This document shows positions 1-64,000 of a stretch of DNA of 64,000 nucleotides, piece by piece; position 1 is the first letter of the stretch; every line of letters begins with the position of its first letter. The position numbers and the translations under genes were made by a program. This DNA is from Spirochaetota bacterium (GTDB lineage: Bacteria > Spirochaetota > UBA4802 > UBA5550). Where the stretch lies: the NCBI GenBank assembly GCA_963663865.1, contig OY760686.1, positions 544,001-608,000 on the forward strand, in the 5' to 3' direction. The notes below the pieces were generated by a model. It searched no databases. It was not told the DNA's origin and saw only the letters and a program-made list of their open reading frames with translations.

Positions 1-207
1 CGTTACAAGGAACTCCTGCTTGACTCGTTTCTGAAGGAGAAGAACCAGCGGGGTGAAACCGTTTTCTACACAACGGGGCTTACAATGAAGAATGTCCAGA
101 CAGGTTCGTTTACGGAAATGAGAATGCGTAATGTGAAACACGGGAACAAGTCCGGCCTGAGAAGCGATATCTTCACTGAAGAGTATATGACGAGGCGGTG
201 GTGGTGA
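1..207 (+). CDS. C-terminal part of an outer-membrane lipoprotein-sorting (LolA-like) protein, truncated by the window edge
   Basis: Frame 1 is open from base 1 (RYKELLLD...TMKNVQTGSFTEM...DIFTEEYMTRRWW*). It precedes a DUF1302-like gene, the usual neighbour of this family. Confidence 0.6.
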   Translation, partial: RYKELLLDSFLKEKNQRGETVFYTTGLTMKNVQTGSFTEMRMRNVKHGNKSGLRSDIFTEEYMTRRWW

Positions 208-211
208 TATC

Positions 212-1561
212 ATGAAGATACGGATCGCGCTTATTTTTGCAACAGCCATGTTTCTCACTATCCGCTTGGCAGCAGAGCCGGCTGATATAGCCGAGCTTGC
301 TGACAAAGGCTCCGCGTCTGCAGGCGGCAGCAGTTTGTCCACGTCTGGTTTCAATCTGCATGGATGGGCAAGGGCAAATTTCGCGGCCCTGAAAAGCGAC
401 AGGGAGTTCAACAGTGATTTCAGCGACCCTCTCATGGGTGCGGCTCTCCAGCTTCAGCTTGAAGGCAACTCCGGGAACAGGGCACATTTCTACTCTGCGG
501 TAAACATGGAATATAATTCTTATAACAAAGAAAGCCCCGACGATGCGGAGGTCAGGCCATATCTCAAAATGATTGAGACCTACCTTGATTTCTATCCAGT
601 CGACTGGTTAAGTTTAAGGGCCGGTCATCAGCTTGTAACATGGGGAGAGGTAGAAGGTATTGAGGCCCCGACAGATATAGTCTGTCCCTGGGACTATGAC
701 ATAAAGACAACCGTTTTTGAGGAATACAAAATTGGAGTTACTGCGCTTAAGGCTGCATTCAGAATGCCGGCTGGGTTGAAGGCCGACCTGGTCTGGATAC
801 CCGTTTTTCAGCCTTCGATTCTTCCTCCGGAAGAGGTTTCAAACAAGGGTGCGGTCTATAACGCGGAGCCTGACATTGTGCGTCCTGATAACAGCCTTGG
901 AAACGGCGAATATGCCGCGAGGATTTCCGGAGAAGCGGGAGGGGCCAGGTTCGCAGGAGGTTTCATGTACGGCTATGATGATTTGCCCGACACAGACGTC
1001 TATCCGAATTTTGATGAGGGCGGCTTCAATGTTGATCTTGTATATGACCGGGTGAAGTCGGTGACGGGTGATCTGGCTTATGACTGCGGCAATTTTTCCG
1101 TCAAGGCATCAGGAATATTAAAGGTTACGGGCGATCATGGAGGAGAGAATATCTACAAAAGAAACTCAAGCATGCAGTATCTTGCCGGTATTGAGTCGGT
1201 TAACATAGGCTTTGACACCTACTTCGCCCTCTACGCCGGGCAGATGAGGGTAATAAACTACAGCAGGCCTGAGGGAATGTATGAGGAGGCAATCGCTGAG
1301 GGATTTGACCAGAGCTTTAAGTACAGATGGCTTCTTTCCGGGGTGATTCAGAGGAGCTTTCTCAGCGGGGACTTGCTTGAAGCCTCGCTGCGTTATTTCC
1401 TGAGCTCAAGCCCGGAGACGGATGAGATTGACTACACTGTAAACATGAACTTCGGCTATAAGTACACGGATGAAGTCAGCTCAACTCTCGGATTTGTTAT
1501 AGCGGACAGAATAGGTGTAATCAGAAATATGGTAATTCTCGAGATGAAGTACGCGTTTTAG
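212..1561 (+). CDS. Outer-membrane beta-barrel protein (DUF1302-like)
   Basis: Signal peptide, LRAGHQLVTWG motif, amphipathic strands and C-terminal Phe (MKYAF). Confidence 0.7.
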   Translation: MKIRIALIFATAMFLTIRLAAEPADIAELADKGSASAGGSSLSTSGFNLHGWARANFAALKSDREFNSDFSDPLMGAALQLQLEGNSGNRAHFYSAVNMEYNSYNKESPDDAEVRPYLKMIETYLDFYPVDWLSLRAGHQLVTWGEVEGIEAPTDIVCPWDYDIKTTVFEEYKIGVTALKAAFRMPAGLKADLVWIPVFQPSILPPEEVSNKGAVYNAEPDIVRPDNSLGNGEYAARISGEAGGARFAGGFMYGYDDLPDTDVYPNFDEGGFNVDLVYDRVKSVTGDLAYDCGNFSVKASGILKVTGDHGGENIYKRNSSMQYLAGIESVNIGFDTYFALYAGQMRVINYSRPEGMYEEAIAEGFDQSFKYRWLLSGVIQRSFLSGDLLEASLRYFLSSSPETDEIDYTVNMNFGYKYTDEVSSTLGFVIADRIGVIRNMVILEMKYAF

Positions 1562-1598
1562 CCCGAAAGGGACGATTAATAAATTCTGGAGGATCTAA

Positions 1599-2015
1599 AT
1601 GAAAGGTTTTTGTGTTCTTGCGAATGTAGTCTTGTGTTTATTCATCGCGATTGGGTGTTCTGATGACAGTGACGGTGATAATGGCAATGAAACATTTTCC
1701 ATTACACTGTATAACGGGACGTCTGATACGTTAACCATCGTCAGCGCTGTTAATACTCCTATTTCAGGCGTTCCGTTTGTCCTTGTCGGTGAAGGGGGGT
1801 TGTTGTCCTCTATTCCCATTTTACAGGGCGCTCAGTTTGGTCCTAACACGAACACAACCGGCACCTTCAGCGTTGAATGGTATGAATTCAATACAGCGAC
1901 CGCGGGAGATTACAGTGAAATTGAACCCTGTTCAAAAAGCGCGAACCTTGAAGGCGGAAAGAACTACGTTGCCACATTTACCGATGGGTGCAATGCTGAT
2001 TTCGTAGAGGAATAG
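1599..2015 (+). CDS. Hypothetical lipoprotein
   Basis: GGAGG RBS; lipobox IAIG-C followed by an acidic SDDSDGD tether. Confidence 0.75.
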   Translation: MKGFCVLANVVLCLFIAIGCSDDSDGDNGNETFSITLYNGTSDTLTIVSAVNTPISGVPFVLVGEGGLLSSIPILQGAQFGPNTNTTGTFSVEWYEFNTATAGDYSEIEPCSKSANLEGGKNYVATFTDGCNADFVEE

Positions 2016-2025
2016 CGCATTCTGA

Positions 2026-2057
2026 TGTCCGCCGGAATAATGCCGGCGGACAAAAAA
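2026..2057. terminator. GC-rich hairpin between convergent genes
   Basis: TGTCCGCCGG-N7-CCGGCGGACA; no canonical U-tract follows on either strand. Confidence 0.4.
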
Positions 2058-2058
2058 G

Positions 2059-2631
2059 TTAAAAATAGCGTCTCGTTTTTTTCTTGTATCTGGTATAATC
2101 ATCTCCAAACCTGTTTTCGAGAAAGGCCTCTTCCGCAAGGATGATACGGTGATGTCCGACAAAGGACAGAAGAGCGGCCCCCGCGATTACGGGATTAGCT
2201 GTAAAAATAACTGACGATACAGAGATCAGATGGAAACCGAGGTAGAGTGGATTTCTGCTGACGGAAAAGATGCCGCTGCTTTTAAGCACCGTGGCCGCCA
2301 GCGGAAGCCCCATCGTGTTGGCCTCTCCGAGCTTGATGTACGCGAAAAAGATGAAAAGCACCCCGGTTATCTCGAAGGTCAGAGCGATGAGCTGTGTGTA
2401 CAGATTCAGCTCAACGAATCTGAGGTTGTTGCCCGCTGATTGAAATAAAAGCCCCATCCAGGTCACGAGCATTCCAATCTTTGCCGCTGCAAAAAGCAGC
2501 CTGTTAACCGGGAGGCTCCCCCTGGTGTCAATTCCCGCTCTGTGGAATTTTCTCTCCTGAATAAAGTTTAAGAAGACAAGGAAGACGATTCCTGAGAAAA
2601 CCAGAATATTGATTATTACAAATATGTTCAT
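2059..2631 (-). CDS. Isoprenylcysteine carboxyl methyltransferase / PEMT-family membrane protein
   Basis: GIFSVSRNPLYLG and EEAFLENRFGDDYTRYKKKTRRY motifs; transmembrane helices. Confidence 0.85.
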   Translation of the reverse strand: MNIFVIINILVFSGIVFLVFLNFIQERKFHRAGIDTRGSLPVNRLLFAAAKIGMLVTWMGLLFQSAGNNLRFVELNLYTQLIALTFEITGVLFIFFAYIKLGEANTMGLPLAATVLKSSGIFSVSRNPLYLGFHLISVSSVIFTANPVIAGAALLSFVGHHRIILAEEAFLENRFGDDYTRYKKKTRRYF

Positions 2632-2717
2632 AATCAGCTCCGAATATTTCGTTTAATGTGTCATTGTGACCCGCGAAATAAATATTACAAGTCAAATAAC
2701 TGGTATTGGGATGGGTT

Positions 2718-3698
2718 TCAGCGGGTGATTTGCGGTCCCTGTAACGGGCCTATGCTCAGTAGCTCTCTGAGAGCGCGGGATATTCCGCAGATGTTGTCAG
2801 CCAGGAAGCTGTAGTTCAGAGTGTCCGCTGTGTCTTTATCTGTGTGATAGTTACTGTTTCGGTAGTGTCCTGAGTCTGAGAGCATTACTGCCGGATAGCC
2901 CCTTTCAATGAAGGAGCGGTGATCCGAGAGGTCCATGCCCGGAATAGAGGCAGGCCCTGTAACATTAAAGGTCTTCCTTGCCGAGTGCCGGTTGTAAATC
3001 GTTTTCCAGAGTTCAGTGTACCACTCGCATGAGGGAAGTGAAAAAACGCCAAGATAGTTTCCAAATTGCGGGGTATGCTTTCTGATGTCCTCAAAGGGAA
3101 TGGTCTGGCGGTATTTTCTGCCGGCATATCCTATCATTTCAAGACATATCATAAGCTCAATGTTTTCGTTCCTTGCCCGGCACCCTTTTGCGTGTAAGGC
3201 GCTCCCCATGAGCTCAGTTCCAAAGAAGGGAGGCTCTTCGAGTGTAAAAGCAACAAGTCTCAGCGTTTTTCTGAATCTGAATCGGGCAAGAATCCTTGCT
3301 ATCTCGAGAAGTCCGGCTATTGAGCTGGCATTATCATCGGCGCCCGGCGAGCCTTCAACTGTATCGTAGTGGGCGCCTATAAGTACAATCTCTTGAGGCA
3401 TATCAAAGCCCGGAATCTCGGCAATAATGTTGGACACCTCAACACCGCCGGCCTCATAGGGCTCAAGCCGCGGCTCCAGGCCGACGTGAGAGAGCCAGTC
3501 GAAAATATACGACCCGGCACGCTGAAGATTGTCCGGATTTCCCGGATTACGTTCACCGATTTCCGAGGCCAGTACCTGGATGTGTTCTCTTGCGTTTGTA
3601 TATACACGGTTTCTCTCCCTTTTCCGTTCCCAGTAAGCGGAAGAAAAAAGCCGTACTCTATCAGGCTCATGTATCAACATGAGTTTATTTTCTTTCAT
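2718..3698 (-). CDS. M28-family metallopeptidase
   Basis: GAHYD, GADDNAS, FTLEEPP, SDH and YHT Zn-ligand motifs. Confidence 0.9.
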   Translation of the reverse strand: MKENKLMLIHEPDRVRLFSSAYWERKRERNRVYTNAREHIQVLASEIGERNPGNPDNLQRAGSYIFDWLSHVGLEPRLEPYEAGGVEVSNIIAEIPGFDMPQEIVLIGAHYDTVEGSPGADDNASSIAGLLEIARILARFRFRKTLRLVAFTLEEPPFFGTELMGSALHAKGCRARNENIELMICLEMIGYAGRKYRQTIPFEDIRKHTPQFGNYLGVFSLPSCEWYTELWKTIYNRHSARKTFNVTGPASIPGMDLSDHRSFIERGYPAVMLSDSGHYRNSNYHTDKDTADTLNYSFLADNICGISRALRELLSIGPLQGPQITR

Positions 3699-3780
3699 CG
3701 CTGTTCTGTTTGCAATAAGTTTTTGAGGACTGGAGCAATAATTCAGCCCGGAGAGTTACGCATTAAAGGAATTATAATTC

Positions 3781-3810
3781 TTGACTGAAAAGAGTCTCAG
3801 GTGGTATCAT
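3781..3810 (+). promoter_or_regulatory. Putative sigma70 promoter
   Basis: TTGACT-N18-TATCAT with extended -10 TG, upstream of 3842. Confidence 0.5.
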
Positions 3811-3841
3811 ACGGGTGAATTGATTTTATGAGAGGTTCTCT

Positions 3842-4246
3842 ATGGAGATTTTTGACGGATTCATTTCCGCGGTGGCGCATGAATTCAAAATACGTTTTCA
3901 CAAAGATGAAAAGGGCGGATATACCACTAATATCGAATTCGAAGGCGACAGGTCTCAGGAAATACTCATAACCCTGACAAGGGACGAGTCGGGGGACCGC
4001 ATAATAAATTACTACTCGGTAATCGGCAGGCTGAAGAAGGATCTTTGCGAGCTTTACAAGTTTTGTCTACAGCACAACACTTCGCTTGATTACGGCTCAA
4101 TTGCGCTTCTTGATGATACGCTTATTCTGAGAAATTCGACTCTTCTACTGGACTGTGATCCGCACAGGTTTATGAAGACACTTACCTATGTTGCGGCAAA
4201 GGCTGATGAGCTTGAGGAGATGTTTGTTAAAGACAACCTGTATTAA
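3842..4246 (+). CDS. YbjN/CesT-like chaperone-fold protein
   Basis: 134 aa, acidic, with RSQEI...YYSVIG and C-terminal AAKADELEE helix; GAGG RBS. Confidence 0.55.
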   Translation: MEIFDGFISAVAHEFKIRFHKDEKGGYTTNIEFEGDRSQEILITLTRDESGDRIINYYSVIGRLKKDLCELYKFCLQHNTSLDYGSIALLDDTLILRNSTLLLDCDPHRFMKTLTYVAAKADELEEMFVKDNLY

Positions 4247-4251
4247 ATATT

Positions 4252-4285
4252 AAAAAACCGGCCCTTACGGGCCGGCTTGATGTTT
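4252..4285. terminator. Intrinsic terminator between convergent genes
   Basis: AAAAAA-CCGGCCC-TTAC-GGGCCGG-CTTGATGTTT. Confidence 0.7.
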
Positions 4286-4298
4286 GCTTATTCTATTT

Positions 4299-5123
4299 CT
4301 ATTCCTTTATCATGAAGCTTGAGGCATATTCAGGATGTCTGTGGACGTTTTTGAGCAGTCCAACTGCCTCATCCCTTGTCGGAACAGGCCCGACTTTGAC
4401 TCTGTAGTAACTCTTTCCTTTGACATTTGCTTTGTCGATAAATGTCTCAAAGTGCATTGCTTTGAGTTCTTTAAGCTGCTTCTCGGCTTTAGTTCTTGTG
4501 TCAAATGCCCCGACCTGTACGGAAAAACCGCTCCTAATGACTTTTGACGATGTTTTTTCGGGTTTGCTGACTCGGGAGCTGACCTCAACAACCTTTGTGT
4601 CCTCTTTCTTCCGCGATTTTTTTGCTGATGCCCGTGAAGTATCTTTTTTCATTTGGACCTTCTTCTCAGCCTGAGCGGTTTTTTTCTCTGAAGGCTGTGT
4701 GTTTTTCGAAAGTGACGGCGGGATGATTGTTTCGATGTTGTCAGCCGTCAGGATATCTGCGCCTTTCGATGAGCCTTTCTCCGCTGTGTTATCTCCAATG
4801 AGCGCTTGAGCAGAAGCTCCGTCAAGGGGCGATGCCGGCGGTGTTTCTGAAAAGAGAGCTGAAGCTTCTCCGGTATGCGGAGGAGCCGGAATTGCGGATG
4901 TATCTATTCCCGGAATTTTTTCCGGGCTGAAAAGCATGCTATTCTGTGAGGCGTCTGCAACGGCTTTCGGGCCGTCGGAGCTGCGGTTCATTCCGATCAG
5001 AAAGGCTATAATAACAAGCCCGACTATTACGGAAGAAAGTATAATTATGCGGGGCGCGTCCAGGTGGAGAAGATATACGCTTTTCTCTTTTACCGGGGCC
5101 CTGTTTGGTTCAAAATGTTCCAT
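4299..5123 (-). CDS. SPOR-domain cell division protein
   Basis: N-terminal TM helix, low-complexity linker and C-terminal FSVQVGAF...YYRVKVGP. Confidence 0.85.
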   Translation of the reverse strand: MEHFEPNRAPVKEKSVYLLHLDAPRIIILSSVIVGLVIIAFLIGMNRSSDGPKAVADASQNSMLFSPEKIPGIDTSAIPAPPHTGEASALFSETPPASPLDGASAQALIGDNTAEKGSSKGADILTADNIETIIPPSLSKNTQPSEKKTAQAEKKVQMKKDTSRASAKKSRKKEDTKVVEVSSRVSKPEKTSSKVIRSGFSVQVGAFDTRTKAEKQLKELKAMHFETFIDKANVKGKSYYRVKVGPVPTRDEAVGLLKNVHRHPEYASSFMIKE

Positions 5124-5680
5124 AGTTCTGAGACCTGCCTTTCTGTGTTTTCGATGGAAAACGAATTATCAATTACATAATCGGCGAGTCCTATTTTTTC
5201 ATTGAGCGGAATTTGATGTTTTATCCGCGCGAGGGCCTCTTTTTCTGTCATACCGTCGCGTGCCATTCCTCTTGTAACCGCCTGTCCGGTTTCAGATATG
5301 ACTACTACGTTAAAGTCCATATACAGGTCAAAGCCTGTTTCGTAAAGAAGGGGTACATTCACCGCGTAAATTACGCCTTCAGCCGAAGTCCGTTTCAGGA
5401 CCTCCTCAAGTATGATGGGGTGGGTTATCGCGTTAAGCTTTTCGAGCAATGCGCTTTCCTTGAAGACTTTCGAAGCTAAAAGGCTTCTGTCTAAAGAACC
5501 GTCAGCTTTAATAAAGCCGCTTCCGAAGGTATCCTCTATGAGATCGAGCCCCTTTGTTCCCGGTTCCACTATTTCTCTGGCGATTATGTCTGTGTCGATG
5601 ACGCGGGCGCCTCTTTTTTCAAGCATGGAGCAAACAGTCCCCTTTCCGGAAGCGTAGATGCCTGTTACACCGACTTTCAC
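5090..5680 (-). CDS. coaE: Dephospho-CoA kinase
   Basis: GVTGIYASGKGT P-loop, DTDIIAR, LNAITHP, VPLLYE, ADYVIDN. Confidence 0.95.
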   Translation of the reverse strand: MKVGVTGIYASGKGTVCSMLEKRGARVIDTDIIAREIVEPGTKGLDLIEDTFGSGFIKADGSLDRSLLASKVFKESALLEKLNAITHPIILEEVLKRTSAEGVIYAVNVPLLYETGFDLYMDFNVVVISETGQAVTRGMARDGMTEKEALARIKHQIPLNEKIGLADYVIDNSFSIENTERQVSELWNILNQTGPR

Positions 5681-7227
5681 CGCTCAGCCTCCTCCAGAAA
5701 GCGCTTTATGAGTTCTTCCGCCTTTTTTCTGCGGGGGGATAATGGCGTGGATGCTTCCGCGACGCTTTCGGCGGCACCTCGGCCTGAAAGCGCCGACCTT
5801 ACTGCATCTGCGGCTATCGTGAAACCGGGGTCTTCCGGTTTTTTAAAAAAACCGCGTGTTACCGCGTCGGCGCCGCAGTCAGGATTTAATTCCGCTATGA
5901 ACTCATCGGGAAGCACGCGCGGAGCGTTCCTGAGCGGAAGCCCCTTATCAGAAAGGTGAACGGCCTTCAGTCCGTCAAGCTGTGAAAGCAGGCTGTCAGT
6001 GCGGTCACGGTACGACTCGAAGGACTTGCGCGTAAACGCCCCGTCTATTCGATACCTGCCCGACGATTTGAATATGTACCGGGCGTTCGAAGTCTCTGCC
6101 GGATTAAGCCTGTTCTGAAAAATCGAGGTGTAGCGTCTCTGGTATGATCCGCCCCGGCTGTAGGTTTCATAGCGCGGGAAGGAGAAATCGAGCCCGGCGA
6201 GGGCAAGCCTCCTTATACCGGCATAGTACGCGAGGGATATCGCGTCTCCCGCAACCGAGCCGCTTCTTGAATCGATTGTGCCTATTATTCCAGGATACAT
6301 ATCGTCGAGCAGCTGAGACAGTGGATGCGTGTTGAGCGATACGAAGGGGACTGTGTCTGCAAGGGTCAATATTCCCCCGAAGGATGTTAATGAGCAAACC
6401 AGCAGCGATTGGCGTGTTGAGACCCCCGAGAAGTGTTCTGTGACGCATGACTGAGGGTCAATCGTGACGATTATGTCCGGAGTCAGGCCGCGGCTCTGAA
6501 GCACTGAAGCCGCGGAGTCGACGGCGATGAGGCAGACGCTTTTTCTTCGTGACGCGATGGCGTCAAGCGCCGCATAGAGTCCGGGCCCTGAGCCGGCCAC
6601 GACTCCCGGAAGGCCACGGTAGGCGTCTTTGAGCTGTGAGACGTGACGAAGCCCGTGAAGCGCATTTATAAATGTGAGCGCGTTTCTGACGTAGGCTGTG
6701 CTGAAGCGGCTGATGGTTGCCGCGTCTGAAGCCTTCCGGTTGATCGCTGAAACTGCCGAGGCCTTATACGCGTTATAGTATTCCGGCATTGCCCTGAATG
6801 ACGCCGGGTGCTCAATGACGGTAATGAACTTTAATGCCTCAATATCTATAAGCGATGAAAGCTCAGCCTCAACTGCTTCTGGAGCGAGTCCGGTCAGAAA
6901 AAGAACAGACGGTGAATTAAGAAGAAACGAGGCGTGCGGGTTTTCCGAGAGACGGTTTTCAATTCCGGGCAGAGCGTCAACGCAGATGACCATGCTCAGC
7001 CTGTCCATATGCTTTTCGATATTCAGCAGGTGGTATCCGAGTCCAGTGCCGAGGACGATGAGGCAGGTTCCGTATTTGGGAGGGCTTTGAAGCGCCTCTA
7101 TTGACAACTGTTCCCGCATTGGATTGACCGCGCTGTGAATGCGGAGCTTTCTGCCGCCTGACGTAACTGTCAGCGAGGGGAGTCCGTTCGGGAGGATGTC
7201 GATTTCGTAGGTGGGTTTATCAGGCAT
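5677..7227 (-). CDS. Motility-associated factor (Maf/DUF115, MptE-like) family protein
   Basis: IHSAVNP, LGTGLGYH, GSGPGL, AVDSA, PDIIVTIDP, GSVA and GLDFSF motifs. Confidence 0.8.
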   Translation of the reverse strand: MPDKPTYEIDILPNGLPSLTVTSGGRKLRIHSAVNPMREQLSIEALQSPPKYGTCLIVLGTGLGYHLLNIEKHMDRLSMVICVDALPGIENRLSENPHASFLLNSPSVLFLTGLAPEAVEAELSSLIDIEALKFITVIEHPASFRAMPEYYNAYKASAVSAINRKASDAATISRFSTAYVRNALTFINALHGLRHVSQLKDAYRGLPGVVAGSGPGLYAALDAIASRRKSVCLIAVDSAASVLQSRGLTPDIIVTIDPQSCVTEHFSGVSTRQSLLVCSLTSFGGILTLADTVPFVSLNTHPLSQLLDDMYPGIIGTIDSRSGSVAGDAISLAYYAGIRRLALAGLDFSFPRYETYSRGGSYQRRYTSIFQNRLNPAETSNARYIFKSSGRYRIDGAFTRKSFESYRDRTDSLLSQLDGLKAVHLSDKGLPLRNAPRVLPDEFIAELNPDCGADAVTRGFFKKPEDPGFTIAADAVRSALSGRGAAESVAEASTPLSPRRKKAEELIKRFLEEAER

Positions 7228-7328
7228 TGTCGGATCACATCCTCCAGCTAATTTTCAATGCTGTCTGTAAATTCTGTGTTGAAGGTTCTTTGAGGTCTTT
7301 GCCAATACTCTCATTGGGCCCTTTCAGA

Positions 7329-8804
7329 TCAGAAGTTTATCCCGGCTCTCAGAGAGTAGTATGTTTCCTTCTGTAAGCTGCCCGGTATGTTAAGGGATGA
7401 TATCTCCGGAATTACTACGGGCTTCTCGTATTCGTAGGTATGTATTTTGTAGTCTGCATCGCCCGAATAGGCATGAACAAGTTCGGCAATCTTGACTGCC
7501 GCGAGGGCGCCTATTGAAAAGAGCGGGATATTGCCGCTGCCGCGGTTGTATACCGCGGTTCCGGCAAGGGCCATTTCGGTGAGATAATACGCCCATCCCG
7601 CAGTCCTTTTTCCCTTGTACATGAGGCCGGTACCCGGAAAAATCAGAGAGAGTGCGAGCGCTGTCTCGTCGCGGTAGAGGTAGAAGGGCGGTAATGTGTC
7701 GTTGTTCCGGTAGAGGACTGCCAGCTGGTCGAAGTAGGCTGCCGTAATTGTCAGAGGCAGCGTTGACCACAGAAATACGTGCAGGTCTTTCTGTCTGTCA
7801 GACTTGTCGCTGTCCTGAATCCACGGGAAGAAGTTCATAGAAAAGCCGGACGCGGCCGGGAGTGCCGCAAGCTGGCCGGTGATCAGGGCGGTGGAAAAGA
7901 GCACTCCTGGTACGTCGGCCTTTTTGTTCTTAAAGCCGAGATAACCAGAAGCTAAAAACGATCCGTATCCCGGCAGGCAGATATTTGCTCCCGGGTTGAT
8001 GATGCAGATACTTTCCACGAAGCGTTTTTCCGAGTCGCTGTTTTTGAGTAGTGTCGATTCAGGGCCGAACTGGCTGTTTATATTGCGCTGTATCCGCCTG
8101 CCGATTTCCTCAATGGCGTTTTTAGTATCGGGATATATGTCTATGCTTATTCTGCCGGCCGCCACCGCGCCCGGAAGGCCGGTTATCACGGAATGATATC
8201 TTCCGGCGCTGATTACATTAAAAGGCCTGGCCGCGGCACTGTAGCTCCCTTCGGTGATTCCGTGCCACTGTCCGGCTTTGACGGTCAGTGTGCCTTCGGA
8301 AGCTGATATAATATCGGCTATAACCGGGAGGCCTTCGTGCAGATGTACCGTTTCGAGGGCAAACCTGAGGGGTACATTCGACAATATTCTTGTTTTGAAG
8401 CTGACTGTTCTGCCGAGCTGTTGAAGTGTCTTTTCCACCGGGACGAACTTCATGTCGCCTATTACGGCCGCTCCGTATGGACGGACGGTTATAAGGATAT
8501 ACGCCTTCAGCCCGAGGGCCGAAGCGGCTTTTGCGGCCGATTCTGTCCCGGTGACAGCTCCATTCGCGGCCGTGTAGTCCCTCAGCCTGCCGGGTTCAAC
8601 CGGCAGCATGCGGCCCAGCTCTGAAAGCGTTGTGTAGATTGAGCGTTCTGATTCAAGCATGACAGCATTCAGCTGCGGAGATGCGCCGGGAATACTGAAA
8701 ACGGCAATGTCCCCGCGTATCAAAGGCAGCTCCGCCGAAAAAAGCGGGCCGCTCATGGCGCAGATGAATGCTGTCAGTACTATTGCTTTGAGTGTATTAC
8801 ACAT
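7329..8804 (-). CDS. Hypothetical exported/membrane protein, paralog of 20607..22091
   Basis: Signal peptide; C-terminal LSLIFPGTGLMYKG and AVKIAELVHA shared with the paralog. Confidence 0.7.
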   Translation of the reverse strand: MCNTLKAIVLTAFICAMSGPLFSAELPLIRGDIAVFSIPGASPQLNAVMLESERSIYTTLSELGRMLPVEPGRLRDYTAANGAVTGTESAAKAASALGLKAYILITVRPYGAAVIGDMKFVPVEKTLQQLGRTVSFKTRILSNVPLRFALETVHLHEGLPVIADIISASEGTLTVKAGQWHGITEGSYSAAARPFNVISAGRYHSVITGLPGAVAAGRISIDIYPDTKNAIEEIGRRIQRNINSQFGPESTLLKNSDSEKRFVESICIINPGANICLPGYGSFLASGYLGFKNKKADVPGVLFSTALITGQLAALPAASGFSMNFFPWIQDSDKSDRQKDLHVFLWSTLPLTITAAYFDQLAVLYRNNDTLPPFYLYRDETALALSLIFPGTGLMYKGKRTAGWAYYLTEMALAGTAVYNRGSGNIPLFSIGALAAVKIAELVHAYSGDADYKIHTYEYEKPVVIPEISSLNIPGSLQKETYYSLRAGINF

Positions 8805-9066
8805 GGCTGGAGGTAAGGTTATTGTTCAGCGCCTGCAAGTCAACGAAATAATTAAGGAGGCAGCGGGATGGGTGAGAGTCTCACGTTTAATTTATTTTCC
8901 GCTGAGCCTGATATAAAAATCGCCAACAGGCCATGCTCTGGGCTCAGAAAATAGCTTGACCATGACCCGGTATCCCGGAACTTTTACCTTTAGCAGTGGC
9001 CCGGCAGGAATAAGCGAATTGCTGGCGCTGAATTTATCAAAAGAAGCACATTAATGAGGAGTACAC

Positions 9067-10170
9067 ATGGCTTTACAGATAGGCATAGTCGGCCTTCCGA
9101 ACGTAGGCAAGTCGACGCTTTTTAATTCACTTAGCAAGGCTGCTAAGGCGGAGGCGGCTAATTATCCCTTTTGCACCATAGAGCCGAACAGCGCGATAGT
9201 TCCAGTTCCTGACGAGAGGCTTGATAAGTTGGCTGAGATAGTAAAACCTCAGAAGGTTTTAAACGCAACCGTTGAGTTTACCGACATTGCCGGACTGGTA
9301 AGGGGCGCCTCAAAGGGAGAGGGCCTTGGAAACCAGTTCTTATCGCATATCCGCGAAACCTCGGCTATCGTTCATGTAGTCAGGTGTTTTGACGATGAGA
9401 ATGTTATTCATGTTGACGGTTCTGTCGATCCGCTGAGGGATATTGATGTTATCAATACGGAGCTTTTGCTTGCCGACATTCAGACTCTGGAAAACAGGGT
9501 CGTAAAGCTGGAAAAACAGGCCCGTGGAGACAAGAAGGTGCAGCCGCTTGTTGACATGACGCGCTCAATGATTGAACACCTGAACAGCGGTGAACCGGCC
9601 AGGACATTCAGGGATCACGGCAGCGATGTCTACGAGGCCTTTGCTTCGGAGGTTCGTCTGTTAACCGATAAGCCTGTAATCTTCGCGGCCAACGTGGATG
9701 AGAATTCACTTGCCGGGGGCAACAGCTATGTTGAGGCGGTTAGAACAAGGGCCGCTGACAGCGGCAGTGAGGTGGTTGTAGTCTGCGCGAACGTCGAGGA
9801 AGAGCTTGTTGATATGGAAGAAAGCGACCGGATGGAGTATCTCGAAAGCCTTGGGGCAGACGGTGAGAGCGGGCTTCATAAAATAATAAGCAAGGGATAT
9901 GCCGCTCTGGGCCTCATCAGCTACTTTACGGCCGGTGTAAAGGAAGTCAGGGCATGGACAATAGAGAATGGCTGGAAGGCGCCGAAAGCGGCATCTGTCA
10001 TTCATAACGACTTTGAGCGCGGTTTCATCCGTGCTGAGGTTATTTCTTACGCTGATTTTGTTGAGTATAAGGGCGAGGCCGGAGCCAAAGCCGCAGGAAA
10101 AATGCGGACTGAGGGCAAGGGATATACCGTCCAGGACGGCGACGTTATGCATTTTCTTTTTAATGTGTAA
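9067..10170 (+). CDS. ychF: Redox-regulated ATPase YchF
   Basis: GIVGLPNVGKST, ANYPFCTIEPN, DIAGLV, GLGNQFL and C-terminal TGS domain (VQDGDVMHFLFNV). Confidence 0.98.
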   Translation: MALQIGIVGLPNVGKSTLFNSLSKAAKAEAANYPFCTIEPNSAIVPVPDERLDKLAEIVKPQKVLNATVEFTDIAGLVRGASKGEGLGNQFLSHIRETSAIVHVVRCFDDENVIHVDGSVDPLRDIDVINTELLLADIQTLENRVVKLEKQARGDKKVQPLVDMTRSMIEHLNSGEPARTFRDHGSDVYEAFASEVRLLTDKPVIFAANVDENSLAGGNSYVEAVRTRAADSGSEVVVVCANVEEELVDMEESDRMEYLESLGADGESGLHKIISKGYAALGLISYFTAGVKEVRAWTIENGWKAPKAASVIHNDFERGFIRAEVISYADFVEYKGEAGAKAAGKMRTEGKGYTVQDGDVMHFLFNV

Positions 10171-10173
10171 GAC

Positions 10174-10870
10174 GGCACTGCGTTTAATCGGGACGGTTTA
10201 GACTGTCCCCTGCCATTGCGCTGTGCGGAGCGCTTTTTTGGCAGGGAGCCTGCCGTCTATTTTCACACTGGGAGTGTGAGATTCTTTTTTTCGTCACTTT
10301 CGTCCGGGCGAAAGTGGTCGACGGCTATTTCGACCTCCTGTCGGCCGTCGACACTTAAGCATCCTGCTTTTCGACCAATGTCTTTTGGCGCCGGAAAGGC
10401 TTGGCTTTTGTTGTTACTCGACTGTTGCAGCGCCGTTATCATCATCCTGATGAAACGGCGCCCGGGCGATTTACTTCCGTGAAAATCGCACTTATTGAAT
10501 TGTTGAGGCAGTAAGCCTATAGTTTCATAATTCTGCCACTGTGTTCCATCCCGCCGATGGGACATCCATGTCCTAAGAATTAGTCACTGTGAATTATTCC
10601 AAAGTGAGATAGCTTTATTATGTCAGGCTCCTTCGGAGCCGGAAAGCGCAGCGTCCTGCTGCGCTTGAGTGATTATGCATTTTGTCATATTACGTTATCA
10701 TATTGATATAACCGTCATTAGGTTCTGGTACCCGGTAGAGCCGGCCAATTTGGACGGCTCTACCTCACCGTGAAACGCAGCATCCCGCGGATGACAAGAT
10801 GAATCGGGAAGCCCAAGGCCGGAACATTGGCGGCAGGTTTTTTTAACCACTTTTTTTATGAAAGAAAAGT
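10174..10870. repeat. Mosaic palindromic repeat cluster, copy 1
   Basis: Modules shared with 12687-12860 and 18634-19346. Segment 10555-10675 matches 18864-18984 at 114/121 nt by manual count. Confidence 0.85.
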
Positions 10871-11080
10871 AGCGAATAATTTCTTTGACAGTAATAGTGA
10901 AATATAGATAGGCAATCGGGATTGCATATCATTTTCTTGTACTGTCGATTATTTTATTATGACCATTATCGAAAAAATGATAAAAAGGCTATCGAAGTAT
11001 TATTCGTGTGAGTCTCAAAGTTGTAAGTGAATAAGCATGTCCTGTGCGTAAAAATAATAGAAAAGGAAAATTTGATAGTA

Positions 11081-11506
11081 ATGACTAAAACGACACCTAT
11101 TATTATCATCATAGCTATTTTCTTAAATGCATGTTCTTTACAAATACATGGAAGTAAATGCGAAAAGCCGAAGATCACAAGAATTGGGAATTATACGAAG
11201 AACAGTAAAAGTAACATCATTCGCCATATTGATGATAGTGAGTACAATAAATACGATATTATAGCTCAATATGAATACAGCAAGATAATCCCTATTAAAT
11301 TATACTTTAACAGGACCTTGATTGATTTTATAAACAGAGAAGTCGAACAGTCAAAAATGGCAGCCCGTAGTCTTGGGGGTGACGCTCTTTACATGCATGG
11401 GTACAAGAAGGAATCTGGTTCAGTATATATCGAGCCAAAGATAGAAAAAGGGAAAATATTCTTTAAATTTGATGTCTTAAAACACAGGTTTATGACTCAT
11501 AAGTAA
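11081..11506 (+). CDS. Hypothetical lipoprotein
   Basis: ATG 11081; lipobox FLNA-C; YbjQ-like AARSLGGDALY segment. Confidence 0.65.
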   Translation: MTKTTPIIIIIAIFLNACSLQIHGSKCEKPKITRIGNYTKNSKSNIIRHIDDSEYNKYDIIAQYEYSKIIPIKLYFNRTLIDFINREVEQSKMAARSLGGDALYMHGYKKESGSVYIEPKIEKGKIFFKFDVLKHRFMTHK

Positions 11507-11540
11507 GTAGAAATTGAGAATTAATATCTAAGAGGACTCA

Positions 11541-12635
11541 ATGAAAAAAGCTGTGTTTTTAATAATAATCTTTCACATATTTTTGGGTTGCGACGGCGGA
11601 CTTTTTGATAATAAGGATGACCGACCTGAAGATATTTCACTGATTGATGGCATGGTAATTGCCGGCAAATTTGTTCCTAAACCTCAATACCCCCAGTTAA
11701 ATGGGGTTACTGCTTATAGTTATAACAACATGTGGACTTTTTCTTATGACGATGAATTCCGTACAAATCCGCGCGTTCTTTGTGCTTCAGCAAATGGTGA
11801 AGATATATATCTTGGCGGGGGCTATGCCAGTGGGCAGAATGGATACTGGAAAAACGGGAACTTTATTGAAATAGATAATGTCCAGTTTGGATTTGTTCGT
11901 GATATTCTTTTCAGCAATACTGTAATGTTCGCTGTGGCAGATGTAGAAAACTGGTATACTCAAATTATACGCAATGCAGGGGTATACCTTTTTTCCTTTC
12001 AGTCCGGGAATGACGAGCTATTAGAAATTAAGAGATGTGGAGAATTGACCGATGCAGGGTGTATTGTATTAAATGGGAAAGACATTCTGGTTGGGGGAAG
12101 GATTGCGGGAGCCCCGGCATACTGGGACAAAGATGAAATCCATAATATGAGCATTACTGACAGAGAGTCAATTTCAGGAATGATTTTGACAATGGCGGTT
12201 TATGAGGATGATGTATATGCCGGGGGCATAGTACTGGATCATGACGACAATCCTCTTTGCGGTTATTGGAAGAATTCTGAATGGGTGCCGCTTGAAACTC
12301 CCGTGGGAGGATATGTACAATCTATTTCTGTTAATGATGATGGCCTGTTCGTTGGGATAAAATACGATTCAAATAAAAAGTCTGGCTATTGGTTTAACGA
12401 TATCTGGTATGATTTGGATGATCCTTATGGAAATTATTTCAGTATGACTTCTATGGCAGTTGATGGCACCGATGTATATGTTTCAGGTTATTCAGCTATA
12501 TGGGACGAAAGCGTTTCAGAAGCCAATGAATGCAGAGGAGGATATTTCAAAAATAGTGAATGGAATGAATTGAGCAGTGAAGTTGCAGGTGAGGAGTATG
12601 AATACTTTTATCCTGCGGAAATAATTGTGAAGTAA
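11541..12635 (+). CDS. Lipoprotein with beta-propeller-like repeats
   Basis: Lipobox FLG-C; repeated D(I/V)Y(L/A/V)xG...GYWKN units. Confidence 0.75.
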   Translation: MKKAVFLIIIFHIFLGCDGGLFDNKDDRPEDISLIDGMVIAGKFVPKPQYPQLNGVTAYSYNNMWTFSYDDEFRTNPRVLCASANGEDIYLGGGYASGQNGYWKNGNFIEIDNVQFGFVRDILFSNTVMFAVADVENWYTQIIRNAGVYLFSFQSGNDELLEIKRCGELTDAGCIVLNGKDILVGGRIAGAPAYWDKDEIHNMSITDRESISGMILTMAVYEDDVYAGGIVLDHDDNPLCGYWKNSEWVPLETPVGGYVQSISVNDDGLFVGIKYDSNKKSGYWFNDIWYDLDDPYGNYFSMTSMAVDGTDVYVSGYSAIWDESVSEANECRGGYFKNSEWNELSSEVAGEEYEYFYPAEIIVK

Positions 12636-12686
12636 ATTCATTTTGCCACTTTTTTGTAGCGCCCAAAAACACGATTGGTTTTTTAC

Positions 12687-12860
12687 GGCAGGGAGCCTGC
12701 ATCCATTTTCACACTGAGAGCGTGGCGCTGCGTTTAATCGGGACGGTCTCGACCGTTCCCCTGTCACTGTTTTCTGTGCAGAGCGCACGGGCATTTCTTT
12801 TGCCACTGCGCTGCGTGACTCGCTTTTCTTTTAGCAGTGAGCCTGTTGTCTATTTTTACG
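12687..12860. repeat. Mosaic repeat cluster, copy 2 (partial)
   Basis: GGCAGGGAGCCTGC..TTTTCACACTG (12687) and CTGCGTTTAATCGGGACGGT modules also occur in copy 1 (10240 and 10174). Confidence 0.8.
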
Positions 12861-13056
12861 CCTCGCTTGAAAAACCTCAGCCATTGCGAGAAAACATAGT
12901 CTTGAATAGTATCGTGTTCTCGTCATTTAGTATTATTGGCTGCTTTGACGCTTACAGTGTAACTGTTTAATTTTAATCTGAGAATACCCTCCCTGTCTTT
13001 CTTCTTATCCCTCGAAAATTATTCAAACGACAAATAATTTATGTAATTTCTTCTAC

Positions 13057-13099
13057 CCTTGTCGGGAAGGACGACAGCCCGGGAAGGGTGTGATATTTT
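13057..13099 (+). promoter_or_regulatory. Putative AraC-activated promoter (box type 1)
   Basis: CCTTGTCGGGAAGGACGACA is 18/20 identical to the box at 29859-29878(-). ACGACA-N17-TATTTT geometry with TG extension. Confidence 0.65.
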
Positions 13100-13201
13100 T
13101 CCTTAAAGTTTAGGTTTTGTGTGAACAGGTGTAAACCCTTTCTGTGGCGCGGTTCGTCGTGATTGATTTTGGCTTATAATTAAGTCGTTGAGGGAGGTTA
13201 T

Positions 13202-14377
13202 ATGCAATCAGCTAATCATCAGATTGATGTCTTTCCGGATGTAGTAGTAAACCCGGCGGGTGCGGTTGTTATTAATAAAGACAACATTGAAACTTCAATA
13301 AGATTTATAGCTAATGATGGAAAAATAAAAGTAATCTCAAAAGTCTTCCCGCGTCTAACAGCTATTACAAAAGAGATCAAAAAATGGCTTAATAATAACA
13401 TGGTAAAAGATGTTGCTGTTCAAGGAGGCGGATGTAGCTGGAAGATGATCTGGAATAGTTTTGAAGATTCATTTAACCTTCATCTTACTCACTTCAATGA
13501 TCAAGTGTCCATGCCAGAAACTCCTCACCAAAAAAAAAGCGAATCTGAAAAAATATCCGAGCTACTTCAGTATGGCTTATTAAAAATAAAATTTATCCCT
13601 GACAGACTTACAAGAGAGTTGCGGGATCTTACAAGAATGCGGGAGGGCTTGATTGAAAGAAAATCAGTGCTGGGATGCAGAATTCAGTCAATTCTGGAAG
13701 AAGTCGGTATAACACCTGCGTCTTTAAGGAGCTATAATAATAGACCAATTTATAGAAAGGCTGGTTGGCATAGTGTAGTTGAAAATCTGATAGAAATTTG
13801 TGATTCCAGTCCTGTTTCAGAGCACAGTAAATACATTTTGGATATTCTTGCATCTGATTATAAGAAGGCTGATAAGAGTATTATGCGGCTTTCAGCCAGG
13901 ATAGCTCTTATGAGTGGAAGATATGAAAAACAGATTTCAGGACTTATGCAAATACCAGGCCTCTCAAGAAGGTACGCAGAGAGGATATTGGCCGAGACAG
14001 GAACTGATTACGATCGTTTTGATTCGCATAAAGCTCTGTTGGCGTGGGGTGGTATGTTTCCCCCACCTGCTCATGGTGATGGGGAAAGAACTATGGGGAA
14101 AAACGGAAAGGAATGGTTTAAACGTGCAATTGCCGATTCCGCCATTGCTGCCGCAAATGCTGCAAACTCAACACTTGCAAGAAAGTATACCATGCTTGAA
14201 TCTGAATATGGTATCAGAAAAGCTATGTCAGTTATTAAGCAGGACGTGGTCTATCTGATTTACAATATTATCAGGGAAGGAAAGAGCTATAGTGAATTAA
14301 GAGACTTTATCGAATTTAGTGAAGATACACATACATTATCAAAACCATATAAAATATGGGATGCCTCAATACCATGA
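13202..14377 (+). CDS. IS110-family transposase-derived protein, catalytic residues apparently lost
   Basis: IS110 scaffold motifs (ELLQYGLL..FIP..RELRDLTR, IPGL...ILAETG.D..RF, LLAWGG) are present, but the GLD, ES/TG, KTD..D and SAG positions are substituted. ORF intact; GGAGG RBS. Confidence 0.8.
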   Translation: MQSANHQIDVFPDVVVNPAGAVVINKDNIETSIRFIANDGKIKVISKVFPRLTAITKEIKKWLNNNMVKDVAVQGGGCSWKMIWNSFEDSFNLHLTHFNDQVSMPETPHQKKSESEKISELLQYGLLKIKFIPDRLTRELRDLTRMREGLIERKSVLGCRIQSILEEVGITPASLRSYNNRPIYRKAGWHSVVENLIEICDSSPVSEHSKYILDILASDYKKADKSIMRLSARIALMSGRYEKQISGLMQIPGLSRRYAERILAETGTDYDRFDSHKALLAWGGMFPPPAHGDGERTMGKNGKEWFKRAIADSAIAAANAANSTLARKYTMLESEYGIRKAMSVIKQDVVYLIYNIIREGKSYSELRDFIEFSEDTHTLSKPYKIWDASIP

Positions 14378-14521
14378 TATCATGAATATAAATTCAGTTT
14401 CAGACAGCGCATTGAGATACAAATTCCCTATGTTCGAGGGTATTTTTCTTAATTTAAACAACAGCGGAGTCTGTGCTGATTATATATATTTTTATTAAAC
14501 TATTTTAGGAGGATTTTTTTG

Positions 14522-16693
14522 ATGAAAAAAATTCTGGTACTTTTAAGTCTCTCCTGCGCCTTTTTCTTTGGCTGCGGGGATGACGGGGACGATTCGAAGA
14601 AAGTGGATGATGACACGTGTGTAAGTGTCTACTGTGATGAATCGGGATTACTCGAACAGCCAGCGATTGGAGTCAGAGACGGAAGCGGGAAAACGGTTAT
14701 TACGGTCGATGGTTACCAGTTTAAGGATTCTAATGGTAACGGAACTCTGGATGCCTACGAGGATTGGAGGCTTTCCGTCTCGGAGAGGGCAGAAGACTTG
14801 GTTGCAAGAATGACGGCTAATGAAAAGGCAGGATTTATAAATGCTCCCAGCGCGAGTGGAATGACAACAACAACAGGATCTCTTAAGAACGATGATGGTA
14901 CCTGGATCGAAACAAATTCAGGATATACATCTATTACGACTCTTTTTAGAAGATTCGGAATGATCACTTTGTCATCCTCGGATCAACCGGCACGGATTGC
15001 AACTTATAATAATAGTTTAAATGAAATCTGTGAAGGAGTATTGCGGGAGGATGGTTCAACTGGACTTGGAATTCCATTTGTCACCTGCACCAATCCGACT
15101 CATGGAACCAACTCTAACTCAACAAGTTTAATTTCTGCCTGGCCGTATGCAATTGGTCTTGGCGCTATTACAGATTCTTCTGTTATTGAAAAATATGCTT
15201 CAACAGTGAGGGCTGAGTTGACGGCGCTGGGAATCCGTTCTTATTACGGACCGCTCGCAGATGTTGCAACCGAGCCAAGGTGGGGCCGACAGAATGAAAC
15301 TTTTGGATCAAGCCCTGAAAGGGTGGCATCTTTTTCAACGATTGTGGTAAGAGCCCTTCAGGGAGGGAATTCTCTCAAGCCGGGAGGCATTGTATGCGCG
15401 ATCAAGCATTTCCCTGGGCATGGAGCTCAGTGGCGGGGTTATGACTCACATTACAAAATGGGTCAATATGTTGTCAACCCAGGAGACAACTTCGATATGC
15501 ATATTGCTCCGTTTGAGAAGGTATTCAGAGAAGTTGCTCCGGCTGCATGTATGCCGTGTTACGCAATTTACCAGGATCAGCCTTTTGAGAAGGTATCTCC
15601 AGGTTACAACGCAGAAATTATGAATGATCTGGGACGCGATCAACTTGGTTTTACTGGTTATTACACTTCAGACTGGGGGATTTTCGGAATGGGTGGAAGC
15701 CTTACTGCACCTCCTAGTACCGCAACTTTTGCAGCATGGGGTGTTGAGGGGTTGAGTTTAGAAGAAAAATTAGGCAAAGCCATGGATGCCGGAATGGATC
15801 AGCTTGGTGGCCATGGAAGTATAATGGATATAATAAGTGCGTTAAGTTACGGTAATCTTTCCGAAGAGACTCTGGACAGGGCGTGTGTCAATATCCTGAA
15901 AGGATATTTCACAATGGGTCTTTTTGAGAATCCCTATGTTGATGTGGATGCCGCTACGGATATTTGTAATACTGCAGAAAGTCAGGCTGCAGGACTGGAT
16001 GCAATGCACAAATCTATTGTTATGGTAAAAAACAGCGCTACGTTGCCGGCAGCATCGGGGATCAGTATTTATTATGACGGTACTGTAGATGGATCGGATG
16101 CAACCCAGGCTACATTTATCAATGAAACGTATGGTGCAACAGTTGAAACTGATATCACACAGGCTGACATTGCTGTAATAAGGATAAACGGACCCACACA
16201 TAGCAGGTACTATCCGAATGAGCCTACATTTTTGGGTTATCTGGGACCAAGCAGTCGTTCTCTGCAGTTTTTAGATGAAGAGCCAGACGTGCAGTATGGT
16301 GGTTCATACACTGTAGATTATACTGATGCTCTTGGTAACGTCCATTATGGAGTTATGTTGTCAACAAACATTGACCAGTATGAGAAAGTTATGAACGCAA
16401 AAAAAGAGATTATTGACGCTGGAGCTTCCACCAAACTTGTCGTGCTTGTTAATGCAGACAGGCCTCTGGTCATGAAAGAGTTTATAGATTACGTGGATGC
16501 CGCTTTTCTGACATTTGGTGCCAGCGATCAGGCTGTTCTGGATATTCTATTCTCAAAAGAGGGCCTTAAGCCTACTGGGGTTCTCCCTTTTGAAATACCC
16601 TCTTCTGATGATCAGGTTGAAGCACAGCTCGAAGACCTTCGAGATGATACATCTAATCCTCTATATAAGGCAGGTTATTCTCTGACTTATTAA
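14522..16693 (+). CDS. GH3 beta-glycosidase lipoprotein
   Basis: Lipobox FFG-C, FKDSNGNGTLDAYEDWRL, EPRWGR, KHFPGHG, nucleophile SDW, GLFENPY. Confidence 0.92.
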   Translation: MKKILVLLSLSCAFFFGCGDDGDDSKKVDDDTCVSVYCDESGLLEQPAIGVRDGSGKTVITVDGYQFKDSNGNGTLDAYEDWRLSVSERAEDLVARMTANEKAGFINAPSASGMTTTTGSLKNDDGTWIETNSGYTSITTLFRRFGMITLSSSDQPARIATYNNSLNEICEGVLREDGSTGLGIPFVTCTNPTHGTNSNSTSLISAWPYAIGLGAITDSSVIEKYASTVRAELTALGIRSYYGPLADVATEPRWGRQNETFGSSPERVASFSTIVVRALQGGNSLKPGGIVCAIKHFPGHGAQWRGYDSHYKMGQYVVNPGDNFDMHIAPFEKVFREVAPAACMPCYAIYQDQPFEKVSPGYNAEIMNDLGRDQLGFTGYYTSDWGIFGMGGSLTAPPSTATFAAWGVEGLSLEEKLGKAMDAGMDQLGGHGSIMDIISALSYGNLSEETLDRACVNILKGYFTMGLFENPYVDVDAATDICNTAESQAAGLDAMHKSIVMVKNSATLPAASGISIYYDGTVDGSDATQATFINETYGATVETDITQADIAVIRINGPTHSRYYPNEPTFLGYLGPSSRSLQFLDEEPDVQYGGSYTVDYTDALGNVHYGVMLSTNIDQYEKVMNAKKEIIDAGASTKLVVLVNADRPLVMKEFIDYVDAAFLTFGASDQAVLDILFSKEGLKPTGVLPFEIPSSDDQVEAQLEDLRDDTSNPLYKAGYSLTY

Positions 16694-16717
16694 GAAAGAC
16701 TATTCTGAAGTATTCCT

Positions 16718-16749
16718 GCTCCCCGGCATTTCCTGTCGGGGAGTGTTTT
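16718..16749 (+). terminator. Intrinsic terminator
   Basis: CTCCCCGGCA-N5-TGTCGGGGAG-TGTTTT after the GH3 stop codon. Confidence 0.7.
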
Positions 16750-16913
16750 AGAAAATATCTGAAACTGCCAGCCAGCAGTTGGCAGTTGTGGATGAGGTAA
16801 GTCTGAGTTTCTGTGTCGATATATTTGCTTTGGGGTTGAATCTGTCATACTTTCTTGATGCCATCGGGTTTCTGAAAAAACTAAAATTCAGCGTTGTGGA
16901 TAAAGTCGAAATA

Positions 16914-18098
16914 ATGATTAAGTATAATATAATTACGATAATAGCAATACTCGGATTTGGTCAGGGAGTATTTCTTGCAATTGTTCTGGCAACATCAAAG
17001 CAGAACCGTCAGTCCAACAGGATACTATCAATTTTTATGTTGATACAAGCCGTTGTTTTAGCTTCAAACTGTGTTTTTTCGCCGGATGTACAGTTGAACC
17101 TGCCGCATCTTTTACGAATCGACTGGCCGCTCTCAATGGCTTTTGGGCCTATTTTTTATTTTTATTATTCCTCCATTCTTGAAAAAAATTTCAAGTTTAA
17201 AGCTTACCATATTCTTCTTTTTATTCCATTTTTTTTATCAGTGCTGTTTCTAATGCCTCTATTTGTGCTGGATGGAGCCGCTAAATCTGATATCCTGCAT
17301 GCATCCTTTAATGGGTTGCCTTTGCATGCCTCGTATTCCAGGAATTTCAAGTATGTAGTTCCGGCGCTTCAGATGCAGATGATTATTTATTGTTGGATAT
17401 GTATTTGCAGGATAATAAAATACAGAAAAGAACTTTATGATTATAAATCAAATATAAGTAAAGAGAGTCTTTCATGGCTTTTATACCTTTCCATAATAAT
17501 GATTGTAACATACATACTCAATTTTATTGGTTTTATAGTAACGATTTATTTTCTTGATAAGTCTCTGAGTTACGTTTATGTCCATGATAGCATTGGTGCC
17601 ATGATAGCCCGTAATATAGCCCCTCTTGAGTTTGCTTTGCTCACATACATGATTGGTTATAAAGCCTTAAAACAGAGTGAACTATCAATAATCAGAGAAT
17701 TCCCGAAGACGCAGAGGAAATATGAGAAGTCATCCTTAACCGATGAAGAGAGCAAATCTATTATGAGTGAACTTTCCACCATCATGACAGAGGAAAAGCC
17801 CTATATGGATTCAAATCTTACAATTATTTCACTCGCGGAAAGACTATCAATTAGCCGTCATCATCTGTCTCAGGTTATAAACAGGGAAATGGGTCAGAAT
17901 TTTTATGAATTTATTAATACCTATCGTATTTATGAAATACAATCACGACTTCTGATTGATATGGGTGGGAGTGAAAATATTCTTGACGTTGCCTTTAAAG
18001 TAGGGTTTGACTCCAAGTCGGCATTCTATAAATACTTCAGGAATATTATGGGTATAACACCCAAACAATATATTGCAGGTAACAAGTTGAACAACTAA
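16914..18098 (+). CDS. Membrane-anchored AraC-family transcriptional regulator
   Basis: About 7 TM helices, then the AraC HTH domain (HHLSQVIN, NFYEFINTYRI, GFDSKSAFY). Start at ATG 16914 is likely. Confidence 0.9.
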   Translation: MIKYNIITIIAILGFGQGVFLAIVLATSKQNRQSNRILSIFMLIQAVVLASNCVFSPDVQLNLPHLLRIDWPLSMAFGPIFYFYYSSILEKNFKFKAYHILLFIPFFLSVLFLMPLFVLDGAAKSDILHASFNGLPLHASYSRNFKYVVPALQMQMIIYCWICICRIIKYRKELYDYKSNISKESLSWLLYLSIIMIVTYILNFIGFIVTIYFLDKSLSYVYVHDSIGAMIARNIAPLEFALLTYMIGYKALKQSELSIIREFPKTQRKYEKSSLTDEESKSIMSELSTIMTEEKPYMDSNLTIISLAERLSISRHHLSQVINREMGQNFYEFINTYRIYEIQSRLLIDMGGSENILDVAFKVGFDSKSAFYKYFRNIMGITPKQYIAGNKLNN

Positions 18099-18149
18099 AC
18101 ATCATAAGCATAATTGCTGATCAAAAGTTATAAAAAAAACCCACAGCAG

Positions 18150-18259
18150 GGGATTTTAAAAGTGTTATCGTTTCTTTCAGCTTTCCTATATCCTTGGACC
18201 TGATCGGGTCAGTTTTTTACGTCTTTTTTGAATTGATTCGACCGGATAATTGTCAGCAT
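18150..18259 (-). pseudogene. yafQ: YafQ/RelE-type toxin remnant
   Basis: ATG overlaps the antitoxin stop (TAATG). MLTIIRSNQFKKDVK is followed by frameshifted pieces LTRSG and KDIGKLKETITLL, then truncation. Confidence 0.7.
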
Positions 18260-18522
18260 TAGATTCCAAGATCGTCGAAAAGATCTTCAACTTTTTCGAA
18301 TTTATTCGAGTTCCTCTTTTTCCTGGAATCATCGATAGCCCTTAAAGTAATCTGATTTGGAAGCTTTACGCTAAAGGGTATTCCCTGGTTTGCAACAATT
18401 TGATGATAATACATATTTATTGCTGTAGAGTGATTGAGACCCAGCTTATCAAGGATCTTTCCAACCTCATCCTTGAGTTCTTTCTCTGTTCTGACGGATA
18501 ACGTTGTATTTGCCTGTGACAT
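18259..18522 (-). CDS. dinJ: RelB/DinJ-family antitoxin
   Basis: SVRTEKELK...LGLNHSTAINMY...GIPF...PNQIT...VEDLFDDL. Confidence 0.88.
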   Translation of the reverse strand: MSQANTTLSVRTEKELKDEVGKILDKLGLNHSTAINMYYHQIVANQGIPFSVKLPNQITLRAIDDSRKKRNSNKFEKVEDLFDDLGI

Positions 18523-18555
18523 GGTATTGCCTTTTTATGTAAAAGTATTTCTTAT

Positions 18556-18584
18556 AATGTAACACATAATAATTACATTGTCAA
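18556..18584 (-). promoter_or_regulatory. TA promoter with overlapping inverted-repeat operator
   Basis: Minus strand TTGACA-N17-TACATT; inverted repeat AATGTAA (18556-62) / TTACATT (18573-79). Confidence 0.65.
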
Positions 18585-18633
18585 TGCATTATATGTTATT
18601 TGTATTTATGTTGTGACATGTTGTCAATGACAA

Positions 18634-19346
18634 GGCGTCTGCCGTCTTTTTTCACGCTGAGAGCGTGGCACCTCTTTTGCCGCTTTTTGACCGGTTTTTT
18701 TGCCGTAGGCTTTAACTCGCTCAGCTGTGCGACTCGTTTTTCTCCTGGCAGGGAGCCTGCCGGCCATTTTCACACTGGGAGTGTGAGACCCTTTTCCGTT
18801 ACTTTCTTTTTTCGTGCCAAAAAAGAAAGTAACCAAAGAAAAAGGGCATGCCTGCGCGGCATGCGATGGGACATCCATGTCCTAAGAATTAGCCACTATG
18901 AATTATTTCAAAGAGTGATAGCTTTATTATGTCAGACTCCTTCGGAGCCGGAATGCGCAGCGTCCTGCTGCGCTTGAGTGATTAAATTATTTATTTCATG
19001 AAGTAACTGATTGTTTTATTCCGCCATTGTGTTTTGCCGACTCATCGCAGTCATACGCGGAAGAAGGGCGAGAATGTCTGAGCCTGCGTAGCAGGCGAGT
19101 TTCGCAGCCCCCGCGGATGACAAGAGGAGGAGGGAAGCCGAAGGCCGGAACATTGGCGGCAGATTTCTTTTGACCACTTTTCTTATAAAAGAAAAGTGGT
19201 GAGAAAACCCTGATGAAACGGCACCCGGACGATTTGCTTCCATGCAAATCGCACTGGTTGAGTCGTTGTTGTAGGGTGCATCCAATGTCTTATCCCGACA
19301 TTTTTTTGCCGACGGCTATTTCGATTTCCTTGCCGCTGTCGGCACT
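18634..19346. repeat. Mosaic palindromic repeat cluster, copy 3
   Basis: Shares modules with copy 1 in a different order; includes hairpin GTTACTTTCTTTTT..AAAAAGAAAGTAAC. Confidence 0.85.
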
Positions 19347-19381
19347 GTGACATCGTGTCAGGCGCCCCTCTTCAAATCTCC

Positions 19382-19409
19382 TTGACACTTAACTGTGTTC
19401 TGATAGTAT
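19382..19409 (+). promoter_or_regulatory. Putative sigma70 promoter
   Basis: TTGACA-N16-TAGTAT with extended TG. Confidence 0.55.
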
Positions 19410-19442
19410 CTCTTTTAGCATTAAGGATACAGGGAGAAAACA

Positions 19443-19706
19443 TTGGGCGTTAACGAACTGAGAGCACTCATCTTTAAAGCCGTTGAGCAGCTGAATATGT
19501 ATGAGCTTTCGCCGACCGGGCAGAAGCTTGTAGCGCATTACTTCAACAGTTCCAGTGCGGAGACTACCTACCAGAGGGCGCTTGACGCAATTGAACGTTA
19601 CATCCCGGAGAGGCTCCCTTCTCCCGAAAGGCCCGCCTCCGCGCGGATTGAAGCTTTGCTTGCCGAACTCAAACGGGAAGCTGACAATATTGATTCTGAA
19701 GGATAG
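19443..19706 (+). CDS. Small hypothetical protein
   Basis: TTG start with GGGAG RBS; stop codon 1 nt before the next ATG. Confidence 0.6.
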   Translation: MGVNELRALIFKAVEQLNMYELSPTGQKLVAHYFNSSSAETTYQRALDAIERYIPERLPSPERPASARIEALLAELKREADNIDSEG

Positions 19707-19707
19707 T

Positions 19708-20610
19708 ATGAAACCGACATTACTTATACTCGCTGCGGGAATGGGCAGCCGCTACGGAGGGCTCAAGCAGCTTGACAGCTTCGGTCCCTCGGGCGAGGCA
19801 ATTATTGATTACTCAATCTACGACGCGGTCAGGGCCGGGTTCGGGAAGGTGGTCTTTGTCATAAGGGAAGGTTTTTCTGAAAGCTTTAAGGCGGCTTTTG
19901 AACCCAAGCTCGCAGGCCGCATCGAAACCGCTTATGTCTATCAGGAACTCGACAGGATTCCCGAGGGGTTTAAGGCCCATCCTGAGAGGGTGAAGCCCTG
20001 GGGAACAGGGCATGCCGTTCTTATGGCCGCCGATGTCATTGACAGCCCCTTCGCTATTATTAACGCGGACGATTTCTACGGGAGACAGGCCTTTGAGGCG
20101 CTTGCGTCACACATGACTTCAGGCTCTCCCTCCAATGAGTACTGCATGGTCGGATACAGGCTTGCCGGTACGCTCTCAGAGAACGGTTCGGTTTCACGCG
20201 GGGTCTGCGTTACAGATGAAAGCGGCTATCTCACGGATATTACTGAGAGGACTGATATCAGACGGGAGAACGGGGGGATATTCTTTCACGAGGACGGAAA
20301 GTCATTTCCTCTCACAGGAAATGAAAATGTTTCAATGAACTGCTGGGCGTTTCAGCCCGACTTTTTTGGATACCTGAGCGAAGGCTTTCAGGATTTTCTG
20401 AAGAGAAGGGGGACTGAGCTTAAATCGGAGTACTTTTTCCCGTTCGAGGTTTCCGACAGGCTCCAAAGGGGACAGATTAAAGTCAGGGTGCTCCCGACTG
20501 AGTCCGAGTGGTTCGGCGTCACTTACCCGGAAGACAGGCCCGGTGTGGAGAAGAGCCTGGCCGGCCTTATCCGGAGAGGAGAGTATCCCGTATCGCTCTG
20601 GGCTTCTTAA
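19708..20610 (+). CDS. Sugar-phosphate nucleotidyltransferase
   Basis: MKPTLLILAAGMGSRYGGLKQ, KPWGTGHA, INADDFYG, WFGVTY. The true start is 19708, not 19555. Confidence 0.9.
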   Translation: MKPTLLILAAGMGSRYGGLKQLDSFGPSGEAIIDYSIYDAVRAGFGKVVFVIREGFSESFKAAFEPKLAGRIETAYVYQELDRIPEGFKAHPERVKPWGTGHAVLMAADVIDSPFAIINADDFYGRQAFEALASHMTSGSPSNEYCMVGYRLAGTLSENGSVSRGVCVTDESGYLTDITERTDIRRENGGIFFHEDGKSFPLTGNENVSMNCWAFQPDFFGYLSEGFQDFLKRRGTELKSEYFFPFEVSDRLQRGQIKVRVLPTESEWFGVTYPEDRPGVEKSLAGLIRRGEYPVSLWAS

Positions 20611-22091
20611 AACCTCTTTGTCAGGCTTAGCCCGTAGAAGGGAGAGCTGTCTTCAGAAAATGAAAGGTATGGAAGCACTGTGAAGTCTTCCTGAATATTT
20701 TCGGCGGAGGCGATTCTGTCTTTGCTCAGTACCGCGTGTACAATCTCAACGATCTTTACCGCCCCGTAGACCGCCGCGATTTTGTAGCCGCGGTCTTTGT
20801 TTGTGCTGCCCCTGACGTATCGGCCGTCAATCAGCGTTTCGGGAGCCGAAAAATCACGGAGAGCGGCATAGACAAGTATGTTGTTCAGGTGGAAGTAGAA
20901 ATATCCCCAACCCCTGGAGCCGCGGTAGAAATGCCCGCCGCCTCCTGATACAAGTGAAAGATAGCCTGCCATGAAAGAACTGCCCGTGTAAGACTGCGGA
21001 GGCCCGAATACAGAGGCGTTCTGGAGCGACTGGTGCGCGAATGCGTCAACAAACAGTGATGTGCCTCCGGCCAGTAGCATGTACCATGCGAAGCGGTAGG
21101 CGGCCGCCCTGTGCAGGCTGATATCCTCCCCTCTGTCTTTGAGCTTTGAAGGCCTGTTGATGAAGCCGTCCGCTTCAATGTAGAGGTACGGTGACGCGTT
21201 TGCTGCCCACAGGGCGAGCCCTGTCCAGTCCTTATACTCATAGTGCCCGAAGAGCGGAGCGGCAACGGGCATCAGGGCGCTGCCGACGGGAGCGAGAAGC
21301 ATGGCTGCGGCGCTTCTTTCTATGGTCGGTCTGGAGAACACCATCTCATGCTTACGGCCGTAATAGAAGCTTTCAATTCTGTCAGCCCTGCTGTCGTGAG
21401 AAATGAAGATGAATCCACCAGGCTTAAGGATCGACGAATAATCTGAATGAACCCTGCCGCCGGCAATTTCAATATTGCCCGCCGGCGAAAAACCGGTAAG
21501 CCCTGAGATCGCATCGGGGGCTTTGATGAAGTACCTGTATGTTCCGTCCGGGACAGGCGGGCCGGATGAAGAAAGTGCTCCATCCACAGATATTTCCGCC
21601 TGCGTCCTGAGTTTCCTGAACAGTCCAGCGATAAACAGGGCCGCGTTCTCCTCGCATATACCGGCTGACTGATAAGTGGTGAGCCCCGGGGGCGTCTTAA
21701 GCTCGGCGCTGCGGGTGTAGACAGCCCGGCCGTTGTAGGGGAAGTCTGTCGAGTAGGCAGTCAGTCTCAGAAGCATGGTTTCGTCCATGTCTTCAAGGCT
21801 TCCTGAAATAACAAGGCTGATTCCGGCGTTTTCTGAAAAACGGAGAACACACTTCTCATCGGTGCAGGCGAATTTATTCAGCTGCTCCTTGAGGGATTCG
21901 GCATTAACAAGCTCATATATTCCGGCTGAGTCAAGGATGCTTCCTATATGAGTTCCAGTGTTAAGCGCGAAAGGCACCGCTCTGGGTGTTGCCGCCGATA
22001 TTCCGGTGAAGGCGGCCAGGGGCCTTGCGCTTGCTTCATATGATATGTTAAGCGCGGCTGCAAGCGCCGCGGCAAGAATTATCTTTTTCAT
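20607..22091 (-). CDS. Hypothetical exported/membrane protein, paralog of 7329..8804
   Basis: Signal peptide; LSLVSGGGGHFYRG and GAVKIVEIVHA; C-terminal Phe. Confidence 0.7.
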   Translation of the reverse strand: MKKIILAAALAAALNISYEASARPLAAFTGISAATPRAVPFALNTGTHIGSILDSAGIYELVNAESLKEQLNKFACTDEKCVLRFSENAGISLVISGSLEDMDETMLLRLTAYSTDFPYNGRAVYTRSAELKTPPGLTTYQSAGICEENAALFIAGLFRKLRTQAEISVDGALSSSGPPVPDGTYRYFIKAPDAISGLTGFSPAGNIEIAGGRVHSDYSSILKPGGFIFISHDSRADRIESFYYGRKHEMVFSRPTIERSAAAMLLAPVGSALMPVAAPLFGHYEYKDWTGLALWAANASPYLYIEADGFINRPSKLKDRGEDISLHRAAAYRFAWYMLLAGGTSLFVDAFAHQSLQNASVFGPPQSYTGSSFMAGYLSLVSGGGGHFYRGSRGWGYFYFHLNNILVYAALRDFSAPETLIDGRYVRGSTNKDRGYKIAAVYGAVKIVEIVHAVLSKDRIASAENIQEDFTVLPYLSFSEDSSPFYGLSLTKRF

Positions 22092-22179
22092 ACTGAGGAT
22101 TAATAAAATTCACGGCGGTTTCGTCAAGGAATAATCGGGAGGTCAGCCGAAGGCTGCCGTAAAGCAAAAAGGAATTAAA

Positions 22180-23061
22180 TCAGCTTTCACCGCTTTTCCC
22201 GGTTTCCCTATTTCTCGGCTTTCTGCCGTAAAGCTTCTCCGCGCATTCAGGGCAGATGCCGTGCGTGAAGTCCGCGCCTGTGTGAGTTTTAACGTAGTCT
22301 TCAAGACGGTTCCAGTACCCTTTGTCATCGCGTATTTTTTTACAGCTCGCGCATATTGGCAGCAGACCGCTCAGGGTTCTGACCTCCTCAAGGGCTTTTT
22401 TCAATTCAGCAATTGATGAATGAAGTTTTTTAAGAATAGGGTTGGTCAGCAGTATAAAAAGAAATGACGCGGCAAAAACAAGCACTATCGTTATCGAAGT
22501 CGTGATATACGATGCGCGCTTGAAAGGGATGGAAATGCTTTCCATTGACCTGTGTTTTACAATCGCTGTTTCGAGGGTAGGGATGTAGCTGTATGCGGAA
22601 ATGTACTCCATTCCTTTTCTGTCGGTCTCGTAGATTACTCCGCTTTTTCCCTCAAAGGCCAGCCTCAGGGGTTCCGGCATGTTTTCGTCGATGGGGATGG
22701 GGTCGGATTTGTCGAGTTCAGGGCCCTGCTTGAAGGCTATGAAGCGGATCATCCCGTCTGCTTTTTCCGCGATGATGAGCTGCTCATCCTCTTCGGAATA
22801 TTCAATCTGCGAGAGTGCGTTTTGTATCTGCCTGAAGGTGAGTTTCTTCCAGTCCTTTATGGAGTACATCGCCGCGTAATCGCGGTCGTGAGCGGCCACT
22901 GCCTCTATCAATCTCGCGTATGAATTTACGGTGTTGTACAAATGCTCTCTTTCATCTTCAATCTCGGAGGAATAGAGTATACCTATTGTTATAACCTTGG
23001 CAATAACGGTAACGCCAATCATGAGCATCACGAGAAGGAACAGCCTGAGCCTTGTGTGCAT
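22180..23061 (-). CDS. Membrane sensor protein (Cache-like domain) with C-terminal Cys-rich Zn-binding-type output domain
   Basis: Start MHTRLRL at 23061 with GGAG RBS; two TM helices; LSGLLPICASCKKIRDDKGYW...FTHGICPEC. Confidence 0.8.
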   Translation of the reverse strand: MHTRLRLFLLVMLMIGVTVIAKVITIGILYSSEIEDEREHLYNTVNSYARLIEAVAAHDRDYAAMYSIKDWKKLTFRQIQNALSQIEYSEEDEQLIIAEKADGMIRFIAFKQGPELDKSDPIPIDENMPEPLRLAFEGKSGVIYETDRKGMEYISAYSYIPTLETAIVKHRSMESISIPFKRASYITTSITIVLVFAASFLFILLTNPILKKLHSSIAELKKALEEVRTLSGLLPICASCKKIRDDKGYWNRLEDYVKTHTGADFTHGICPECAEKLYGRKPRNRETGKSGES

Positions 23062-23194
23062 TTGACTCTCCTCTTGGAAGCGGTTATGTACGCTCTGCCT
23101 CTGCGCTGTAAAGGTAATTATAACTGTTTGTTCCCGGATCGTCAAGCCCCCCGGACTACAAATCCAGGGGGGGACAGGCTGATGCAGAGCAGGT

Positions 23195-24337
23195 CTACTT
23201 AACTCTGTCGAGAACCGCGAGAGTCTCAACGTGAGGTGTCTGGGGAAACATGTCAAAGGCCTCGAAGGATTTAACTTCGTACTGATTGAGCCCCGCCAGG
23301 TCGTCTCGGAATGTTGCCGGGTTGCAGGACATGTAGACAATTCTGTCGGGGGCCTTTTCGTTAATGAGCGGGAGCATTTTCGGGTGCATCCCGGCGCGGG
23401 GAGGATCAAGGATAAGAGTGTCGTATCCGGCAATGCCGTCCCTGACGAACTCAGCAGCATCCTTTTCAATGAAATCAGCGTTTGCGGTACCGTTAAGTTC
23501 CCGGTTTTCGAGAGCCGACTCAACTGCCTCTGGAACAATCTCGACTCCGGTAACAGACTCTGCTCCGCCGGCGGTAAAAAGCGAAATGCTTCCGACGCCT
23601 GAATAGAGATCAAGCACCCGGCCTCTGACCTCTTCCCTGATGCGCCTGTACATCTGAAGGGCCACAGGCGAGTTGGACTGGAAGAAAGAATTAGGCGTAA
23701 TGCGGTACCTGATTCCGTCAAAGGACTCTTCAATGTAGTTTCGCCCGAACGAGTCGATGACCTCCCCGAAGCTCTGGTCCGCGAGTCCGTCGTTGAAGAT
23801 AATGTTGATCGAATCGGCATCATCGGATATTTCACTGATAATATCTCTCAGCCTGTTGTCCCGCGAAGCGGTAACGAAGCTTACCATTGTCTGTCCGGTA
23901 AAATACGCCTGTCGGAAAACCGCGTAACGCAGATAGCCTTTGTGCGACAGGTAATTGTAACCTTCGATTTCAGCGAGCATGGGTCTGAGCTTTTTATAAA
24001 GAGAGTTTGTTTTTGTCTGCATTATGGCGCATGATTCTACGTCAGTGACAAACCTGTAGCTTCCTTCCTCGCGCAGGCCTATCTTCCCGAAGGCGCATAC
24101 CATATCCATGCGGTTACGGTATACAAGGGGCTCAGACGGGTTGACGCTGTCAACAGAGAGGGCCCCGTCAAAAAGCCCGTTGATGTATTCTTTTTTCAGC
24201 AGCAGCTGGTTTTCGTAGGCGATGTCCTGAAACATGCAGCCGCCGCATTTCTCGAAGTGAGGGCATACAGGCGTGACGCCTTCGCCCCTGAAACGTTCAG
24301 CGAGGCTGTGAAACAGCTTCTTCTTTTTTTTCTTCAT
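23195..24337 (-). CDS. rlmD: 23S rRNA (uracil-5)-methyltransferase, RlmD/TrmA family
   Basis: CPHFEKCGGC, SFFQSN, DLYSGVG, DPPRAG, YMSCNPAT, DMFPQTPHVE. Confidence 0.9.
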   Translation of the reverse strand: MKKKKKKLFHSLAERFRGEGVTPVCPHFEKCGGCMFQDIAYENQLLLKKEYINGLFDGALSVDSVNPSEPLVYRNRMDMVCAFGKIGLREEGSYRFVTDVESCAIMQTKTNSLYKKLRPMLAEIEGYNYLSHKGYLRYAVFRQAYFTGQTMVSFVTASRDNRLRDIISEISDDADSINIIFNDGLADQSFGEVIDSFGRNYIEESFDGIRYRITPNSFFQSNSPVALQMYRRIREEVRGRVLDLYSGVGSISLFTAGGAESVTGVEIVPEAVESALENRELNGTANADFIEKDAAEFVRDGIAGYDTLILDPPRAGMHPKMLPLINEKAPDRIVYMSCNPATFRDDLAGLNQYEVKSFEAFDMFPQTPHVETLAVLDRVK

Positions 24338-24408
24338 TGTGTCTCCGCGGTAAAAAAGTCAGAATGCAGGTTTTAACGGGAGCTGTAATGAGTAAAGAAT
24401 AATTTTTT

Positions 24409-26106
24409 CTATGCGTCATCATTATCAGGGTCAAACAGGACAAAGCTGTTTCTGCCCGTGAAGATAGCTGCCCTGTGGCCATCCATAAATGTATCCGAAA
24501 AGGTGCTTCCCGGTTCCGGCGTGAAAAGAAGAGAGCGCTTCAGCGAGGCCCTGTCGATTCCTTGCGGCAGCGGGCTTTCTTTTTTTTGGGGGGTGGATAA
24601 TGACCTGTAGCAGTCACGTTTCAATTTCCTTAGATGAGCGCCCTGAAGATAATCAGGATACCGGTTCCGTCCCGAAGAGAGGCCCCAGTCCCAGCGGAGG
24701 CAGTCGCGCAAGAAGGCCGCGTCGGGATTAATTGATTGCGCGTAAATAAGCAGGGCGCGGCCCAGCGATTCAGCTTCCCTGATGTTCATGCCGCTGTCAT
24801 TGTGTTTGTTAAGCCATTCGGCGATTGACATGTACATTTCGAAGGGCGAAGCGAAAAAAGGCAAAATGCCGCCGGTAAATGTTTTAAACCTTCCGGAGTT
24901 ATAGAGCAGATCAAGCGTGGATGAGAACCTCACGAGAGAGGCCATATCGTCTTCAGTCAGGACGGTGGTCGATGTAACAGGATACGGAGGTTCCTGCGAG
25001 TAACGAATTCCGAAGGAGGTAGCGCTTTCCCTCATCAAAGTGCCCGGCAGACACTTGAGTATCCCTGACTGAATGTGTTCGGCTCCGGTTGCGTAAACCC
25101 GGTTAAATCCGCTGCCGTATGATGCTATATCCTCAAGAGGAAGGCCGGCGATGAGGTCGACGTGAAGGTGAATATTGCCGGCTCGGACGAGGCGGCTTAC
25201 CGAGTTAAGCGTCTTTTCAGTGTCACCAGCGCGATGTACGGCTTTAAGGACGGCAGTGTTAAGCGACTGTATGCCCGCCTCAAACTGGAACAGACCGGGC
25301 GGCGCCTTCTCAAGAAGACTGAAGTCCTCATCGCGCAGAAGAGATGCCCTTATCTCAAAATGGAATGAAGTGCCTGATGTGCAATATCTGCTTATAATGT
25401 AATCCCAGATAAGCGCCGCTCTTTCAGGGTCGGCGTTGAAAGTCCTGTCGACAAACTTGATGAGGCGGGGGCCCTTTGACACGAGGAAGTCTATCTCACG
25501 GAAAACATCCGTTGTGTCACGGAATTCAAGCTGCTGGTCTGAGCGTGACGATAGGCAGTAAGCGCAGCGGCAGGGGCAGCCGCGCGAGGATTCATAGTAG
25601 ATGTACTTGCCGCTGAGCTTTGGGAAGTCAGAGTCCCTGTACGGGAAAGGTATCTGCCGGAAGTGCGCGTTCGGGCGCCTGATGAGCTTGTCTGTAAGGG
25701 TAAAACGGGAACGTCCAAGCTCTTCGAGGGCCGCTTCGCCCGCTCCCTGAATAATGTACGTTGCTTCAGGGAAAAGCGAGGCGGCTTCATCAGTGAAGCC
25801 TGCTTCGGGCCCTCCCACAACAATGGGCAGACCCGGTAAAGCGGAGCGGAGCATTCTTATCGCCTGCCCGGCAATATCCCTGTTCCAAATGTAGACCGAA
25901 AAGCAGACCGCTGAGGGGGACAGAGAAGCCGCCTCGGTAGCAATAAGGCCGGGCTCCTGCTTAATAGTGTATTCTTTTATAACGGGGCTGTATCCCTCTG
26001 CTTCTACCGGGCTTCGCAGGTACAGAAGAGAGGGGTTGGACTGGCTGTATCTTGAGTTTATGCCGATCAGCAGGACTGGTTTATTATCATTAATCTCGTC
26101 TTTCAT
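24409..26106 (-). CDS. B12-binding radical SAM protein (DUF4080-type)
   Basis: YYESSRGCPCRCAYC, KFVDRTFN, HVDLIAGLP. Confidence 0.88.
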   Translation of the reverse strand: MKDEINDNKPVLLIGINSRYSQSNPSLLYLRSPVEAEGYSPVIKEYTIKQEPGLIATEAASLSPSAVCFSVYIWNRDIAGQAIRMLRSALPGLPIVVGGPEAGFTDEAASLFPEATYIIQGAGEAALEELGRSRFTLTDKLIRRPNAHFRQIPFPYRDSDFPKLSGKYIYYESSRGCPCRCAYCLSSRSDQQLEFRDTTDVFREIDFLVSKGPRLIKFVDRTFNADPERAALIWDYIISRYCTSGTSFHFEIRASLLRDEDFSLLEKAPPGLFQFEAGIQSLNTAVLKAVHRAGDTEKTLNSVSRLVRAGNIHLHVDLIAGLPLEDIASYGSGFNRVYATGAEHIQSGILKCLPGTLMRESATSFGIRYSQEPPYPVTSTTVLTEDDMASLVRFSSTLDLLYNSGRFKTFTGGILPFFASPFEMYMSIAEWLNKHNDSGMNIREAESLGRALLIYAQSINPDAAFLRDCLRWDWGLSSGRNRYPDYLQGAHLRKLKRDCYRSLSTPQKKESPLPQGIDRASLKRSLLFTPEPGSTFSDTFMDGHRAAIFTGRNSFVLFDPDNDDA

Positions 26107-26177
26107 TATAAATGTATTTATCCGGGGGAAAGGGCAGTTTTTTCAAACAATTAAAATCAATAATTCAAAAAGAAGGC

Positions 26178-27335
26178 CTATTGCACAATCGTTTTAAGAT
26201 ATTCGCCCGGTGCGGTCCCCATTATTTTTTTGAAGGCCGAGTAGAAGGCCGACTTTGAATCAAAGCCGGATTTGAAGGCTATTGACAGGATGTTTGTCTG
26301 GTCTCCTGATGATGTTTTAAGCATCTCGATAGCGGCCCTGATTCTGTAGCTGTTGACAAAAAGGTAGAAGTTGCTTCCTGTCTTGATGTTTATTGCCTGT
26401 GATAAGTGATGCTTGCTCACGTTAAGCTTCTCTGCAAGGGCCTCAATCGTAAGGTCAGGGTCCATGAAGAGCTTTTCCTCTTCCATTTTGCTGCAGGTCT
26501 GGTTGAAAAGAGAGTCAACTTTGTCATCGTTAAGCCCGGCCTTTCTGTATTTAACACTTTTTGAACTCAGCCGGCTGTCTGCTTCTGTAAGGGCTGACTC
26601 GTTCTGTTTAAGGCTTTTATATCCTATAATGTAGAGAATTACGGTAAAACCGACAACAGGGATGAAAGCGGTATCTTTCCAAGGAATCTTAATAAAACCG
26701 GCAACTGTAAGAACAACTCCGAAGAAGTTTACAAGATAGTTAGGAATCATGAGCACTGACATCAGCAGGAGCCAGTTAAGCGACTTGTTCTCCAGAGATG
26801 AATGCGATTGAAGCAGGGCCTTTCTGTACTTCAGTATGCGCCGTATTGAGATTGTGATGTATATCATCATCTGAATCTGTATCCCGGGGACGCTCAGCAT
26901 TGAGCTTGCGGGAAGAGAATTACCGTCAGGCAGAACAGCTTCTCCGAATATTCTCGCTTTGATAATCAGTTCTTTCTCCTGTCCTGAAAGCATGTAGATG
27001 CCGAGATTGTCTAAAAAAGACAGCAGGGCGGTCGAAAAAAGCAGCAGGTGAACTGGTCTTATGCGAAATGTCCTGTCAATCATTGCTCTTATATAAAAGT
27101 AGAAGAGCGGCCCAAGGGCCATTGAAAGCGGCCAGTCAACGAGAAAGAGGTGAGGGAAAGGCAGCCTTATGCTGTATGTGACAACTGAGTTTGCCGCGAT
27201 TACTATGGCCTGTATGAACATGAATGCCGCGAGGATGCGGTTCGCGTATCTGTTCTTCCTGGAGTTGGCAAGAAGGAAGAAGAAAAAGAAACCCTGTGTT
27301 ATCCCGAGAAGCGCTATTGCTGAAGTTATGTTCAA
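26178..27335 (-). CDS. Membrane-anchored AraC-family regulator
   Basis: TM helices; PHLFLVDWPLSMALGP, HHLSQAIN, GFDSKSAFY. Close paralog of 16914..18098. Confidence 0.9.
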   Translation of the reverse strand: MNITSAIALLGITQGFFFFFLLANSRKNRYANRILAAFMFIQAIVIAANSVVTYSIRLPFPHLFLVDWPLSMALGPLFYFYIRAMIDRTFRIRPVHLLLFSTALLSFLDNLGIYMLSGQEKELIIKARIFGEAVLPDGNSLPASSMLSVPGIQIQMMIYITISIRRILKYRKALLQSHSSLENKSLNWLLLMSVLMIPNYLVNFFGVVLTVAGFIKIPWKDTAFIPVVGFTVILYIIGYKSLKQNESALTEADSRLSSKSVKYRKAGLNDDKVDSLFNQTCSKMEEEKLFMDPDLTIEALAEKLNVSKHHLSQAINIKTGSNFYLFVNSYRIRAAIEMLKTSSGDQTNILSIAFKSGFDSKSAFYSAFKKIMGTAPGEYLKTIVQ

Positions 27336-27460
27336 GCGTCATACTCCTTTTTTCGGGGTATTAGAACGTCTGCAGTTTACAAAACTGCCGAATGGCTCAC
27401 CGGTGTTTGAAGAGGGCTGTATCTCGGGCCGCATTTCCAATGCCGGCTGTTATCTTCGCA

Positions 27461-27491
27461 TAAAGAGCCGGGGAGTTGAGGGCTCCCCGGC
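27461..27491 (-). terminator. Intrinsic terminator after the GH3 gene
   Basis: Minus strand GCCGGGGAG-loop-CTCCCCGGC-TCTTTA. Confidence 0.65.
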
Positions 27492-27517
27492 AATCACTAT
27501 TTTAGGATAGAAGAATT

Positions 27518-29724
27518 TTACTGATATGTCAAACCGAAACCTGCCTCAAAGGCCGGATTCAGCGTGTCATCTGCTACGTCCTCAAGCTGGGCTTCCACTT
27601 CAGTGTCAGAAGAGGGCAGCTCAAATGGCAGTTTGCCTGATGGTTTCAGCCCCTCGTAGGCGAAGATCATGTCAAGAACAGCCTCATCAGTTGCTCCGAA
27701 AGACAGGAGAAGCGCGTCAACCTTATCAACATATTCTTTGACAACAACAGGCCTGTCAGCGTTGACGATTACTACGAGTTTGGTCACTGCTGAGGCGTCA
27801 TCAATCGCCTTTCTCGCGCTGAGGACCTTTTCAAGCTGACCGATATTGCCGGCTATTTCAACGTCTTCGTACAGGACACCAAGAGGATCGGTATAATCCG
27901 CGGGAGTAATGCCGTACTCTGTATCCGGAGCTTCATCGATGTACTGAAGCGACCTGCTGCTCGGACCGACATAGCCCATAAAGGCAGGTTCAGTCGGATA
28001 GAATATTGAATAGGAAGGTCCGTTAATACGGATAACAGCGATGTCGGCCTGTGTAATGTCAGTAACGACTTCCGCTTCGTACCCGCCTTCGATGAAGTCG
28101 GCAAAGACGCTATCAGTACCGCTGGAATTCCCTTCGTAGTAAATCTTTGAAGAGGCAGAGGCAGGCAGGGCTGAGCTGTTTTTCAGCAGGACCATTGATT
28201 TGTGCATGGCGTCAAGACCCGCTGCTTTGTTTTCGTCACTGTTGCAAATCGAAGCTGCAGCTTCCACGTCGGTATAGGGGTTTTCAAACATACCGATCGT
28301 GAAATATGATCTGAGGATATTACTGCATGCCCTGTCGAGGTCGTCCTCGGTCATAAAGCCTTCAGTGATCGCGCCTTTGATGTCATCAAGTGTTCCGTGT
28401 CCGCCAAGCTGATCCATGCCCGCTTTGATTGCCTTCCCTATTTTCGCTTCGGGAGAGAGATCCTCTACTCCCCAGGAAGCGTACGAGCCGGGGATAATCA
28501 TCCCATAACCGCTGTTATATATTCCAAAGAGTCCCCAGTCGGAGGTGTAAAAGCCTTCGAATCCGAGCTCATCGCGCCCGAGGGTTGTGAGTATCTCTTC
28601 ATTGAATCCCGCGGCTACCTGCTCGAAGTCCTGGTCCTTGTAAATAGAATAGCAGGGCATTGAACCGGCAGCATTTGCTTCGGCAAATGCCTTCTGGAAT
28701 GGATAGACGTGCTCATCAAAGTTGTCTCCGGGATTTACGACATATTGGCCTAATGCGTAGTGCGAATCGTATCCTTTGACCTGAGCACCGTGGCCGGGGA
28801 AATGCTTTACCGTACAGATGATGCCGCCGGGCTGAAGAGAGTCGCCGCCCTGGAATCCCTTGATGAGTTCTACAATGTGTTCAGCTATGGTTTCAGAGTC
28901 TGATCCCATGGTTTCATTTATACGCTGCCATCTTGGTTCTGTAGCGAGGTCGGCAACGGGTCCGAAAAGGCACCTGATACCGAGGGCTTTGAACTCCGCT
29001 TTTGCTATAGACGCGAAGTCCTTTGTTACTTCGACGTCATTCACCGCACCCAGGCCGATCGCGAAAGGCCACTGGGATATGTTTGATGTGGCGTTGTTGT
29101 TAGTGCCGTGTACGGGGTTTGAGCTGACAACAAAGGGAATGGCGAGCGAGCTTGCCTCGCAGAGCTTATTCAGGTTGTTGATATAAGCAGCAGTTGCTTG
29201 AGGAAGAGCCGGCGAACTTAGCATTCCGAACCTTCTATGTAAGTCTGTAATATCAGTAATATCTGTGCTGTCTTCTGCTATTGAGCCGTCAGGAGTTTTT
29301 ACACCTGCGATTGAGGGCGCGTTGATAAAGCCTGCTCTTTCGTCAAGAGACATCTTGCTGACAAGGTGTCCGCTGCTCTCTCGCTGACGCTGAGTCTCCA
29401 GTCCTCGTAGTCGTCAAGTGCCCCGTTACCGTTTAGGTCCTTAAATGTGTAGGTAACGGCGGTTCCTTCCGAGTCTGTTACGTCAACAGTCAGTTTGTTT
29501 TTCGCTACCCCTTCTCCGATGACGATTTCGGGTTGAGCAAATACACCGTTAACACAGTACACGCTTTCACCCACGGTACATGCTGTTCCGTCTGGATAGG
29601 TAATCTTTTCCTCTTTGTCGTCGTCATCATCGCCGCAGGCGGTGAACAGCATCGACAGGGACAGGAAGCAGAAGAGCATCATTGATAGTGCCCTGAATGA
29701 GACTGAAACGTTTTTTTGCATCAT
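27518..29724 (-). pseudogene. GH3 beta-glycosidase lipoprotein with a frameshift near 29366
   Basis: The N-terminal ORF (lipobox FTA-C, FKDLNGNG..YEDWRLSVSERAAD) joins 27518..29353 if 2 extra nt (GAC-AC-CTT) are removed. The paralog reads ERAEDLVARM. KHFPGHG and SDW are intact. Confidence 0.85.
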
Positions 29725-29835
29725 AAGCCTCCAAAAAAATAGTGAGTTGTAGGGCTGGGAACGGTACGGACTCAAATCTCCTGAAAATTACGCTATCGGC
29801 AGGCAGACGGATCCCGGACTGACACAGCCTGTCGC

Positions 29836-29878
29836 ATAATAAAGCGGATTTTTGCGTTTGTCGTCCTGTCCGACAAGG
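29836..29878 (-). promoter_or_regulatory. Putative AraC-activated promoter (box type 1)
   Basis: Minus strand CCTTGTCGGACAGGACGACA-N17-TATTAT; matches the box at 13057. Confidence 0.65.
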
Positions 29879-29905
29879 AAGGACTTCTTTTTCAGGAAAG
29901 GCGGA

Positions 29906-32479
29906 CTATTTTCCGGGTGCGGGAAAAAGCCTGTTTAAAAGGTCAGTGAGGTTTTGCAGAGTATAGGGCTTATTGATGCTGTCATCGAAGTTAAAGTTCT
30001 GTGGTGACGCCATTACTGGATTGTCTGAGTAGCCGCTGGAGGCAATCGTTATAGTTTCCGGGCATATATTCTTTACTGCCGTAACGGCCTCGACCCCTCC
30101 GGCTTCTCCGGGGATGGTCAGGTCCATAATGGCAATGCGGTAGGGTGCCCCGTTTTTCATGGCCATGCGGGCCATTTCAATTGCATCGTTACCATTCGGG
30201 GCCTCATCACAGTCATAGCCCATTCCCGTGAGCATTTCACAGGTAATTTCTCTGATGTGATCTTCATCGTCCATCACGAGAACTCGGCCTTTCCCCGAGT
30301 GACGGGAGGCCGTTGAGGTTTCCTCCCGGCTGGATATGGAATCTGCCGTGGGGAGTACGATGGAAATAGTTGTTCCCACGGAATCGGTCGGTTCAAGGAA
30401 AATGTCGCCGCCGTGTTTTTTGATTATAGAATAGGCGGTCGCGAGGCCGAGACCGTTTCCGCCCGGTCTGGTGCTGAAGAACGGGTCGAATATTTTCGGC
30501 TGGATATCCTCCGGGATGCCGGGGCCCGTGTCGGTGAAGGAAATCTTGATGCAGCTGTCGCCGGCTCCGTAGTAGCCCTCCCTGTTCTCAATATTACGAA
30601 CAACTATGTTAAGCCTGCCTCCATCGGGCATAGCCTGAACGGCATTTATAACAATGTTGTCCACCGCCTGGCCGAACTGGTTGTGGTCGATGCTGCACGG
30701 CTTGATGCCGTTTTCAAAGTCAAAGCAGGCTATAACCTTCGACCCGCTGAGGGCAAATTGAGCAGCTTCCCTGACTACCGGGAGTATGTCCATGTTCTTT
30801 CTTACCGGGTTGCCGCCCCTCGAGAAGGTCAGCAGCTGCCTGGTCAGGTCAGTGGCCCTGTTGAGGCCGCCCAGGGCCTTGTCCAGATACTTCAGCGCCT
30901 TGCTGTCCGCGGGAACGGCAGCGCGGCAGAGGTCTATGTAGCCGAAGATAATGCCGAGAAGATTGTTGAAGTCATGCGCGATACCGCCGGCCAGTACTCC
31001 CAGAGATTCGAGCTTCTGGCTTCTGCTCATGAAGGTCTCGTTCTGTTTTCTCTGTGAAATGTCGCTAACAAATACAAGCGCGCCATTTTCTCCTTCAAAC
31101 TCAAACGGCACTGCCGAGACCTCCGCTGCAAAGGGAGTCCCGTCTAATTTGTAGTGGATTTGTTCCATGAGGGGAACATCTTTTTTTTCTTCATTGAGCA
31201 GTTTAAGCCTATCTCTGATCTTATCATGGAAGTCAGGATGAAAGCGCTCAAGGACGGAATGTCCCAAAAGTTCGTTCGCGCTTTGCGCCCCGAAGTGATT
31301 GAGAGCTGCCTGGTTAAGATAGGCAAACTTGCCGCCGGTCTGGGCGAAGATTGCGGCAGGGGCATTTTCAATAAGTGTACGGAACCTTGTCTCGCTGTCC
31401 ATGAGCTTTTTCTCAAAGAGCCTGGACTCTGTGATGTCAAGCGCGGAGAAGGTCGCTCCCTCCTCTGCCGAATCACGGTTAAGGCGGGTGTAGTTCAGGA
31501 GAACATTGATGACATGTCCGCTCTTCGTTACCCACTTTGTCTCAAGCGGAAGCGAGGTATTTTCTTTTACAATGCGGTCTTTCTCAAGGCCGATTCTGTG
31601 GTATTCTTCATCGCTTTCATAGAGCATCCTTGTGTTTGCACCGATGAGCTCATCACGCGAGTAACCTGTCATGGAAACAAGTTTATCGTTTGCCTCTGTG
31701 ATGTTCCTGTCGTTGACTATTCCGATGCCGGCGGGCGCTGATCTGAAAACGCTTTCAATTTTTTTTGCGGCCTTGATGAAGTTTTCTTCCGCTTCCTTTC
31801 TGTCGGAGATATCGAATATAATTGAAAGAAGATAAATCCTTCCGAGGCCATGGAAGGGCCCTGAGTAAACCTCGACTGTTTTGCTGCTCCCATCTTTTTT
31901 CCAGTGAACAAACTCAAAACGGTTAAGGCCGGTCAGCCTGACCTGTTCCATGAGGGATTTCAGCTTTTCGTCGGGCATTCTGTTTATAGAGGATATATGC
32001 ATTGACCGGAGTTCATCGACTGTCCAGCCGTAGAATTCCGCGGCTGCAGGATTGGCGTTGATTATTCTGCCGCTATCTGGATCGACGATCATCATGACAG
32101 CCCTGCTGCTTTCGAAGAGGCTGCTGTTCACAGAATCAGTCAGGCTGTTTTTCTCGTCAGGGAGCTCCTGAAAGCTGAGAAAGTAAAATGCCTTTTGTCC
32201 GTTATCTCCGTAAGAACAGATGTCAGCTTCTACCTTTCCACCCGGCATTGTTACAGCCACGTGCAGTATATTGCGTCCATTAAGAGAAAGGGCTTCCCTT
32301 GAGATGCCATCGCGGCTGAACAGATTGAAGCCTATATCGGCTGCAGATGAGGCCCCGGTGAAGAGAAGCGCCGCGCTGTTGGCGCAGACAGCCTCACCGT
32401 CAGAGTTGAACACAATGACGGGTAGGGACAGACAGTCAATGATAGGTTTGAAGACATCAGAGGACTCTTTCATGGACAC
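29906..32479 (-). CDS. PAS-domain hybrid sensor histidine kinase
   Basis: PAS repeats, GIAHDFNN H-box, DTGPGI, GLGL and receiver domain (VMDDE, IMDLT). Confidence 0.93.
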
Positions 32480-32616
32480 TGATTATAACATCGCTTTGTT
32501 TCTGATTCAAGAAAAATTGCGGAAGCGCAGTTTAATAATTAGCGAATAAATAGAAACACGGGATATATGCCTATAGAAATGAAGCTGGTTTGGGTCCGGC
32601 TTTGAGAAAGACCGTC

Positions 32617-34017
32617 TCAGTCTGCTGAAGACTCAACGGCTGTCTCAGTTTTAACCCCCTTGGCTATGCCGCTTTTCCACCTTCCCGAATAGTAGTAAAG
32701 AAAGCTGACAGTCACCATGATAACAGAACTTAGAGCAATGGCCGTCCAGATGCCGTCAATGCCAAGCCCGGTCTGCGAGAGCCAGTAGGCAACAGGTACC
32801 CTTACAAACCAGAGCGATACGAGCGAAAAGATCATGGTCATAAGGGTCTTCCCGGCTCCGATAATAACACCGTTTGAGATGAACATAAAGGCGAAGAATA
32901 TGTATGAGGCCCCCACAATGTGAAGATAGGATTTGCCGATATCCATTGCATCCGAATCGATACCCATGCCGAACGAGAGCAGCACGTTTTCAGAAAAAAG
33001 CATAATCAGTACTGAAACACTCAGCGTGATGGCTGCTGTCATGATGAGCCCCCACTTGAAGACCTTTCCCACCCTTTCATACTTTTCGGCCCCTATATTC
33101 TGGCCGGTGATTGCCGATACCGCCATGCTGATTGACATGGCGGGCATTATCGCGAAAGAGTCAACCCTTGCCGCGGCGCCGAACGCGTTCAGCGCCTGAT
33201 TGCCGAAGCTGTTCACAAGGCCTGTAATGAAGATCATTCCAAGGGATATCAGCGACTGCTGAATCATTGTCGGAAAGCCGATTTTCAATATGCTCAGCGC
33301 GGTTTCAGGCTTAAACTTCAGCATTGAGGGCGAGAAAGCCAGGGCGTGCCCTTTTTTGTTGAGGTACACTATGCTGAAAAGAAACGCAAAAAGCTGCGCA
33401 GCCGAGGTTGCGAGTGCGGCGCCATTGAGTTCCATTTTAGGGAAGGGGCCGAATCCACCGATGAGAAGAGGATCAAGTATCGCGTTAATTACAACACCAG
33501 ATGAAAGGAATATTAGCGGAGTAATGGTGTCTCCTATACCTCTGAGAATCGCGGCTATCAGGGCGCCCAGGAACATAAACGGGAGCCCGAGAAATATTAT
33601 TCTCAGGTATCCGGTTGCCATAACGATATTCTCCGGGGGCGTGTTCATGGCCTCAAGAATATTCCCGCAGGCCAGGTACGATACGACGGAAAGTACAACT
33701 GAAACAATCAGCGTTATGGTGAAGGCGTTTCCTACAGTGCAAGAAACCATCTCTTCTCTGCCGGCGCCGTAGTGTTGAGAGACCAGTACGGTTGCAGCGG
33801 TCGTAAGGCCTATTGATATGCCTATGATGAGAAAGATAACTGGAAAGCTTACGCCTACGGCTCCGACGGCATTCTCTCCGACGAGATGGCCAACCCATAC
33901 CGTATCCACGATGTTGTGAAAGACCTGTATGAGGCTGCTGATAAGCATGGGAATTGAAAAGTAGAGAAGATGTCTGGGGATGCTGCCCTTCGAAAAATCT
34001 GTGCCGTATTGATTCAT
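32617..34017 (-). CDS. MATE-family efflux transporter
   Basis: GSIPRHLLYFSIPM, VDTVWVG, RGIGDT, NAILDP; about 12 TM. Likely start ATG 34017. Confidence 0.92.
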   Translation of the reverse strand: MNQYGTDFSKGSIPRHLLYFSIPMLISSLIQVFHNIVDTVWVGHLVGENAVGAVGVSFPVIFLIIGISIGLTTAATVLVSQHYGAGREEMVSCTVGNAFTITLIVSVVLSVVSYLACGNILEAMNTPPENIVMATGYLRIIFLGLPFMFLGALIAAILRGIGDTITPLIFLSSGVVINAILDPLLIGGFGPFPKMELNGAALATSAAQLFAFLFSIVYLNKKGHALAFSPSMLKFKPETALSILKIGFPTMIQQSLISLGMIFITGLVNSFGNQALNAFGAAARVDSFAIMPAMSISMAVSAITGQNIGAEKYERVGKVFKWGLIMTAAITLSVSVLIMLFSENVLLSFGMGIDSDAMDIGKSYLHIVGASYIFFAFMFISNGVIIGAGKTLMTMIFSLVSLWFVRVPVAYWLSQTGLGIDGIWTAIALSSVIMVTVSFLYYYSGRWKSGIAKGVKTETAVESSAD

Positions 34018-34250
34018 AATAAGCTCCTGAAAGGTCAACGCTATTTCAGGGGCCTGATCTGACAATCGAAATATTATAAAAGTGAAACGATGAGCGGTCT
34101 GCCGGCCTGAAATTGCACTTGGTTCGAGATAGAAAAGAATGTGAATACTGCTTGCTTTATGTACGTGATGTGTTAGACTCAGCGGCTATATCTTCAAATA
34201 TAGCATTTCCCCAACGCAGGAAACACGGAGAGGATAACATTGACGCAGAT

Positions 34251-37200
34251 ATGAGTCAGGAAAAGCTTATTAACTCGACAGAGCTTGAAATAGCAGTCGC
34301 ATGCGGCAGTGACGGCGGGCTTGTTGTCAGCTCCATGAGCCGTGCCATGCGGAAGCTGTGCGGCGGAAAGGCAGCGGAACTTCCAGTTGAGGAGCTGCTT
34401 GCCAACGTGATTGAGGAAGAAAGCCTCCTCGCTCTGGCAGCTGCTCTGCGCGAGTCGCATCGTGATTCGAAGCCAGTTAAAGTCAGGTTGAAAGGGCGGA
34501 AGCGTGGCGGCTTCGATTGTGTCATTATTCCCCCCCCAAATGAAAGGGATGGTAAATGCCGCTGTGCACTTTTCGAGTGCCGGGATTGTGATGAGTCAAA
34601 GCGGGTCGACAGACGCCGGTTCAACCTCCTGAAAGCTGTGATTGATATTCTTCCGGGAACTGTTTTCGCGAAAGATATTGAAGGACGAAAGATACTTTCC
34701 AACAGCCTCGATGCAAAGATAATGGGGCTCAATTCTCCGGAAGAGGCTGTGGGAAAAACAGACTTTGAGGTTTTCCCGAAGGAACAGGCGCAAGAGTTTG
34801 CGCGTGAAGATAAAATCGTACTCTCCGGGGGCTCCGTGAAAGGCAGTCCAAAGACCTTTACGGATAAGGACGGCTCGGTCATATATTTTCTTACATCAAA
34901 AGTTCCTCTAAGGGACGAAAATGGTGATATAATTGGGCTTGTCGGCGCCAGCTATGACGTCACTGATTTGACGCTTGCACAGAAGGAGCTTGCCGAGAGT
35001 AAGAAGCAGCTTGAAAAGTCAAATCATAAGATGCAGCAGCTGATTGAGGAGCTTCAGGCCACGAACGAAGAGTACGAGGCCATGAACGAGGAGCTCATCG
35101 CCTCTAACGAGGAGTACGAGTCGATTAACGATGAGCTTATTGACAGCCAGAAGGAGCTGATAAGCAGGGAAAAGGCGGTTGCTGAAAGCGAGGAAAAGTA
35201 CAGGCGGCTGCTGTCGTCGCTTACGGAATATATCTACAGAATAAACATCAATGGAAACAAAGTCTCTATAGAGCATGGACCGGGCAGTTATGCCATAACG
35301 GGGTACACGAGCGATGAGCTCTCTGAGAGGCCTGATTCCTGGCATGATTTCATACATCCTGAGGACAGGGCTAAAATCGCACTCTTCACGTCAAATATTC
35401 TCAATAAGGGAGATATTCCGTCCGCCGAGTTCCGTATTATTACAAAGAAGGGTGAGGATAAGTGGGTCAGAAGCACAGTAGTGCCGGTAAGGGACTCAAA
35501 GGGCGATGTGACATCATACGACGGACTGATTCAGGACATTACCGCCGAGAAGCTGGCCAAACTTCAGCTTGAGAAGGCCTACAGGGAAACAAAGATCCGC
35601 TACGAGGTCAGCCGTTCACTCGCGACCGCGGAGACGGAGCAGGATGTTCTAAACGCTTTGATCGCCCACGCGGGGATTTATCACGAGGCCTTCGTTGCAA
35701 TTCTTTTAAGGGACACTGATGTTCCCGGATACACGTTTTACACGGGAGTCTATAACTCTTTCAATAGCGGTATTGAACCAATTGCTCTGGACGGCGTCCC
35801 TTTTAATGAAAAGCTTATTCATGTGCTGCAGGATCTGCCTCCGGATGAAGAATCGATTGTGGATGATGCTGAAAACGATGAAAGGCTTTCGGCAAACGGG
35901 AAGAGCTTTGCTGCCCGTGTCGGATGGAGGAGCAGGCTGTCTCTGCCGCTGAAGGGCAGGGATGGTTTTATCGGATACCTCGCGGCACAATCGCCGGTTA
36001 AAGGCCTGTTTTCTGATGAGAGAGCAGATCTTTACCGCACCCTTGTCGAACTTGGTGTCGGAGCTATTAAGTCGGCCAGGCTCAGGGCCGCGATAAGGGA
36101 ATCTGAGCACAGGCTCAGTCTGCTGATAGAACAGTCGCCCCATGCGGTGATTGAATCGGACCTTCAGGGTAATGTGCTCTCGTGGAACCCGGCAGCGGAG
36201 CGCATCTTCGGGTATTCCAAAGAGGAAGTCTTAGCCCTGGAATCTCCAACGGTGCTTATCAGAGAGGCCGATATTGAGTCAGAGAGGCTGGTTTGGGATA
36301 GGCTTCTGACAGAAAAAAGCACTATCAGGCGTGAGCTCATCAATATAAAAAAGGACGGCTCGGAGATTATATGTGAGTGGATAGGCTTCCCGCTTATTGA
36401 CGATAGCGGCAATATTATACGGATAACTTCGCTTGTTCAGGACATAACCGACAAGAAGAGAGCGGAAGAAAGAATTGCCAGGAACCTCATGGAGACAGAG
36501 ATTAGGCTCAATGTAAGCCAGTCGCTTGCTGTGGCGGAGACGGAAGAGGAAATTCTCAATGTTATAATATCGCACTCAAGGCTTTATCCCGAGGCCTTTG
36601 TGGGAATAATGATACTGGACAACGATGAGGGGCGTACCTCTTTCACTGTGAGGCGCATTGACCCTGCTGACAGTGGTATTCCGCCATTCGCGAAGATAGG
36701 CGATACCCTCAGCGAGGAAACCTTCCCTGTGCTCAAGGTCTTTAATCCCCGCGATGAAGTTGTCATAAACGATATTTATACCGATCACCGTGTAAGCCCG
36801 GATTTGCGTTCCAGGTTCGAAAATATCGGCCTTATGAGCCGGCTGAGCCTCCCGCTCGGCAAAGGCCCCGAGTTTGTAGGTTACATGGCAGCGCAGTGCC
36901 GGCAGGCAAACTTCTTTGATGAGTCGAGAACACACCTGTTCCGCACGCTTGCCGAGCTGGGCTCGTCGGCCCTCAGAGCGGCAAAATTAAGGGAGGGGAT
37001 TCGCGCCTCGGAGGAGCGGCTTTCGATGTTTGTGGAGCAGTCGCCCTTTGGTGTGATTGAGTGGGACAGGGAAGCCAGGGTCATGTCCTGGAACCCCGCC
37101 GCAGAGAGGATATTCGGCTACACCTCGCGGGAGATTATGGGCAAAACGGCCTCTGAGACAATTGTTCAGGACAGGATGCTTTTCGGCAGGGACATGGAGT

Positions 37201-38531
37201 GGGAGGGGCTTCTTGAATCAAAGAGCAGCAACACTGTAACAAGGCCTAACAGGCGCAAGGATGGTACGGAGATTTTCTGCGAGTGGAACTCGTTTTCGCT
37301 TGTAGGAAGAAACGGTGAAGTGGTGGGAGTGGCTTCTATTGTGCAGGACATCTCTGATAGAATCAAGTCGGAAGAGGAGAAGAAGCAGCTCGAACTTCAG
37401 CTTGCCCAGGCACAGAAGATAGAGTCTATCGGAAGGCTCGCCGGCGGCGTGGCCCACGACTTCAACAATATGCTGACCGTCATACTGGGGCATACCGAGC
37501 TTCTAAAGCTGGGGCTTTCGAGGGACAGCGGGCTTATTGAAGGGGTTTCTGAAATTGAGAAAGCCGCGATACATTCGAGGGACATCACCAGACAGCTGTT
37601 AGCCTTTTCGAGAAGGCAGATTATTTCTCCCCAGGAGATAGACCTGAACCGCCGCGTCAGGAACATCAGGACAACGCTTGCCAGGCTCATAGGAGAAAAC
37701 ATTGAGCTGAAATTCAGGGCGGGAAGGGGCCTCTGGACTGTGGAGTTCGACCCGACACAGATTGATCAGATCGTCGTAAATCTAGCAGTAAACTCCCGCG
37801 ACGCAATGCCGAACGGGGGGCTCCTGATAATAGAGACACGCAATGTGACCGTCGATGACCATCAGATATCAGAATTCTTTGAGGTCATCCCCGGAGACTA
37901 TGTCATGCTGAGCGTAACTGATAACGGCACGGGTATGGATGAAGATGTAAAGAAAAACATATTTGAGCCGTTTTTTACCACCAAGGAGCAGGGAAAGGGC
38001 ACTGGGCTTGGAATGGCCACGGTTTACGGTATGGTGAGGCAGAATGGCGGATTTGTGAATGTTTACAGCGAGGGCGGGAAGGGTACATCGGTAAAGGTCT
38101 ATATCCCCAGGTTTGACTCGCCCGGAACGCGGGCGGCGGACAATCCCGAGGTCGAAACCGTTAAGGGGACGGGGGATGTGCTTCTTGTTGAAGACGACCC
38201 GCTGGTCAGACGGATGGCTGAGTCGATGCTCAAGAGCCTGGGGTACACCGTAGCCGCTGCGCAATCTCCTGAAGAGGCATTATTGCTTCTTGGCAACCCT
38301 GAGACGAAGGTTGACCTGCTCATAACTGACGTCGTTATGCCGGGGATGAGCGGTTCCGAGTTGAGCGAGAGGGCCGCAAAGCAGAGGCCAGGGCTCAGCG
38401 TCCTGTTCATGTCCGGATACACCTCGGATGTAGTAGTTCTGCAGGGGGTACTTGAGGATAAGATGAACTTTATTCAGAAGCCCTTCAGTATGGCTGAACT
38501 CGCACAGAAGGTGAAGCAGGCGATGAAATGA
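34251..38531 (+). CDS. Multi-PAS/GAF hybrid histidine kinase
   Basis: PAS domains, duplicated GAF-PAS unit, [14 protein letters not shown], receiver LITDVVMP. Start uncertain (34113-34251). Confidence 0.92.
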
Positions 38532-38554
38532 AAGTGTCTTCGGCTCTTTTCAAT

Positions 38555-39166
38555 TTAAGGTTCTATACCAATGATAACTAGCGGAACGGCAGGAACCCCC
38601 CTCCCCTGTCTTACAACATTGTAAAGCTCCCCCTCACAGTAAGATACACCGGAGCTCATTTGTGACTGAAGTGATTTCATGGGTAGTATCTCTATGCCAA
38701 CATCAATTTTATCGCCCACATAAAAAGCGAGATGTTTTACGAAGAGGTCGTAAGCTACAAAAGAATATTTGCCAAATTGAACTTCAATTGCAACTCTATC
38801 TTTAACAAAATCTGTCTGATTGTAACTGAATATTGGAGATTCTCCAGTTTCTTCGATTTCTTTTTTTTGATGTTCTGGTTCCATTGTCATTGTTTTTCGG
38901 ATTAATTTTTCATTCTTTGTGACCCAATAACTAACCCTGCTTTCATTCCAGTTTAGATGTGACAATTTATTTTTAAATTCATTATTCATGTCGATGGGGC
39001 TGTAAAGCAATTTACCTTTCATTGTTTTTTCTTTCGACACTTTTGTTTTGCATATTTCTGCATCAATAGAGGTTATTACTTTTTGGATTTCCTCCCATTG
39101 CTCAGGTTTGTGAACTAATAAAAATTCTAATCCGTTTAAATGAGAATACTTTTCAATTATTTTCAT
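38555..39166 (-). CDS. BglII/BstYI-family type II restriction endonuclease
   Basis: QTDFVKDRVAIEVQFGKY (D...ExQ catalytic motif). Confidence 0.85.
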   Translation of the reverse strand: MKIIEKYSHLNGLEFLLVHKPEQWEEIQKVITSIDAEICKTKVSKEKTMKGKLLYSPIDMNNEFKNKLSHLNWNESRVSYWVTKNEKLIRKTMTMEPEHQKKEIEETGESPIFSYNQTDFVKDRVAIEVQFGKYSFVAYDLFVKHLAFYVGDKIDVGIEILPMKSLQSQMSSGVSYCEGELYNVVRQGRGVPAVPLVIIGIEP

Positions 39167-39167
39167 A

Positions 39168-40097
39168 TTAATTCCCGCTTGTAGCCTTTTTCAAATCAAA
39201 TAATTTCAGCTGATGCATGTTGGAATTATCACTCTCAATTTTAAATCCCATATTTTTATTGTTTGGATCATATACAGGCTTGTTCATCGGTCTTGTTCTC
39301 AATTGGCCTTCAGATAACAATTTTAATCTCTCTTTTGCAATTTTTATGTAATCCTCTACGATTTCAGACCCTGCCCCTTTTCTGTTATTCTTAACTGCTG
39401 CAATAATTGAAGAACCTACACCAAGAAAAGGATCAAAAATCCAGTCGCCTTCATTCGTCATTGATAATACAAGTCGCTCTATGAGCTCAACAGGGAATTG
39501 ACATGGATGTATTGTTTTTTCAACATGATTATTTTTAACGTTTGGAATTGCCCACAGATCACCCGGATTTTTCCCAAGCGGATTGCACGAGTTTTCCCCA
39601 ATTCTGGGGCCTTTAAAGTGTTTTTTATTTGGATATTTTTGAGGGATGCGAACGGGATCCAAATTAAAAGTATAATTATCCTCTTTTGTATACCAGTTGA
39701 TAGTTTCATATCTGCCGGAAAAACGGTTTTTACAGTGCAGCCCATGTTCGAAATGCCATACTATTCTATTTCTTAACTTCATACCAAGACTATTAAAAAT
39801 TGGATAAAGAAGGATATCAAGGGGTACAATTTGTCCATTATTTACAAAATTTCCTACTTGCCAGCAAATGCTGCCATCTGTTTTCAGGATTCGATGACAT
39901 TCTTTAATGACCTCCTCCTGCTGTTTCATGTAGGTATCTAAGTCTATTTTTTTTTCATATTCTTTTCCTATGTTGTAAGGGGGAGATGTAATGACAAGTT
40001 TAATAGATTGGTCAGGAATAGTATTGAGAAAATCAATACATGAACCTTCATAGATAATGGCCTCTTTATCTGAGTTAAATATATTTGATATTTCCAT
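39168..40097 (-). CDS. Amino DNA methyltransferase, beta class (probably m4C)
   Basis: TSPPY precedes HPCQFP and DPFLGVGS. Likely start ATG 40097. Confidence 0.9.
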   Translation of the reverse strand: MEISNIFNSDKEAIIYEGSCIDFLNTIPDQSIKLVITSPPYNIGKEYEKKIDLDTYMKQQEEVIKECHRILKTDGSICWQVGNFVNNGQIVPLDILLYPIFNSLGMKLRNRIVWHFEHGLHCKNRFSGRYETINWYTKEDNYTFNLDPVRIPQKYPNKKHFKGPRIGENSCNPLGKNPGDLWAIPNVKNNHVEKTIHPCQFPVELIERLVLSMTNEGDWIFDPFLGVGSSIIAAVKNNRKGAGSEIVEDYIKIAKERLKLLSEGQLRTRPMNKPVYDPNNKNMGFKIESDNSNMHQLKLFDLKKATSGN

Positions 40098-40662
40098 GGG
40101 TTGATCTCTGAATATGATAATATAAGCTGTATAGATATAAATTTGTTTAGTGTTAGTCAAGGAAATTTTATGCCCCAACGAGTTAATCAATAATACGGTC
40201 TGTGTACGAGAGCGAGGATTTTCTTACGGCAGAAGGAACGGTGTTGGAGATTGAAAAAGGTGAAACCCGCTTGGCATCTCTCTTTTTCACGAAAATCTGC
40301 TGATTAGTAATCCGGAGAAAAAAAAGGACATCAGTATTACTGAACAACTTAACAGCTGTATTTAGAACAGCGGGTCTGTCCGCCGATTGTCTTACAGCGT
40401 CGGTATCGGCCATATTTTTTTCGGCCGAGCTGATACTGGCATGGACATATTACTTTGTTTTGAGCAGGATAGTGCTTCGCTGCATGAGAAAGGTCACAAG
40501 GAAGACCAATTCCTCGTGAGATGATATCTTCTTTAATCAAACTGCATTCCGAGGGCTTTTCCACATTTACCCGGCGGTGATAATATACTTCGGCGCGCTT
40601 TTTATGCTTCTATCCTATGAAGCGGCTGTATCTGTGATTCAGAGTACGGCTTACCTCTATAT

Positions 40663-40944
40663 GTGCGCGACCGGAATCCTGATGTTTTGACAACCCTGCA
40701 GACTTTTATAAAGATTCGTATCCATATATCTGTCATGGATATCGTGCTTGATTATTGCGATTATGAGCACTTTATTCCCGACGGTGGCGATCACTACATT
40801 GTGAATTTTCCTTTTATAGAGAACGACTACTATTACAACATTCTCTTCAGCTTTGGAAGCAAATGCGAGTGTCTGGAACCGCTTCATATCCGCAGAGAAA
40901 TGCAGCGAAGAATTCATGAGATCACTGCGATATATGAGGATTGA
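40663..40944 (+). pseudogene. C-terminal fragment of a YafY/WYL transcription factor
   Basis: YYNILFSFGSKCECLEPLHIRREM matches the WCX C-terminus; HTH and most of the WYL domain are absent. Confidence 0.7.
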
Positions 40945-41019
40945 GAAAAACTGATAGGGGGGGCAGTGATCAGGGGACTGAATTTGAAATGCCCTTTCTT
41001 CCACCACTGCAAATTTTAC

Positions 41020-41048
41020 TTGAAATATACTCTATAAGTAAATAGTCT
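41020..41048 (+). promoter_or_regulatory. Putative sigma70 promoter
   Basis: TTGAAA-N17-TAGTCT upstream of 41080. Confidence 0.4.
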
Positions 41049-41079
41049 TATCGGATAATAACACTCTGGATATAATTCT

Positions 41080-43977
41080 ATGAAGAAACCTACTGAACAG
41101 GAAAAGAAAAAACAGCCGAAAAAGAAGCCCTCAAGCCAAAAGCCCCGCCCGGTTGAAGATAAACCGGTACAACAGGCTCAAACCACCGGGGACGCTCCAA
41201 ACAGGGGGAGATTGCCGGTGAGGATAATCAAGTCCGTGTTGAAGACGCTCTTTGTCCGGATTCCAGTCGCCTTTGCTGTTATTGTGCTTGTGGCCCTTAT
41301 TGCCGCCAAGGCATATCTGTCTTCGGAAAGGGTACAGGAGCTTGCGGTTTCATCCTTTAATTCGATGTCGTACGGAGAGCTTGACCTTAAAGTAACAGAA
41401 TTTGATCCATTTTACGGGTTTGTGATTGAAAACATCGTTATAAAAAATGGAGAGGAATTTGAAAAAACCGTATTCTTCGAAATGGAAAAGCTAGCTGTTA
41501 AATACAACTTTTTCAGGATGTTCAGCGCGAGCGTGAGAATACCTGAAGTCGGTATTTATAAGCCGAGAATATATCTTGAAGAAAAAAACGGTGTCTGGAA
41601 TGCAGCCAGGCTCATGAAACCTGCCGAGGCTGCTCCTGTTAAACCGAAAGAGCCTGAGGAAGAAAAAACGGAGGCGGCAGGCCCACCATCAAGCGAGATT
41701 AACCTTCCAATAAACGCGGACTTTTTCTTCCACTTTATTCTGGATGATATGCGGCTCTATGCCAAATCGTCGAGCTTCGACGCGAAAATGGAAGGGCTGA
41801 CTTTTACAGCGGATATTGATGTTCCGCCATTTAAAAGGATTCCCCTTTCCGTAGAGGCAGTCAACATTCTCAGAAAAATGAATATCAGTCTTAATCCGGC
41901 CGAAACAATAGACATTTCGTTTGTCTCTCCCGACGCTGAACTGAAGCGCCCGCTTGTACTTAACTGGAAGCTGGAGTTTAACGGAGGCGAGGGAGAAAAA
42001 AAATTCAACAGCAAATTTGCTTTCGGTACATACGATACTCCTGTCAGGTTCAAGAGAACACATCTTGCCCCGTTGAGCTTTATGGTCGGCTACGACATGT
42101 TTTATAATCCGGCCGAAGACCATCTGCGGTTGAATAATCTGGGAATATCATTTAAAGGCAAAAAGTGGCTTAGTCTTGCCGGCGATGTCAGGGATGTGAC
42201 CGGTAAAATCTCTGTTGATGTCAATATGACGGAAAGCTCCATATCTCTCAACGAATTATATCCCTATTATGTCAGTGTTACGGGCGACAGGAGCATGTTT
42301 TTCGGAGGGTTGATATCGCTCCACCCATTTTCCGTCAAGGGAGGGTTGGATGACCTCAATGTCCGGGGGACACTGTCCATGAAGGGAATACGCTTCAGCA
42401 TGCCCGGAACATCGGTCTCAATACCCTGGTTCGCCCTGAACTATGCCGCCGCGATGCGTGGGCCGGACATGGCGCTTGACGCGGCTTTAAGCATTCCCGG
42501 ACTGAGCTATGCGCTTGAGGGAGAAAGGTCAGGCAGCAACGGCGTCCATCTCGCTCTCGGTGTAAAGGGCTTTAACAATTTCAGCCGCGTTATTCTTGAT
42601 AAGTTCAGGTTCAGGTTCTACAATCCTCAGACTGGTTCAGATGCTCTGAGCTTCAATCTCGGAGCCGATGTCAGCCTTGCTCCTGCGATGGCAGGTTCTG
42701 TTGATTTGACAGGCTTCAGGTTTGTGAAAGGCCCGCTTCTTCCTATGCTGCCGGCAGGCATCAGGGAGTCGCTTGCCGGTCTGCCTCTGTCAAAACCAGT
42801 GAGCGCAGCAATGAATGTAAGATTCGGCCTGTCTGACGCGAAACAGGCCGCTAAAGTTAGATTTTCAGCGGCGGTTCCCGATTTCGAAATAAACGACCTT
42901 CTTCTTCAGGTCGACGCAGAAAACTATCCGCTCAGGCAGCGGGCGGTTATAAACAGCTTCAACCTTTCGAGCAAAGAGCGTCACCTCGATGTGAGCGCCT
43001 CAGGGAGGGTTGACTTAAAGACAGCTCCGCTCTCTGATTCAGACCTCAAGGTGTCGGTATCTCTCGACAGCCCGAAACCCAACATGCTTGGCCCGGTACA
43101 GCAGTCCGGGGCGCTTCGTCTTTCTGCTTCAATGAAGGGCGACCTTAAGACCGGGAAGGCTTCGGGAAGCCTGTACTTCAAGGACTTTGACATAAAGTAT
43201 CCAGACCTGAAGTTCTCGCTTGAGAAGCTGTGTATGGATTTCCCGTTCAGCTACTCTTTTGCTCCGGCCGGAAGCGGAGAATCACTTCTTGCCGTCAAGA
43301 AAGACCAGATCATTGACAGCGACAGGTTCAGGAAAACTCCCAACTTCACCATAAAGTCAATCAAGGCCATTCACCCCGCACGAGATATTCAGTTTGAATA
43401 TCTGAAGGATTTTCAGGCTTACATGGCATTCGGAAATGAACTTTTCCAGATTCTGGATATGCGGGCCTATGTGCTTGACGGCTCACTGTACGCCAAAAAC
43501 ATTCTTTTTGACCTGGGCGGATTGGACACCTCAAGAATGGAATACAAGCTTATACTCGATATAACAAACGTTGACATCAACAAGCTTGACGAGCCGGATC
43601 CGGCGAAGAAGACTCGTGCAGCAGAGCTTTCGATGAATGCAAACTTCTCAGGCAGGGGACTTAATGTCGAGAAGGAGCTGACTACATCCGGTTATATCAA
43701 TATACACAAGGTAGGCAAGGAGTTTGCGGACAGGCTTATGAAGGGCCTCAGCGAAGAGAAGGGGAAATCAAAGCTCGGCATCGCTCAGTACGCTGTTGAA
43801 AACTCTGTGGTAAAGGGCTTTAACTTTAACCTGAATAAGGGGCTAATGTACGTAACCGTAGACTTCGACAAAATGTTTCTTAACAATCTTGTCAGAGTCA
43901 AGGACAACAGGGTAATTTACGACAGGGTTCCGATTCAGGAATTCGTAAGGAATATAATGCAAAGTGAGGGTAAATAA
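41080..43977 (+). CDS. AsmA-like/YdbH-type envelope protein
   Basis: N-terminal TM, PRIYLEEKNGVWN AsmA-like motif, long beta-rich body, and position before a DUF1318-like gene. Confidence 0.65.
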   Translation: MKKPTEQEKKKQPKKKPSSQKPRPVEDKPVQQAQTTGDAPNRGRLPVRIIKSVLKTLFVRIPVAFAVIVLVALIAAKAYLSSERVQELAVSSFNSMSYGELDLKVTEFDPFYGFVIENIVIKNGEEFEKTVFFEMEKLAVKYNFFRMFSASVRIPEVGIYKPRIYLEEKNGVWNAARLMKPAEAAPVKPKEPEEEKTEAAGPPSSEINLPINADFFFHFILDDMRLYAKSSSFDAKMEGLTFTADIDVPPFKRIPLSVEAVNILRKMNISLNPAETIDISFVSPDAELKRPLVLNWKLEFNGGEGEKKFNSKFAFGTYDTPVRFKRTHLAPLSFMVGYDMFYNPAEDHLRLNNLGISFKGKKWLSLAGDVRDVTGKISVDVNMTESSISLNELYPYYVSVTGDRSMFFGGLISLHPFSVKGGLDDLNVRGTLSMKGIRFSMPGTSVSIPWFALNYAAAMRGPDMALDAALSIPGLSYALEGERSGSNGVHLALGVKGFNNFSRVILDKFRFRFYNPQTGSDALSFNLGADVSLAPAMAGSVDLTGFRFVKGPLLPMLPAGIRESLAGLPLSKPVSAAMNVRFGLSDAKQAAKVRFSAAVPDFEINDLLLQVDAENYPLRQRAVINSFNLSSKERHLDVSASGRVDLKTAPLSDSDLKVSVSLDSPKPNMLGPVQQSGALRLSASMKGDLKTGKASGSLYFKDFDIKYPDLKFSLEKLCMDFPFSYSFAPAGSGESLLAVKKDQIIDSDRFRKTPNFTIKSIKAIHPARDIQFEYLKDFQAYMAFGNELFQILDMRAYVLDGSLYAKNILFDLGGLDTSRMEYKLILDITNVDINKLDEPDPAKKTRAAELSMNANFSGRGLNVEKELTTSGYINIHKVGKEFADRLMKGLSEEKGKSKLGIAQYAVENSVVKGFNFNLNKGLMYVTVDFDKMFLNNLVRVKDNRVIYDRVPIQEFVRNIMQSEGK

Positions 43978-44557
43978 AACCATGAGACTTTTCGCAGGAA
44001 TAATAATACTGTCAATAGCCGCATCCATCTCGACGTCATGTTCGTCTTCGTCATGCTGTATGATCGCCCCGCCGTCAATAAACATGACGGGGCCTAAAAC
44101 TGTCATTGAGCGCCAGATAGTCGGCGACTACATGGAACTTGAGAAGGACGCGTGGCTGATATCAACGATTCAGGCCCCCGGAACCATGAGCGGCGGAGCG
44201 GCAGATGAGGAGCTGCTGAAAGCTGTTCGGAAGAGGGAGGCCCTTGCTGACAGGATTGCCGTATATAAAAAGGAAGGTGCGGTAGGGGAGGCTTCGACTG
44301 GCTATGCGGTGTACAGGCCAGTAAATGAATATGAAAAAGATTCCGAGAAGAAATCCGAATTATTAAAAATACTGGAGCAGGAGAACAGCGCACGAAAGGA
44401 GATGTTCTCAAGAAGCCTTTTCCTGAGCTCGAAGAAAGAACCGTCCTCAGCTGAAGTATCTGCATTCGGAAGGCTGTTCGCTGAGGAGCAGCGGTCCCGT
44501 GCCATGAAAGGCGAGGCAATTCAGGAAAAATCGGGTAAATGGAGTATTAAAAAATGA
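43964..44557 (+). CDS. YdbL/DUF1318-family lipoprotein
   Basis: Signal peptide with Cys; KKEGAVGEASTGY, ENSARKEMF, GEAIQEKSGKW. Confidence 0.75.
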   Translation: MRVNKTMRLFAGIIILSIAASISTSCSSSSCCMIAPPSINMTGPKTVIERQIVGDYMELEKDAWLISTIQAPGTMSGGAADEELLKAVRKREALADRIAVYKKEGAVGEASTGYAVYRPVNEYEKDSEKKSELLKILEQENSARKEMFSRSLFLSSKKEPSSAEVSAFGRLFAEEQRSRAMKGEAIQEKSGKWSIKK

Positions 44558-47500
44558 AGAATTTTATTCTCCCGCTTTTCGCCGCGGCGGCCGTACTTAT
44601 GCCTTCCGGCCTTCTCAATGCGGCCGGTGAAGTCGAATTCAGCTACAGAACCATCCTTGACAGGGAGTTCAGGTTTAATGAGGGCGAATCAATTCCCGTA
44701 ACGGTTGAAAAGTCCATTCAAACCGGGGGAGACATTTCAGCTGACGGAAACTTTCTTTACTATTCGTCAAACAGGGAGAGCGGCAACTACGATATATACC
44801 TCAGGGAGTTGAGCAGCATCACAACCGTAAGGATAACGACGCATCCCTCAAAGGATACCGCGCCGGCTGTGTCTCCTGACGGTAAATACCTTGCCTTTGC
44901 TTCAAACAGGGAAGACCCTGAGGGCGACATTTACGTTATGAAGATTGACGCCTCTGAGGTCATTGAAGACGCAAAAAGCTCTGTAGAGGGATTTGCAGGA
45001 ATAGGCTCAGATGCCAAAAATATTACTCAGTATCAGGACCCTGTCTCAAGGACGGTTCTGATTATACGCGACGCTGACCCGGCATGGTCTCCTGACGGCA
45101 AGTGGATAGCGTTTTCGTCCAAACGAAACGGGTCCGAGAATATATGGCTTATTGGAAGAGACGGCAAGGGGCTTCGTCAGATAACAAAAAAGGGCGGGAT
45201 TCATCCCAGGTTTTCAGCGGACGGCAGACGCATAATTTACATTTCGCATCGCGAAGGCTCTGAGAAGGGAGATGTTTTTTCAATAACGGTGAGCGGAAGC
45301 GGAGAGAAACAGCTGACCTCTACGGAGACCATGAAGCTGTATCCGTCTTTCGGGCGCGGCGGAGACTTTTACTACACTGAGATTTCTGAAGATACAGACG
45401 GCAACGGATCAATCGGCCTGAATGATTCAGCCTCACTTGTCTACAGCAGCCCGTCCAAAGGGCTTTCGTACGCCATAACTCTTTCCAACGAGTCGTCATT
45501 CGGAGGGAAGTGGCTTCCGGTTTTTACTACAAAGGCTTTCAGCGGAGTGGTGCTTTACTCGGTACAGAAAGGCGACAGTATAAACCTTGCGCTTATTCCC
45601 GAGACGGGCATTATCCCCATTAAAATTGATGCCATGCGGCAGTACGATTTCGCGCTCAAATATAGAAATGAATATGAAAACGAAGAAAAGTATCTGTTAG
45701 GTCTTGAGATGGTTTATAACTACTACGGAAACGCGAAAGGTGATGAGCCGGTAATCTATTCGGCAAGGGCCCTTGCCGCAGCGGCCGTGGAGTATAAAAA
45801 AGCCGGCCGGAGTTCAGACCTGAAGAGGGTCCTCGGTCTGCTTGAAAAATACAACACTGAGAAGAACAATCTTTTCACGAAGGCAATGCTCGATTCAGCC
45901 AGGGCGCGTTCAGCGGGGAAAAGCGACATAGATGTTCTGAAACAGGCAGTGAGAAAGTCCGAAGGCGATAAGTCGCTGAAGGTTTATCTTCCCTATCTTC
46001 TTGAACTCTATGGAGACTCTGCTTCATCGCTCGGTCTGACGTCTGAAGCCTTAGATGCTTACGGAGCCATAATGAAAGAACATCGGGACTATCCCAAACT
46101 CAGCATGAGGGGAGTAGTCGGAAAGCACGCGCTTCTGTCTCTCGGCGGATTGAGCGCTGCCATTCCGCCTTCAGCCGTTGAGATTTTGAGCGGCGAGCCT
46201 GACTTTGACAGAGCGCTTGTGGTTAAGAAGTTTTTACAAAACGTTAAATCCGAAAAAAATTACGCGAAAAGGCTCAGCCTTCTTAAGCAAATTGCTTCGT
46301 CAAATGCTGATAACAAGGTCATTGTCCCCCTGACGGATTATGCCGCCGGCCTGACATACTTTCAGCAGGGCAGTGTCGACTCTGCGGTTGAAAAGCTCAG
46401 TGAGGCCGTTAAGGCGTCGAGAAAAACTGACCTGGTTTTTTACAGGGCCAATCTTCTGTTGGCGGATATTGAGGCAAAGCGTGGTCATGCCGAAAGCGCC
46501 GAACAGTACATTTCATCGGCAGTTTACTCATACAGACCTCTGTGGCAGGAAGACGATTTCCGCGGCAGGATAAGCTGGCTTATTAAATACTATGAAAACT
46601 ACGGCAACATGCCGCTGGTAAAAAAGAAAGGCGGAGTATACACGAACATTCTTAAAAAATACTCCGAGCTTATGGGCTTTGTTCACAAGAGAAAACGCTT
46701 TGAAGTCCTTTACAATGCCTATGGAGCGAGGTCACATGTCGCGTACATCGACCAGGCAGTGAAAGAGGGCGGAGAGACGGCGCTTAACAGGCTCCTTAAA
46801 GATTATGAAAAGGACCTTGGAGCTCAAAAGCTGAATTTCGATAAGGCCTTCATTTACGGGCTTGCCTATATCAATTCAAAATCCGGGATGTACAGGGAGA
46901 AAGCGGGCGAGCTGGAAAACGCGGTTTCCACAATGGCAGAGGCAGTCGTACATACTGACTGGGCCCTGTTCATTGATGATATGTTTGTTGATGCCTATGT
47001 TTTAAAGGGGTGGATATGGCTCTACGCGGACCTGAGGCGTTCTTCCTCGGAAGGCTCTGAACAGCGAATGATTGGGCGTTACTTCCCTTCTTATCTGCTT
47101 GAAAAAAACGTTCCGCTGTTTGAGAAGGCGATTATTGCAAATGATGAGAAGAAATTTCCGGACAGGGAGGGGCTGTTGTACCTGAATCTCGGGAACACAT
47201 ACTTTCTCCTCACGAATTACGCCGCGTCACTCAGGCAGTACCAGCAAGTGACAGAGTATATTCGTGATTTCTCTGACAGAAAAATAGAACTCAATTTCAG
47301 GTTTCACCTCGCCTACTGTTACTGGCAGAGCGGTGAAAACGACAAAGGCCGAGCAGAGATTAACAGGGCCCTGGCGCTGATTGACGAAGGAAGCTTTAAT
47401 CCTCAGACACGTTATACAGTTTACAAGTATTTAGCTCTGTTTGACCGTGCTGAAGGCAACTTTAAAGGGGCGGCAGAATGGTATGGCCGAATCCTTGATT

Positions 47501-48642
47501 ACGCGCAGAAGCACAAAATCAAGATCGACAGGGCGCGTTACCTGCAGGAGCTTGCGGCGTGTTACTACGAGCTTGGAAACTACGACCTGGCCGTAAAAGA
47601 GATAAAAAAAGCTGACATTCTTCTAAAAGAATATCCGGAAGATTCCAGAAATTACAAATTAAAGTGGTATGTGTTTGGTCTTTTCCCGGTGCCATTTTGG
47701 GACCTGGGTCAGGACAGCGTTGTTATAGGTGAAAATAAAATATTTGAGCCCCTTGATACAAGAAGCAAGAAAATGCTAAGCCTTTCGATGCTTGAAGCAA
47801 TTGAAAAGAAAAAAGGCAATTACAAAGACGCGATAGAGTATCTTAACGCAAAGGTCAGGTTCGTTAAAGATAAAAAAACGGTTGTCGACACAGAGACGCT
47901 GATAACCTCACATAATAATATTGGTTATTATTATTACAAGTCCGGCGAAACCGTCCGTGCGGCGGACTCGTTCAGAGAGGCCTGGAATATCTCGTCTGAC
48001 AGAGATGTTAATAATCTTAAAGGCGCCTATGTTTCATTGATGAATCTCGCGAATCTTTACGCAGTCATGGCAGAGAAAGGCGGGAAAGATACGTCTGAGA
48101 TGGAGAAAAATTTATATGCTATCCTCGATAATATAAACAGGTACAGAGTGGAATACGAAAACCTTGAATATGAATCAAGGCTGGAAGCTCTGCAGGAAGC
48201 TGCAAAGGCCCAGGGAACTGAAGTAAGCGAAAAGGAGAAAGCCGACCTTAGAAAGCAGGTGGCTGAACAGGCTTCAGGAATCTATTACAGGCTCGACGCG
48301 GCGGCAGGCATTTTAGGGTTTTATCTTGCGGAGTTAAGGATAAACAGCTTGCCTGAAAAGACCGATCCGGCTGAAATACTCAGGGAGCATGAAGTAATAA
48401 TAAGGTCCTATTCAGATTCATACAGACTTTTTAAAATGTCCGCAGAATCTGCCGAGCTTAATCCGACAGAGGCAGGTACAGAGCTTGCTCTGCGTATGCG
48501 GGTTAATATGGCGGTATGCCTCAAAAGACTTGGAAGATTCGGTGAAGCGGCCCAGGCTCTGGACAGGGCGCAAAAAGCAGCTCTGGAAAACGGATTCAAG
48601 GACCTGGCTGCAAAAATTGCGTCAGTTTCCGCATATAAATAG
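44554..48642 (+). CDS. TolB-like (PD40) beta-propeller plus TPR protein
   Basis: PAVSPDGKYLAFASNR and PAWSPDGKWIAFSS repeats; many TPR helices; signal peptide. Confidence 0.85.
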   Translation: MKNFILPLFAAAAVLMPSGLLNAAGEVEFSYRTILDREFRFNEGESIPVTVEKSIQTGGDISADGNFLYYSSNRESGNYDIYLRELSSITTVRITTHPSKDTAPAVSPDGKYLAFASNREDPEGDIYVMKIDASEVIEDAKSSVEGFAGIGSDAKNITQYQDPVSRTVLIIRDADPAWSPDGKWIAFSSKRNGSENIWLIGRDGKGLRQITKKGGIHPRFSADGRRIIYISHREGSEKGDVFSITVSGSGEKQLTSTETMKLYPSFGRGGDFYYTEISEDTDGNGSIGLNDSASLVYSSPSKGLSYAITLSNESSFGGKWLPVFTTKAFSGVVLYSVQKGDSINLALIPETGIIPIKIDAMRQYDFALKYRNEYENEEKYLLGLEMVYNYYGNAKGDEPVIYSARALAAAAVEYKKAGRSSDLKRVLGLLEKYNTEKNNLFTKAMLDSARARSAGKSDIDVLKQAVRKSEGDKSLKVYLPYLLELYGDSASSLGLTSEALDAYGAIMKEHRDYPKLSMRGVVGKHALLSLGGLSAAIPPSAVEILSGEPDFDRALVVKKFLQNVKSEKNYAKRLSLLKQIASSNADNKVIVPLTDYAAGLTYFQQGSVDSAVEKLSEAVKASRKTDLVFYRANLLLADIEAKRGHAESAEQYISSAVYSYRPLWQEDDFRGRISWLIKYYENYGNMPLVKKKGGVYTNILKKYSELMGFVHKRKRFEVLYNAYGARSHVAYIDQAVKEGGETALNRLLKDYEKDLGAQKLNFDKAFIYGLAYINSKSGMYREKAGELENAVSTMAEAVVHTDWALFIDDMFVDAYVLKGWIWLYADLRRSSSEGSEQRMIGRYFPSYLLEKNVPLFEKAIIANDEKKFPDREGLLYLNLGNTYFLLTNYAASLRQYQQVTEYIRDFSDRKIELNFRFHLAYCYWQSGENDKGRAEINRALALIDEGSFNPQTRYTVYKYLALFDRAEGNFKGAAEWYGRILDYAQKHKIKIDRARYLQELAACYYELGNYDLAVKEIKKADILLKEYPEDSRNYKLKWYVFGLFPVPFWDLGQDSVVIGENKIFEPLDTRSKKMLSLSMLEAIEKKKGNYKDAIEYLNAKVRFVKDKKTVVDTETLITSHNNIGYYYYKSGETVRAADSFREAWNISSDRDVNNLKGAYVSLMNLANLYAVMAEKGGKDTSEMEKNLYAILDNINRYRVEYENLEYESRLEALQEAAKAQGTEVSEKEKADLRKQVAEQASGIYYRLDAAAGILGFYLAELRINSLPEKTDPAEILREHEVIIRSYSDSYRLFKMSAESAELNPTEAGTELALRMRVNMAVCLKRLGRFGEAAQALDRAQKAALENGFKDLAAKIASVSAYK

Positions 48643-48672
48643 ATTTTGCTTTATTGCCCGGAGGGGATCAAG

Positions 48673-49704
48673 ATGCCGCATAAAACTGTAATAAGCCTGA
48701 TAGTCCTAATTGCCTTTGCCGCAGCCGTGCCGCTCTATTCAGCCGAGGTAACTTTTTTCCTCGGGAAGGTCGATGCTAAAAGGCATGGACGTGTTTTCAA
48801 TGTATCAATGGGAGCAAAACTCGAGGCCGGTGATTACATTGAAACTGGTTCAAGAAGCACGCTTGAAATATCTTACAATGACGGAAGCAGAATAACTGTT
48901 AAGGAAAAAAGTGCAGTAAGAATCGGAACGCCGTCGGTCCCTTCATCGGAGAGCATTACCGTTGTGTCAGGAAATGTGAGAGGACGTTTTGCAAAGCTGA
49001 AAAAAGGTACGAACAAAGTATATACACCGACAACTGTGTGCGCCATTAGAGGAACTGAGTTTGACATTACTGTAAGGGGAGGAGACTCAAGGGTTGATCT
49101 GAAGGAGGGAAGCCTTGAACTGAGCAATCAGTACGGTTCAAAGGATATGTCTGCCGGAGAAAAGGTGCAGGGCGAGATTTCGGGACCGCTGAAGGAAGCG
49201 GAAAAAACCCCTGAGGAGTGGACAGCCGATAAGGAAAAGAACCTCGCTGAAAATCCGGGAGAGAGCGCACAGAGATTCAGGAAGCATCTTTCAGATTCAG
49301 AAAAGTTCGGAAAGAGCAGGTCGGAGGCTATCGAAAAGACATCAACGGTAGTAAAGTCGGCTGGAAGCGTTGATGAAATAGAGAAAGCCGGGAAAGATAT
49401 AGAGGCGGCAGAAGAGACTGCGGAAGATGATCTGTATCTCTCGGAAGGTACGGCGCTTTCTGTTTCATCGATAACTGAGGATTTTGAGACCAGGAAGGGG
49501 GACATCTACGAAAGCTTTAAAAAGCTTCGGGATGAAGCGAATCGGGTATCTGAGCAGAAAATGCAAAACTACCAGGCGATTCAGGCAGTGAAAGAGGAGT
49601 ATAAAAAAGCGCGCGAAGCGATAATGAACAAGTTTCAGGACGACAGAAACAGGATTCTTGACGGTGTTAAATCCAAAAATCTGAAGCCGGATATGAACTT
49701 TTAG
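48673..49704 (+). CDS. FecR-domain exported protein with coiled-coil tail
   Basis: GDYIETG, DGSRI, TPTTVCAIRGTEF; start MPHK with GAGG RBS. Confidence 0.8.
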   Translation: MPHKTVISLIVLIAFAAAVPLYSAEVTFFLGKVDAKRHGRVFNVSMGAKLEAGDYIETGSRSTLEISYNDGSRITVKEKSAVRIGTPSVPSSESITVVSGNVRGRFAKLKKGTNKVYTPTTVCAIRGTEFDITVRGGDSRVDLKEGSLELSNQYGSKDMSAGEKVQGEISGPLKEAEKTPEEWTADKEKNLAENPGESAQRFRKHLSDSEKFGKSRSEAIEKTSTVVKSAGSVDEIEKAGKDIEAAEETAEDDLYLSEGTALSVSSITEDFETRKGDIYESFKKLRDEANRVSEQKMQNYQAIQAVKEEYKKAREAIMNKFQDDRNRILDGVKSKNLKPDMNF

Positions 49705-49782
49705 AAGAACATCTTTAGAACAGACCTAAATCAAAGCTTACTCTCTACCCGAATAACTGTAATAATAGCGTTAAAGACGTTT

Positions 49783-49826
49783 ATACAAAAAGAGAGCAGC
49801 CTCTCAGGGCTGCTCTCTTTTTGTAT
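49783..49826. terminator. Bidirectional intrinsic terminator
   Basis: ATACAAAAAGAGAGCAGCC-loop-GGCTGCTCTCTTTTTGTAT between convergent genes. Confidence 0.88.
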
Positions 49827-49839
49827 GCATGGATCAGGA

Positions 49840-52800
49840 TTATGACCTGATAACTTTTCTGTCTATCGTCACAATCTGCTCATTCTCTTTTTCTATCAGG
49901 TCGACCACATCGTCTCCTGACCTGAAGCGAAGTACGTTGAGCATGAATATCTCAAGCTTGTTGATGATATTCGGAGGCAGAATCTCTCCGTCAATTTCAA
50001 CTGACATTACCGGCAGGCGGTTGTCTCTCGCCCAGGGGGTAATGAGACCTTCAATAACTCGGCCAATCAGGCAGGCAAAAGGCGAAATATTTACCACGCC
50101 CGAGTAGTCGTCCATGAGCGCTGTTGCGGCCGCTCCGGACGAGATTGAGATTTCTGATTCGAGCTCATTTGTAACGAAAAGTGTATTCGCGTTGCGCATG
50201 ATCCTGTTCATATCATGCGGTGTTTTTGGAATAAGGCCTGTGGCTGACAGAGCTTTTTTGACCTTCTTGTCTACATGGTGTTTCCACATCTTCTCAATGT
50301 GCCACATGATGATATCTCTGTGCGTCTTTGAGAAAAGTTTTTTGTAGAAAGGCAGAAGAGCATATTTCTTGTCAAGCTCATACTTTCTGGTATAGTCGCA
50401 GTAGTAAATCCATTCCGCAATGCCCGAAACCTTGGCAATAATTCCGCGCTTGCTCATGAGCATAATAAGCTCGTCGACAGCGAAGTCATCGCGGCGCACG
50501 TAAATTTCCCCGACGACAAGCACCTTTGGTGTCTTTGCCATTTCCCGTTTAAGCGGAATGCGGGAAATTTCAGAGGCTATCCGTCTGAGAGCCGGAACCA
50601 TCTTTGAAGCGTCTTTTTCTGAGATGTCAATGAGCTCCTGCCACAGCTCATCGTATTTTGCAATGGCTGTCTGCGGGTCAACGGCGCATGTTCTCAGTGA
50701 AGTCTCAATATCCTTCATATAATCAGAAGCTACAACGCTCCACCACATATGCTTTGAAAACTCAGGGCCAAGCTCGTTGTATGAATTTTCCGAATCAAGC
50801 GTTACAACGATAACATTCTCAAGTCCCATATCCTTAAAGAGGTTTTCGTAGAAAATGTAGTACTGCCCCGTACGACAGGGTCCTCTTGTTGTCGGGCAGA
50901 ACACCATGTATATTTCAGTCCGGTCATATCTGTCGGACATGAGATACTGAAGGGCCTCGCCGAGAACAAGCTGTGACGGAAGGCACTCCTTGCCTGACAT
51001 GTTATTTCTTGCCATCTGGAGCACGAAAGAGTCCGGAACAGGAAGCGCTTCGGCGTTTACCCCGACGCCTCTGAGAGCCGCGGCCATAAGCTCTGTTGAC
51101 AGCCTTCCCATGTTTGCCAGAAGCATCTTGACCCTGGGGTTGTTGAAAATAGGTATTTGCTCACCAGTCTTTTCATCGAGAAGGTGCAGTGGATCAGCTC
51201 CGTTATTAATGAAGCGGAGGCCGTTGTCAAAACGCTCTTTTTCCCCGTGAGAGATGTTTCTGTAGCCTTCAATGATATCAAGGAAGGCTTCAACGCGCGT
51301 GTCAACACCGGCGTCGGCAGAATGCGAATCAAGCTCAAGAACCAGGAAGGGCTTAATCCCCATGAACCATCTGACATAGTGCAGCATGAATGAATCGGGA
51401 GCGCATGAAAAGTTTGTGATATACGTGACGAAAATGTTATCCTCTTTCTTCAGGAAGGAGGCTGCCCTCATGTCCTGCTGTCCGTAATACCAGTACATGT
51501 TGTCAAAAATCTTTGCTTCTTTGAAAGGAAGCATGTCGAAAGGTATTATCGAATAGCCGCGGCTCGTAAACTTCAAGGGTATTCCCATATTCGCATCTTT
51601 TGTGAAGGCGTTGTATGGGCGACCGAGCAGGGCAATGACAGGCCTGTCAGCTTTGCGTGCATCTTCGAGGGCTTTTACTCCCATCTCCTGATACGCTGCA
51701 GCGAATTCGAGCTGTTTAGCGTATGCCTTATTGAAAGCCGAGCGCGTCTCGCTGTCTGACACGCCTAATGATTTCCCGAGTTCGTAGAATCCTTCAAGGG
51801 CCTTCTCTGTTCCGTATTTAAAGCTTACAATGGGAGCGAGGAAGCGTGATTCATCAATATCCGGGAATGCCTTCTTGATATAGTATGGAAGACTCTGCGT
51901 GATGGGGCAGAAGTTGGCGTGAACATCCTTTTCGTAGCTCGGCATATCCCGGAAATGCGGCACAAAGATATAGTCGAAACCTCTGGATATAATGTTCTGA
52001 ACCGCGCCGTGAGCAATCTCTGCCGGAAAGCAGTAGGCGCTTTCCATCCTGGCGACTCCCTCATGTTCTATTTCATCAGAGAGTGCGATCTCAATACCGA
52101 GTTCATGGAAGAACCAGGAATAGAGCGGCCACAGGGTGTAGATGGAGAAGGCTTTTGGAATACCTACGGTAAAATCACGTTTTTTTGAGAATGTCTCAGT
52201 AGACGGGGCGAATGTCTTAAAGAGCATTTCGTCGCGTTTCTCAATGTAATTGAAAATGCTGTTTTCTTCGAATACCTTTTTCTTTCTTATGTTGGCGTAC
52301 TTGTTACAGCGTCCTCCAAACATGTACTTGTGCCCGTTAACGTTAAGAACTCGTATCGGACAGTAATTGTCGCAGGCCTGGCATTTAAACTCGCGTTCAT
52401 ATACAATCTCTGAGGCGAGAATGGTGTCAATATCGAATGAGCCTTTCTCAATGAATCCATCCTGGAGCTTTTGTTTAGCGAGGATTCCGACGCCGAAGCA
52501 GCCGAGCAGCTCCGGGTCTGGCGGAATTACAATGTTTTTGTTGAGGAGCATGGCGAATGCGAGAGGAACAGCTTTGTTCTTCGCGACACCGCCCTGAAGA
52601 ACGATGTTCTGGCCTACCGACCTGTTGCCTACGACACGGTTCAGGTAGTTCGCGACAATTGAAGTTATGATGCCTGCTGTAATATCCTCCCTTGACGAAC
52701 CATGCTGTATGGCCTTTCTAATGTCGGAGTTGATGAACGCTGAACATGTTTCGCCGAATTTGAGAGGAGCCTGCGCTTTAACCGCGATATCGCCTATCTC

Positions 52801-54150
52801 TTCAACGTTGGTTATGTTAAGGTCTCCCGATGCTGACTCCTCAAGGAAGGAGCCGGTACCGGCTGAACATGCTTCGTTCATGGCATAGTCGATGGGGACC
52901 TTGTTTTTCAGGTAAACGTACTTGGCGTCCTGTCCGCCAATCTCAAAGATGGTGTCGATGTCTGGCTTGAAATAGGTTGTTCCAACAGCGTGGGCGATTA
53001 TTTCATTGTAAACGGCCGGCGTCTCCAGAAAAACACCGAGTATTTCACGTGATGATCCGGTCGTTGAGGCGATTGATATGCTGATCTTTTCGTCGCCTAT
53101 TTGCTCCTTGAGCTGCTTTTTTACTTCCACAAGGCAGTTTTTAAGGGCGGCAACAGGATCGCCATGCGTGCGGCCGTAGTGGGCAGCAACTATCTCTTCT
53201 GTTTCAATGTCGATGAGGGCGACTTTTGTAGTCGTTGAGCCGCCGTCCACGCCGAGAATATATTCACCGCCTGCTCTGGCTTTGCCGCGTCTGGGTTCAA
53301 GATAGGTGACTTTACCTTCGGCTGTTGTGAGAGACGGCAGTCTTGAGAAGCCGGCGTTGTTGGGTTTGTATCTTTTTGATTCATCGGGAAGAGTGCTGCC
53401 GGCTTCCTTTGCAAGAATCGCTGCGCCAAGGGCTTCAAAGTATGAAGCTTCTTCCGGGATGATGAAGTTTACTTCAGGGAGCTTTTCTTTTACGTACTGA
53501 ATGATGTACTTATTTCTTGTTACTCCGCCCGCGAGAATTACAGAGCCTTTCTCTATGTGAGCTCTTCGGAGGAAGTCAACTACCTTTGTGGCCATGACAT
53601 CGCTGAGCGACAGAACTATGTCATCTTTTGTGGCTTCGCCTTTGTTGAGTTTGTGCGTACAGTCGCTCTTCATAAAAACGGAGCAGCGAGATGAAAGCTT
53701 ATGGACTTTTGATCCTTCTGCTACCGAGCTAACGTCAGTGAGTTTCATGTTCATTCGGCCGAGCTGCTGCTTGAAAAATTCGCCTGTTCCTGACGCGCAT
53801 TTATTGCCGGAGAAGCTGGTAATGATTTTCCCGTCTGAATCAATGGTATAAACAACAAAGTTTTCACCGCCAAGAGAGACGACAGCACGGGCGTCATATT
53901 TAAGCGCTTTTAGTGATTCTTCAATACAGACTGATTCAAGAACATTGTTGATATTAATCAGATAACGGCCCTCAGTTCCAGTCGCAAGACATTTTGTGTC
54001 AGATGGTATGTCCGCCCTGCTCAGAAGTGACTTTAGCTTGTCGAAGAAATTTCCTTCATGGTCAAGGACTTCCTTCCAGACGATTTTGTCATCTTCCAGC
54101 ATGACCGCCTTAATGCTTGATGAACCTATATTGATTCCAAGACTGCGCAT
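49840..54150 (-). CDS. CoA-substrate-specific enzyme activase (tandem BadF/BadG/BcrA/BcrD ATPase domains plus DUF2229)
   Basis: KCASGTG/CSVF, GVDGGSTTTK, EIGGQDAK, ACSAGTG/CSAF, LLGRPYN, SCAPDS. Confidence 0.9.
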   Translation of the reverse strand: MRSLGINIGSSSIKAVMLEDDKIVWKEVLDHEGNFFDKLKSLLSRADIPSDTKCLATGTEGRYLININNVLESVCIEESLKALKYDARAVVSLGGENFVVYTIDSDGKIITSFSGNKCASGTGEFFKQQLGRMNMKLTDVSSVAEGSKVHKLSSRCSVFMKSDCTHKLNKGEATKDDIVLSLSDVMATKVVDFLRRAHIEKGSVILAGGVTRNKYIIQYVKEKLPEVNFIIPEEASYFEALGAAILAKEAGSTLPDESKRYKPNNAGFSRLPSLTTAEGKVTYLEPRRGKARAGGEYILGVDGGSTTTKVALIDIETEEIVAAHYGRTHGDPVAALKNCLVEVKKQLKEQIGDEKISISIASTTGSSREILGVFLETPAVYNEIIAHAVGTTYFKPDIDTIFEIGGQDAKYVYLKNKVPIDYAMNEACSAGTGSFLEESASGDLNITNVEEIGDIAVKAQAPLKFGETCSAFINSDIRKAIQHGSSREDITAGIITSIVANYLNRVVGNRSVGQNIVLQGGVAKNKAVPLAFAMLLNKNIVIPPDPELLGCFGVGILAKQKLQDGFIEKGSFDIDTILASEIVYEREFKCQACDNYCPIRVLNVNGHKYMFGGRCNKYANIRKKKVFEENSIFNYIEKRDEMLFKTFAPSTETFSKKRDFTVGIPKAFSIYTLWPLYSWFFHELGIEIALSDEIEHEGVARMESAYCFPAEIAHGAVQNIISRGFDYIFVPHFRDMPSYEKDVHANFCPITQSLPYYIKKAFPDIDESRFLAPIVSFKYGTEKALEGFYELGKSLGVSDSETRSAFNKAYAKQLEFAAAYQEMGVKALEDARKADRPVIALLGRPYNAFTKDANMGIPLKFTSRGYSIIPFDMLPFKEAKIFDNMYWYYGQQDMRAASFLKKEDNIFVTYITNFSCAPDSFMLHYVRWFMGIKPFLVLELDSHSADAGVDTRVEAFLDIIEGYRNISHGEKERFDNGLRFINNGADPLHLLDEKTGEQIPIFNNPRVKMLLANMGRLSTELMAAALRGVGVNAEALPVPDSFVLQMARNNMSGKECLPSQLVLGEALQYLMSDRYDRTEIYMVFCPTTRGPCRTGQYYIFYENLFKDMGLENVIVVTLDSENSYNELGPEFSKHMWWSVVASDYMKDIETSLRTCAVDPQTAIAKYDELWQELIDISEKDASKMVPALRRIASEISRIPLKREMAKTPKVLVVGEIYVRRDDFAVDELIMLMSKRGIIAKVSGIAEWIYYCDYTRKYELDKKYALLPFYKKLFSKTHRDIIMWHIEKMWKHHVDKKVKKALSATGLIPKTPHDMNRIMRNANTLFVTNELESEISISSGAAATALMDDYSGVVNISPFACLIGRVIEGLITPWARDNRLPVMSVEIDGEILPPNIINKLEIFMLNVLRFRSGDDVVDLIEKENEQIVTIDRKVIRS

Positions 54151-54383
54151 GATATCCTCCAAAATGCATATAAAACCGCATCATATTGTAGATTTAACTT
54201 TTAATCGGAAATGCAACAGGTAAAGCCCGCCGGAGACCGTCATTCTGGCGGGGAGCCGGTTTTGTTTCCTGTTTTTATTACTCTTTATTCATATTCAGAA
54301 TGCTGATTATATTTGTCCAGAAATATTTCAATGTTTTTAATAGCCGGCGGGGACGTAAGATTGATCACCGCCGGGACAAAGCC

Positions 54384-55598
54384 CTACCCCTCGCTTTCAG
54401 GGACGGGGACTTCCCTGAATTCACTGTGCCCCGAGTTAGCGAAAAGCGCCCAGCCGGCAGCTGAGACTACACCTGCCGAAAGCACCAGAATGCTGAAGAC
54501 AAGCGCTCTGTTCTGCCATGGGAGCGTGACAAATGACATTGAAGAAGCTCCTGTAAGCATAAAGAAGAAGTTTATCAAAGATGAAGAAGATCCGGCCCTT
54601 TTGCCGCCAATATTAAGGAGAATTCCGCTCCCGAGGGGGCGGAGAAGGCTGCATGCCAGAGATGCCGGGAAAAGGCAAATTATCAGTCCGGCCGGGCTTT
54701 TATGCCCGTACAGAATCAGTGCAATCCCTGAAAGCGTTATAACTGTGTACACAGATGTCAATAATGCCGGCATGCTTAGCCTCTTTTCCGCTTTTATGTA
54801 GAGAATCGGACCAATGATTGAGGCGGAAGCGTTTACGGCAAAGAATAATCCAAAGTCAGAGGGGCTTACCCCGAACTGTGTCATGAAAATAAGGGATGAT
54901 CCTCCGATAAAACCGAATATGATTATTGCGGGTAGCGAGAAGAGAATCAGGTTTTTTCTGAATTTGTTATTTGAGAGAATGCTGAATAAGCCCATCAAGG
55001 ACCGTGCCATCGGTTCCGACTCCTGGCGCCCGGAGGTCTCCGGAATCAGGCGGAGCCCAACTATGGAAACAAGACCAAAGCAGGCGAGGATTACGAAAAC
55101 TGTATGCCATGTTGACCAGCTTATAATAAGAGAACCCAGCGTCGGAGCGATAACGGGGGCAATTACCATAAGTGATGTCAGAAGAGCGAGCGCCTTCTTG
55201 CGTGACTGGCCTTTGAAAACATCCTGAACTATCGCAAGCGTTATTGTCGCAGGGGCGCCTGCTCCGATTGCCTGCAGAATTCGCATGGCTATCAGCATCT
55301 CAGCGTTTTGTGCAAGAGCACATCCGGCGCTTGATAAGGAGAACAATGATATTCCCGCGGCCAGGGCGGGTTTTCGGCCAGTTCTGTCTGAAATGGGGCC
55401 CCAGAGAAGCATGGAAAATGAAAAGAATACGAAGAAGAGAACCAGAGTCAGGTTCAGGTAACCCGTATCAGTGCCAAATTCTGCGGCTATGCCCTTGAGA
55501 GAGGGGAGGTACATGTCTGTTGAAAGCGGCGGATACGCGCTCATGACAACGAGCAGCAGTAGCAGCATGATTTTCTGCTTTTTGGAATGTTTATACAT
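54384..55598 (-). CDS. Bcr/CflA-family MFS drug-resistance transporter
   Basis: PLSTDMYLPSL, WGPISDRTGRKP, MRILQAIG, APVIAPTLG. Start approximate. Confidence 0.9.
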   Translation of the reverse strand: MYKHSKKQKIMLLLLLVVMSAYPPLSTDMYLPSLKGIAAEFGTDTGYLNLTLVLFFVFFSFSMLLWGPISDRTGRKPALAAGISLFSLSSAGCALAQNAEMLIAMRILQAIGAGAPATITLAIVQDVFKGQSRKKALALLTSLMVIAPVIAPTLGSLIISWSTWHTVFVILACFGLVSIVGLRLIPETSGRQESEPMARSLMGLFSILSNNKFRKNLILFSLPAIIIFGFIGGSSLIFMTQFGVSPSDFGLFFAVNASASIIGPILYIKAEKRLSMPALLTSVYTVITLSGIALILYGHKSPAGLIICLFPASLACSLLRPLGSGILLNIGGKRAGSSSSLINFFFMLTGASSMSFVTLPWQNRALVFSILVLSAGVVSAAGWALFANSGHSEFREVPVPESEG

Positions 55599-55728
55599 AA
55601 TGAAAATGTTCTCCTGGCTTTTAAAAATATTTGCTTTCACGTATAATGTTATAAGATATAAGTAGCATGGAAAATTATGGGGTATAATTGTCAAGTGTCA
55701 TTGTTGAAAAAAATATTAAAAAATAAAA

Positions 55729-55753
55729 GACTCATATTTCATTGTGAGTCGAA
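55729..55753 (+). promoter_or_regulatory. Putative AraC-type box (type 2) upstream of the IS110-derived gene
   Basis: GACTCATATTTCATTGTGAGTCGAA; 14 of 25 positions invariant with the boxes at 57165 and 59809. Confidence 0.55.
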
Positions 55754-55863
55754 CTATTACATGCAATGTGGTTCATTATTTATGATAAGTATAAAACTTA
55801 TAATGATTATAGTAAAATTATGCAGTATCATCCGCCAATAACAAGGTTGATAATAGATAATGC

Positions 55864-57003
55864 ATGATTATGGAGCTTGTAATGGATGGTGCCTGCAGGT
55901 CTGTATGCGGAATGCTAATTGATGAAAATGTTATCAAAGCATGTATTACTACCTTTGAATCAAAAGGAATAACAAAGATTAAAAAAAAGAGCTTTGATGC
56001 TAGTTGCTCAAGAATCTCAGATGTAAAAAATTGGCTTAAAACACATGAAGTGAAATCGGTAGGCGTCATATCCCCCGGTCCGAGTTGGAGGTCTGTGTGG
56101 GGGGGGCTTGAAAAAGAATTCGATCTATGCCTGACACATAAAGCTGATCTGGAGAATATTTGTTTTAATGATTATAATTGTAAAGAAGAAACTGAGATTA
56201 TAGCTGAATTAATCTATAAAGGTCAATTGAGAACAAAATACGTCCCGTCAATTTTAATTTGGGAACTCAGGGATTTAACAAGGTTAAGGTGTTCATTAGT
56301 GCATAATATTGCTTTGTTGGGTGCACAGATTCACAATACAATGCAGAAAGAGGGTGTTTTACTGCCAGAGATGGATAATGATGAAAACACAGGATTTATT
56401 AAAAAATACATTTTTAATAAATGGAAAGCAATCGAATCAAAATGGAATTGTGAGATTAGCGATCATTCAAAATTTCTTCTTAACTACTATTCGAGTTGTT
56501 TGGAAAATGAAGAAGAAAAAATAAAGTTAGTTTCGACGAGAATAGATCAAACCTTATTACCATTTAATAAGATTATTCGTAAAGTAATGATGATTCCGGG
56601 CATGTATAAAACAATTGCTCAAAATATATTGGCTGAAACTGGATTTAAAATGAATCATTTTTCATCACCGGAGGAATTAGCTGCCTGGGCGGGGGTATTT
56701 ACTAATAAAAATAAAGAAAATAATATGACAGGAAAAAATGGGAAGACCGGCCGGGATTGGATTCGAAAATTTCTTAAAGAAGCATCTATATCTATAGTAA
56801 ATGTAAGAAAATCTGAACTGTCAGCATACTATAATAAACTTCTTCCACGTTTTGGAATTAGAGCCTCTATGAAGAGAATTGAATACTCAATATTATATTT
56901 TATTTACATGATTATAGAAAACGACAGGTGTTATAGCGAACTAATCAATGAATTTTTAAAAAAAGAAGAAGAATATTTCAAAAACAAAGATCATGTGAGG
57001 TAA
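55864..57003 (+). CDS. Second IS110-family transposase-derived protein, catalytic residues apparently lost
   Basis: WLKTHEVKSVGV, WELRDLTRLR, IPGM..ILAETG..F.S...LAAWAG retained; catalytic positions substituted; ORF intact. Confidence 0.8.
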   Translation: MIMELVMDGACRSVCGMLIDENVIKACITTFESKGITKIKKKSFDASCSRISDVKNWLKTHEVKSVGVISPGPSWRSVWGGLEKEFDLCLTHKADLENICFNDYNCKEETEIIAELIYKGQLRTKYVPSILIWELRDLTRLRCSLVHNIALLGAQIHNTMQKEGVLLPEMDNDENTGFIKKYIFNKWKAIESKWNCEISDHSKFLLNYYSSCLENEEEKIKLVSTRIDQTLLPFNKIIRKVMMIPGMYKTIAQNILAETGFKMNHFSSPEELAAWAGVFTNKNKENNMTGKNGKTGRDWIRKFLKEASISIVNVRKSELSAYYNKLLPRFGIRASMKRIEYSILYFIYMIIENDRCYSELINEFLKKEEEYFKNKDHVR

Positions 57004-57164
57004 CATATTATTGATATTTTTTTAAAATCGTTTCAATTACAATTCTAAGCTGAAAAGATATTTTAATCCAGGCTGTATATCTGCATAGTAGCCGCATTCC
57101 TTTAGTTTATCTATTCTCCATCTCCTTGAACCAGTTTCCGAATAATCTCTGATTAAAAAAATGA

Positions 57165-57189
57165 GTCTTATAATGCATCATGAATCGAC
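57165..57189 (+). promoter_or_regulatory. Putative AraC-type box (type 2) upstream of GH3
   Basis: GTCTTATAATGCATCATGAATCGAC. Confidence 0.55.
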
Positions 57190-57425
57190 TTCGGTATTAT
57201 TTGAAGATCTAATTAGTCAATTAAATGCACAATAATAATCAATGTATAAGGGGGGCTATTAATTGTGAAATTTTAAGTTCAGATTATTTGTTAATTCAAC
57301 AGGGACAGTAGTTTAAAAAAAGTTCGAGGAGGGAATAAAGGGAAAATCTAAAGTTAGCAAATTGTGAATAACACATACTGAGTTGTTAATTTGTATGAAT
57401 ATTAATAGTAAAGGAGATCAATAAT

Positions 57426-59546
57426 ATGTTTATTAATACCCTAAAGAGGATTCTGGTCCTGGCTCTATTTATTTCAGTTATAGCAGTTGTGACAGGGTGT
57501 GGAGATTCGGATGACGGAAAATCTGTGACTCAGCCTGATCTGGGATACCGAAACTCTACTATTCTGGATGTTGATGGGTTTCAGTTTAAAGATCTTAACA
57601 AAAACGGAGTGTTAGACGCATACGAAGACTGGCGACTTCCCGCTGAAGACAGAGTAAGCAATCTTTTATCCCTAATGTCGATTGAGGAGAAAGCCGGACT
57701 ATTTTGTGCGCCTCAAACCTCAATGGGTGGAACTTTGGAGGCCGTCATTGATACTTATAAAACGTTAACCGAACAAAATTTGAGAACAAGAATTATCGGA
57801 ATGTCAAATTTTAAGCCCAATGTCCGTGCTCAGGCAAACAACCTTATTCAGGAAATGGGTGAAGAGAGCAGGCTGGGTATTCCATGGCTCAACATGTCAG
57901 ATCCGACTTTAGCAGCCGGTGCTGATTATGGACAGGGTTCCACTGTAGGCGAAGGAGCCGGCGGGATGGCAGACTTTTCTATTTGGCCGGCTAAACTCTC
58001 ATCAACCTCAGCTTATGATGTTGAGCATGTCAGAAAGTGGGCAAAGGCCTCACATGAGGCATGGCTTGCTATTGGAGTCAGAGTGTTCCTCGGACCTCAA
58101 ATCGATCTTCCGACGGAACCTCGCTGGGGAAGAAATACCAGTACCTTTGGTACTGATGTAGAGATGGCTTCCGCAATGACTGCTGAATGGATAAAAGTAT
58201 TTCAGCCAAATGGGAAGGAGCTTGGAAAGGATGCAATTGTGTGTGTTATGAAACACTGGCCGGGTGAAGGACCTCAAGAGGGAGGATATGATGGTCATGT
58301 TGCTGCTGGAAAGTGGGCAATTTATCCAGGAAATAATTTTGATTATCACCTTAAACCGTTCATTGCCGGATTTGAGGCTGGTGGTATTTCCTGTATGACA
58401 TATTACCCAATTCCGGCATCTGGAAACTGGACAGCAGCTGATGGAGTTATAGACGGACGGACAATTGAACAGGTCGGGGCAGGGTTTAACGCTGAACTTA
58501 TGACAAAAATGTGGAAAGAGCATTACGGCTATGATTATACATGGTTTGTTTCAGACTGGATGATTTTTGAGAATAGTCCGCTTGTTGACCCAAGTGTTTT
58601 TATGGGAGCGTGTCATGGAACTGAAGTGCTGACTCACGAACAGCGTGTTGCAAAGTCTATACTTGCCGGTCTGAATATTTTCGGCGGTACAGAAGACCCT
58701 TCCTGGTTTGTTGGTGCTTACAATGAAGGACTTGTCGCTGAGGAAGATATTAACTATACAGTCGGAAGAACTCTGGAAATAATGTTCAAACTCGGTCTGT
58801 TCGAAAATCCATATGTTGACGAAAATGCAGCAGCAGAAGCTTTCGCAAAACAGGAATACTGGGATCAGGGTGCCGCGGCAATGGCTAAATCTCAGGTTTT
58901 AATAAAAAATAAAGAAAATCTTGTTCCGTTAGATGAAGGAAAGAAAATATTTCTTTATGGATCTGATTTTAGATCTTCTGACGAAGGTGCTGATGTAAAT
59001 TCACAAATTCTTGATGTCGCAGAAGATTACGGAGATGTAATTAATGATAATGATGAGTATGGCAGCGATGATGAAAAAATTATAGCTGCTGATTATGTTA
59101 TACTCAGGATTACATCGCCTAAATGGTATAGCGCGATGGCTCCATTTCCCCTTTCGAGGGATGAGGTTCAATATAGTCAATATATAAACCATAACGGAGT
59201 TAAATGCTATAATTATGACAATACTCTGGGTGCTGTTGATCATGTTGTAGAGGTTCTTAATACTGCAGGAAATCCCAACAACACTAAAGTTATTGTCCAG
59301 GCTTCAATATCGACTGTAGTTATAACGGAAATCACCGCTTTGTCTGATGCGTGTGCTGTTGATTTCGGTGGAATCCCAGATCGCTATGTGTTCAACAATC
59401 TTTTCGGGCGTTCACATTATTCAGGTAAACTGCCCGTAGGACTTCCTGACTCGGATGATCTGGTTCAAAACGGATATGCTGATATCCCCGATGACGATAG
59501 TGTAATATATCGCAGAGGGTATGGATTAACCACAAGCGCAAAATGA
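57426..59546 (+). CDS. GH3 beta-glycosidase lipoprotein
   Basis: Lipobox VTG-C, FKDLNKNGVLDAYEDWRL, EPRWGR, KHWPGEG, VSDW, GLFENPY. Confidence 0.92.
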   Translation: MFINTLKRILVLALFISVIAVVTGCGDSDDGKSVTQPDLGYRNSTILDVDGFQFKDLNKNGVLDAYEDWRLPAEDRVSNLLSLMSIEEKAGLFCAPQTSMGGTLEAVIDTYKTLTEQNLRTRIIGMSNFKPNVRAQANNLIQEMGEESRLGIPWLNMSDPTLAAGADYGQGSTVGEGAGGMADFSIWPAKLSSTSAYDVEHVRKWAKASHEAWLAIGVRVFLGPQIDLPTEPRWGRNTSTFGTDVEMASAMTAEWIKVFQPNGKELGKDAIVCVMKHWPGEGPQEGGYDGHVAAGKWAIYPGNNFDYHLKPFIAGFEAGGISCMTYYPIPASGNWTAADGVIDGRTIEQVGAGFNAELMTKMWKEHYGYDYTWFVSDWMIFENSPLVDPSVFMGACHGTEVLTHEQRVAKSILAGLNIFGGTEDPSWFVGAYNEGLVAEEDINYTVGRTLEIMFKLGLFENPYVDENAAAEAFAKQEYWDQGAAAMAKSQVLIKNKENLVPLDEGKKIFLYGSDFRSSDEGADVNSQILDVAEDYGDVINDNDEYGSDDEKIIAADYVILRITSPKWYSAMAPFPLSRDEVQYSQYINHNGVKCYNYDNTLGAVDHVVEVLNTAGNPNNTKVIVQASISTVVITEITALSDACAVDFGGIPDRYVFNNLFGRSHYSGKLPVGLPDSDDLVQNGYADIPDDDSVIYRRGYGLTTSAK

Positions 59547-59570
59547 TGTATAGTTTTGGGATGATTTATT

Positions 59571-59683
59571 GGGTGACATGATGAATTGATGAACATGCAT
59601 TATGTCACTCATATAGCTGCCAAAAAACAGTGTTGTAATATGAATCTCAGCTCAAAGATTATTATAAAGAGCTGAGATTCATA
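59571..59683. terminator. Two tandem hairpins after GH3 (terminator or RNA-stability elements)
   Basis: GGGTGACATGATG/CATTATGTCACTC and perfect 15-bp TATGAATCTCAGCTC/GAGCTGAGATTCATA. Confidence 0.5.
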
Positions 59684-59808
59684 AATAAATGTAGCTTATA
59701 ATCTGGACTCTCCGAGCAAAACCTCACCCCACCTCAGCTTTGTTATAAAGAGAAGTTTCCGAGCGTATCCTAGAAAACGGGATGTATTCAATTCATTCTA
59801 AAATATGT

Positions 59809-59833
59809 GTCTCAAGTTGCATCGTGAAGCGAA
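59809..59833 (+). promoter_or_regulatory. Putative AraC-type box (type 2) upstream of GH3
   Basis: GTCTCAAGTTGCATCGTGAAGCGAA. Confidence 0.55.
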
Positions 59834-60106
59834 ATCGTTGTGAATTCATGACTTAATCAGGTGTTAATCTTTAATGTATCTATTGATGCAAGGTCTTTTT
59901 CAATCAAGCTGCAGGCACAGGTGCTCTCGACACCTGTCTGATATAGCGTTGGATTGTAAGGTATAAACTGTAAAGAACAAAGTTATAGCATATAAATAAT
60001 ATATGGGGTTGTGAGCATGACCTGTTTTATAAAATAGAACCGGCATCACTTTGTCCCAATATATATTTATATAGATATCAACATATTTTTAGGAGGGTCA
60101 TTGATA

Positions 60107-62254
60107 ATGATCAAAAAAGTAATTTCAGTTGTTACGCTGATTACAGCTGTCTGTGCATTTATGGGATGCGACGGTGATGGTGGATCGGAGAAAAAAGAGA
60201 CCAGTGATGAATGTGTCAGTATCTATTGTAAAGACGGAGAACTGGTGCAGCCTGTTATAAAGGTTGCTTCAGAACTTGAATCAGGGGTTCAGGTAAGCCT
60301 TTCAGCCGACTTGATGAAATCAAAAACTGTTATTGAGGTTGATGGATGGAGATTTAAGGACTCTAATGGTAATGGAGTTCTTGATGATTATGAAGATTGG
60401 CGCCTTTCCGCCAAGGAAAGAGCAACCGCTCTGGTCAATATGGAGGACTTCACCCTTGAACAAAAAACTGCATTGCTTGGTATAGGCGGCGGTTCAATGA
60501 GTGATGATGGCTCAGTGACTGCGGAAAATACACAGGGAATAGAAATACAGGAAGGTGTCAGGTTTGCTCTCTTGAGGATGATGGGCGGTTTCGGAACAGC
60601 AAAGTCTCCTGAGAATGTTGCTCTGTGGATGAATAACACACAGGCGTATTGTGAAAGCTCGTCACACGGACTCTGCTTTGTAATGTGGTGCGACCCGGAG
60701 AGCTATCAGGGAGGAGAGTCCGACACATGGACCAGAAACTTCCCAAGTCCAATGGGAATGGTTGCTACAAATGATCCTAATGTTGCACGTCAATACGCGG
60801 ATTGTGTTAGAGAAGAATATATGGCTGTCGGGATGAGGGGACAGTATGGCCCACTGGCGGACTGTGCAACCGAACCGAGGTGGACACGCTGGGAAACAGC
60901 TTTTGGTGACGCTCCAGAGGTTACCGCTGAATACACAAGACAGGTAATAAAAGGCTTTCAGAATGACGGGGATACAGCGAATGGTATAGCTGCGATTATG
61001 AAGCATTTTCCGGGACACGGTCCGCAGCAGGATGGAGAAGATCCTCATCAGAGCATGATGGGCGGAACAGATTACAGGGGAGAATTCCTTGTTTATCCAG
61101 GCGGACAATTTGAGAGCCATCTGATTCCATTTAAAGCGGCTATTGAAGAAGGAGCTATGGGTTGTATGCCATGTTATGCCGCGACGATTGGAATTGGTGA
61201 TCCAGAGCAAGTATCTTCGTGTTACAGTACATTTCTCATTAATGATCTGCTTCGAGATGAGCTCGGATTTGATGGCATGATAACTGCAGATTGGGGTGCA
61301 ACTGGTAATGACGCTTTTGGAATGAAGGGGCTGCCAATGAGCTACTATTGTGCAAAGTTCCTTGAAGCAGGTTCAGACCAGCTGGACAATGATGGTGCTC
61401 TGATGAAAACTGCGTACGAAGAAGGATTCATATCAATGGATCAGATTAACGTATCGGCTATCAGATGTGTAGAATTCATTATGAAGTTGGGATTGATGGA
61501 GAATCCGTATGTTGATGTTACTGCGGCAGTGTCAAAGCTTAGAACAGAAAAAAATGTCACTAACGCTAAAAATGCTCAGAAAAAATCGATTGTGCTTCTG
61601 AAAAATGAAACAAAAAATGACAGCGTTTCTTTGCCATTCTATAATGACGGAGATACTTATTCAAAAACACTGCAGGACCAGAATGGAGACGGACTTGTTA
61701 AGATATGGTATAATGGTACAGATCCAACAAGTACAGTTCTTCAGGATACTCAATATGTAGAAAACAGCGGTGTAACAAACATTTCCTTCACGGCTGATCT
61801 TTCTGAAGCTGATTTCGCAGTAGCGCGTTTCCAATCTGTTAACAACACAAAGAACGGTATACAGGATTTAAGATTTACTTCAATGCCTTCAAAACTTCAG
61901 TCGGCGATTGAAGCTCAGGCAACAAACACAAATTTAAAGATTATTGCTGTTATGGAAATGGGCGATGCTTCAATAATAGCCGGAGGAGAGGGAGGAATTG
62001 ACGTTTTAACCCCCTGCGATGCTTTCCTCGTTGATTTCAGCGCAAGCGATACTGAGTTGCTGGAAGTGTTGTTCAAGATAGATTTTGAAGATTTCACAAG
62101 CTCTCTTCCAACTGAGATTTGTTCATCGCAGGCGGCAGCTGAGGAGCAATTTGAAGATGTAGGATCAGATTCTTTTGATCCGACCTTCGCCAGAGGATTC
62201 GGAAAAACATATTCCGGAACGCAATCAAGCGGCGGCGGTGGATGGCCATTTTAA
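60107..62254 (+). CDS. GH3 beta-glycosidase lipoprotein
   Basis: Lipobox FMG-C, FKDSNGNGVLDDYEDWRL, EPRWTR, KHFPGHG, TADW. Confidence 0.92.
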   Translation: MIKKVISVVTLITAVCAFMGCDGDGGSEKKETSDECVSIYCKDGELVQPVIKVASELESGVQVSLSADLMKSKTVIEVDGWRFKDSNGNGVLDDYEDWRLSAKERATALVNMEDFTLEQKTALLGIGGGSMSDDGSVTAENTQGIEIQEGVRFALLRMMGGFGTAKSPENVALWMNNTQAYCESSSHGLCFVMWCDPESYQGGESDTWTRNFPSPMGMVATNDPNVARQYADCVREEYMAVGMRGQYGPLADCATEPRWTRWETAFGDAPEVTAEYTRQVIKGFQNDGDTANGIAAIMKHFPGHGPQQDGEDPHQSMMGGTDYRGEFLVYPGGQFESHLIPFKAAIEEGAMGCMPCYAATIGIGDPEQVSSCYSTFLINDLLRDELGFDGMITADWGATGNDAFGMKGLPMSYYCAKFLEAGSDQLDNDGALMKTAYEEGFISMDQINVSAIRCVEFIMKLGLMENPYVDVTAAVSKLRTEKNVTNAKNAQKKSIVLLKNETKNDSVSLPFYNDGDTYSKTLQDQNGDGLVKIWYNGTDPTSTVLQDTQYVENSGVTNISFTADLSEADFAVARFQSVNNTKNGIQDLRFTSMPSKLQSAIEAQATNTNLKIIAVMEMGDASIIAGGEGGIDVLTPCDAFLVDFSASDTELLEVLFKIDFEDFTSSLPTEICSSQAAAEEQFEDVGSDSFDPTFARGFGKTYSGTQSSGGGGWPF

Positions 62255-62284
62255 GTAGTATGTTTAACAAAAAGAATTACTAAA

Positions 62285-62333
62285 TAATAATAAAAAGGCA
62301 TCCGCTTATATTGTGGATGCCTTTTTATTATTA
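62285..62333. terminator. Bidirectional intrinsic terminator
   Basis: TAATAATAAAAAGGCATCCGC-loop-GTGGATGCCTTTTTATTATTA between convergent genes. Confidence 0.88.
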
Positions 62334-62446
62334 ACGCAGATTTTATTTAAGGATGTTTAGTTGATAATAACTATACGTTTCAATAATAAATAACTTTGTA
62401 GTTGAAGATTGGGATATGTTTAAACATTGCTTAATAAATTATAACA

Positions 62447-63559
62447 TTATGGACAATTGATTAGATTTTTCTTGTACTCAGTAGGTGAAACTCCTTTGTA
62501 CCTTCTGAACGCCCGGTTAAAAGAGGCCTTAGAGTTAAATCCTGAATTTAATGCAATGTGTAAAAAATTGGTTTTGTCCGGATTCTTCATGTTGCGGATT
62601 ACATCGTCAATTCTTAATCTATTGATATAATCTGTAAAACGAATTCCAAATTCTGAATTTATTACCTGTGAAAGAGTGTTTTTGTGAACACCAATGTAGT
62701 TTGCTATCGTTGATATCTTGATCTCTGAATCAAGATATAGTTTATTATTTTTTACTGTGTTGATAAATGTCTTTAATATAATGTCCTTCTTGTCTAATGG
62801 TATCACCTTCATATAGTTCGATTTGCTTCTGTGTGTTGTCTGAGAAATAGAATTTATTATTGAATGATATGAAAGGAAGAGTATTATAATAATTGTTTCA
62901 AATAACTCAAAAAATGATAAATTACTCAAAAATGATTGATTTCCTTCTATAATTGATTCGAAAGACATGTCGATAAAATGAGACACTATAAAGAAAAAAG
63001 AGTATAAAATAATTGTTCTTGCCAAAAGATAATTTATAATCTTAGAAAACCACTTCAGGTTTCTGTCTGGGCTTTTCTTTGTCAAAGGGAAAATAAATAT
63101 TTTAAGAACTCCTAAATATACAATCAGATGGATTGATGTAAGAATAGCATTTATCCGGCCAAGCTGGTCCCAAAAAAAACCATAGTTTGTGTAGAGATAT
63201 AAGTGTGCTGATGTGCTGAATAGAATTGCAATCACAGGAGGCAGATGTGGGTATATACTACCTTTATTAAGTGCTACCCCGAAGATTGATAAACCATAAA
63301 GATATATTAGGATATTCACCAGTATTGCACTGGTCATATCTGGTATTGCTAAAGTTAAAAAGAGATATTTCTGATCATAGCCTATACCTCCAAAAAAGAA
63401 TGTTCTAGACATCCAAAAAATAAAACTGTTAAAGGCTTTTATTGCAATGAAATAAATAAGAATAAGATTAGAACGGTTTTTATTTTTTGATAAAATAAAT
63501 ATTGTTAATACGCTCTGCAGTAGAAGAAAAAAAAGCGTAGAAATGATTAAATATAGCAT
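62447..63559 (-). CDS. Membrane-anchored AraC-family regulator
   Basis: TM helices; NTLSQVIN, FTDYINRLRI, GFNSKASFNRAF. Confidence 0.9.
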   Translation of the reverse strand: MLYLIISTLFFLLLQSVLTIFILSKNKNRSNLILIYFIAIKAFNSFIFWMSRTFFFGGIGYDQKYLFLTLAIPDMTSAILVNILIYLYGLSIFGVALNKGSIYPHLPPVIAILFSTSAHLYLYTNYGFFWDQLGRINAILTSIHLIVYLGVLKIFIFPLTKKSPDRNLKWFSKIINYLLARTIILYSFFFIVSHFIDMSFESIIEGNQSFLSNLSFFELFETIIIILFLSYHSIINSISQTTHRSKSNYMKVIPLDKKDIILKTFINTVKNNKLYLDSEIKISTIANYIGVHKNTLSQVINSEFGIRFTDYINRLRIDDVIRNMKNPDKTNFLHIALNSGFNSKASFNRAFRRYKGVSPTEYKKNLINCP

Positions 63560-63628
63560 ATATTACCCATTTACGCTAAATCCGGATATTACATATTATA
63601 CCCGGATTCAGCGTCATATCAACAAAAA

Positions 63629-64000
63629 TTATTCAGGGAAAGACAGTCCATACTCTATTTTGCACCAGTCGGAAGAGCTGATGTTATCATCAGCTACTGC
63701 TGGATTCTGTAATTCCGCATCCTCATTAGTCGAGTAAAGGCTTGCGGGTAATTTCCCAGTGATTTCAAGTGAATTTACCGAGTGTAATACATCAAACAGA
63801 TATTTTGTTGGCGAGCCCCAATAAGCGATCAGACAGTCACAGTTGTTATAGAGTTCATCAAGAATTGCTGATGATCTTTTCATTTTGACGATAACAATCA
63901 AAAGGCTGTTATTATCATTCGATCCACCAATAAATTGATAAAGTTCTTTAACCTTATTTAAACCGTTTATATAGAATTCGTCCGCGTAACCATCGTCTTC
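63629..64000 (-). CDS. C-terminal part of a fifth GH3 glycosidase (truncated by the window edge)
   Basis: Open from 64000: ...LIVIVKMKR..CDCLIAYWG...LFDVL...TGKLPASL...YGLSF*, matching the C-termini of the other GH3s. Confidence 0.75.
   Translation of the reverse strand, partial: EDDGYADEFYINGLNKVKELYQFIGGSNDNNSLLIVIVKMKRSSAILDELYNNCDCLIAYWGSPTKYLFDVLHSVNSLEITGKLPASLYSTNEDAELQNPAVADDNISSSDWCKIEYGLSFPE

Follow-up and report, generated by a model that had tools for sequence, protein, structure and literature searches.

The window, i.e., the whole stretch of 64,000 nucleotides that was analysed, comes from a gut spirochaete and contains the locus L001, where an IS110-like gene (hereafter IS110L), a GH3 glycoside hydrolase gene and a membrane-type AraC regulator gene follow each other in this order on one strand (Table 1). 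An earlier note on this DNA had claimed both this co-orientation and an intact ORF of 391 aa on an IS110 scaffold, and both claims hold, the latter through the open ORF, the PF02371 match and the structural match to IS621 and ISCro4 described below. The IS110L start is preceded by GGAGG, 7 nt upstream of the ATG. For the two downstream genes, the likely starts are the ATG at 14522 (GH3) and the ATG at 16914 (AraC), and the GH3 ribosome-binding context is common to three of the nine IS110L loci found in the genome. Copies of a REP-like repeat at 12680..12861 and 18600-18800 bracket the cassette. A repeat scan of 12000-19500 revealed neither inverted repeats flanking the L001 gene or its promoter region nor a tandem guide array. 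Among contigs aligned to the locus, joints skip 12838-14506 (depth 2.5, side 25) and 13357-14059, a further joint jumps back from 14769 to 13031, and X4 contigs also end at 14769/14770; such joints, derived from contigs only, may equally reflect cross-mapping of paralogues or branch points in a de Bruijn graph.

Table 1. Features of the L001 locus, the sister cassette and the L003 locus (positions in the window).
Feature	Position	Strand	Evidence or remark
Dispersed REP-like repeat, one copy	12680..12861	not assigned	repeat comparison
Box CCTTGTCGGGAAGGACGACAG, palindromic CCTTGTCGG-N-AGGACGACAG	13057..13077	+	common to L001, L002 and sister cassette
IS110-like gene IS110L, paralogue L001, 391 aa, open	13202..14377	+	ORF, Pfam, alignment, model
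Spacer, 141 nt, with GH3 ribosome-binding context TTTTAGGAGGA	14378..14518	+	
GH3 glycoside hydrolase lipoprotein gene	14519..16693	+	PF00933 4.4e-31, PF01915 3.4e-8
AraC-family regulator, hydrophobic multi-helix N-terminal part, C-terminal HTH_18	16779..18098	+	PF12833 1.5e-18
Sister-cassette AraC-type regulator	26178..27335	-	42% identical
Sister-cassette GH3, no IS110L before it	27518..29775	-	57-59% identical to L001 GH3
Second box copy, 137 nt before sister-cassette GH3 ATG	29859..29878	-	18/20 matches
IS110L paralogue L003, 379 aa, catalytically dead	55864..57003	+	30% identical
GH3 gene downstream of L003	57426..59546	+	
Second GH3 gene, L003 locus	60101..62254	+	
AraC-type regulator, convergent, L003 locus	62447..63559	-	

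The box upstream of the cassette lies 125-145 nt before the IS110L ATG. It had been reported also before a GH3 gene at 29.9 kb, where we recovered the second copy (29878-29859), and a third copy is found ~140 nt upstream of L002, the closest paralogue of L001. A fourth match of 19 nt lies inside coding sequence and is probably due to chance. The box precedes IS110L at L001 and L002, but at the sister cassette it precedes GH3 directly. Judged by sequence, it probably serves the cassette as an operator or a promoter element. The sister-cassette GH3 consists of two overlapping ORFs (29299-29775 and 27518-29353) and carries a frameshift. The earlier note had regarded an empty insertion site in close relatives as evidence against its reading; the sister cassette, which has the box followed by GH3 and AraC without IS110L, lies in the same genome and only touches on this point.

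L001 matches PF02371 at 2.6e-8, above the Pfam cut-off; PF01548 matches only at residues 116-168 (20.2 bits, cut-off 29), and the NCBIfam IS110 model reaches 70 bits against a cut-off of 140. Among the paralogues, PF02371 is matched in 8/9 and PF01548 in 7/9. The AlphaFold (AF2) model of L001 (pLDDT 87.9, pTM 0.85) has ISCro4 and IS621 as its top Foldseek matches (E 2e-12, TM 0.64-0.68, 357-367 columns), with TIGR-Tas TasR/TasH (E 2e-5 to 7e-4) and Nop5 (E 6.5e-4) as weak further neighbours. Because a direct phmmer search of L001 against PDB sequences returned nothing relevant, a profile of the nine paralogues was used, and this matches the Tnp domain of IS621 (E 2.7e-5). The nearest sequence relatives of L001 are catalytically complete IS110 transposases, with 25-30% identity over 86-91% of the length. 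In the architecture of IS110L, a long helix (linker or coiled coil) connects a RuvC-like fold to a Tnp domain of the helix-hairpin-helix (HhH) type. The best-conserved segments among the nine paralogues are the HhH (41% mean pairwise identity) and the linker helix (36%), compared to 16% in the serine loop, and the HhH and linker motifs are retained in all nine. HhH motifs are typical of DNA-binding proteins, and the pI is at least 8.8 in seven of the nine proteins. The invariant residues of IS110L are also conserved among active relatives, and there is no new conserved polar constellation. PADLOC gave no match on the four paralogues submitted.

The catalytic substitutions previously proposed for L001 from a hand alignment agree with MAFFT alignments to the closest catalytically complete relatives. 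At the positions where the 49 closest active relatives have D, E, D, D and S, L001 carries V, Q, K, E and G. In terms of motifs, GLDVH is changed to AVVIN (D -> V), MEST to VQGG (E -> Q), KTD..D to HQK..E (D -> K and D -> E), and NESAG to AHGDG (S -> G). The active-type rows retain D1, E and D3 in 49/49 cases and D4 in 48/49. The 11 rows of the IS110L family never keep D1, keep E once (one more has D), and in no case hold the complete DEDD and serine set. Substitution of at least three of the five catalytic sites was seen in only 10 of 182 fetched homologues, all 10 from this lineage. At the serine site, a short beta hairpin is seen in the model of P0003, an active relative, whereas no strand is predicted in IS110L, and ~20 residues are deleted from the middle region of L001 compared to active relatives.

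A six-frame search of the 3.16 Mb genome detected exactly nine IS110L copies, all open and full-length (334-413 codons), and no other IS110 match below E 0.6, i.e., neither fragments nor an active IS110. The paralogues are 19-50% identical, without near-identical copies, and they no longer behave as transposons or as an insertion sequence. A quick IQ-TREE tree separates the dead rows from all others by a single branch (SH-aLRT 85), and the dead family may well have a single origin. Outside the lineage, the family is absent among 1.84 billion representative proteins, and it was found in 0/40 relatives; its known members come from three assemblies of one species-level lineage. Related loci, 53 in genome contigs and the best 80 of 246 in metagenome contigs, are all at most 33% identical, and the relatives inspected among them are catalytically complete. 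Seven of the nine genes are AT-rich (GC 0.30-0.40, compared to 0.459 for the genome), and L001 alone of all nine has a clear Shine-Dalgarno sequence.

Each of the nine IS110L genes adjoins a co-oriented GH3 lipoprotein gene, and seven of the loci also have a gene for an AraC-type membrane regulator. At L004, no AraC is found among the ORFs of at least 150 aa listed to ~5 kb downstream of its GH3. IS110L occupies two slots, either before GH3 or between GH3 and AraC, with L007 and L008 directly preceding the AraC gene. Most of these glycoside-utilisation cassettes have one IS110L, and one cassette has two (L006 and L007). The genome encodes at least 22 GH3 paralogues. Of 22 GH3 genes placed in a tree, 14 are without IS110L, including that of the sister cassette with the same box; this type of cassette does not strictly need IS110L. 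The IS110L-linked GH3 genes are scattered across the GH3 tree, and the IS110L tree agrees with GH3 only for the L001 and L002 pair and the L007 and L008 clade. A Mantel test for co-duplication was likewise negative, with no correlation between the identity matrix of IS110L and that of the adjacent GH3 (r -0.01, P 0.46), also when limited to the upstream-slot copies (r -0.22, P 0.67). No GH3 matching the cassette GH3 at E <=1e-80 was detected in 24 relatives. A complex prediction of IS110L with the C-terminal 145 residues of AraC scored 0.00, which gives no verdict either way.

The closest pair, L001 and L002, has dN 0.395 and dS 1.66, i.e., an omega of 0.24 (bootstrap interval 0.13-0.34). If non-synonymous changes were unfiltered, 23.6 nonsense events would be expected between the two genes, and 0 were observed (P 6e-11). 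Purifying selection thus keeps the IS110L ORFs open. Within the species, a strain variant differs across 13202-14098 by 10 SNPs, five non-synonymous and five synonymous (pN/pS 0.27, one-sided P 0.043), and by a 9-nt in-frame insertion; for P0183, all 12 amino-acid changes set against the 6 known synonymous changes give P 0.16, so that neutrality is not rejected, and at this level the counts for L001 are small and support selection weakly. Indels among orthologues and variants are in frame. At the protein level, orthologues of IS110L are known from two more assemblies of this lineage, and six of the copies have intact orthologues in the second assembly (79-98% identity). In a cluster look-up, L002 and L007 had no second-assembly member at >=90% identity, and in the third assembly the orthologue of L005 is in two pieces (227 + 58 aa). 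Either single copies are dispensable or the assemblies are imperfect. IS110L accumulates non-synonymous changes ~4 times faster than the adjacent GH3, and within one duplicated cassette dS varies from gene to gene (1.66, 0.75 and 0.43). The 243 nt upstream of L001 differ by 3.3% between strains, compared to 2.6% at synonymous sites.

Active relatives have a conserved structured upstream RNA, with compensatory changes at 18 of its 29 predicted pairs. An nhmmer profile of this RNA recovers 13/15 held-out active loci, while its best match in the whole genome has E 2.5. A covariance model finds 14/15 controls (22.6-112 bits); run unfiltered on 91 kb that comprise the window and the dead loci, it scored at most 8.2 bits (E 0.11), for a match inside coding sequence whose strand is wrong. 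The upstream and downstream flanks of the nine IS110L genes have nothing in common except the L001/L002 box and a ribosome-binding context. Rfam gave no match in the window at gathering thresholds. It also gave no match in 8 active loci at E <=0.1, which means that Rfam has no usable bridge-RNA model for this subgroup. The bridge-RNA gene of the active relatives has thus apparently been lost from the IS110L loci. The earlier suggestion that L001 is possibly RNA-guided therefore found no backing in the profile and covariance searches of dead loci and genome, nor in any common non-coding element.

What did stand from the earlier note is the view of a domesticated gene rather than a decaying transposon: the catalytic residues are absent on proper alignment, nine intact paralogues exist, omega is 0.24 with 0 stops rather than near 1, and GH3 is adjacent in 9/9 cases. 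We lean towards regarding IS110L as a lineage-specific, exapted family of dead IS110 proteins that has retained a non-catalytic nucleic-acid role for its own cassette. Nucleic-acid binding and a regulatory role are inferred, and tentatively we would see each IS110L protein as a nucleic-acid-binding factor with specificity for its cassette. IS110L would be transcribed together with the cassette and would retain non-catalytic nucleic-acid binding via the conserved surface of the HhH and linker helix. It might then act in cis on the expression or maintenance of the cassette that encodes it, as a rapidly evolving, cassette-specific factor.

An unlikely alternative is that IS110L genes are functionless relics, i.e., old IS110 copied along with GH3 cassettes and persisting by chance or as promoter or 5' sequence of GH3. 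Their narrow taxonomic range would fit this, as would their high rate of change, AT-richness and weak ribosome-binding sites, the split orthologue, the differing presence and absence between assemblies, and the sister cassettes without IS110L. However, relics would not be expected to leave 9/9 ORFs of 334-413 codons open at 19-50% identity without fragments, to keep omega at 0.24 (bootstrap maximum 0.36 in 300 replicates) with none of ~24 expected nonsense events, or to preserve in-frame indels and the HhH and linker motifs in all nine. The same best-conserved HhH, together with the basic character of the proteins, argues against a protein-protein adaptor without a nucleic-acid role, e.g., one that partners the membrane AraC sensor in the cytoplasm. 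AraC-type genes at 7/9 loci and the position of L007 and L008 directly before AraC are in its favour, but L004 is without AraC among ORFs >=150 aa to ~5 kb past its GH3, and we consider such an adaptor very improbable. A role in DNA rearrangement, with IS110L as non-catalytic subunits or with unconventional chemistry duplicating, converting or shuffling GH3 cassettes, could account for the >=22 GH3 paralogues, the scattering of IS110L-linked GH3 over the GH3 tree, the two slots, the mismatched histories of GH3 and IS110L, and the unequal dS within a duplicated cassette. Still, we give it little credence, as no member has a complete DEDD or the serine, no new polar constellation has arisen, inverted repeats do not flank the gene or promoter region, and the genome has no active IS110 that could act in trans.

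That the dead recombinase keeps a bridge-RNA-like guide and targets the DNA of the GH3 cassette, in the style of TldR or dCas12f-sigmaE, is similarly doubtful. In its favour, IS110L has the scaffold of an RNA-guided enzyme, TIGR-Tas and Nop5 are among the structural neighbours, and rapid divergence, mostly with a single copy to each cassette, is what one might expect of a specificity factor. Dead RNA-guided proteins are also known from nutrient-uptake loci (PMC12259090), and Nop5 has been proposed to be a dead IS110-like scaffold (10.1101/2024.06.21.599552). Yet the upstream RNA of active relatives was found in the controls and not in the dead loci or genome, the flanks of the nine loci have no common non-coding element and Rfam is blank in the window, and between strains the region upstream of L001 changes about as fast as synonymous sites. 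A guide, if there is one, might be highly diverged or encoded in trans. There is a slim chance that IS110L is instead a programmable specificity subunit, a bacterial exaptation of the bridge-recombinase scaffold resembling Nop5, where the rapidly diverging inert protein of each GH3/AraC cassette would recognise its own cassette DNA or transcript, possibly via a guide RNA unlike the bridge RNA, and gate expression together with the membrane AraC sensor.

IS110L can be compared to several known systems. The site-specific invertases Piv and MooV are related to IS110, fixed in the chromosome and serve a host locus, and Piv has kept its DEDD residues and uses inverted repeats as substrates. IS110L differs from such invertases in having neither DEDD residues nor flanking inverted repeats. 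TldR is a dead TnpB derivative that acts as an RNA-guided regulator. The likeness of IS110L to TldR and dCas12f-sigmaE is in concept only, as catalysis-dead, transposon-derived proteins in host loci; they belong to another protein superfamily, and next to them lies a guide RNA that matches targets in the genome, while no guide was found for IS110L. The targets of dCas12f include nutrient-uptake operons (PMC12259090). With the IS110 bridge recombinases (IS621 and ISCro4; PDB 8wt6, 8wt9 and 9t56), IS110L has the same three-part architecture and fold in common, but all five catalytic positions are lost or scattered, the serine-site hairpin, bridge-RNA gene and near-identical copies are missing, and its position is fixed beside GH3 genes. 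In Nop5/Nop56/58 and Prp31, the RuvC-like fold is inactivated, a coiled coil and a helical C-domain are present and the serine beta-sheet is missing; these proteins have been proposed as IS110-related, catalytically inert RNP scaffolds (10.1101/2024.06.21.599552). On that description, IS110L likewise has an inactivated RuvC-like fold and is without the serine beta-sheet, although it is much nearer to bona fide IS110 transposases than to Nop5.

IS110 recombinases have been prominent since 2024 as RNA-guided 'bridge' editors, and TnpB and Cas12f are known to have given rise to exapted forms without catalysis; Nop5 of archaea and eukaryotes has been proposed as a further case. In the main text of openly accessible full-text papers, we found no published bacterial family of dead IS110 proteins, nor one tied to carbohydrate-utilisation cassettes, and a dead IS110 family with GH3 cassettes is apparently undescribed so far. 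If a regulatory or targeting role is true, IS110L would be a new example of bacterial transposase domestication and a natural 'binding-only' scaffold of a bridge recombinase. The nine paralogues in one genome form a comparative series for the role of the fold after catalysis and bridge RNA are lost.

The nearest homologues outside the genome share about 30% identity with L001, the IS110-like protein encoded in the window (544001-608000 of one 3.16-Mb contig), over 86-91% of its length, and contain both Pfam domains. Aligned with them, L001 shows the same substitutions as the hand alignment of the earlier note. The motifs GLDVH, MEST, KTD..D and NESAG of active relatives read AVVIN, VQGG, HQK..E and AHGDG, which changes the catalytic tetrad (DEDD; D1, E, D3 and D4) from D to V, E to Q, D to K and D to E, and the serine of the Tnp domain to G. 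The ORF described in that note as IS110-derived and catalytically dead is therefore just that. Active-type rows of the alignment retain D1, E and D3 in 49/49 cases and D4 in 48/49; D1 is retained in 0/11 rows of the dead family, hereafter IS110L. The E is kept in one of these 11 rows (P0040, a paralogue known only from a second assembly), L004 has a D at this position, and neither the serine nor the complete set occurs in any of them. DEDD plus S or T could be read in 141 of 182 homologues, the remainder being mostly truncated, and at least three of the five sites are altered only in the 10 proteins of this lineage. The L001 ORF exceeds the Pfam cut-off for PF02371, while its PF01548 match covers the last helix only (20.2 bits, cut-off 29) and the NCBI IS110 model gives 70 bits (cut-off 140).

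The genome, identified by its three FlaA genes as that of a spirochaete, encodes nine IS110L paralogues (L001-L009), all open, of 334-413 aa and with 19-50% identity. A six-frame profile search recovered the nine and no further match below E 0.6, i.e., the genome contains no IS110L fragments and no active IS110. Among 1.84 billion representative proteins, paralogues and orthologues scored 282-507 bits against the profile and the next match at most 238 bits; the lower-scoring matches checked, including the 49 aligned rows, retain the catalytic residues at every one of these sites that they include. By exact look-up, the family occurs on contigs from just three assemblies. The second assembly holds six intact orthologues (96.9, 97.2, 97.6, 98.1, 90.0 and 79.3% identity) and P0040 as an additional paralogue, and in the third the L005 orthologue is in two pieces (227 + 58 aa). 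The 79% pair is P0039 and L008, which differ mainly in the N-terminal half, compared with 97-98% identity for four other pairs. The 40 relatives searched, 24 from the same family and 16 from the same order, contain no dead member; their matches are ordinary IS110 elements such as L011 or the seven identical copies in the relative G011. A quick maximum-likelihood tree separates the dead rows, which have long branches, from all others by a single branch with SH-aLRT 85. Seven of the nine genes are markedly AT-rich (GC 0.30-0.40, vs 0.459 for the genome and 0.43-0.48 for the GH3 neighbours); L004 (0.53) and L009 (0.49) are not.

Coordinates of the IS110L cassettes and associated features (window positions unless marked C1, a genome contig)
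Feature	Position	Strand	Details
IS110L L001	13202-14377	+	open ORF, 391 aa
GH3 glycoside hydrolase gene	14519-16693	+	PF00933 4.4e-31, PF01915 3.4e-8
AraC-family gene	16779-18098	+	PF12833 1.5e-18; N-terminal part hydrophobic
REP-like repeat copies	12680-12861, 18600-19285, 10174-10278		blastn
Sister cassette	26178-29878	-	without IS110L
Sister-cassette GH3	27518-29775	-	two overlapping ORFs, 158 and 611 aa, different frames
IS110L L003	55864-57003		second paralogue inside window
IS110L L008	C1:42886-44019		
IS3/rve-type transposase ORF	C1:60915-61772		between L006 and its GH3, outside window

The three genes of the L001 cassette follow each other on one strand, and the GH3 neighbourhood remarked on in the earlier note turned out to be general, as all nine paralogues adjoin a GH3 gene in the same orientation. 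The order is IS110L, GH3, AraC for L001, L002 and L005; L009 has a 941-aa ORF between GH3 and AraC, L003 is followed by two GH3 genes and a convergent AraC gene, and L004 by GH3 only. L006 is separated by an IS3-type transposase insertion from a GH3 gene which is followed by L007 and AraC, while L008 also lies between GH3 and AraC. These layouts define two slots, 5' of GH3 or between GH3 and AraC, and L007 and L008, which occupy the second, pair as sisters in the tree with support 99. By tblastn, the genome has at least 22 GH3 sites. In a GH3 tree of 22 members, the eight genes linked to IS110L are dispersed across the main clade, which fits either an old link that was lost many times or an association formed repeatedly. 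The IS110L identity matrix does not correlate with that of GH3 (r -0.01, P 0.46; upstream-slot copies only, r -0.22, P 0.67), but this test has little power because IS110L identities hardly vary (0.16-0.31) once L001/L002 is set aside.

L001 is preceded, at a distance of 125-145 nt, by a box of about 25 nt with two inverted repeats that overlap; a second copy lies about 140 nt 5' of L002. As the box is also found 137 nt 5' of the sister-cassette GH3 gene, which has no IS110L, we infer that the box marks a regulated cassette start and that IS110L would lie inside the transcription unit. The split frames of this GH3 gene reflect either a frameshift or a sequencing error. Directly oriented copies of a dispersed REP-like repeat family (>50 blastn matches genome-wide) bracket the L001 cassette; the repeat has no copy at the other IS110L loci.

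For the L001/L002 pair, IS110L has an omega of 0.24 (dN 0.395, dS 1.66; 300 bootstrap replicates, interval 0.13-0.34, maximum 0.36), compared with 0.14 for GH3 (dN 0.10, dS 0.75) and 0.25 for AraC (dN 0.11, dS 0.43). The unequal dS across this duplicated cassette may point to gene conversion between GH3/AraC copies or to genes of differing age. Nonsense changes make up 6.5% of non-synonymous single-base changes in the L001 ORF, so that, without filtering, the L001-L002 path should have accumulated about 23.6 stops; none is observed (P 6e-11). Evidence for purifying selection is strong at the paralogue level. Over 12959-14098, contigs of a related strain show 18 differences, of which 8 (3.3%) fall, along with one 1-nt indel, in the upstream 243 nt and 10 (1.1%; 5 non-synonymous, 5 synonymous) in 897 coding nt, giving pN/pS 0.27 (one-sided P 0.043). 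At this level the evidence is weak, because comparing all 12 amino-acid changes of the protein P0183 with the 6 known synonymous changes does not reject neutrality (P 0.16). A 9-nt in-frame insertion in the related strain corresponds to the SGM insertion of P0183. In run X8, contig joints pass over 12838-14506 and 13357-14059, leaving out the L001 gene or part of it, and a further joint links 14769 back to 13031. These joints, located at a contig break point, have little depth or short sides and are indistinguishable from paralogue cross-mapping. With nine open copies, an omega of 0.24, no stops and no fragments, the proposal that the gene is domesticated rather than decaying is well supported.

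An AlphaFold2 model of L001, built from a 60-row alignment (pLDDT 87.9, pTM 0.85), has an N-terminal beta-beta-beta-alpha-beta-alpha-beta domain followed by two helices, of 33 and 42 residues, and a helical C-domain. Its top Foldseek matches are ISCro4 and IS621 (E 2e-12, TM 0.64-0.68, 357-367 columns), followed by TIGR-TasR (E 2e-5), TasH and Nop5 (E 6.5e-4). The fold belongs to the IS110 superfamily. At the serine, the model of the active relative P0003 (pLDDT 94.4) has a short hairpin (304-309) and that of L001 only coil (pLDDT 55); this is a weak indication, since loop confidence is low in both models. The best-conserved segments of the nine paralogues are the linker helix (131-168; 36% mean pairwise identity, motif RELRDLTRxRE) and the Tnp-domain HhH (249-290; 41%, IPGxxRRxAExIxAExG..F......W.G), and the least conserved are the serine loop (16%) and the middle region (13%). 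Together with a pI of at least 8.8 in 7/9 proteins and faint profile matches to other HhH proteins such as RuvA, Pol lambda and uS13 (E 0.4-2.3), this suggests that nucleic-acid binding is retained.

The earlier note also considered RNA guidance, for which our searches give no support. In active relatives, conservation extends over the 240 nt 5' of the ORF (hits in 102 pairs) but not over the downstream flank (6 pairs), and the upstream region is structured, with compensatory changes in 18/29 predicted pairs, as is expected for a left-end bridge RNA. At the active loci L035-L167, this RNA, in the roughly 240 nt preceding each ORF, carries motifs such as CATGAAAATGGG and GAGCACGCAGAGCAGATTG and is presumably the bridge RNA of their IS110 subgroup; Rfam 15 gave no match on eight such loci. 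An nhmmer profile found 13/15 held-out active loci (E 5e-45 to 4e-14), and its best match in the whole genome had E 2.5. A core covariance model found 14/15, including L011 of the same bacterial family (22.6 bits), and missed only L098, whose upstream flank is just 43 nt. With filters off, its best match in 91 kb of window and dead loci reached 8.2 bits (E 0.11), inside coding sequence and on the wrong strand. The nine upstream flanks have no common k-mers above random expectation, and the ribosome-binding context of GH3 is all that the downstream flanks have in common. These searches indicate that the ancestral guide has been lost, with nothing conserved in its place beside the genes. RNA guidance would then depend on a guide encoded in trans or strongly diverged, and we regard it as improbable.

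An IS110 transposase is functionally defined by the DEDD tetrad, the serine, a bridge RNA and IS-like behavior, none of which is found in IS110L. Among the nearest concepts are exapted dead RNA-guided proteins such as TldR and dCas12f-sigmaE (for the latter, PMC12259090), and Nop5, proposed to be a catalytically inert IS110 relative without the serine sheet (10.1101/2024.06.21.599552). In Bertels et al. (2017; PMC5581495), IS110 serves only as a typical selfish comparator. Full-text searches, which covered the main text of openly accessible articles, retrieved no account of dead IS110 proteins forming a bacterial family, nor of any linked to GH3. Collectively, our results make it likely that IS110L proteins are maintained for a function other than transposition, and our best guess, held as a whole with moderate confidence, is that they may have a role in their own cassette that depends on nucleic-acid binding.

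Follow-up and report, generated by a model that had tools for sequence, protein, structure and literature searches.

The stretch of DNA analysed here (the window) comprises 64,000 nucleotides of contig OY760686.1 from a Spirochaetota bacterium and carries two gene modules, termed A and B, in which a GH3 glycosidase gene is accompanied by a gene for a membrane AraC-family regulator. A third module of this type, C, is located elsewhere in the same genome. In modules A and C the order is a 20-bp box, an IS110-like gene, the GH3 gene and the membrane AraC gene; in module B the box is followed by a frameshifted GH3 gene and the AraC gene, with no IS110-like gene ahead of GH3. The main features are as follows:

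13057-13076, forward strand: box A, CCTTGTCGGGAAGGACGACA, 125 nt 5′ of the ATG at 13202; the weak −35 is proposed to be ACGACA, the hexamer at its 3′ end
13094-13099, forward strand: proposed −10 of module A, TATTTT, with TGA just 5′ of it, 17 nt past ACGACA; predicted from sequence
13202-14377, forward strand: IS110-derived gene A, 391 aa; Transposase_20 detected, DEDD domain under its cut-off
14519-16693, forward strand: GH3 glycosidase A, 724 aa; identities of 84% with GH3 C and 58% with GH3 B; signal/lipobox-like sequence at the N-terminus
16779-18098, forward strand: membrane AraC-family regulator A, TTG start at 16779 and first ATG at 16914; about six hydrophobic segments, then the HTH
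26178-27335, reverse strand: membrane AraC-family regulator B, 385 aa; shares 42% identity with A and carries the recognition-helix residues of A
27518-29775, reverse strand: GH3 B, two overlapping ORFs (29775-29299 and 29353-27518) with a frameshift near 29365-29372
29836-29841, reverse strand: proposed −10 of module B, TATTAT, 17 nt past ACGACA; a predicted 9/12 match
29859-29878, reverse strand: box B, CCTTGTCGGACAGGACGACA, 134 nt 5′ of the GH3 B ATG at 29724
G000:C1:718828-47, forward strand: box C, CCTTGTCGGGGAGGACGACA, 120 nt 5′ of the first ATG of module C and 175 kb distant from the copies in the window

Both domains of a GH3 enzyme were detected in GH3 A (PF00933, E 4e-31; PF01915, E 3e-8), and GH3 B gave similar scores. 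Box B begins 28 nt past the stop codon of a PAS-kinase/receiver gene. With an amino acid identity of 52% and a dS of 1.66 between the IS110-like genes of A and C, the modules are, as judged from their sequences, old paralogues, and A and C share a tract (16720-17220) that is approximately 100% identical, a sign of sequence exchange or gene conversion. A contig joint connecting 12834 to 18767 (runs X4 and X12) was considered as a possible absence of module A and set aside: because both of its ends lie in a dispersed repeat and a contig of X4 covers 13087-14536, the joint provides no evidence of such an absence.

An earlier, sequence-only reading of this DNA had reported two 20-mers that are identical at 18 of 20 positions, one preceding the IS110-like gene and the other the frameshifted GH3 gene, and both were found where it had placed them, on the strands given and with the same identity on recounting. 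It had also suggested scanning the genome for the motif. In the 3.16-Mb genome, two copies were detected at 0 mismatches and three at up to 2 mismatches, none of them at a random position, and two further matches appeared at 3 mismatches. All three boxes are situated on the coding strand, each 120-134 nt 5′ of the gene with which its module (A, B, or C) opens, and 18 of the 20 positions are invariant across the three copies. A three-way alignment of the upstream regions revealed the box as the sole conserved block, with unalignable flanks and no conservation 3′ of it; around the box, A and C are only 34-47% identical per 100 nt. A search for half-boxes inside the three modules yielded no extra copies of either half. 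These data support the box as a non-random and, on sequence grounds, module-specific cis element. The similarity could in principle have arisen by chance or through a very short and recent gene-conversion tract without function, and conversion between A and C does happen elsewhere in the modules. However, exactly two matches at up to 3 mismatches were observed in the 64-kb window against an expectation of 0.01, two or more matches were seen in 0 of 100 shuffles, and the three copies all occupy equivalent positions. Since the flanks are unalignable, a conversion tract would have to span exactly 20 bp, three times, and this explanation is extremely improbable.

The regulators encoded next to the boxes offer a clue to the identity of the protein that may bind them. 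As the sequence-only reading had noted for A and B, these AraC proteins share the HTH segments S(R/K)HHLSQ.IN and GFDSKSAFY, and AraC C carries both as well. The AraCs of five other modules possess N..LS-type helices and GFNSK..FNRAF instead, and the clade residues were found in none of the five. The box is present in all three modules with an AraC of this clade, three related and non-independent loci from which the association of box and AraC is drawn, and in none of the five modules with other AraCs. When 23 upstream regions were compared, the best match had 0 mismatches in A, B, and C and at least 6 in each of the other 20. In the GH3 tree, A and C group together and are joined by B (support 98) and then by F (support 99), whereas AraC F shares only 24-27% identity with the three AraCs of this clade, and module F lacks the box. 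Thus, the box appears to track the AraC clade rather than GH3 or IS110. Given this co-occurrence with a clade that shares its recognition helices, we consider the box a probable operator for these three regulators.

The box is asymmetric in its conserved 20 bp (CCT-TGTCG-G..AGGA-CGACA) and also contains a palindromic core, TGTCG-N7-CGACA. The latter raises the question of whether the box might be the operator of another DNA-binding protein, either a symmetric dimer on the palindrome or the IS110-derived protein acting in trans, with AraC binding elsewhere. The arms TGTCG and CGACA are invariant in all three copies and would suit a dimer, an IS110-like gene lies behind two of the three boxes, and the structural model of the IS110-derived protein suggests that the scaffold with which bridge recombinases bind nucleic acid is retained in it. 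On the other hand, the left-hand CCT and the central AGGA are likewise invariant, and no candidate gene for a dimeric regulator is common to the three loci. For the IS110-derived protein, module B lacks an IS110-like gene despite its box, none of the remaining seven IS110-like genes is preceded by one, and canonical IS110 proteins recognise DNA through a bridge RNA and not alone (Durrant et al. 2024, PMC11208160). Since the box persists in module B where the gene is missing, the IS110-derived protein would not depend on the box in cis. Taken together, an operator for a protein other than the membrane AraCs is rather unlikely.

Somewhat better than an even chance is assigned to the reading in which the box is the operator of the membrane AraCs A, B, and C, overlaps a weak −35 (ACGACA) and drives each module as an operon. 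The two-HTH domain of AraC/XylS proteins has a site whose size and asymmetry resemble the conserved 20 bp, fitting it better than a symmetric dimer does. In this scheme, the membrane domain of AraC would sense a sugar, and the protein would activate its own module, and perhaps the two sister modules as well, from an activator-dependent, sigma-70-type promoter whose weak −35 the box is predicted to overlap. The proposed operons comprise the IS110-like, GH3, and AraC genes in A and C and the GH3 and AraC genes in B, so that the IS110-derived protein would be co-expressed with GH3. Predicted transcription start sites lie at about 13106 and 29829. We infer from the sequence both that AraC binds the box and that the modules have these promoters and start sites and are co-transcribed.

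The promoter geometry is less uniform than the box. The sequence-only reading had stated that ACGACA is followed, after exactly 17 nt, by TATTTT or TATTAT, which holds for A and B, respectively, and fails in the third copy: 17 nt past the hexamer C has GTAAGA, and the plausible −10s there are TAAGAA at 18 nt and TGATATGGT (TG-A-TATGGT) at 13 nt. As the register of C differs, the −35/−10 geometry is not strictly conserved. The inference of an activator site under AraC control is supported in part, in so far as the box is module-specific and co-occurs with the AraC clade, and does not carry over to the spacing in C. A promoter scan with a threshold of 9/12 listed promoter B (9/12); promoter A was not listed, because its 8/12 falls under that threshold. 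A perfect TATAAT is situated nearer the ATG of gene A (about 13172-13177) and could be an alternative candidate for the real promoter of module A. As the box is ahead of the IS110-like gene in module A, this gene lies behind the same element as the GH3 and AraC genes.

Several known AraC/XylS operators overlap the −35 element (class II), including the approximately 20-bp marbox of MarA/SoxS/Rob and the sites of RhaS, XylS, and AraC I2. Similar to these, the box is asymmetric, about 20 bp long, is predicted to abut or overlap a poor −35 and is found ahead of the regulator's own sugar-related operon, and a single type of site goes together with paralogous regulators that have matching recognition helices. 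Unlike them, the regulator is a polytopic membrane protein, the box has a 5+5 palindrome, the −10 spacing is not kept in copy C and the first gene of the operon is derived from IS110.

The box could also act at the level of RNA, as a hairpin, an attenuator or a small RNA in the 5′ leader common to the three modules. Short hairpins can be drawn, such as GTCCTCCC / GGGAGGAC around a TTGTCG loop in C, and leader A folds better than its shuffled versions (z −2.24; 6 of 200 shuffles as good). However, the hairpin is not conserved (A lacks its 5′ arm), the three leaders fold differently and have no structure in common, the z-scores of leaders B and C are only −0.64 and −1.11, nothing is conserved 3′ of the box and no Rfam family matches. 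In the whole window, no Rfam family reached its gathering score, and the interval 12900-13260 gave only chance-level matches. An RNA-level role for the box is therefore improbable. A guide-like repeat of the box centre in the leader was considered as well and rejected: A has CGGGAAGG twice, which 48 of 2000 shuffles equal, and B and C are at chance level (534 and 492 of 2000).

Comparison with related strains and other genomes was used to examine the conservation of the box beyond this genome. In two related strains (X8 and X11), 16 non-coding sites vary in 29725-29905, none of them in box B, although 1.8 of the 16 changes would be expected there by chance (p ~0.15, a weak test with two strains). 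The changes nearest box B are at 29855 and 29881, and the proposed −10 TATTAT is unchanged in both strains. X10 has no contig across 29755-29935 and does not enter this comparison. Among 60 related genomes, six box matches at 1 mismatch were found in five genomes, compared with four for a reversed control; none of the six is beside this GH3 or IS110-like gene, and one is near a generic AraC HTH. A search of 185,579 species genomes returned at least 119 box loci, with unrelated phyla among the matches listed; among those listed, no locus is within 4 kb of this GH3 or of an IS110-like gene of this kind, and one has a generic AraC HTH. We read the matches in species genomes as chance matches.

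The gene behind box A had been described as a dead IS110 gene. The loss of its catalytic residues stands: the DEDD residues are replaced by V, Q, K, and E and the serine by G. The description as a dead gene does not, since it is one of nine IS110-like paralogues (340-413 aa, 19-50% identical to A) whose ORFs are all intact. For eight of these paralogues, the gene is in line with a GH3 paralogue, and in most cases an AraC gene accompanies the pair. Of the five catalytic residues (DEDD plus Ser), each copy has at most one, whereas all five are kept in nine of ten canonical relatives; the position of the catalytic serine (ESAGK motif) is occupied across the nine copies by G, K, E, G, D, G, I, E, and R. 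Near-identical copies, the sign of a mobile element, are absent at these identities. For genes A and C, the sole pair that could be measured, dN/dS is 0.24. On sequence grounds, the IS110-like gene is not a decayed insertion sequence but an intact member of a family that appears built into GH3/AraC operons, and it is likely that the bacterium has put disabled IS110 genes to new use.

Profile and structure searches agree on the origin of this family. PF02371 scored 34.6 bits in gene A, above its cut-off of 21.3, whereas PF01548 (20.2 against 29) and the NCBIfam IS110 model NF033542 (70.1 against 140) remained below theirs. A search of PDB with the single sequence gave no match, and a profile search matched IS621 (E 3e-20). 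The AlphaFold2 model of gene A (pLDDT 87.9) contains the RuvC, coiled-coil, and Tnp folds, and its top Foldseek matches were 8wt9, 8wt6, and 9t56 (E 2e-13 to 5e-12; approximately 355-364 aligned columns, TM 0.53-0.66). Gene A thus resembles the bridge recombinases IS621 (PDB 8wt6-8wt9) and ISCro4 (9t56) over its full-length fold (best Foldseek E 2e-13), as well as in the coiled-coil and IPG...AE.G...F...W.G motifs and in a Transposase_20 score above the cut-off. Unlike these enzymes, the nine copies lack the catalytic set and are fixed inside GH3/AraC operons.

IS110-group elements carry a non-coding left end and a bridge RNA upstream of the ORF, at a position such as that of the box. The box might hence be a relic of an ancestral IS110 left end or attachment site, either functionless or still marking a recombination site, as the fixed distance of 120-125 nt to the IS110-like ORF in A and C and the exchange of sequence between these modules would allow. 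Yet neutral DNA is not expected to stay 19/20 identical at a dS of 1.66, module B retains the box without an IS110-like gene, the seven other family members have no box, and the proteins have lost their DEDD and Ser residues. Moreover, no conserved bridge-RNA-like structure and no Rfam match was found upstream of the IS110-like genes, the box of A, B, and C being the only upstream sequence shared among copies. A relic is highly improbable.

An IS110-family protein recruited by its host is known in the pilin invertase Piv of Moraxella, a catalytically active DEDD recombinase that inverts DNA. The proteins described here share with Piv a fixed chromosomal locus in the service of the host but, unlike Piv, lack the catalytic residues. 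Exaptations of IS110 are known in archaea and eukaryotes, where Nop5 and Prp31 derive from IS110-like ancestors (Vaysset et al., bioRxiv 10.1101/2024.06.21.599552), and RNA-guided transcription regulators derived from TnpB and Cas12f are described in PMC12259090. As in these cases, the genes are transposon-derived and intact, have an inactivated RuvC-like site and occupy a fixed host context, and the Foldseek list for gene A also contains TIGR-Tas and Nop5/Nop56/58 chains. The differences are that no guide RNA was detected, that the genes sit in a carbohydrate-enzyme/AraC operon and that members of the family occur only in this genome and a single near relative.

We propose that the IS110-derived protein may be a domesticated, non-recombining accessory of the sugar modules that binds nucleic acid. 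A more far-reaching and quite unlikely reading is that the nine dead homologues are exapted bridge recombinases that serve as RNA-binding or RNA-guided regulators or as recombination chaperones, each being switched on from the AraC box of its own module. They would have kept the scaffold that holds RNA and DNA, chaperoning would act between GH3/AraC modules, and the setting would be a lineage-specific and rapidly reshuffling sugar-sensing regulon. If true, this would be the first case in bacteria of an entire IS110 recombinase recruited to regulate host genes, with parallels in the routes from TnpB to TldR and from an IS110-like ancestor to Nop5. In the literature, covered mostly through titles and abstracts, no full-length dead IS110 family in a bacterial metabolic regulon was found. 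An AraC-type operator common to paralogous sugar modules is ordinary by itself; the unusual part is the IS110 family, a disabled set of genes maintained through deep divergence, as the dN/dS of one pair and the intact ORFs suggest, and derived from RNA-guided recombinases of current interest.

Other members of the family occur in different surroundings. A second IS110-like gene in the window, in module D, has no box of the A, B, and C type:

55864-57003, forward strand: IS110-derived gene D, 379 aa, catalytically dead
57426-59546 and 60101-62254: GH3 genes following IS110-like D
62447-63559, reverse strand: AraC of module D, convergent

No convincing shared upstream box was detected for modules D, E, F, H, and I. 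At locus G, a box of a different type (26 nt, GGTATCGTTTT[C/G]TAAAATGAGACGAC) occurs in two copies in the genome, with no other even at 4 mismatches. One copy is located 102 nt 5′ of IS110-like G1 and the other 182 nt 5′ of the operon of GH3_G, IS110-like G2, and AraC_G, so that the box ahead of G1 is also common to the GH3_G promoter region. The G box ends in GACGAC, and 17 nt past ACGACN lies TACCAT or TAATAA. Judged by its sequence, locus G would be an independent replicate of a box ahead of an IS110-like gene and a GH3 operon. It adds a second box type to the three boxes and three AraCs, which are suited to tests of binding specificity, and module B offers a natural control without IS110.

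Both of the 20-bp sequences proposed from the sequence-only reading to form a shared promoter box were found, box A at 13057-13076 (+) and box B at 29859-29878 (-). Chance is one rival explanation for such a pair; with up to 3 mismatches allowed, the two are the sole matches in the window (0.01 expected), and two matches were reached in none of 100 dinucleotide shuffles of it. The window sits within one 3,156,400-bp contig (45.9% GC; C1 below), whose scan for the motif returned 2 copies without a mismatch and a total of 3 when up to 2 mismatches were tolerated, the third, box C, being CCTTGTCGGGGAGGACGACA at C1:718828-47 (+). Allowing 3 mismatches genome-wide adds two further, looser matches. 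The box occurs at chance level in 60 relatives and across the species collection (at least 119 loci), where none of the matches listed adjoins a module-type GH3 or IS110-like gene.

Gene sets behind the three boxes (modules A, B and C), and module D of the window
Module A, window, + strand: box, 125 nt, IS110-like gene 13202-14377, GH3 14519-16693, AraC 16779-18098
Module B, window, - strand: box, 134 nt, GH3 (ATG at 29724), AraC 27335-26178; without an IS110-like gene
Module C, locus L001: box, 120 nt, IS110-like gene (413 aa), GH3 (773 aa), AraC (443 aa)
Module D, window: dead IS110-like gene 55864-57003 (+), GH3 57426-59546 and 60101-62254, convergent AraC 62447-63559 (-); without this box

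Modules A, B and C are paralogous, with identities of approximately 58-59% (GH3) and 42% (AraC) between A and B, and of 84% (GH3), 82% (AraC) and 52% (IS110-like) between A and C; GH3 B is split by a frameshift near 29365-29372. In a three-way alignment of their upstream regions, the box is the sole conserved part. Comparison of A with C in 100-nt windows gave 34-47% identity around the box, 50-73% over the IS110-like gene and 73-94% across most of GH3, and dS is lowest for AraC (0.43), intermediate for GH3 (0.75) and highest for the IS110-like gene (1.66), which together indicate that the 3′ parts were recently homogenised and that the 5′ part is old. A tract of approximately 500 nt (16720-17220, from the GH3 3′ end into the AraC 5′ half) is about 100% identical, against 73-94% in the DNA around it, a pattern indicative of recent gene conversion between A and C. 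Judged from these alignments, the box is an island of constraint within the old 5′ part.

The distribution of the box was compared with the phylogeny of the neighboring genes. The GH3 tree groups ((A,C),B) with support of 98, and this group is joined by F with support of 99, GH3 F being roughly as distant from A as B is (55% vs. 59% identity); AraC F has 24-27% identity to AraC A, B and C, and module F is without the box. Of 23 regions upstream of GH3 or IS110-like genes, those of A, B and C contain the box without a mismatch, whereas no match in the other 20 has fewer than 6 mismatches, so that the box does not follow GH3 alone. The HTH likeness claimed for the two adjacent AraC proteins was borne out and extends to module C, S(R/K)HHLSQ.IN and GFDSKSAFY being common to AraC A, B and C, whereas five other module AraCs carry N..LS and GFNSK..FNRAF instead. 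The helix residues and the distribution of the box thus indicate that it goes with the AraC A/B/C clade. A relic of an IS is another rival explanation; the box is not tied to the IS110-like gene, since module B lacks that gene. Conserved box positions are asymmetric, yet include the palindrome TGTCG-N7-CGACA. We therefore lean, by a modest measure, towards a predicted operator through which the AraC A/B/C clade would act at an activator-dependent promoter, over the alternatives that the box has a different binder or is an RNA element. AraC A and B are polytopic membrane-bound AraC proteins; approximately six N-terminal hydrophobic segments were noted in these regulators (16779-18098; 26178-27335), and no Pfam match was obtained outside their HTH domain.

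The proposed spacing, ACGACA followed by exactly 17 nt and a -10-like hexamer, holds in A (TATTTT) and B (TATTAT) but fails in C, which has GTAAGA there; alternatives in module C are TAAGAA, spaced by 18 nt, and TG-A-TATGGT, spaced by 13 nt. A promoter scan lists B (9/12), but A (8/12) is unlisted, and module A has a perfect TATAAT closer to the ATG than the proposed -10. The spirochaete flagellar sheath family FlaA has three genome matches above cut-off and none in 14 control genomes; with a spirochaete host thus indicated, we take a sigma-70-type promoter model to be reasonable.

A different box at locus G (L030), the 26-nt GGTATCGTTTT[C/G]TAAAATGAGACGAC, seems to replicate the box-before-module arrangement. 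It has only two genome copies, even at 4 mismatches: C1:63075-63100 (-) and 60226-60251 (-), or L030 10075-10100 and 7226-7251. One lies 102 nt 5′ of IS110-like G1 and the other 182 nt 5′ of the operon of GH3_G, IS110-like G2 and AraC_G. This box also ends in GACGAC, with TACCAT or TAATAA 17 nt past ACGACN.

Related-strain contigs cover the box-B region fully (X8, 29650-30000) or in part (X11, 29702-29912). Between them, 16 non-coding positions (29725-29905) are variant relative to the window, none of which falls inside box B (29859-78) or TATTAT (29836-41), the nearest being 29853, 29855 and 29881; with approximately 1.8 expected in box B by chance (p ~0.15), this is weakly consistent with constraint. 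In strain X10, one contig departs from the window at 29754 and a second starts at 29936, and the region may be different or rearranged there.

The IS110-like gene of module A had been called dead. Its catalytic residues are indeed lost, but its ORF is intact and belongs to a family of nine copies in the genome (tblastn), all with intact ORFs of 340-413 aa. Residues D, E, D, D and S have catalytic roles in IS110 recombinases; with motifs placed through a profile match to IS621, at most one of the five is kept in each copy, whereas nine of ten canonical relatives keep all five and the tenth (G039) four, in an uncertain alignment. Eight of the nine copies share their strand with a GH3 paralogue that lies 50-420 nt away; they are either 5′ of GH3 (A, C, D, E, F and I) or between GH3 and AraC (G2 and H); G1 lies 1.8 kb 5′ of GH3_G. 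The module A protein matches Pfam Transposase_20 above cut-off, and the DEDD domain and NCBIfam IS110 below it. The best matches of its AlphaFold2 model (pLDDT 87.9) are the IS621 and ISCro4 recombinases (approximately 355-364 columns, E 2e-13 to 5e-12), followed by TIGR-Tas and Nop5-type proteins. dN/dS between copies A and C is 0.24, with dS near saturation. This IS110-derived gene is likely a domesticated, non-catalytic member of the predicted operon. Full-length dead IS110 families in bacterial sugar operons were not found in the full-text literature, subscription journals and supplements aside; the available texts describe an exapted Cas12f (PMC12259090) and Nop5 arising from IS110 (10.1101/2024.06.21.599552), and that of PMC5581495 uses IS110 as a comparator only.

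A profile search with the nine proteins, covering 1.84 billion representatives, gave just nine clusters with scores above 280 bits, canonical IS110 proteins beginning at 232 bits. Seven high-scoring representatives are exact matches to copies of the source genome; the remaining ones, P0034 (a near-identical F variant), P0039 (H-like) and P0041 (a new member), come, together with further members P0186 and P0187, all from one other genome. Ten of 11 dead proteins group as a single clade (SH-aLRT 99), with the very divergent copy I just outside on a long branch, and this tree makes a single ancient inactivation likely, short of proof. The GH3 family is much expanded (at least 16 genome matches at E <= 1e-60; approximately 25 tblastn matches at E <= 1e-5), and at E <= 1e-60 it was detected in none of 36 same-family genomes and one of 24 same-order genomes. 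Adjacency to IS110-like genes is scattered on the GH3 tree (7 changes needed), and GH3 E is close to GH3 H while IS_E and IS_H are not close, so the two genes have partly different histories, which arose via gene conversion or reshuffling.

On both sides of module A (12690-12860 and 18600-19420) lie mosaic, dispersed intergenic repeats that recur dozens of times in the genome as partial copies; there the depth of related-strain contigs is up to 15-fold higher; X4 and X12 contigs join 12834 to 18767, most likely via these repeats. A leader, CACTATTTT(T)AGGAGG, directly precedes the start codons of GH3 A, B, E, G and H (14495-14518 and 29725-29745 in the window); it appears that a GH3 gene, when duplicated, takes its own ribosome-binding leader with it.
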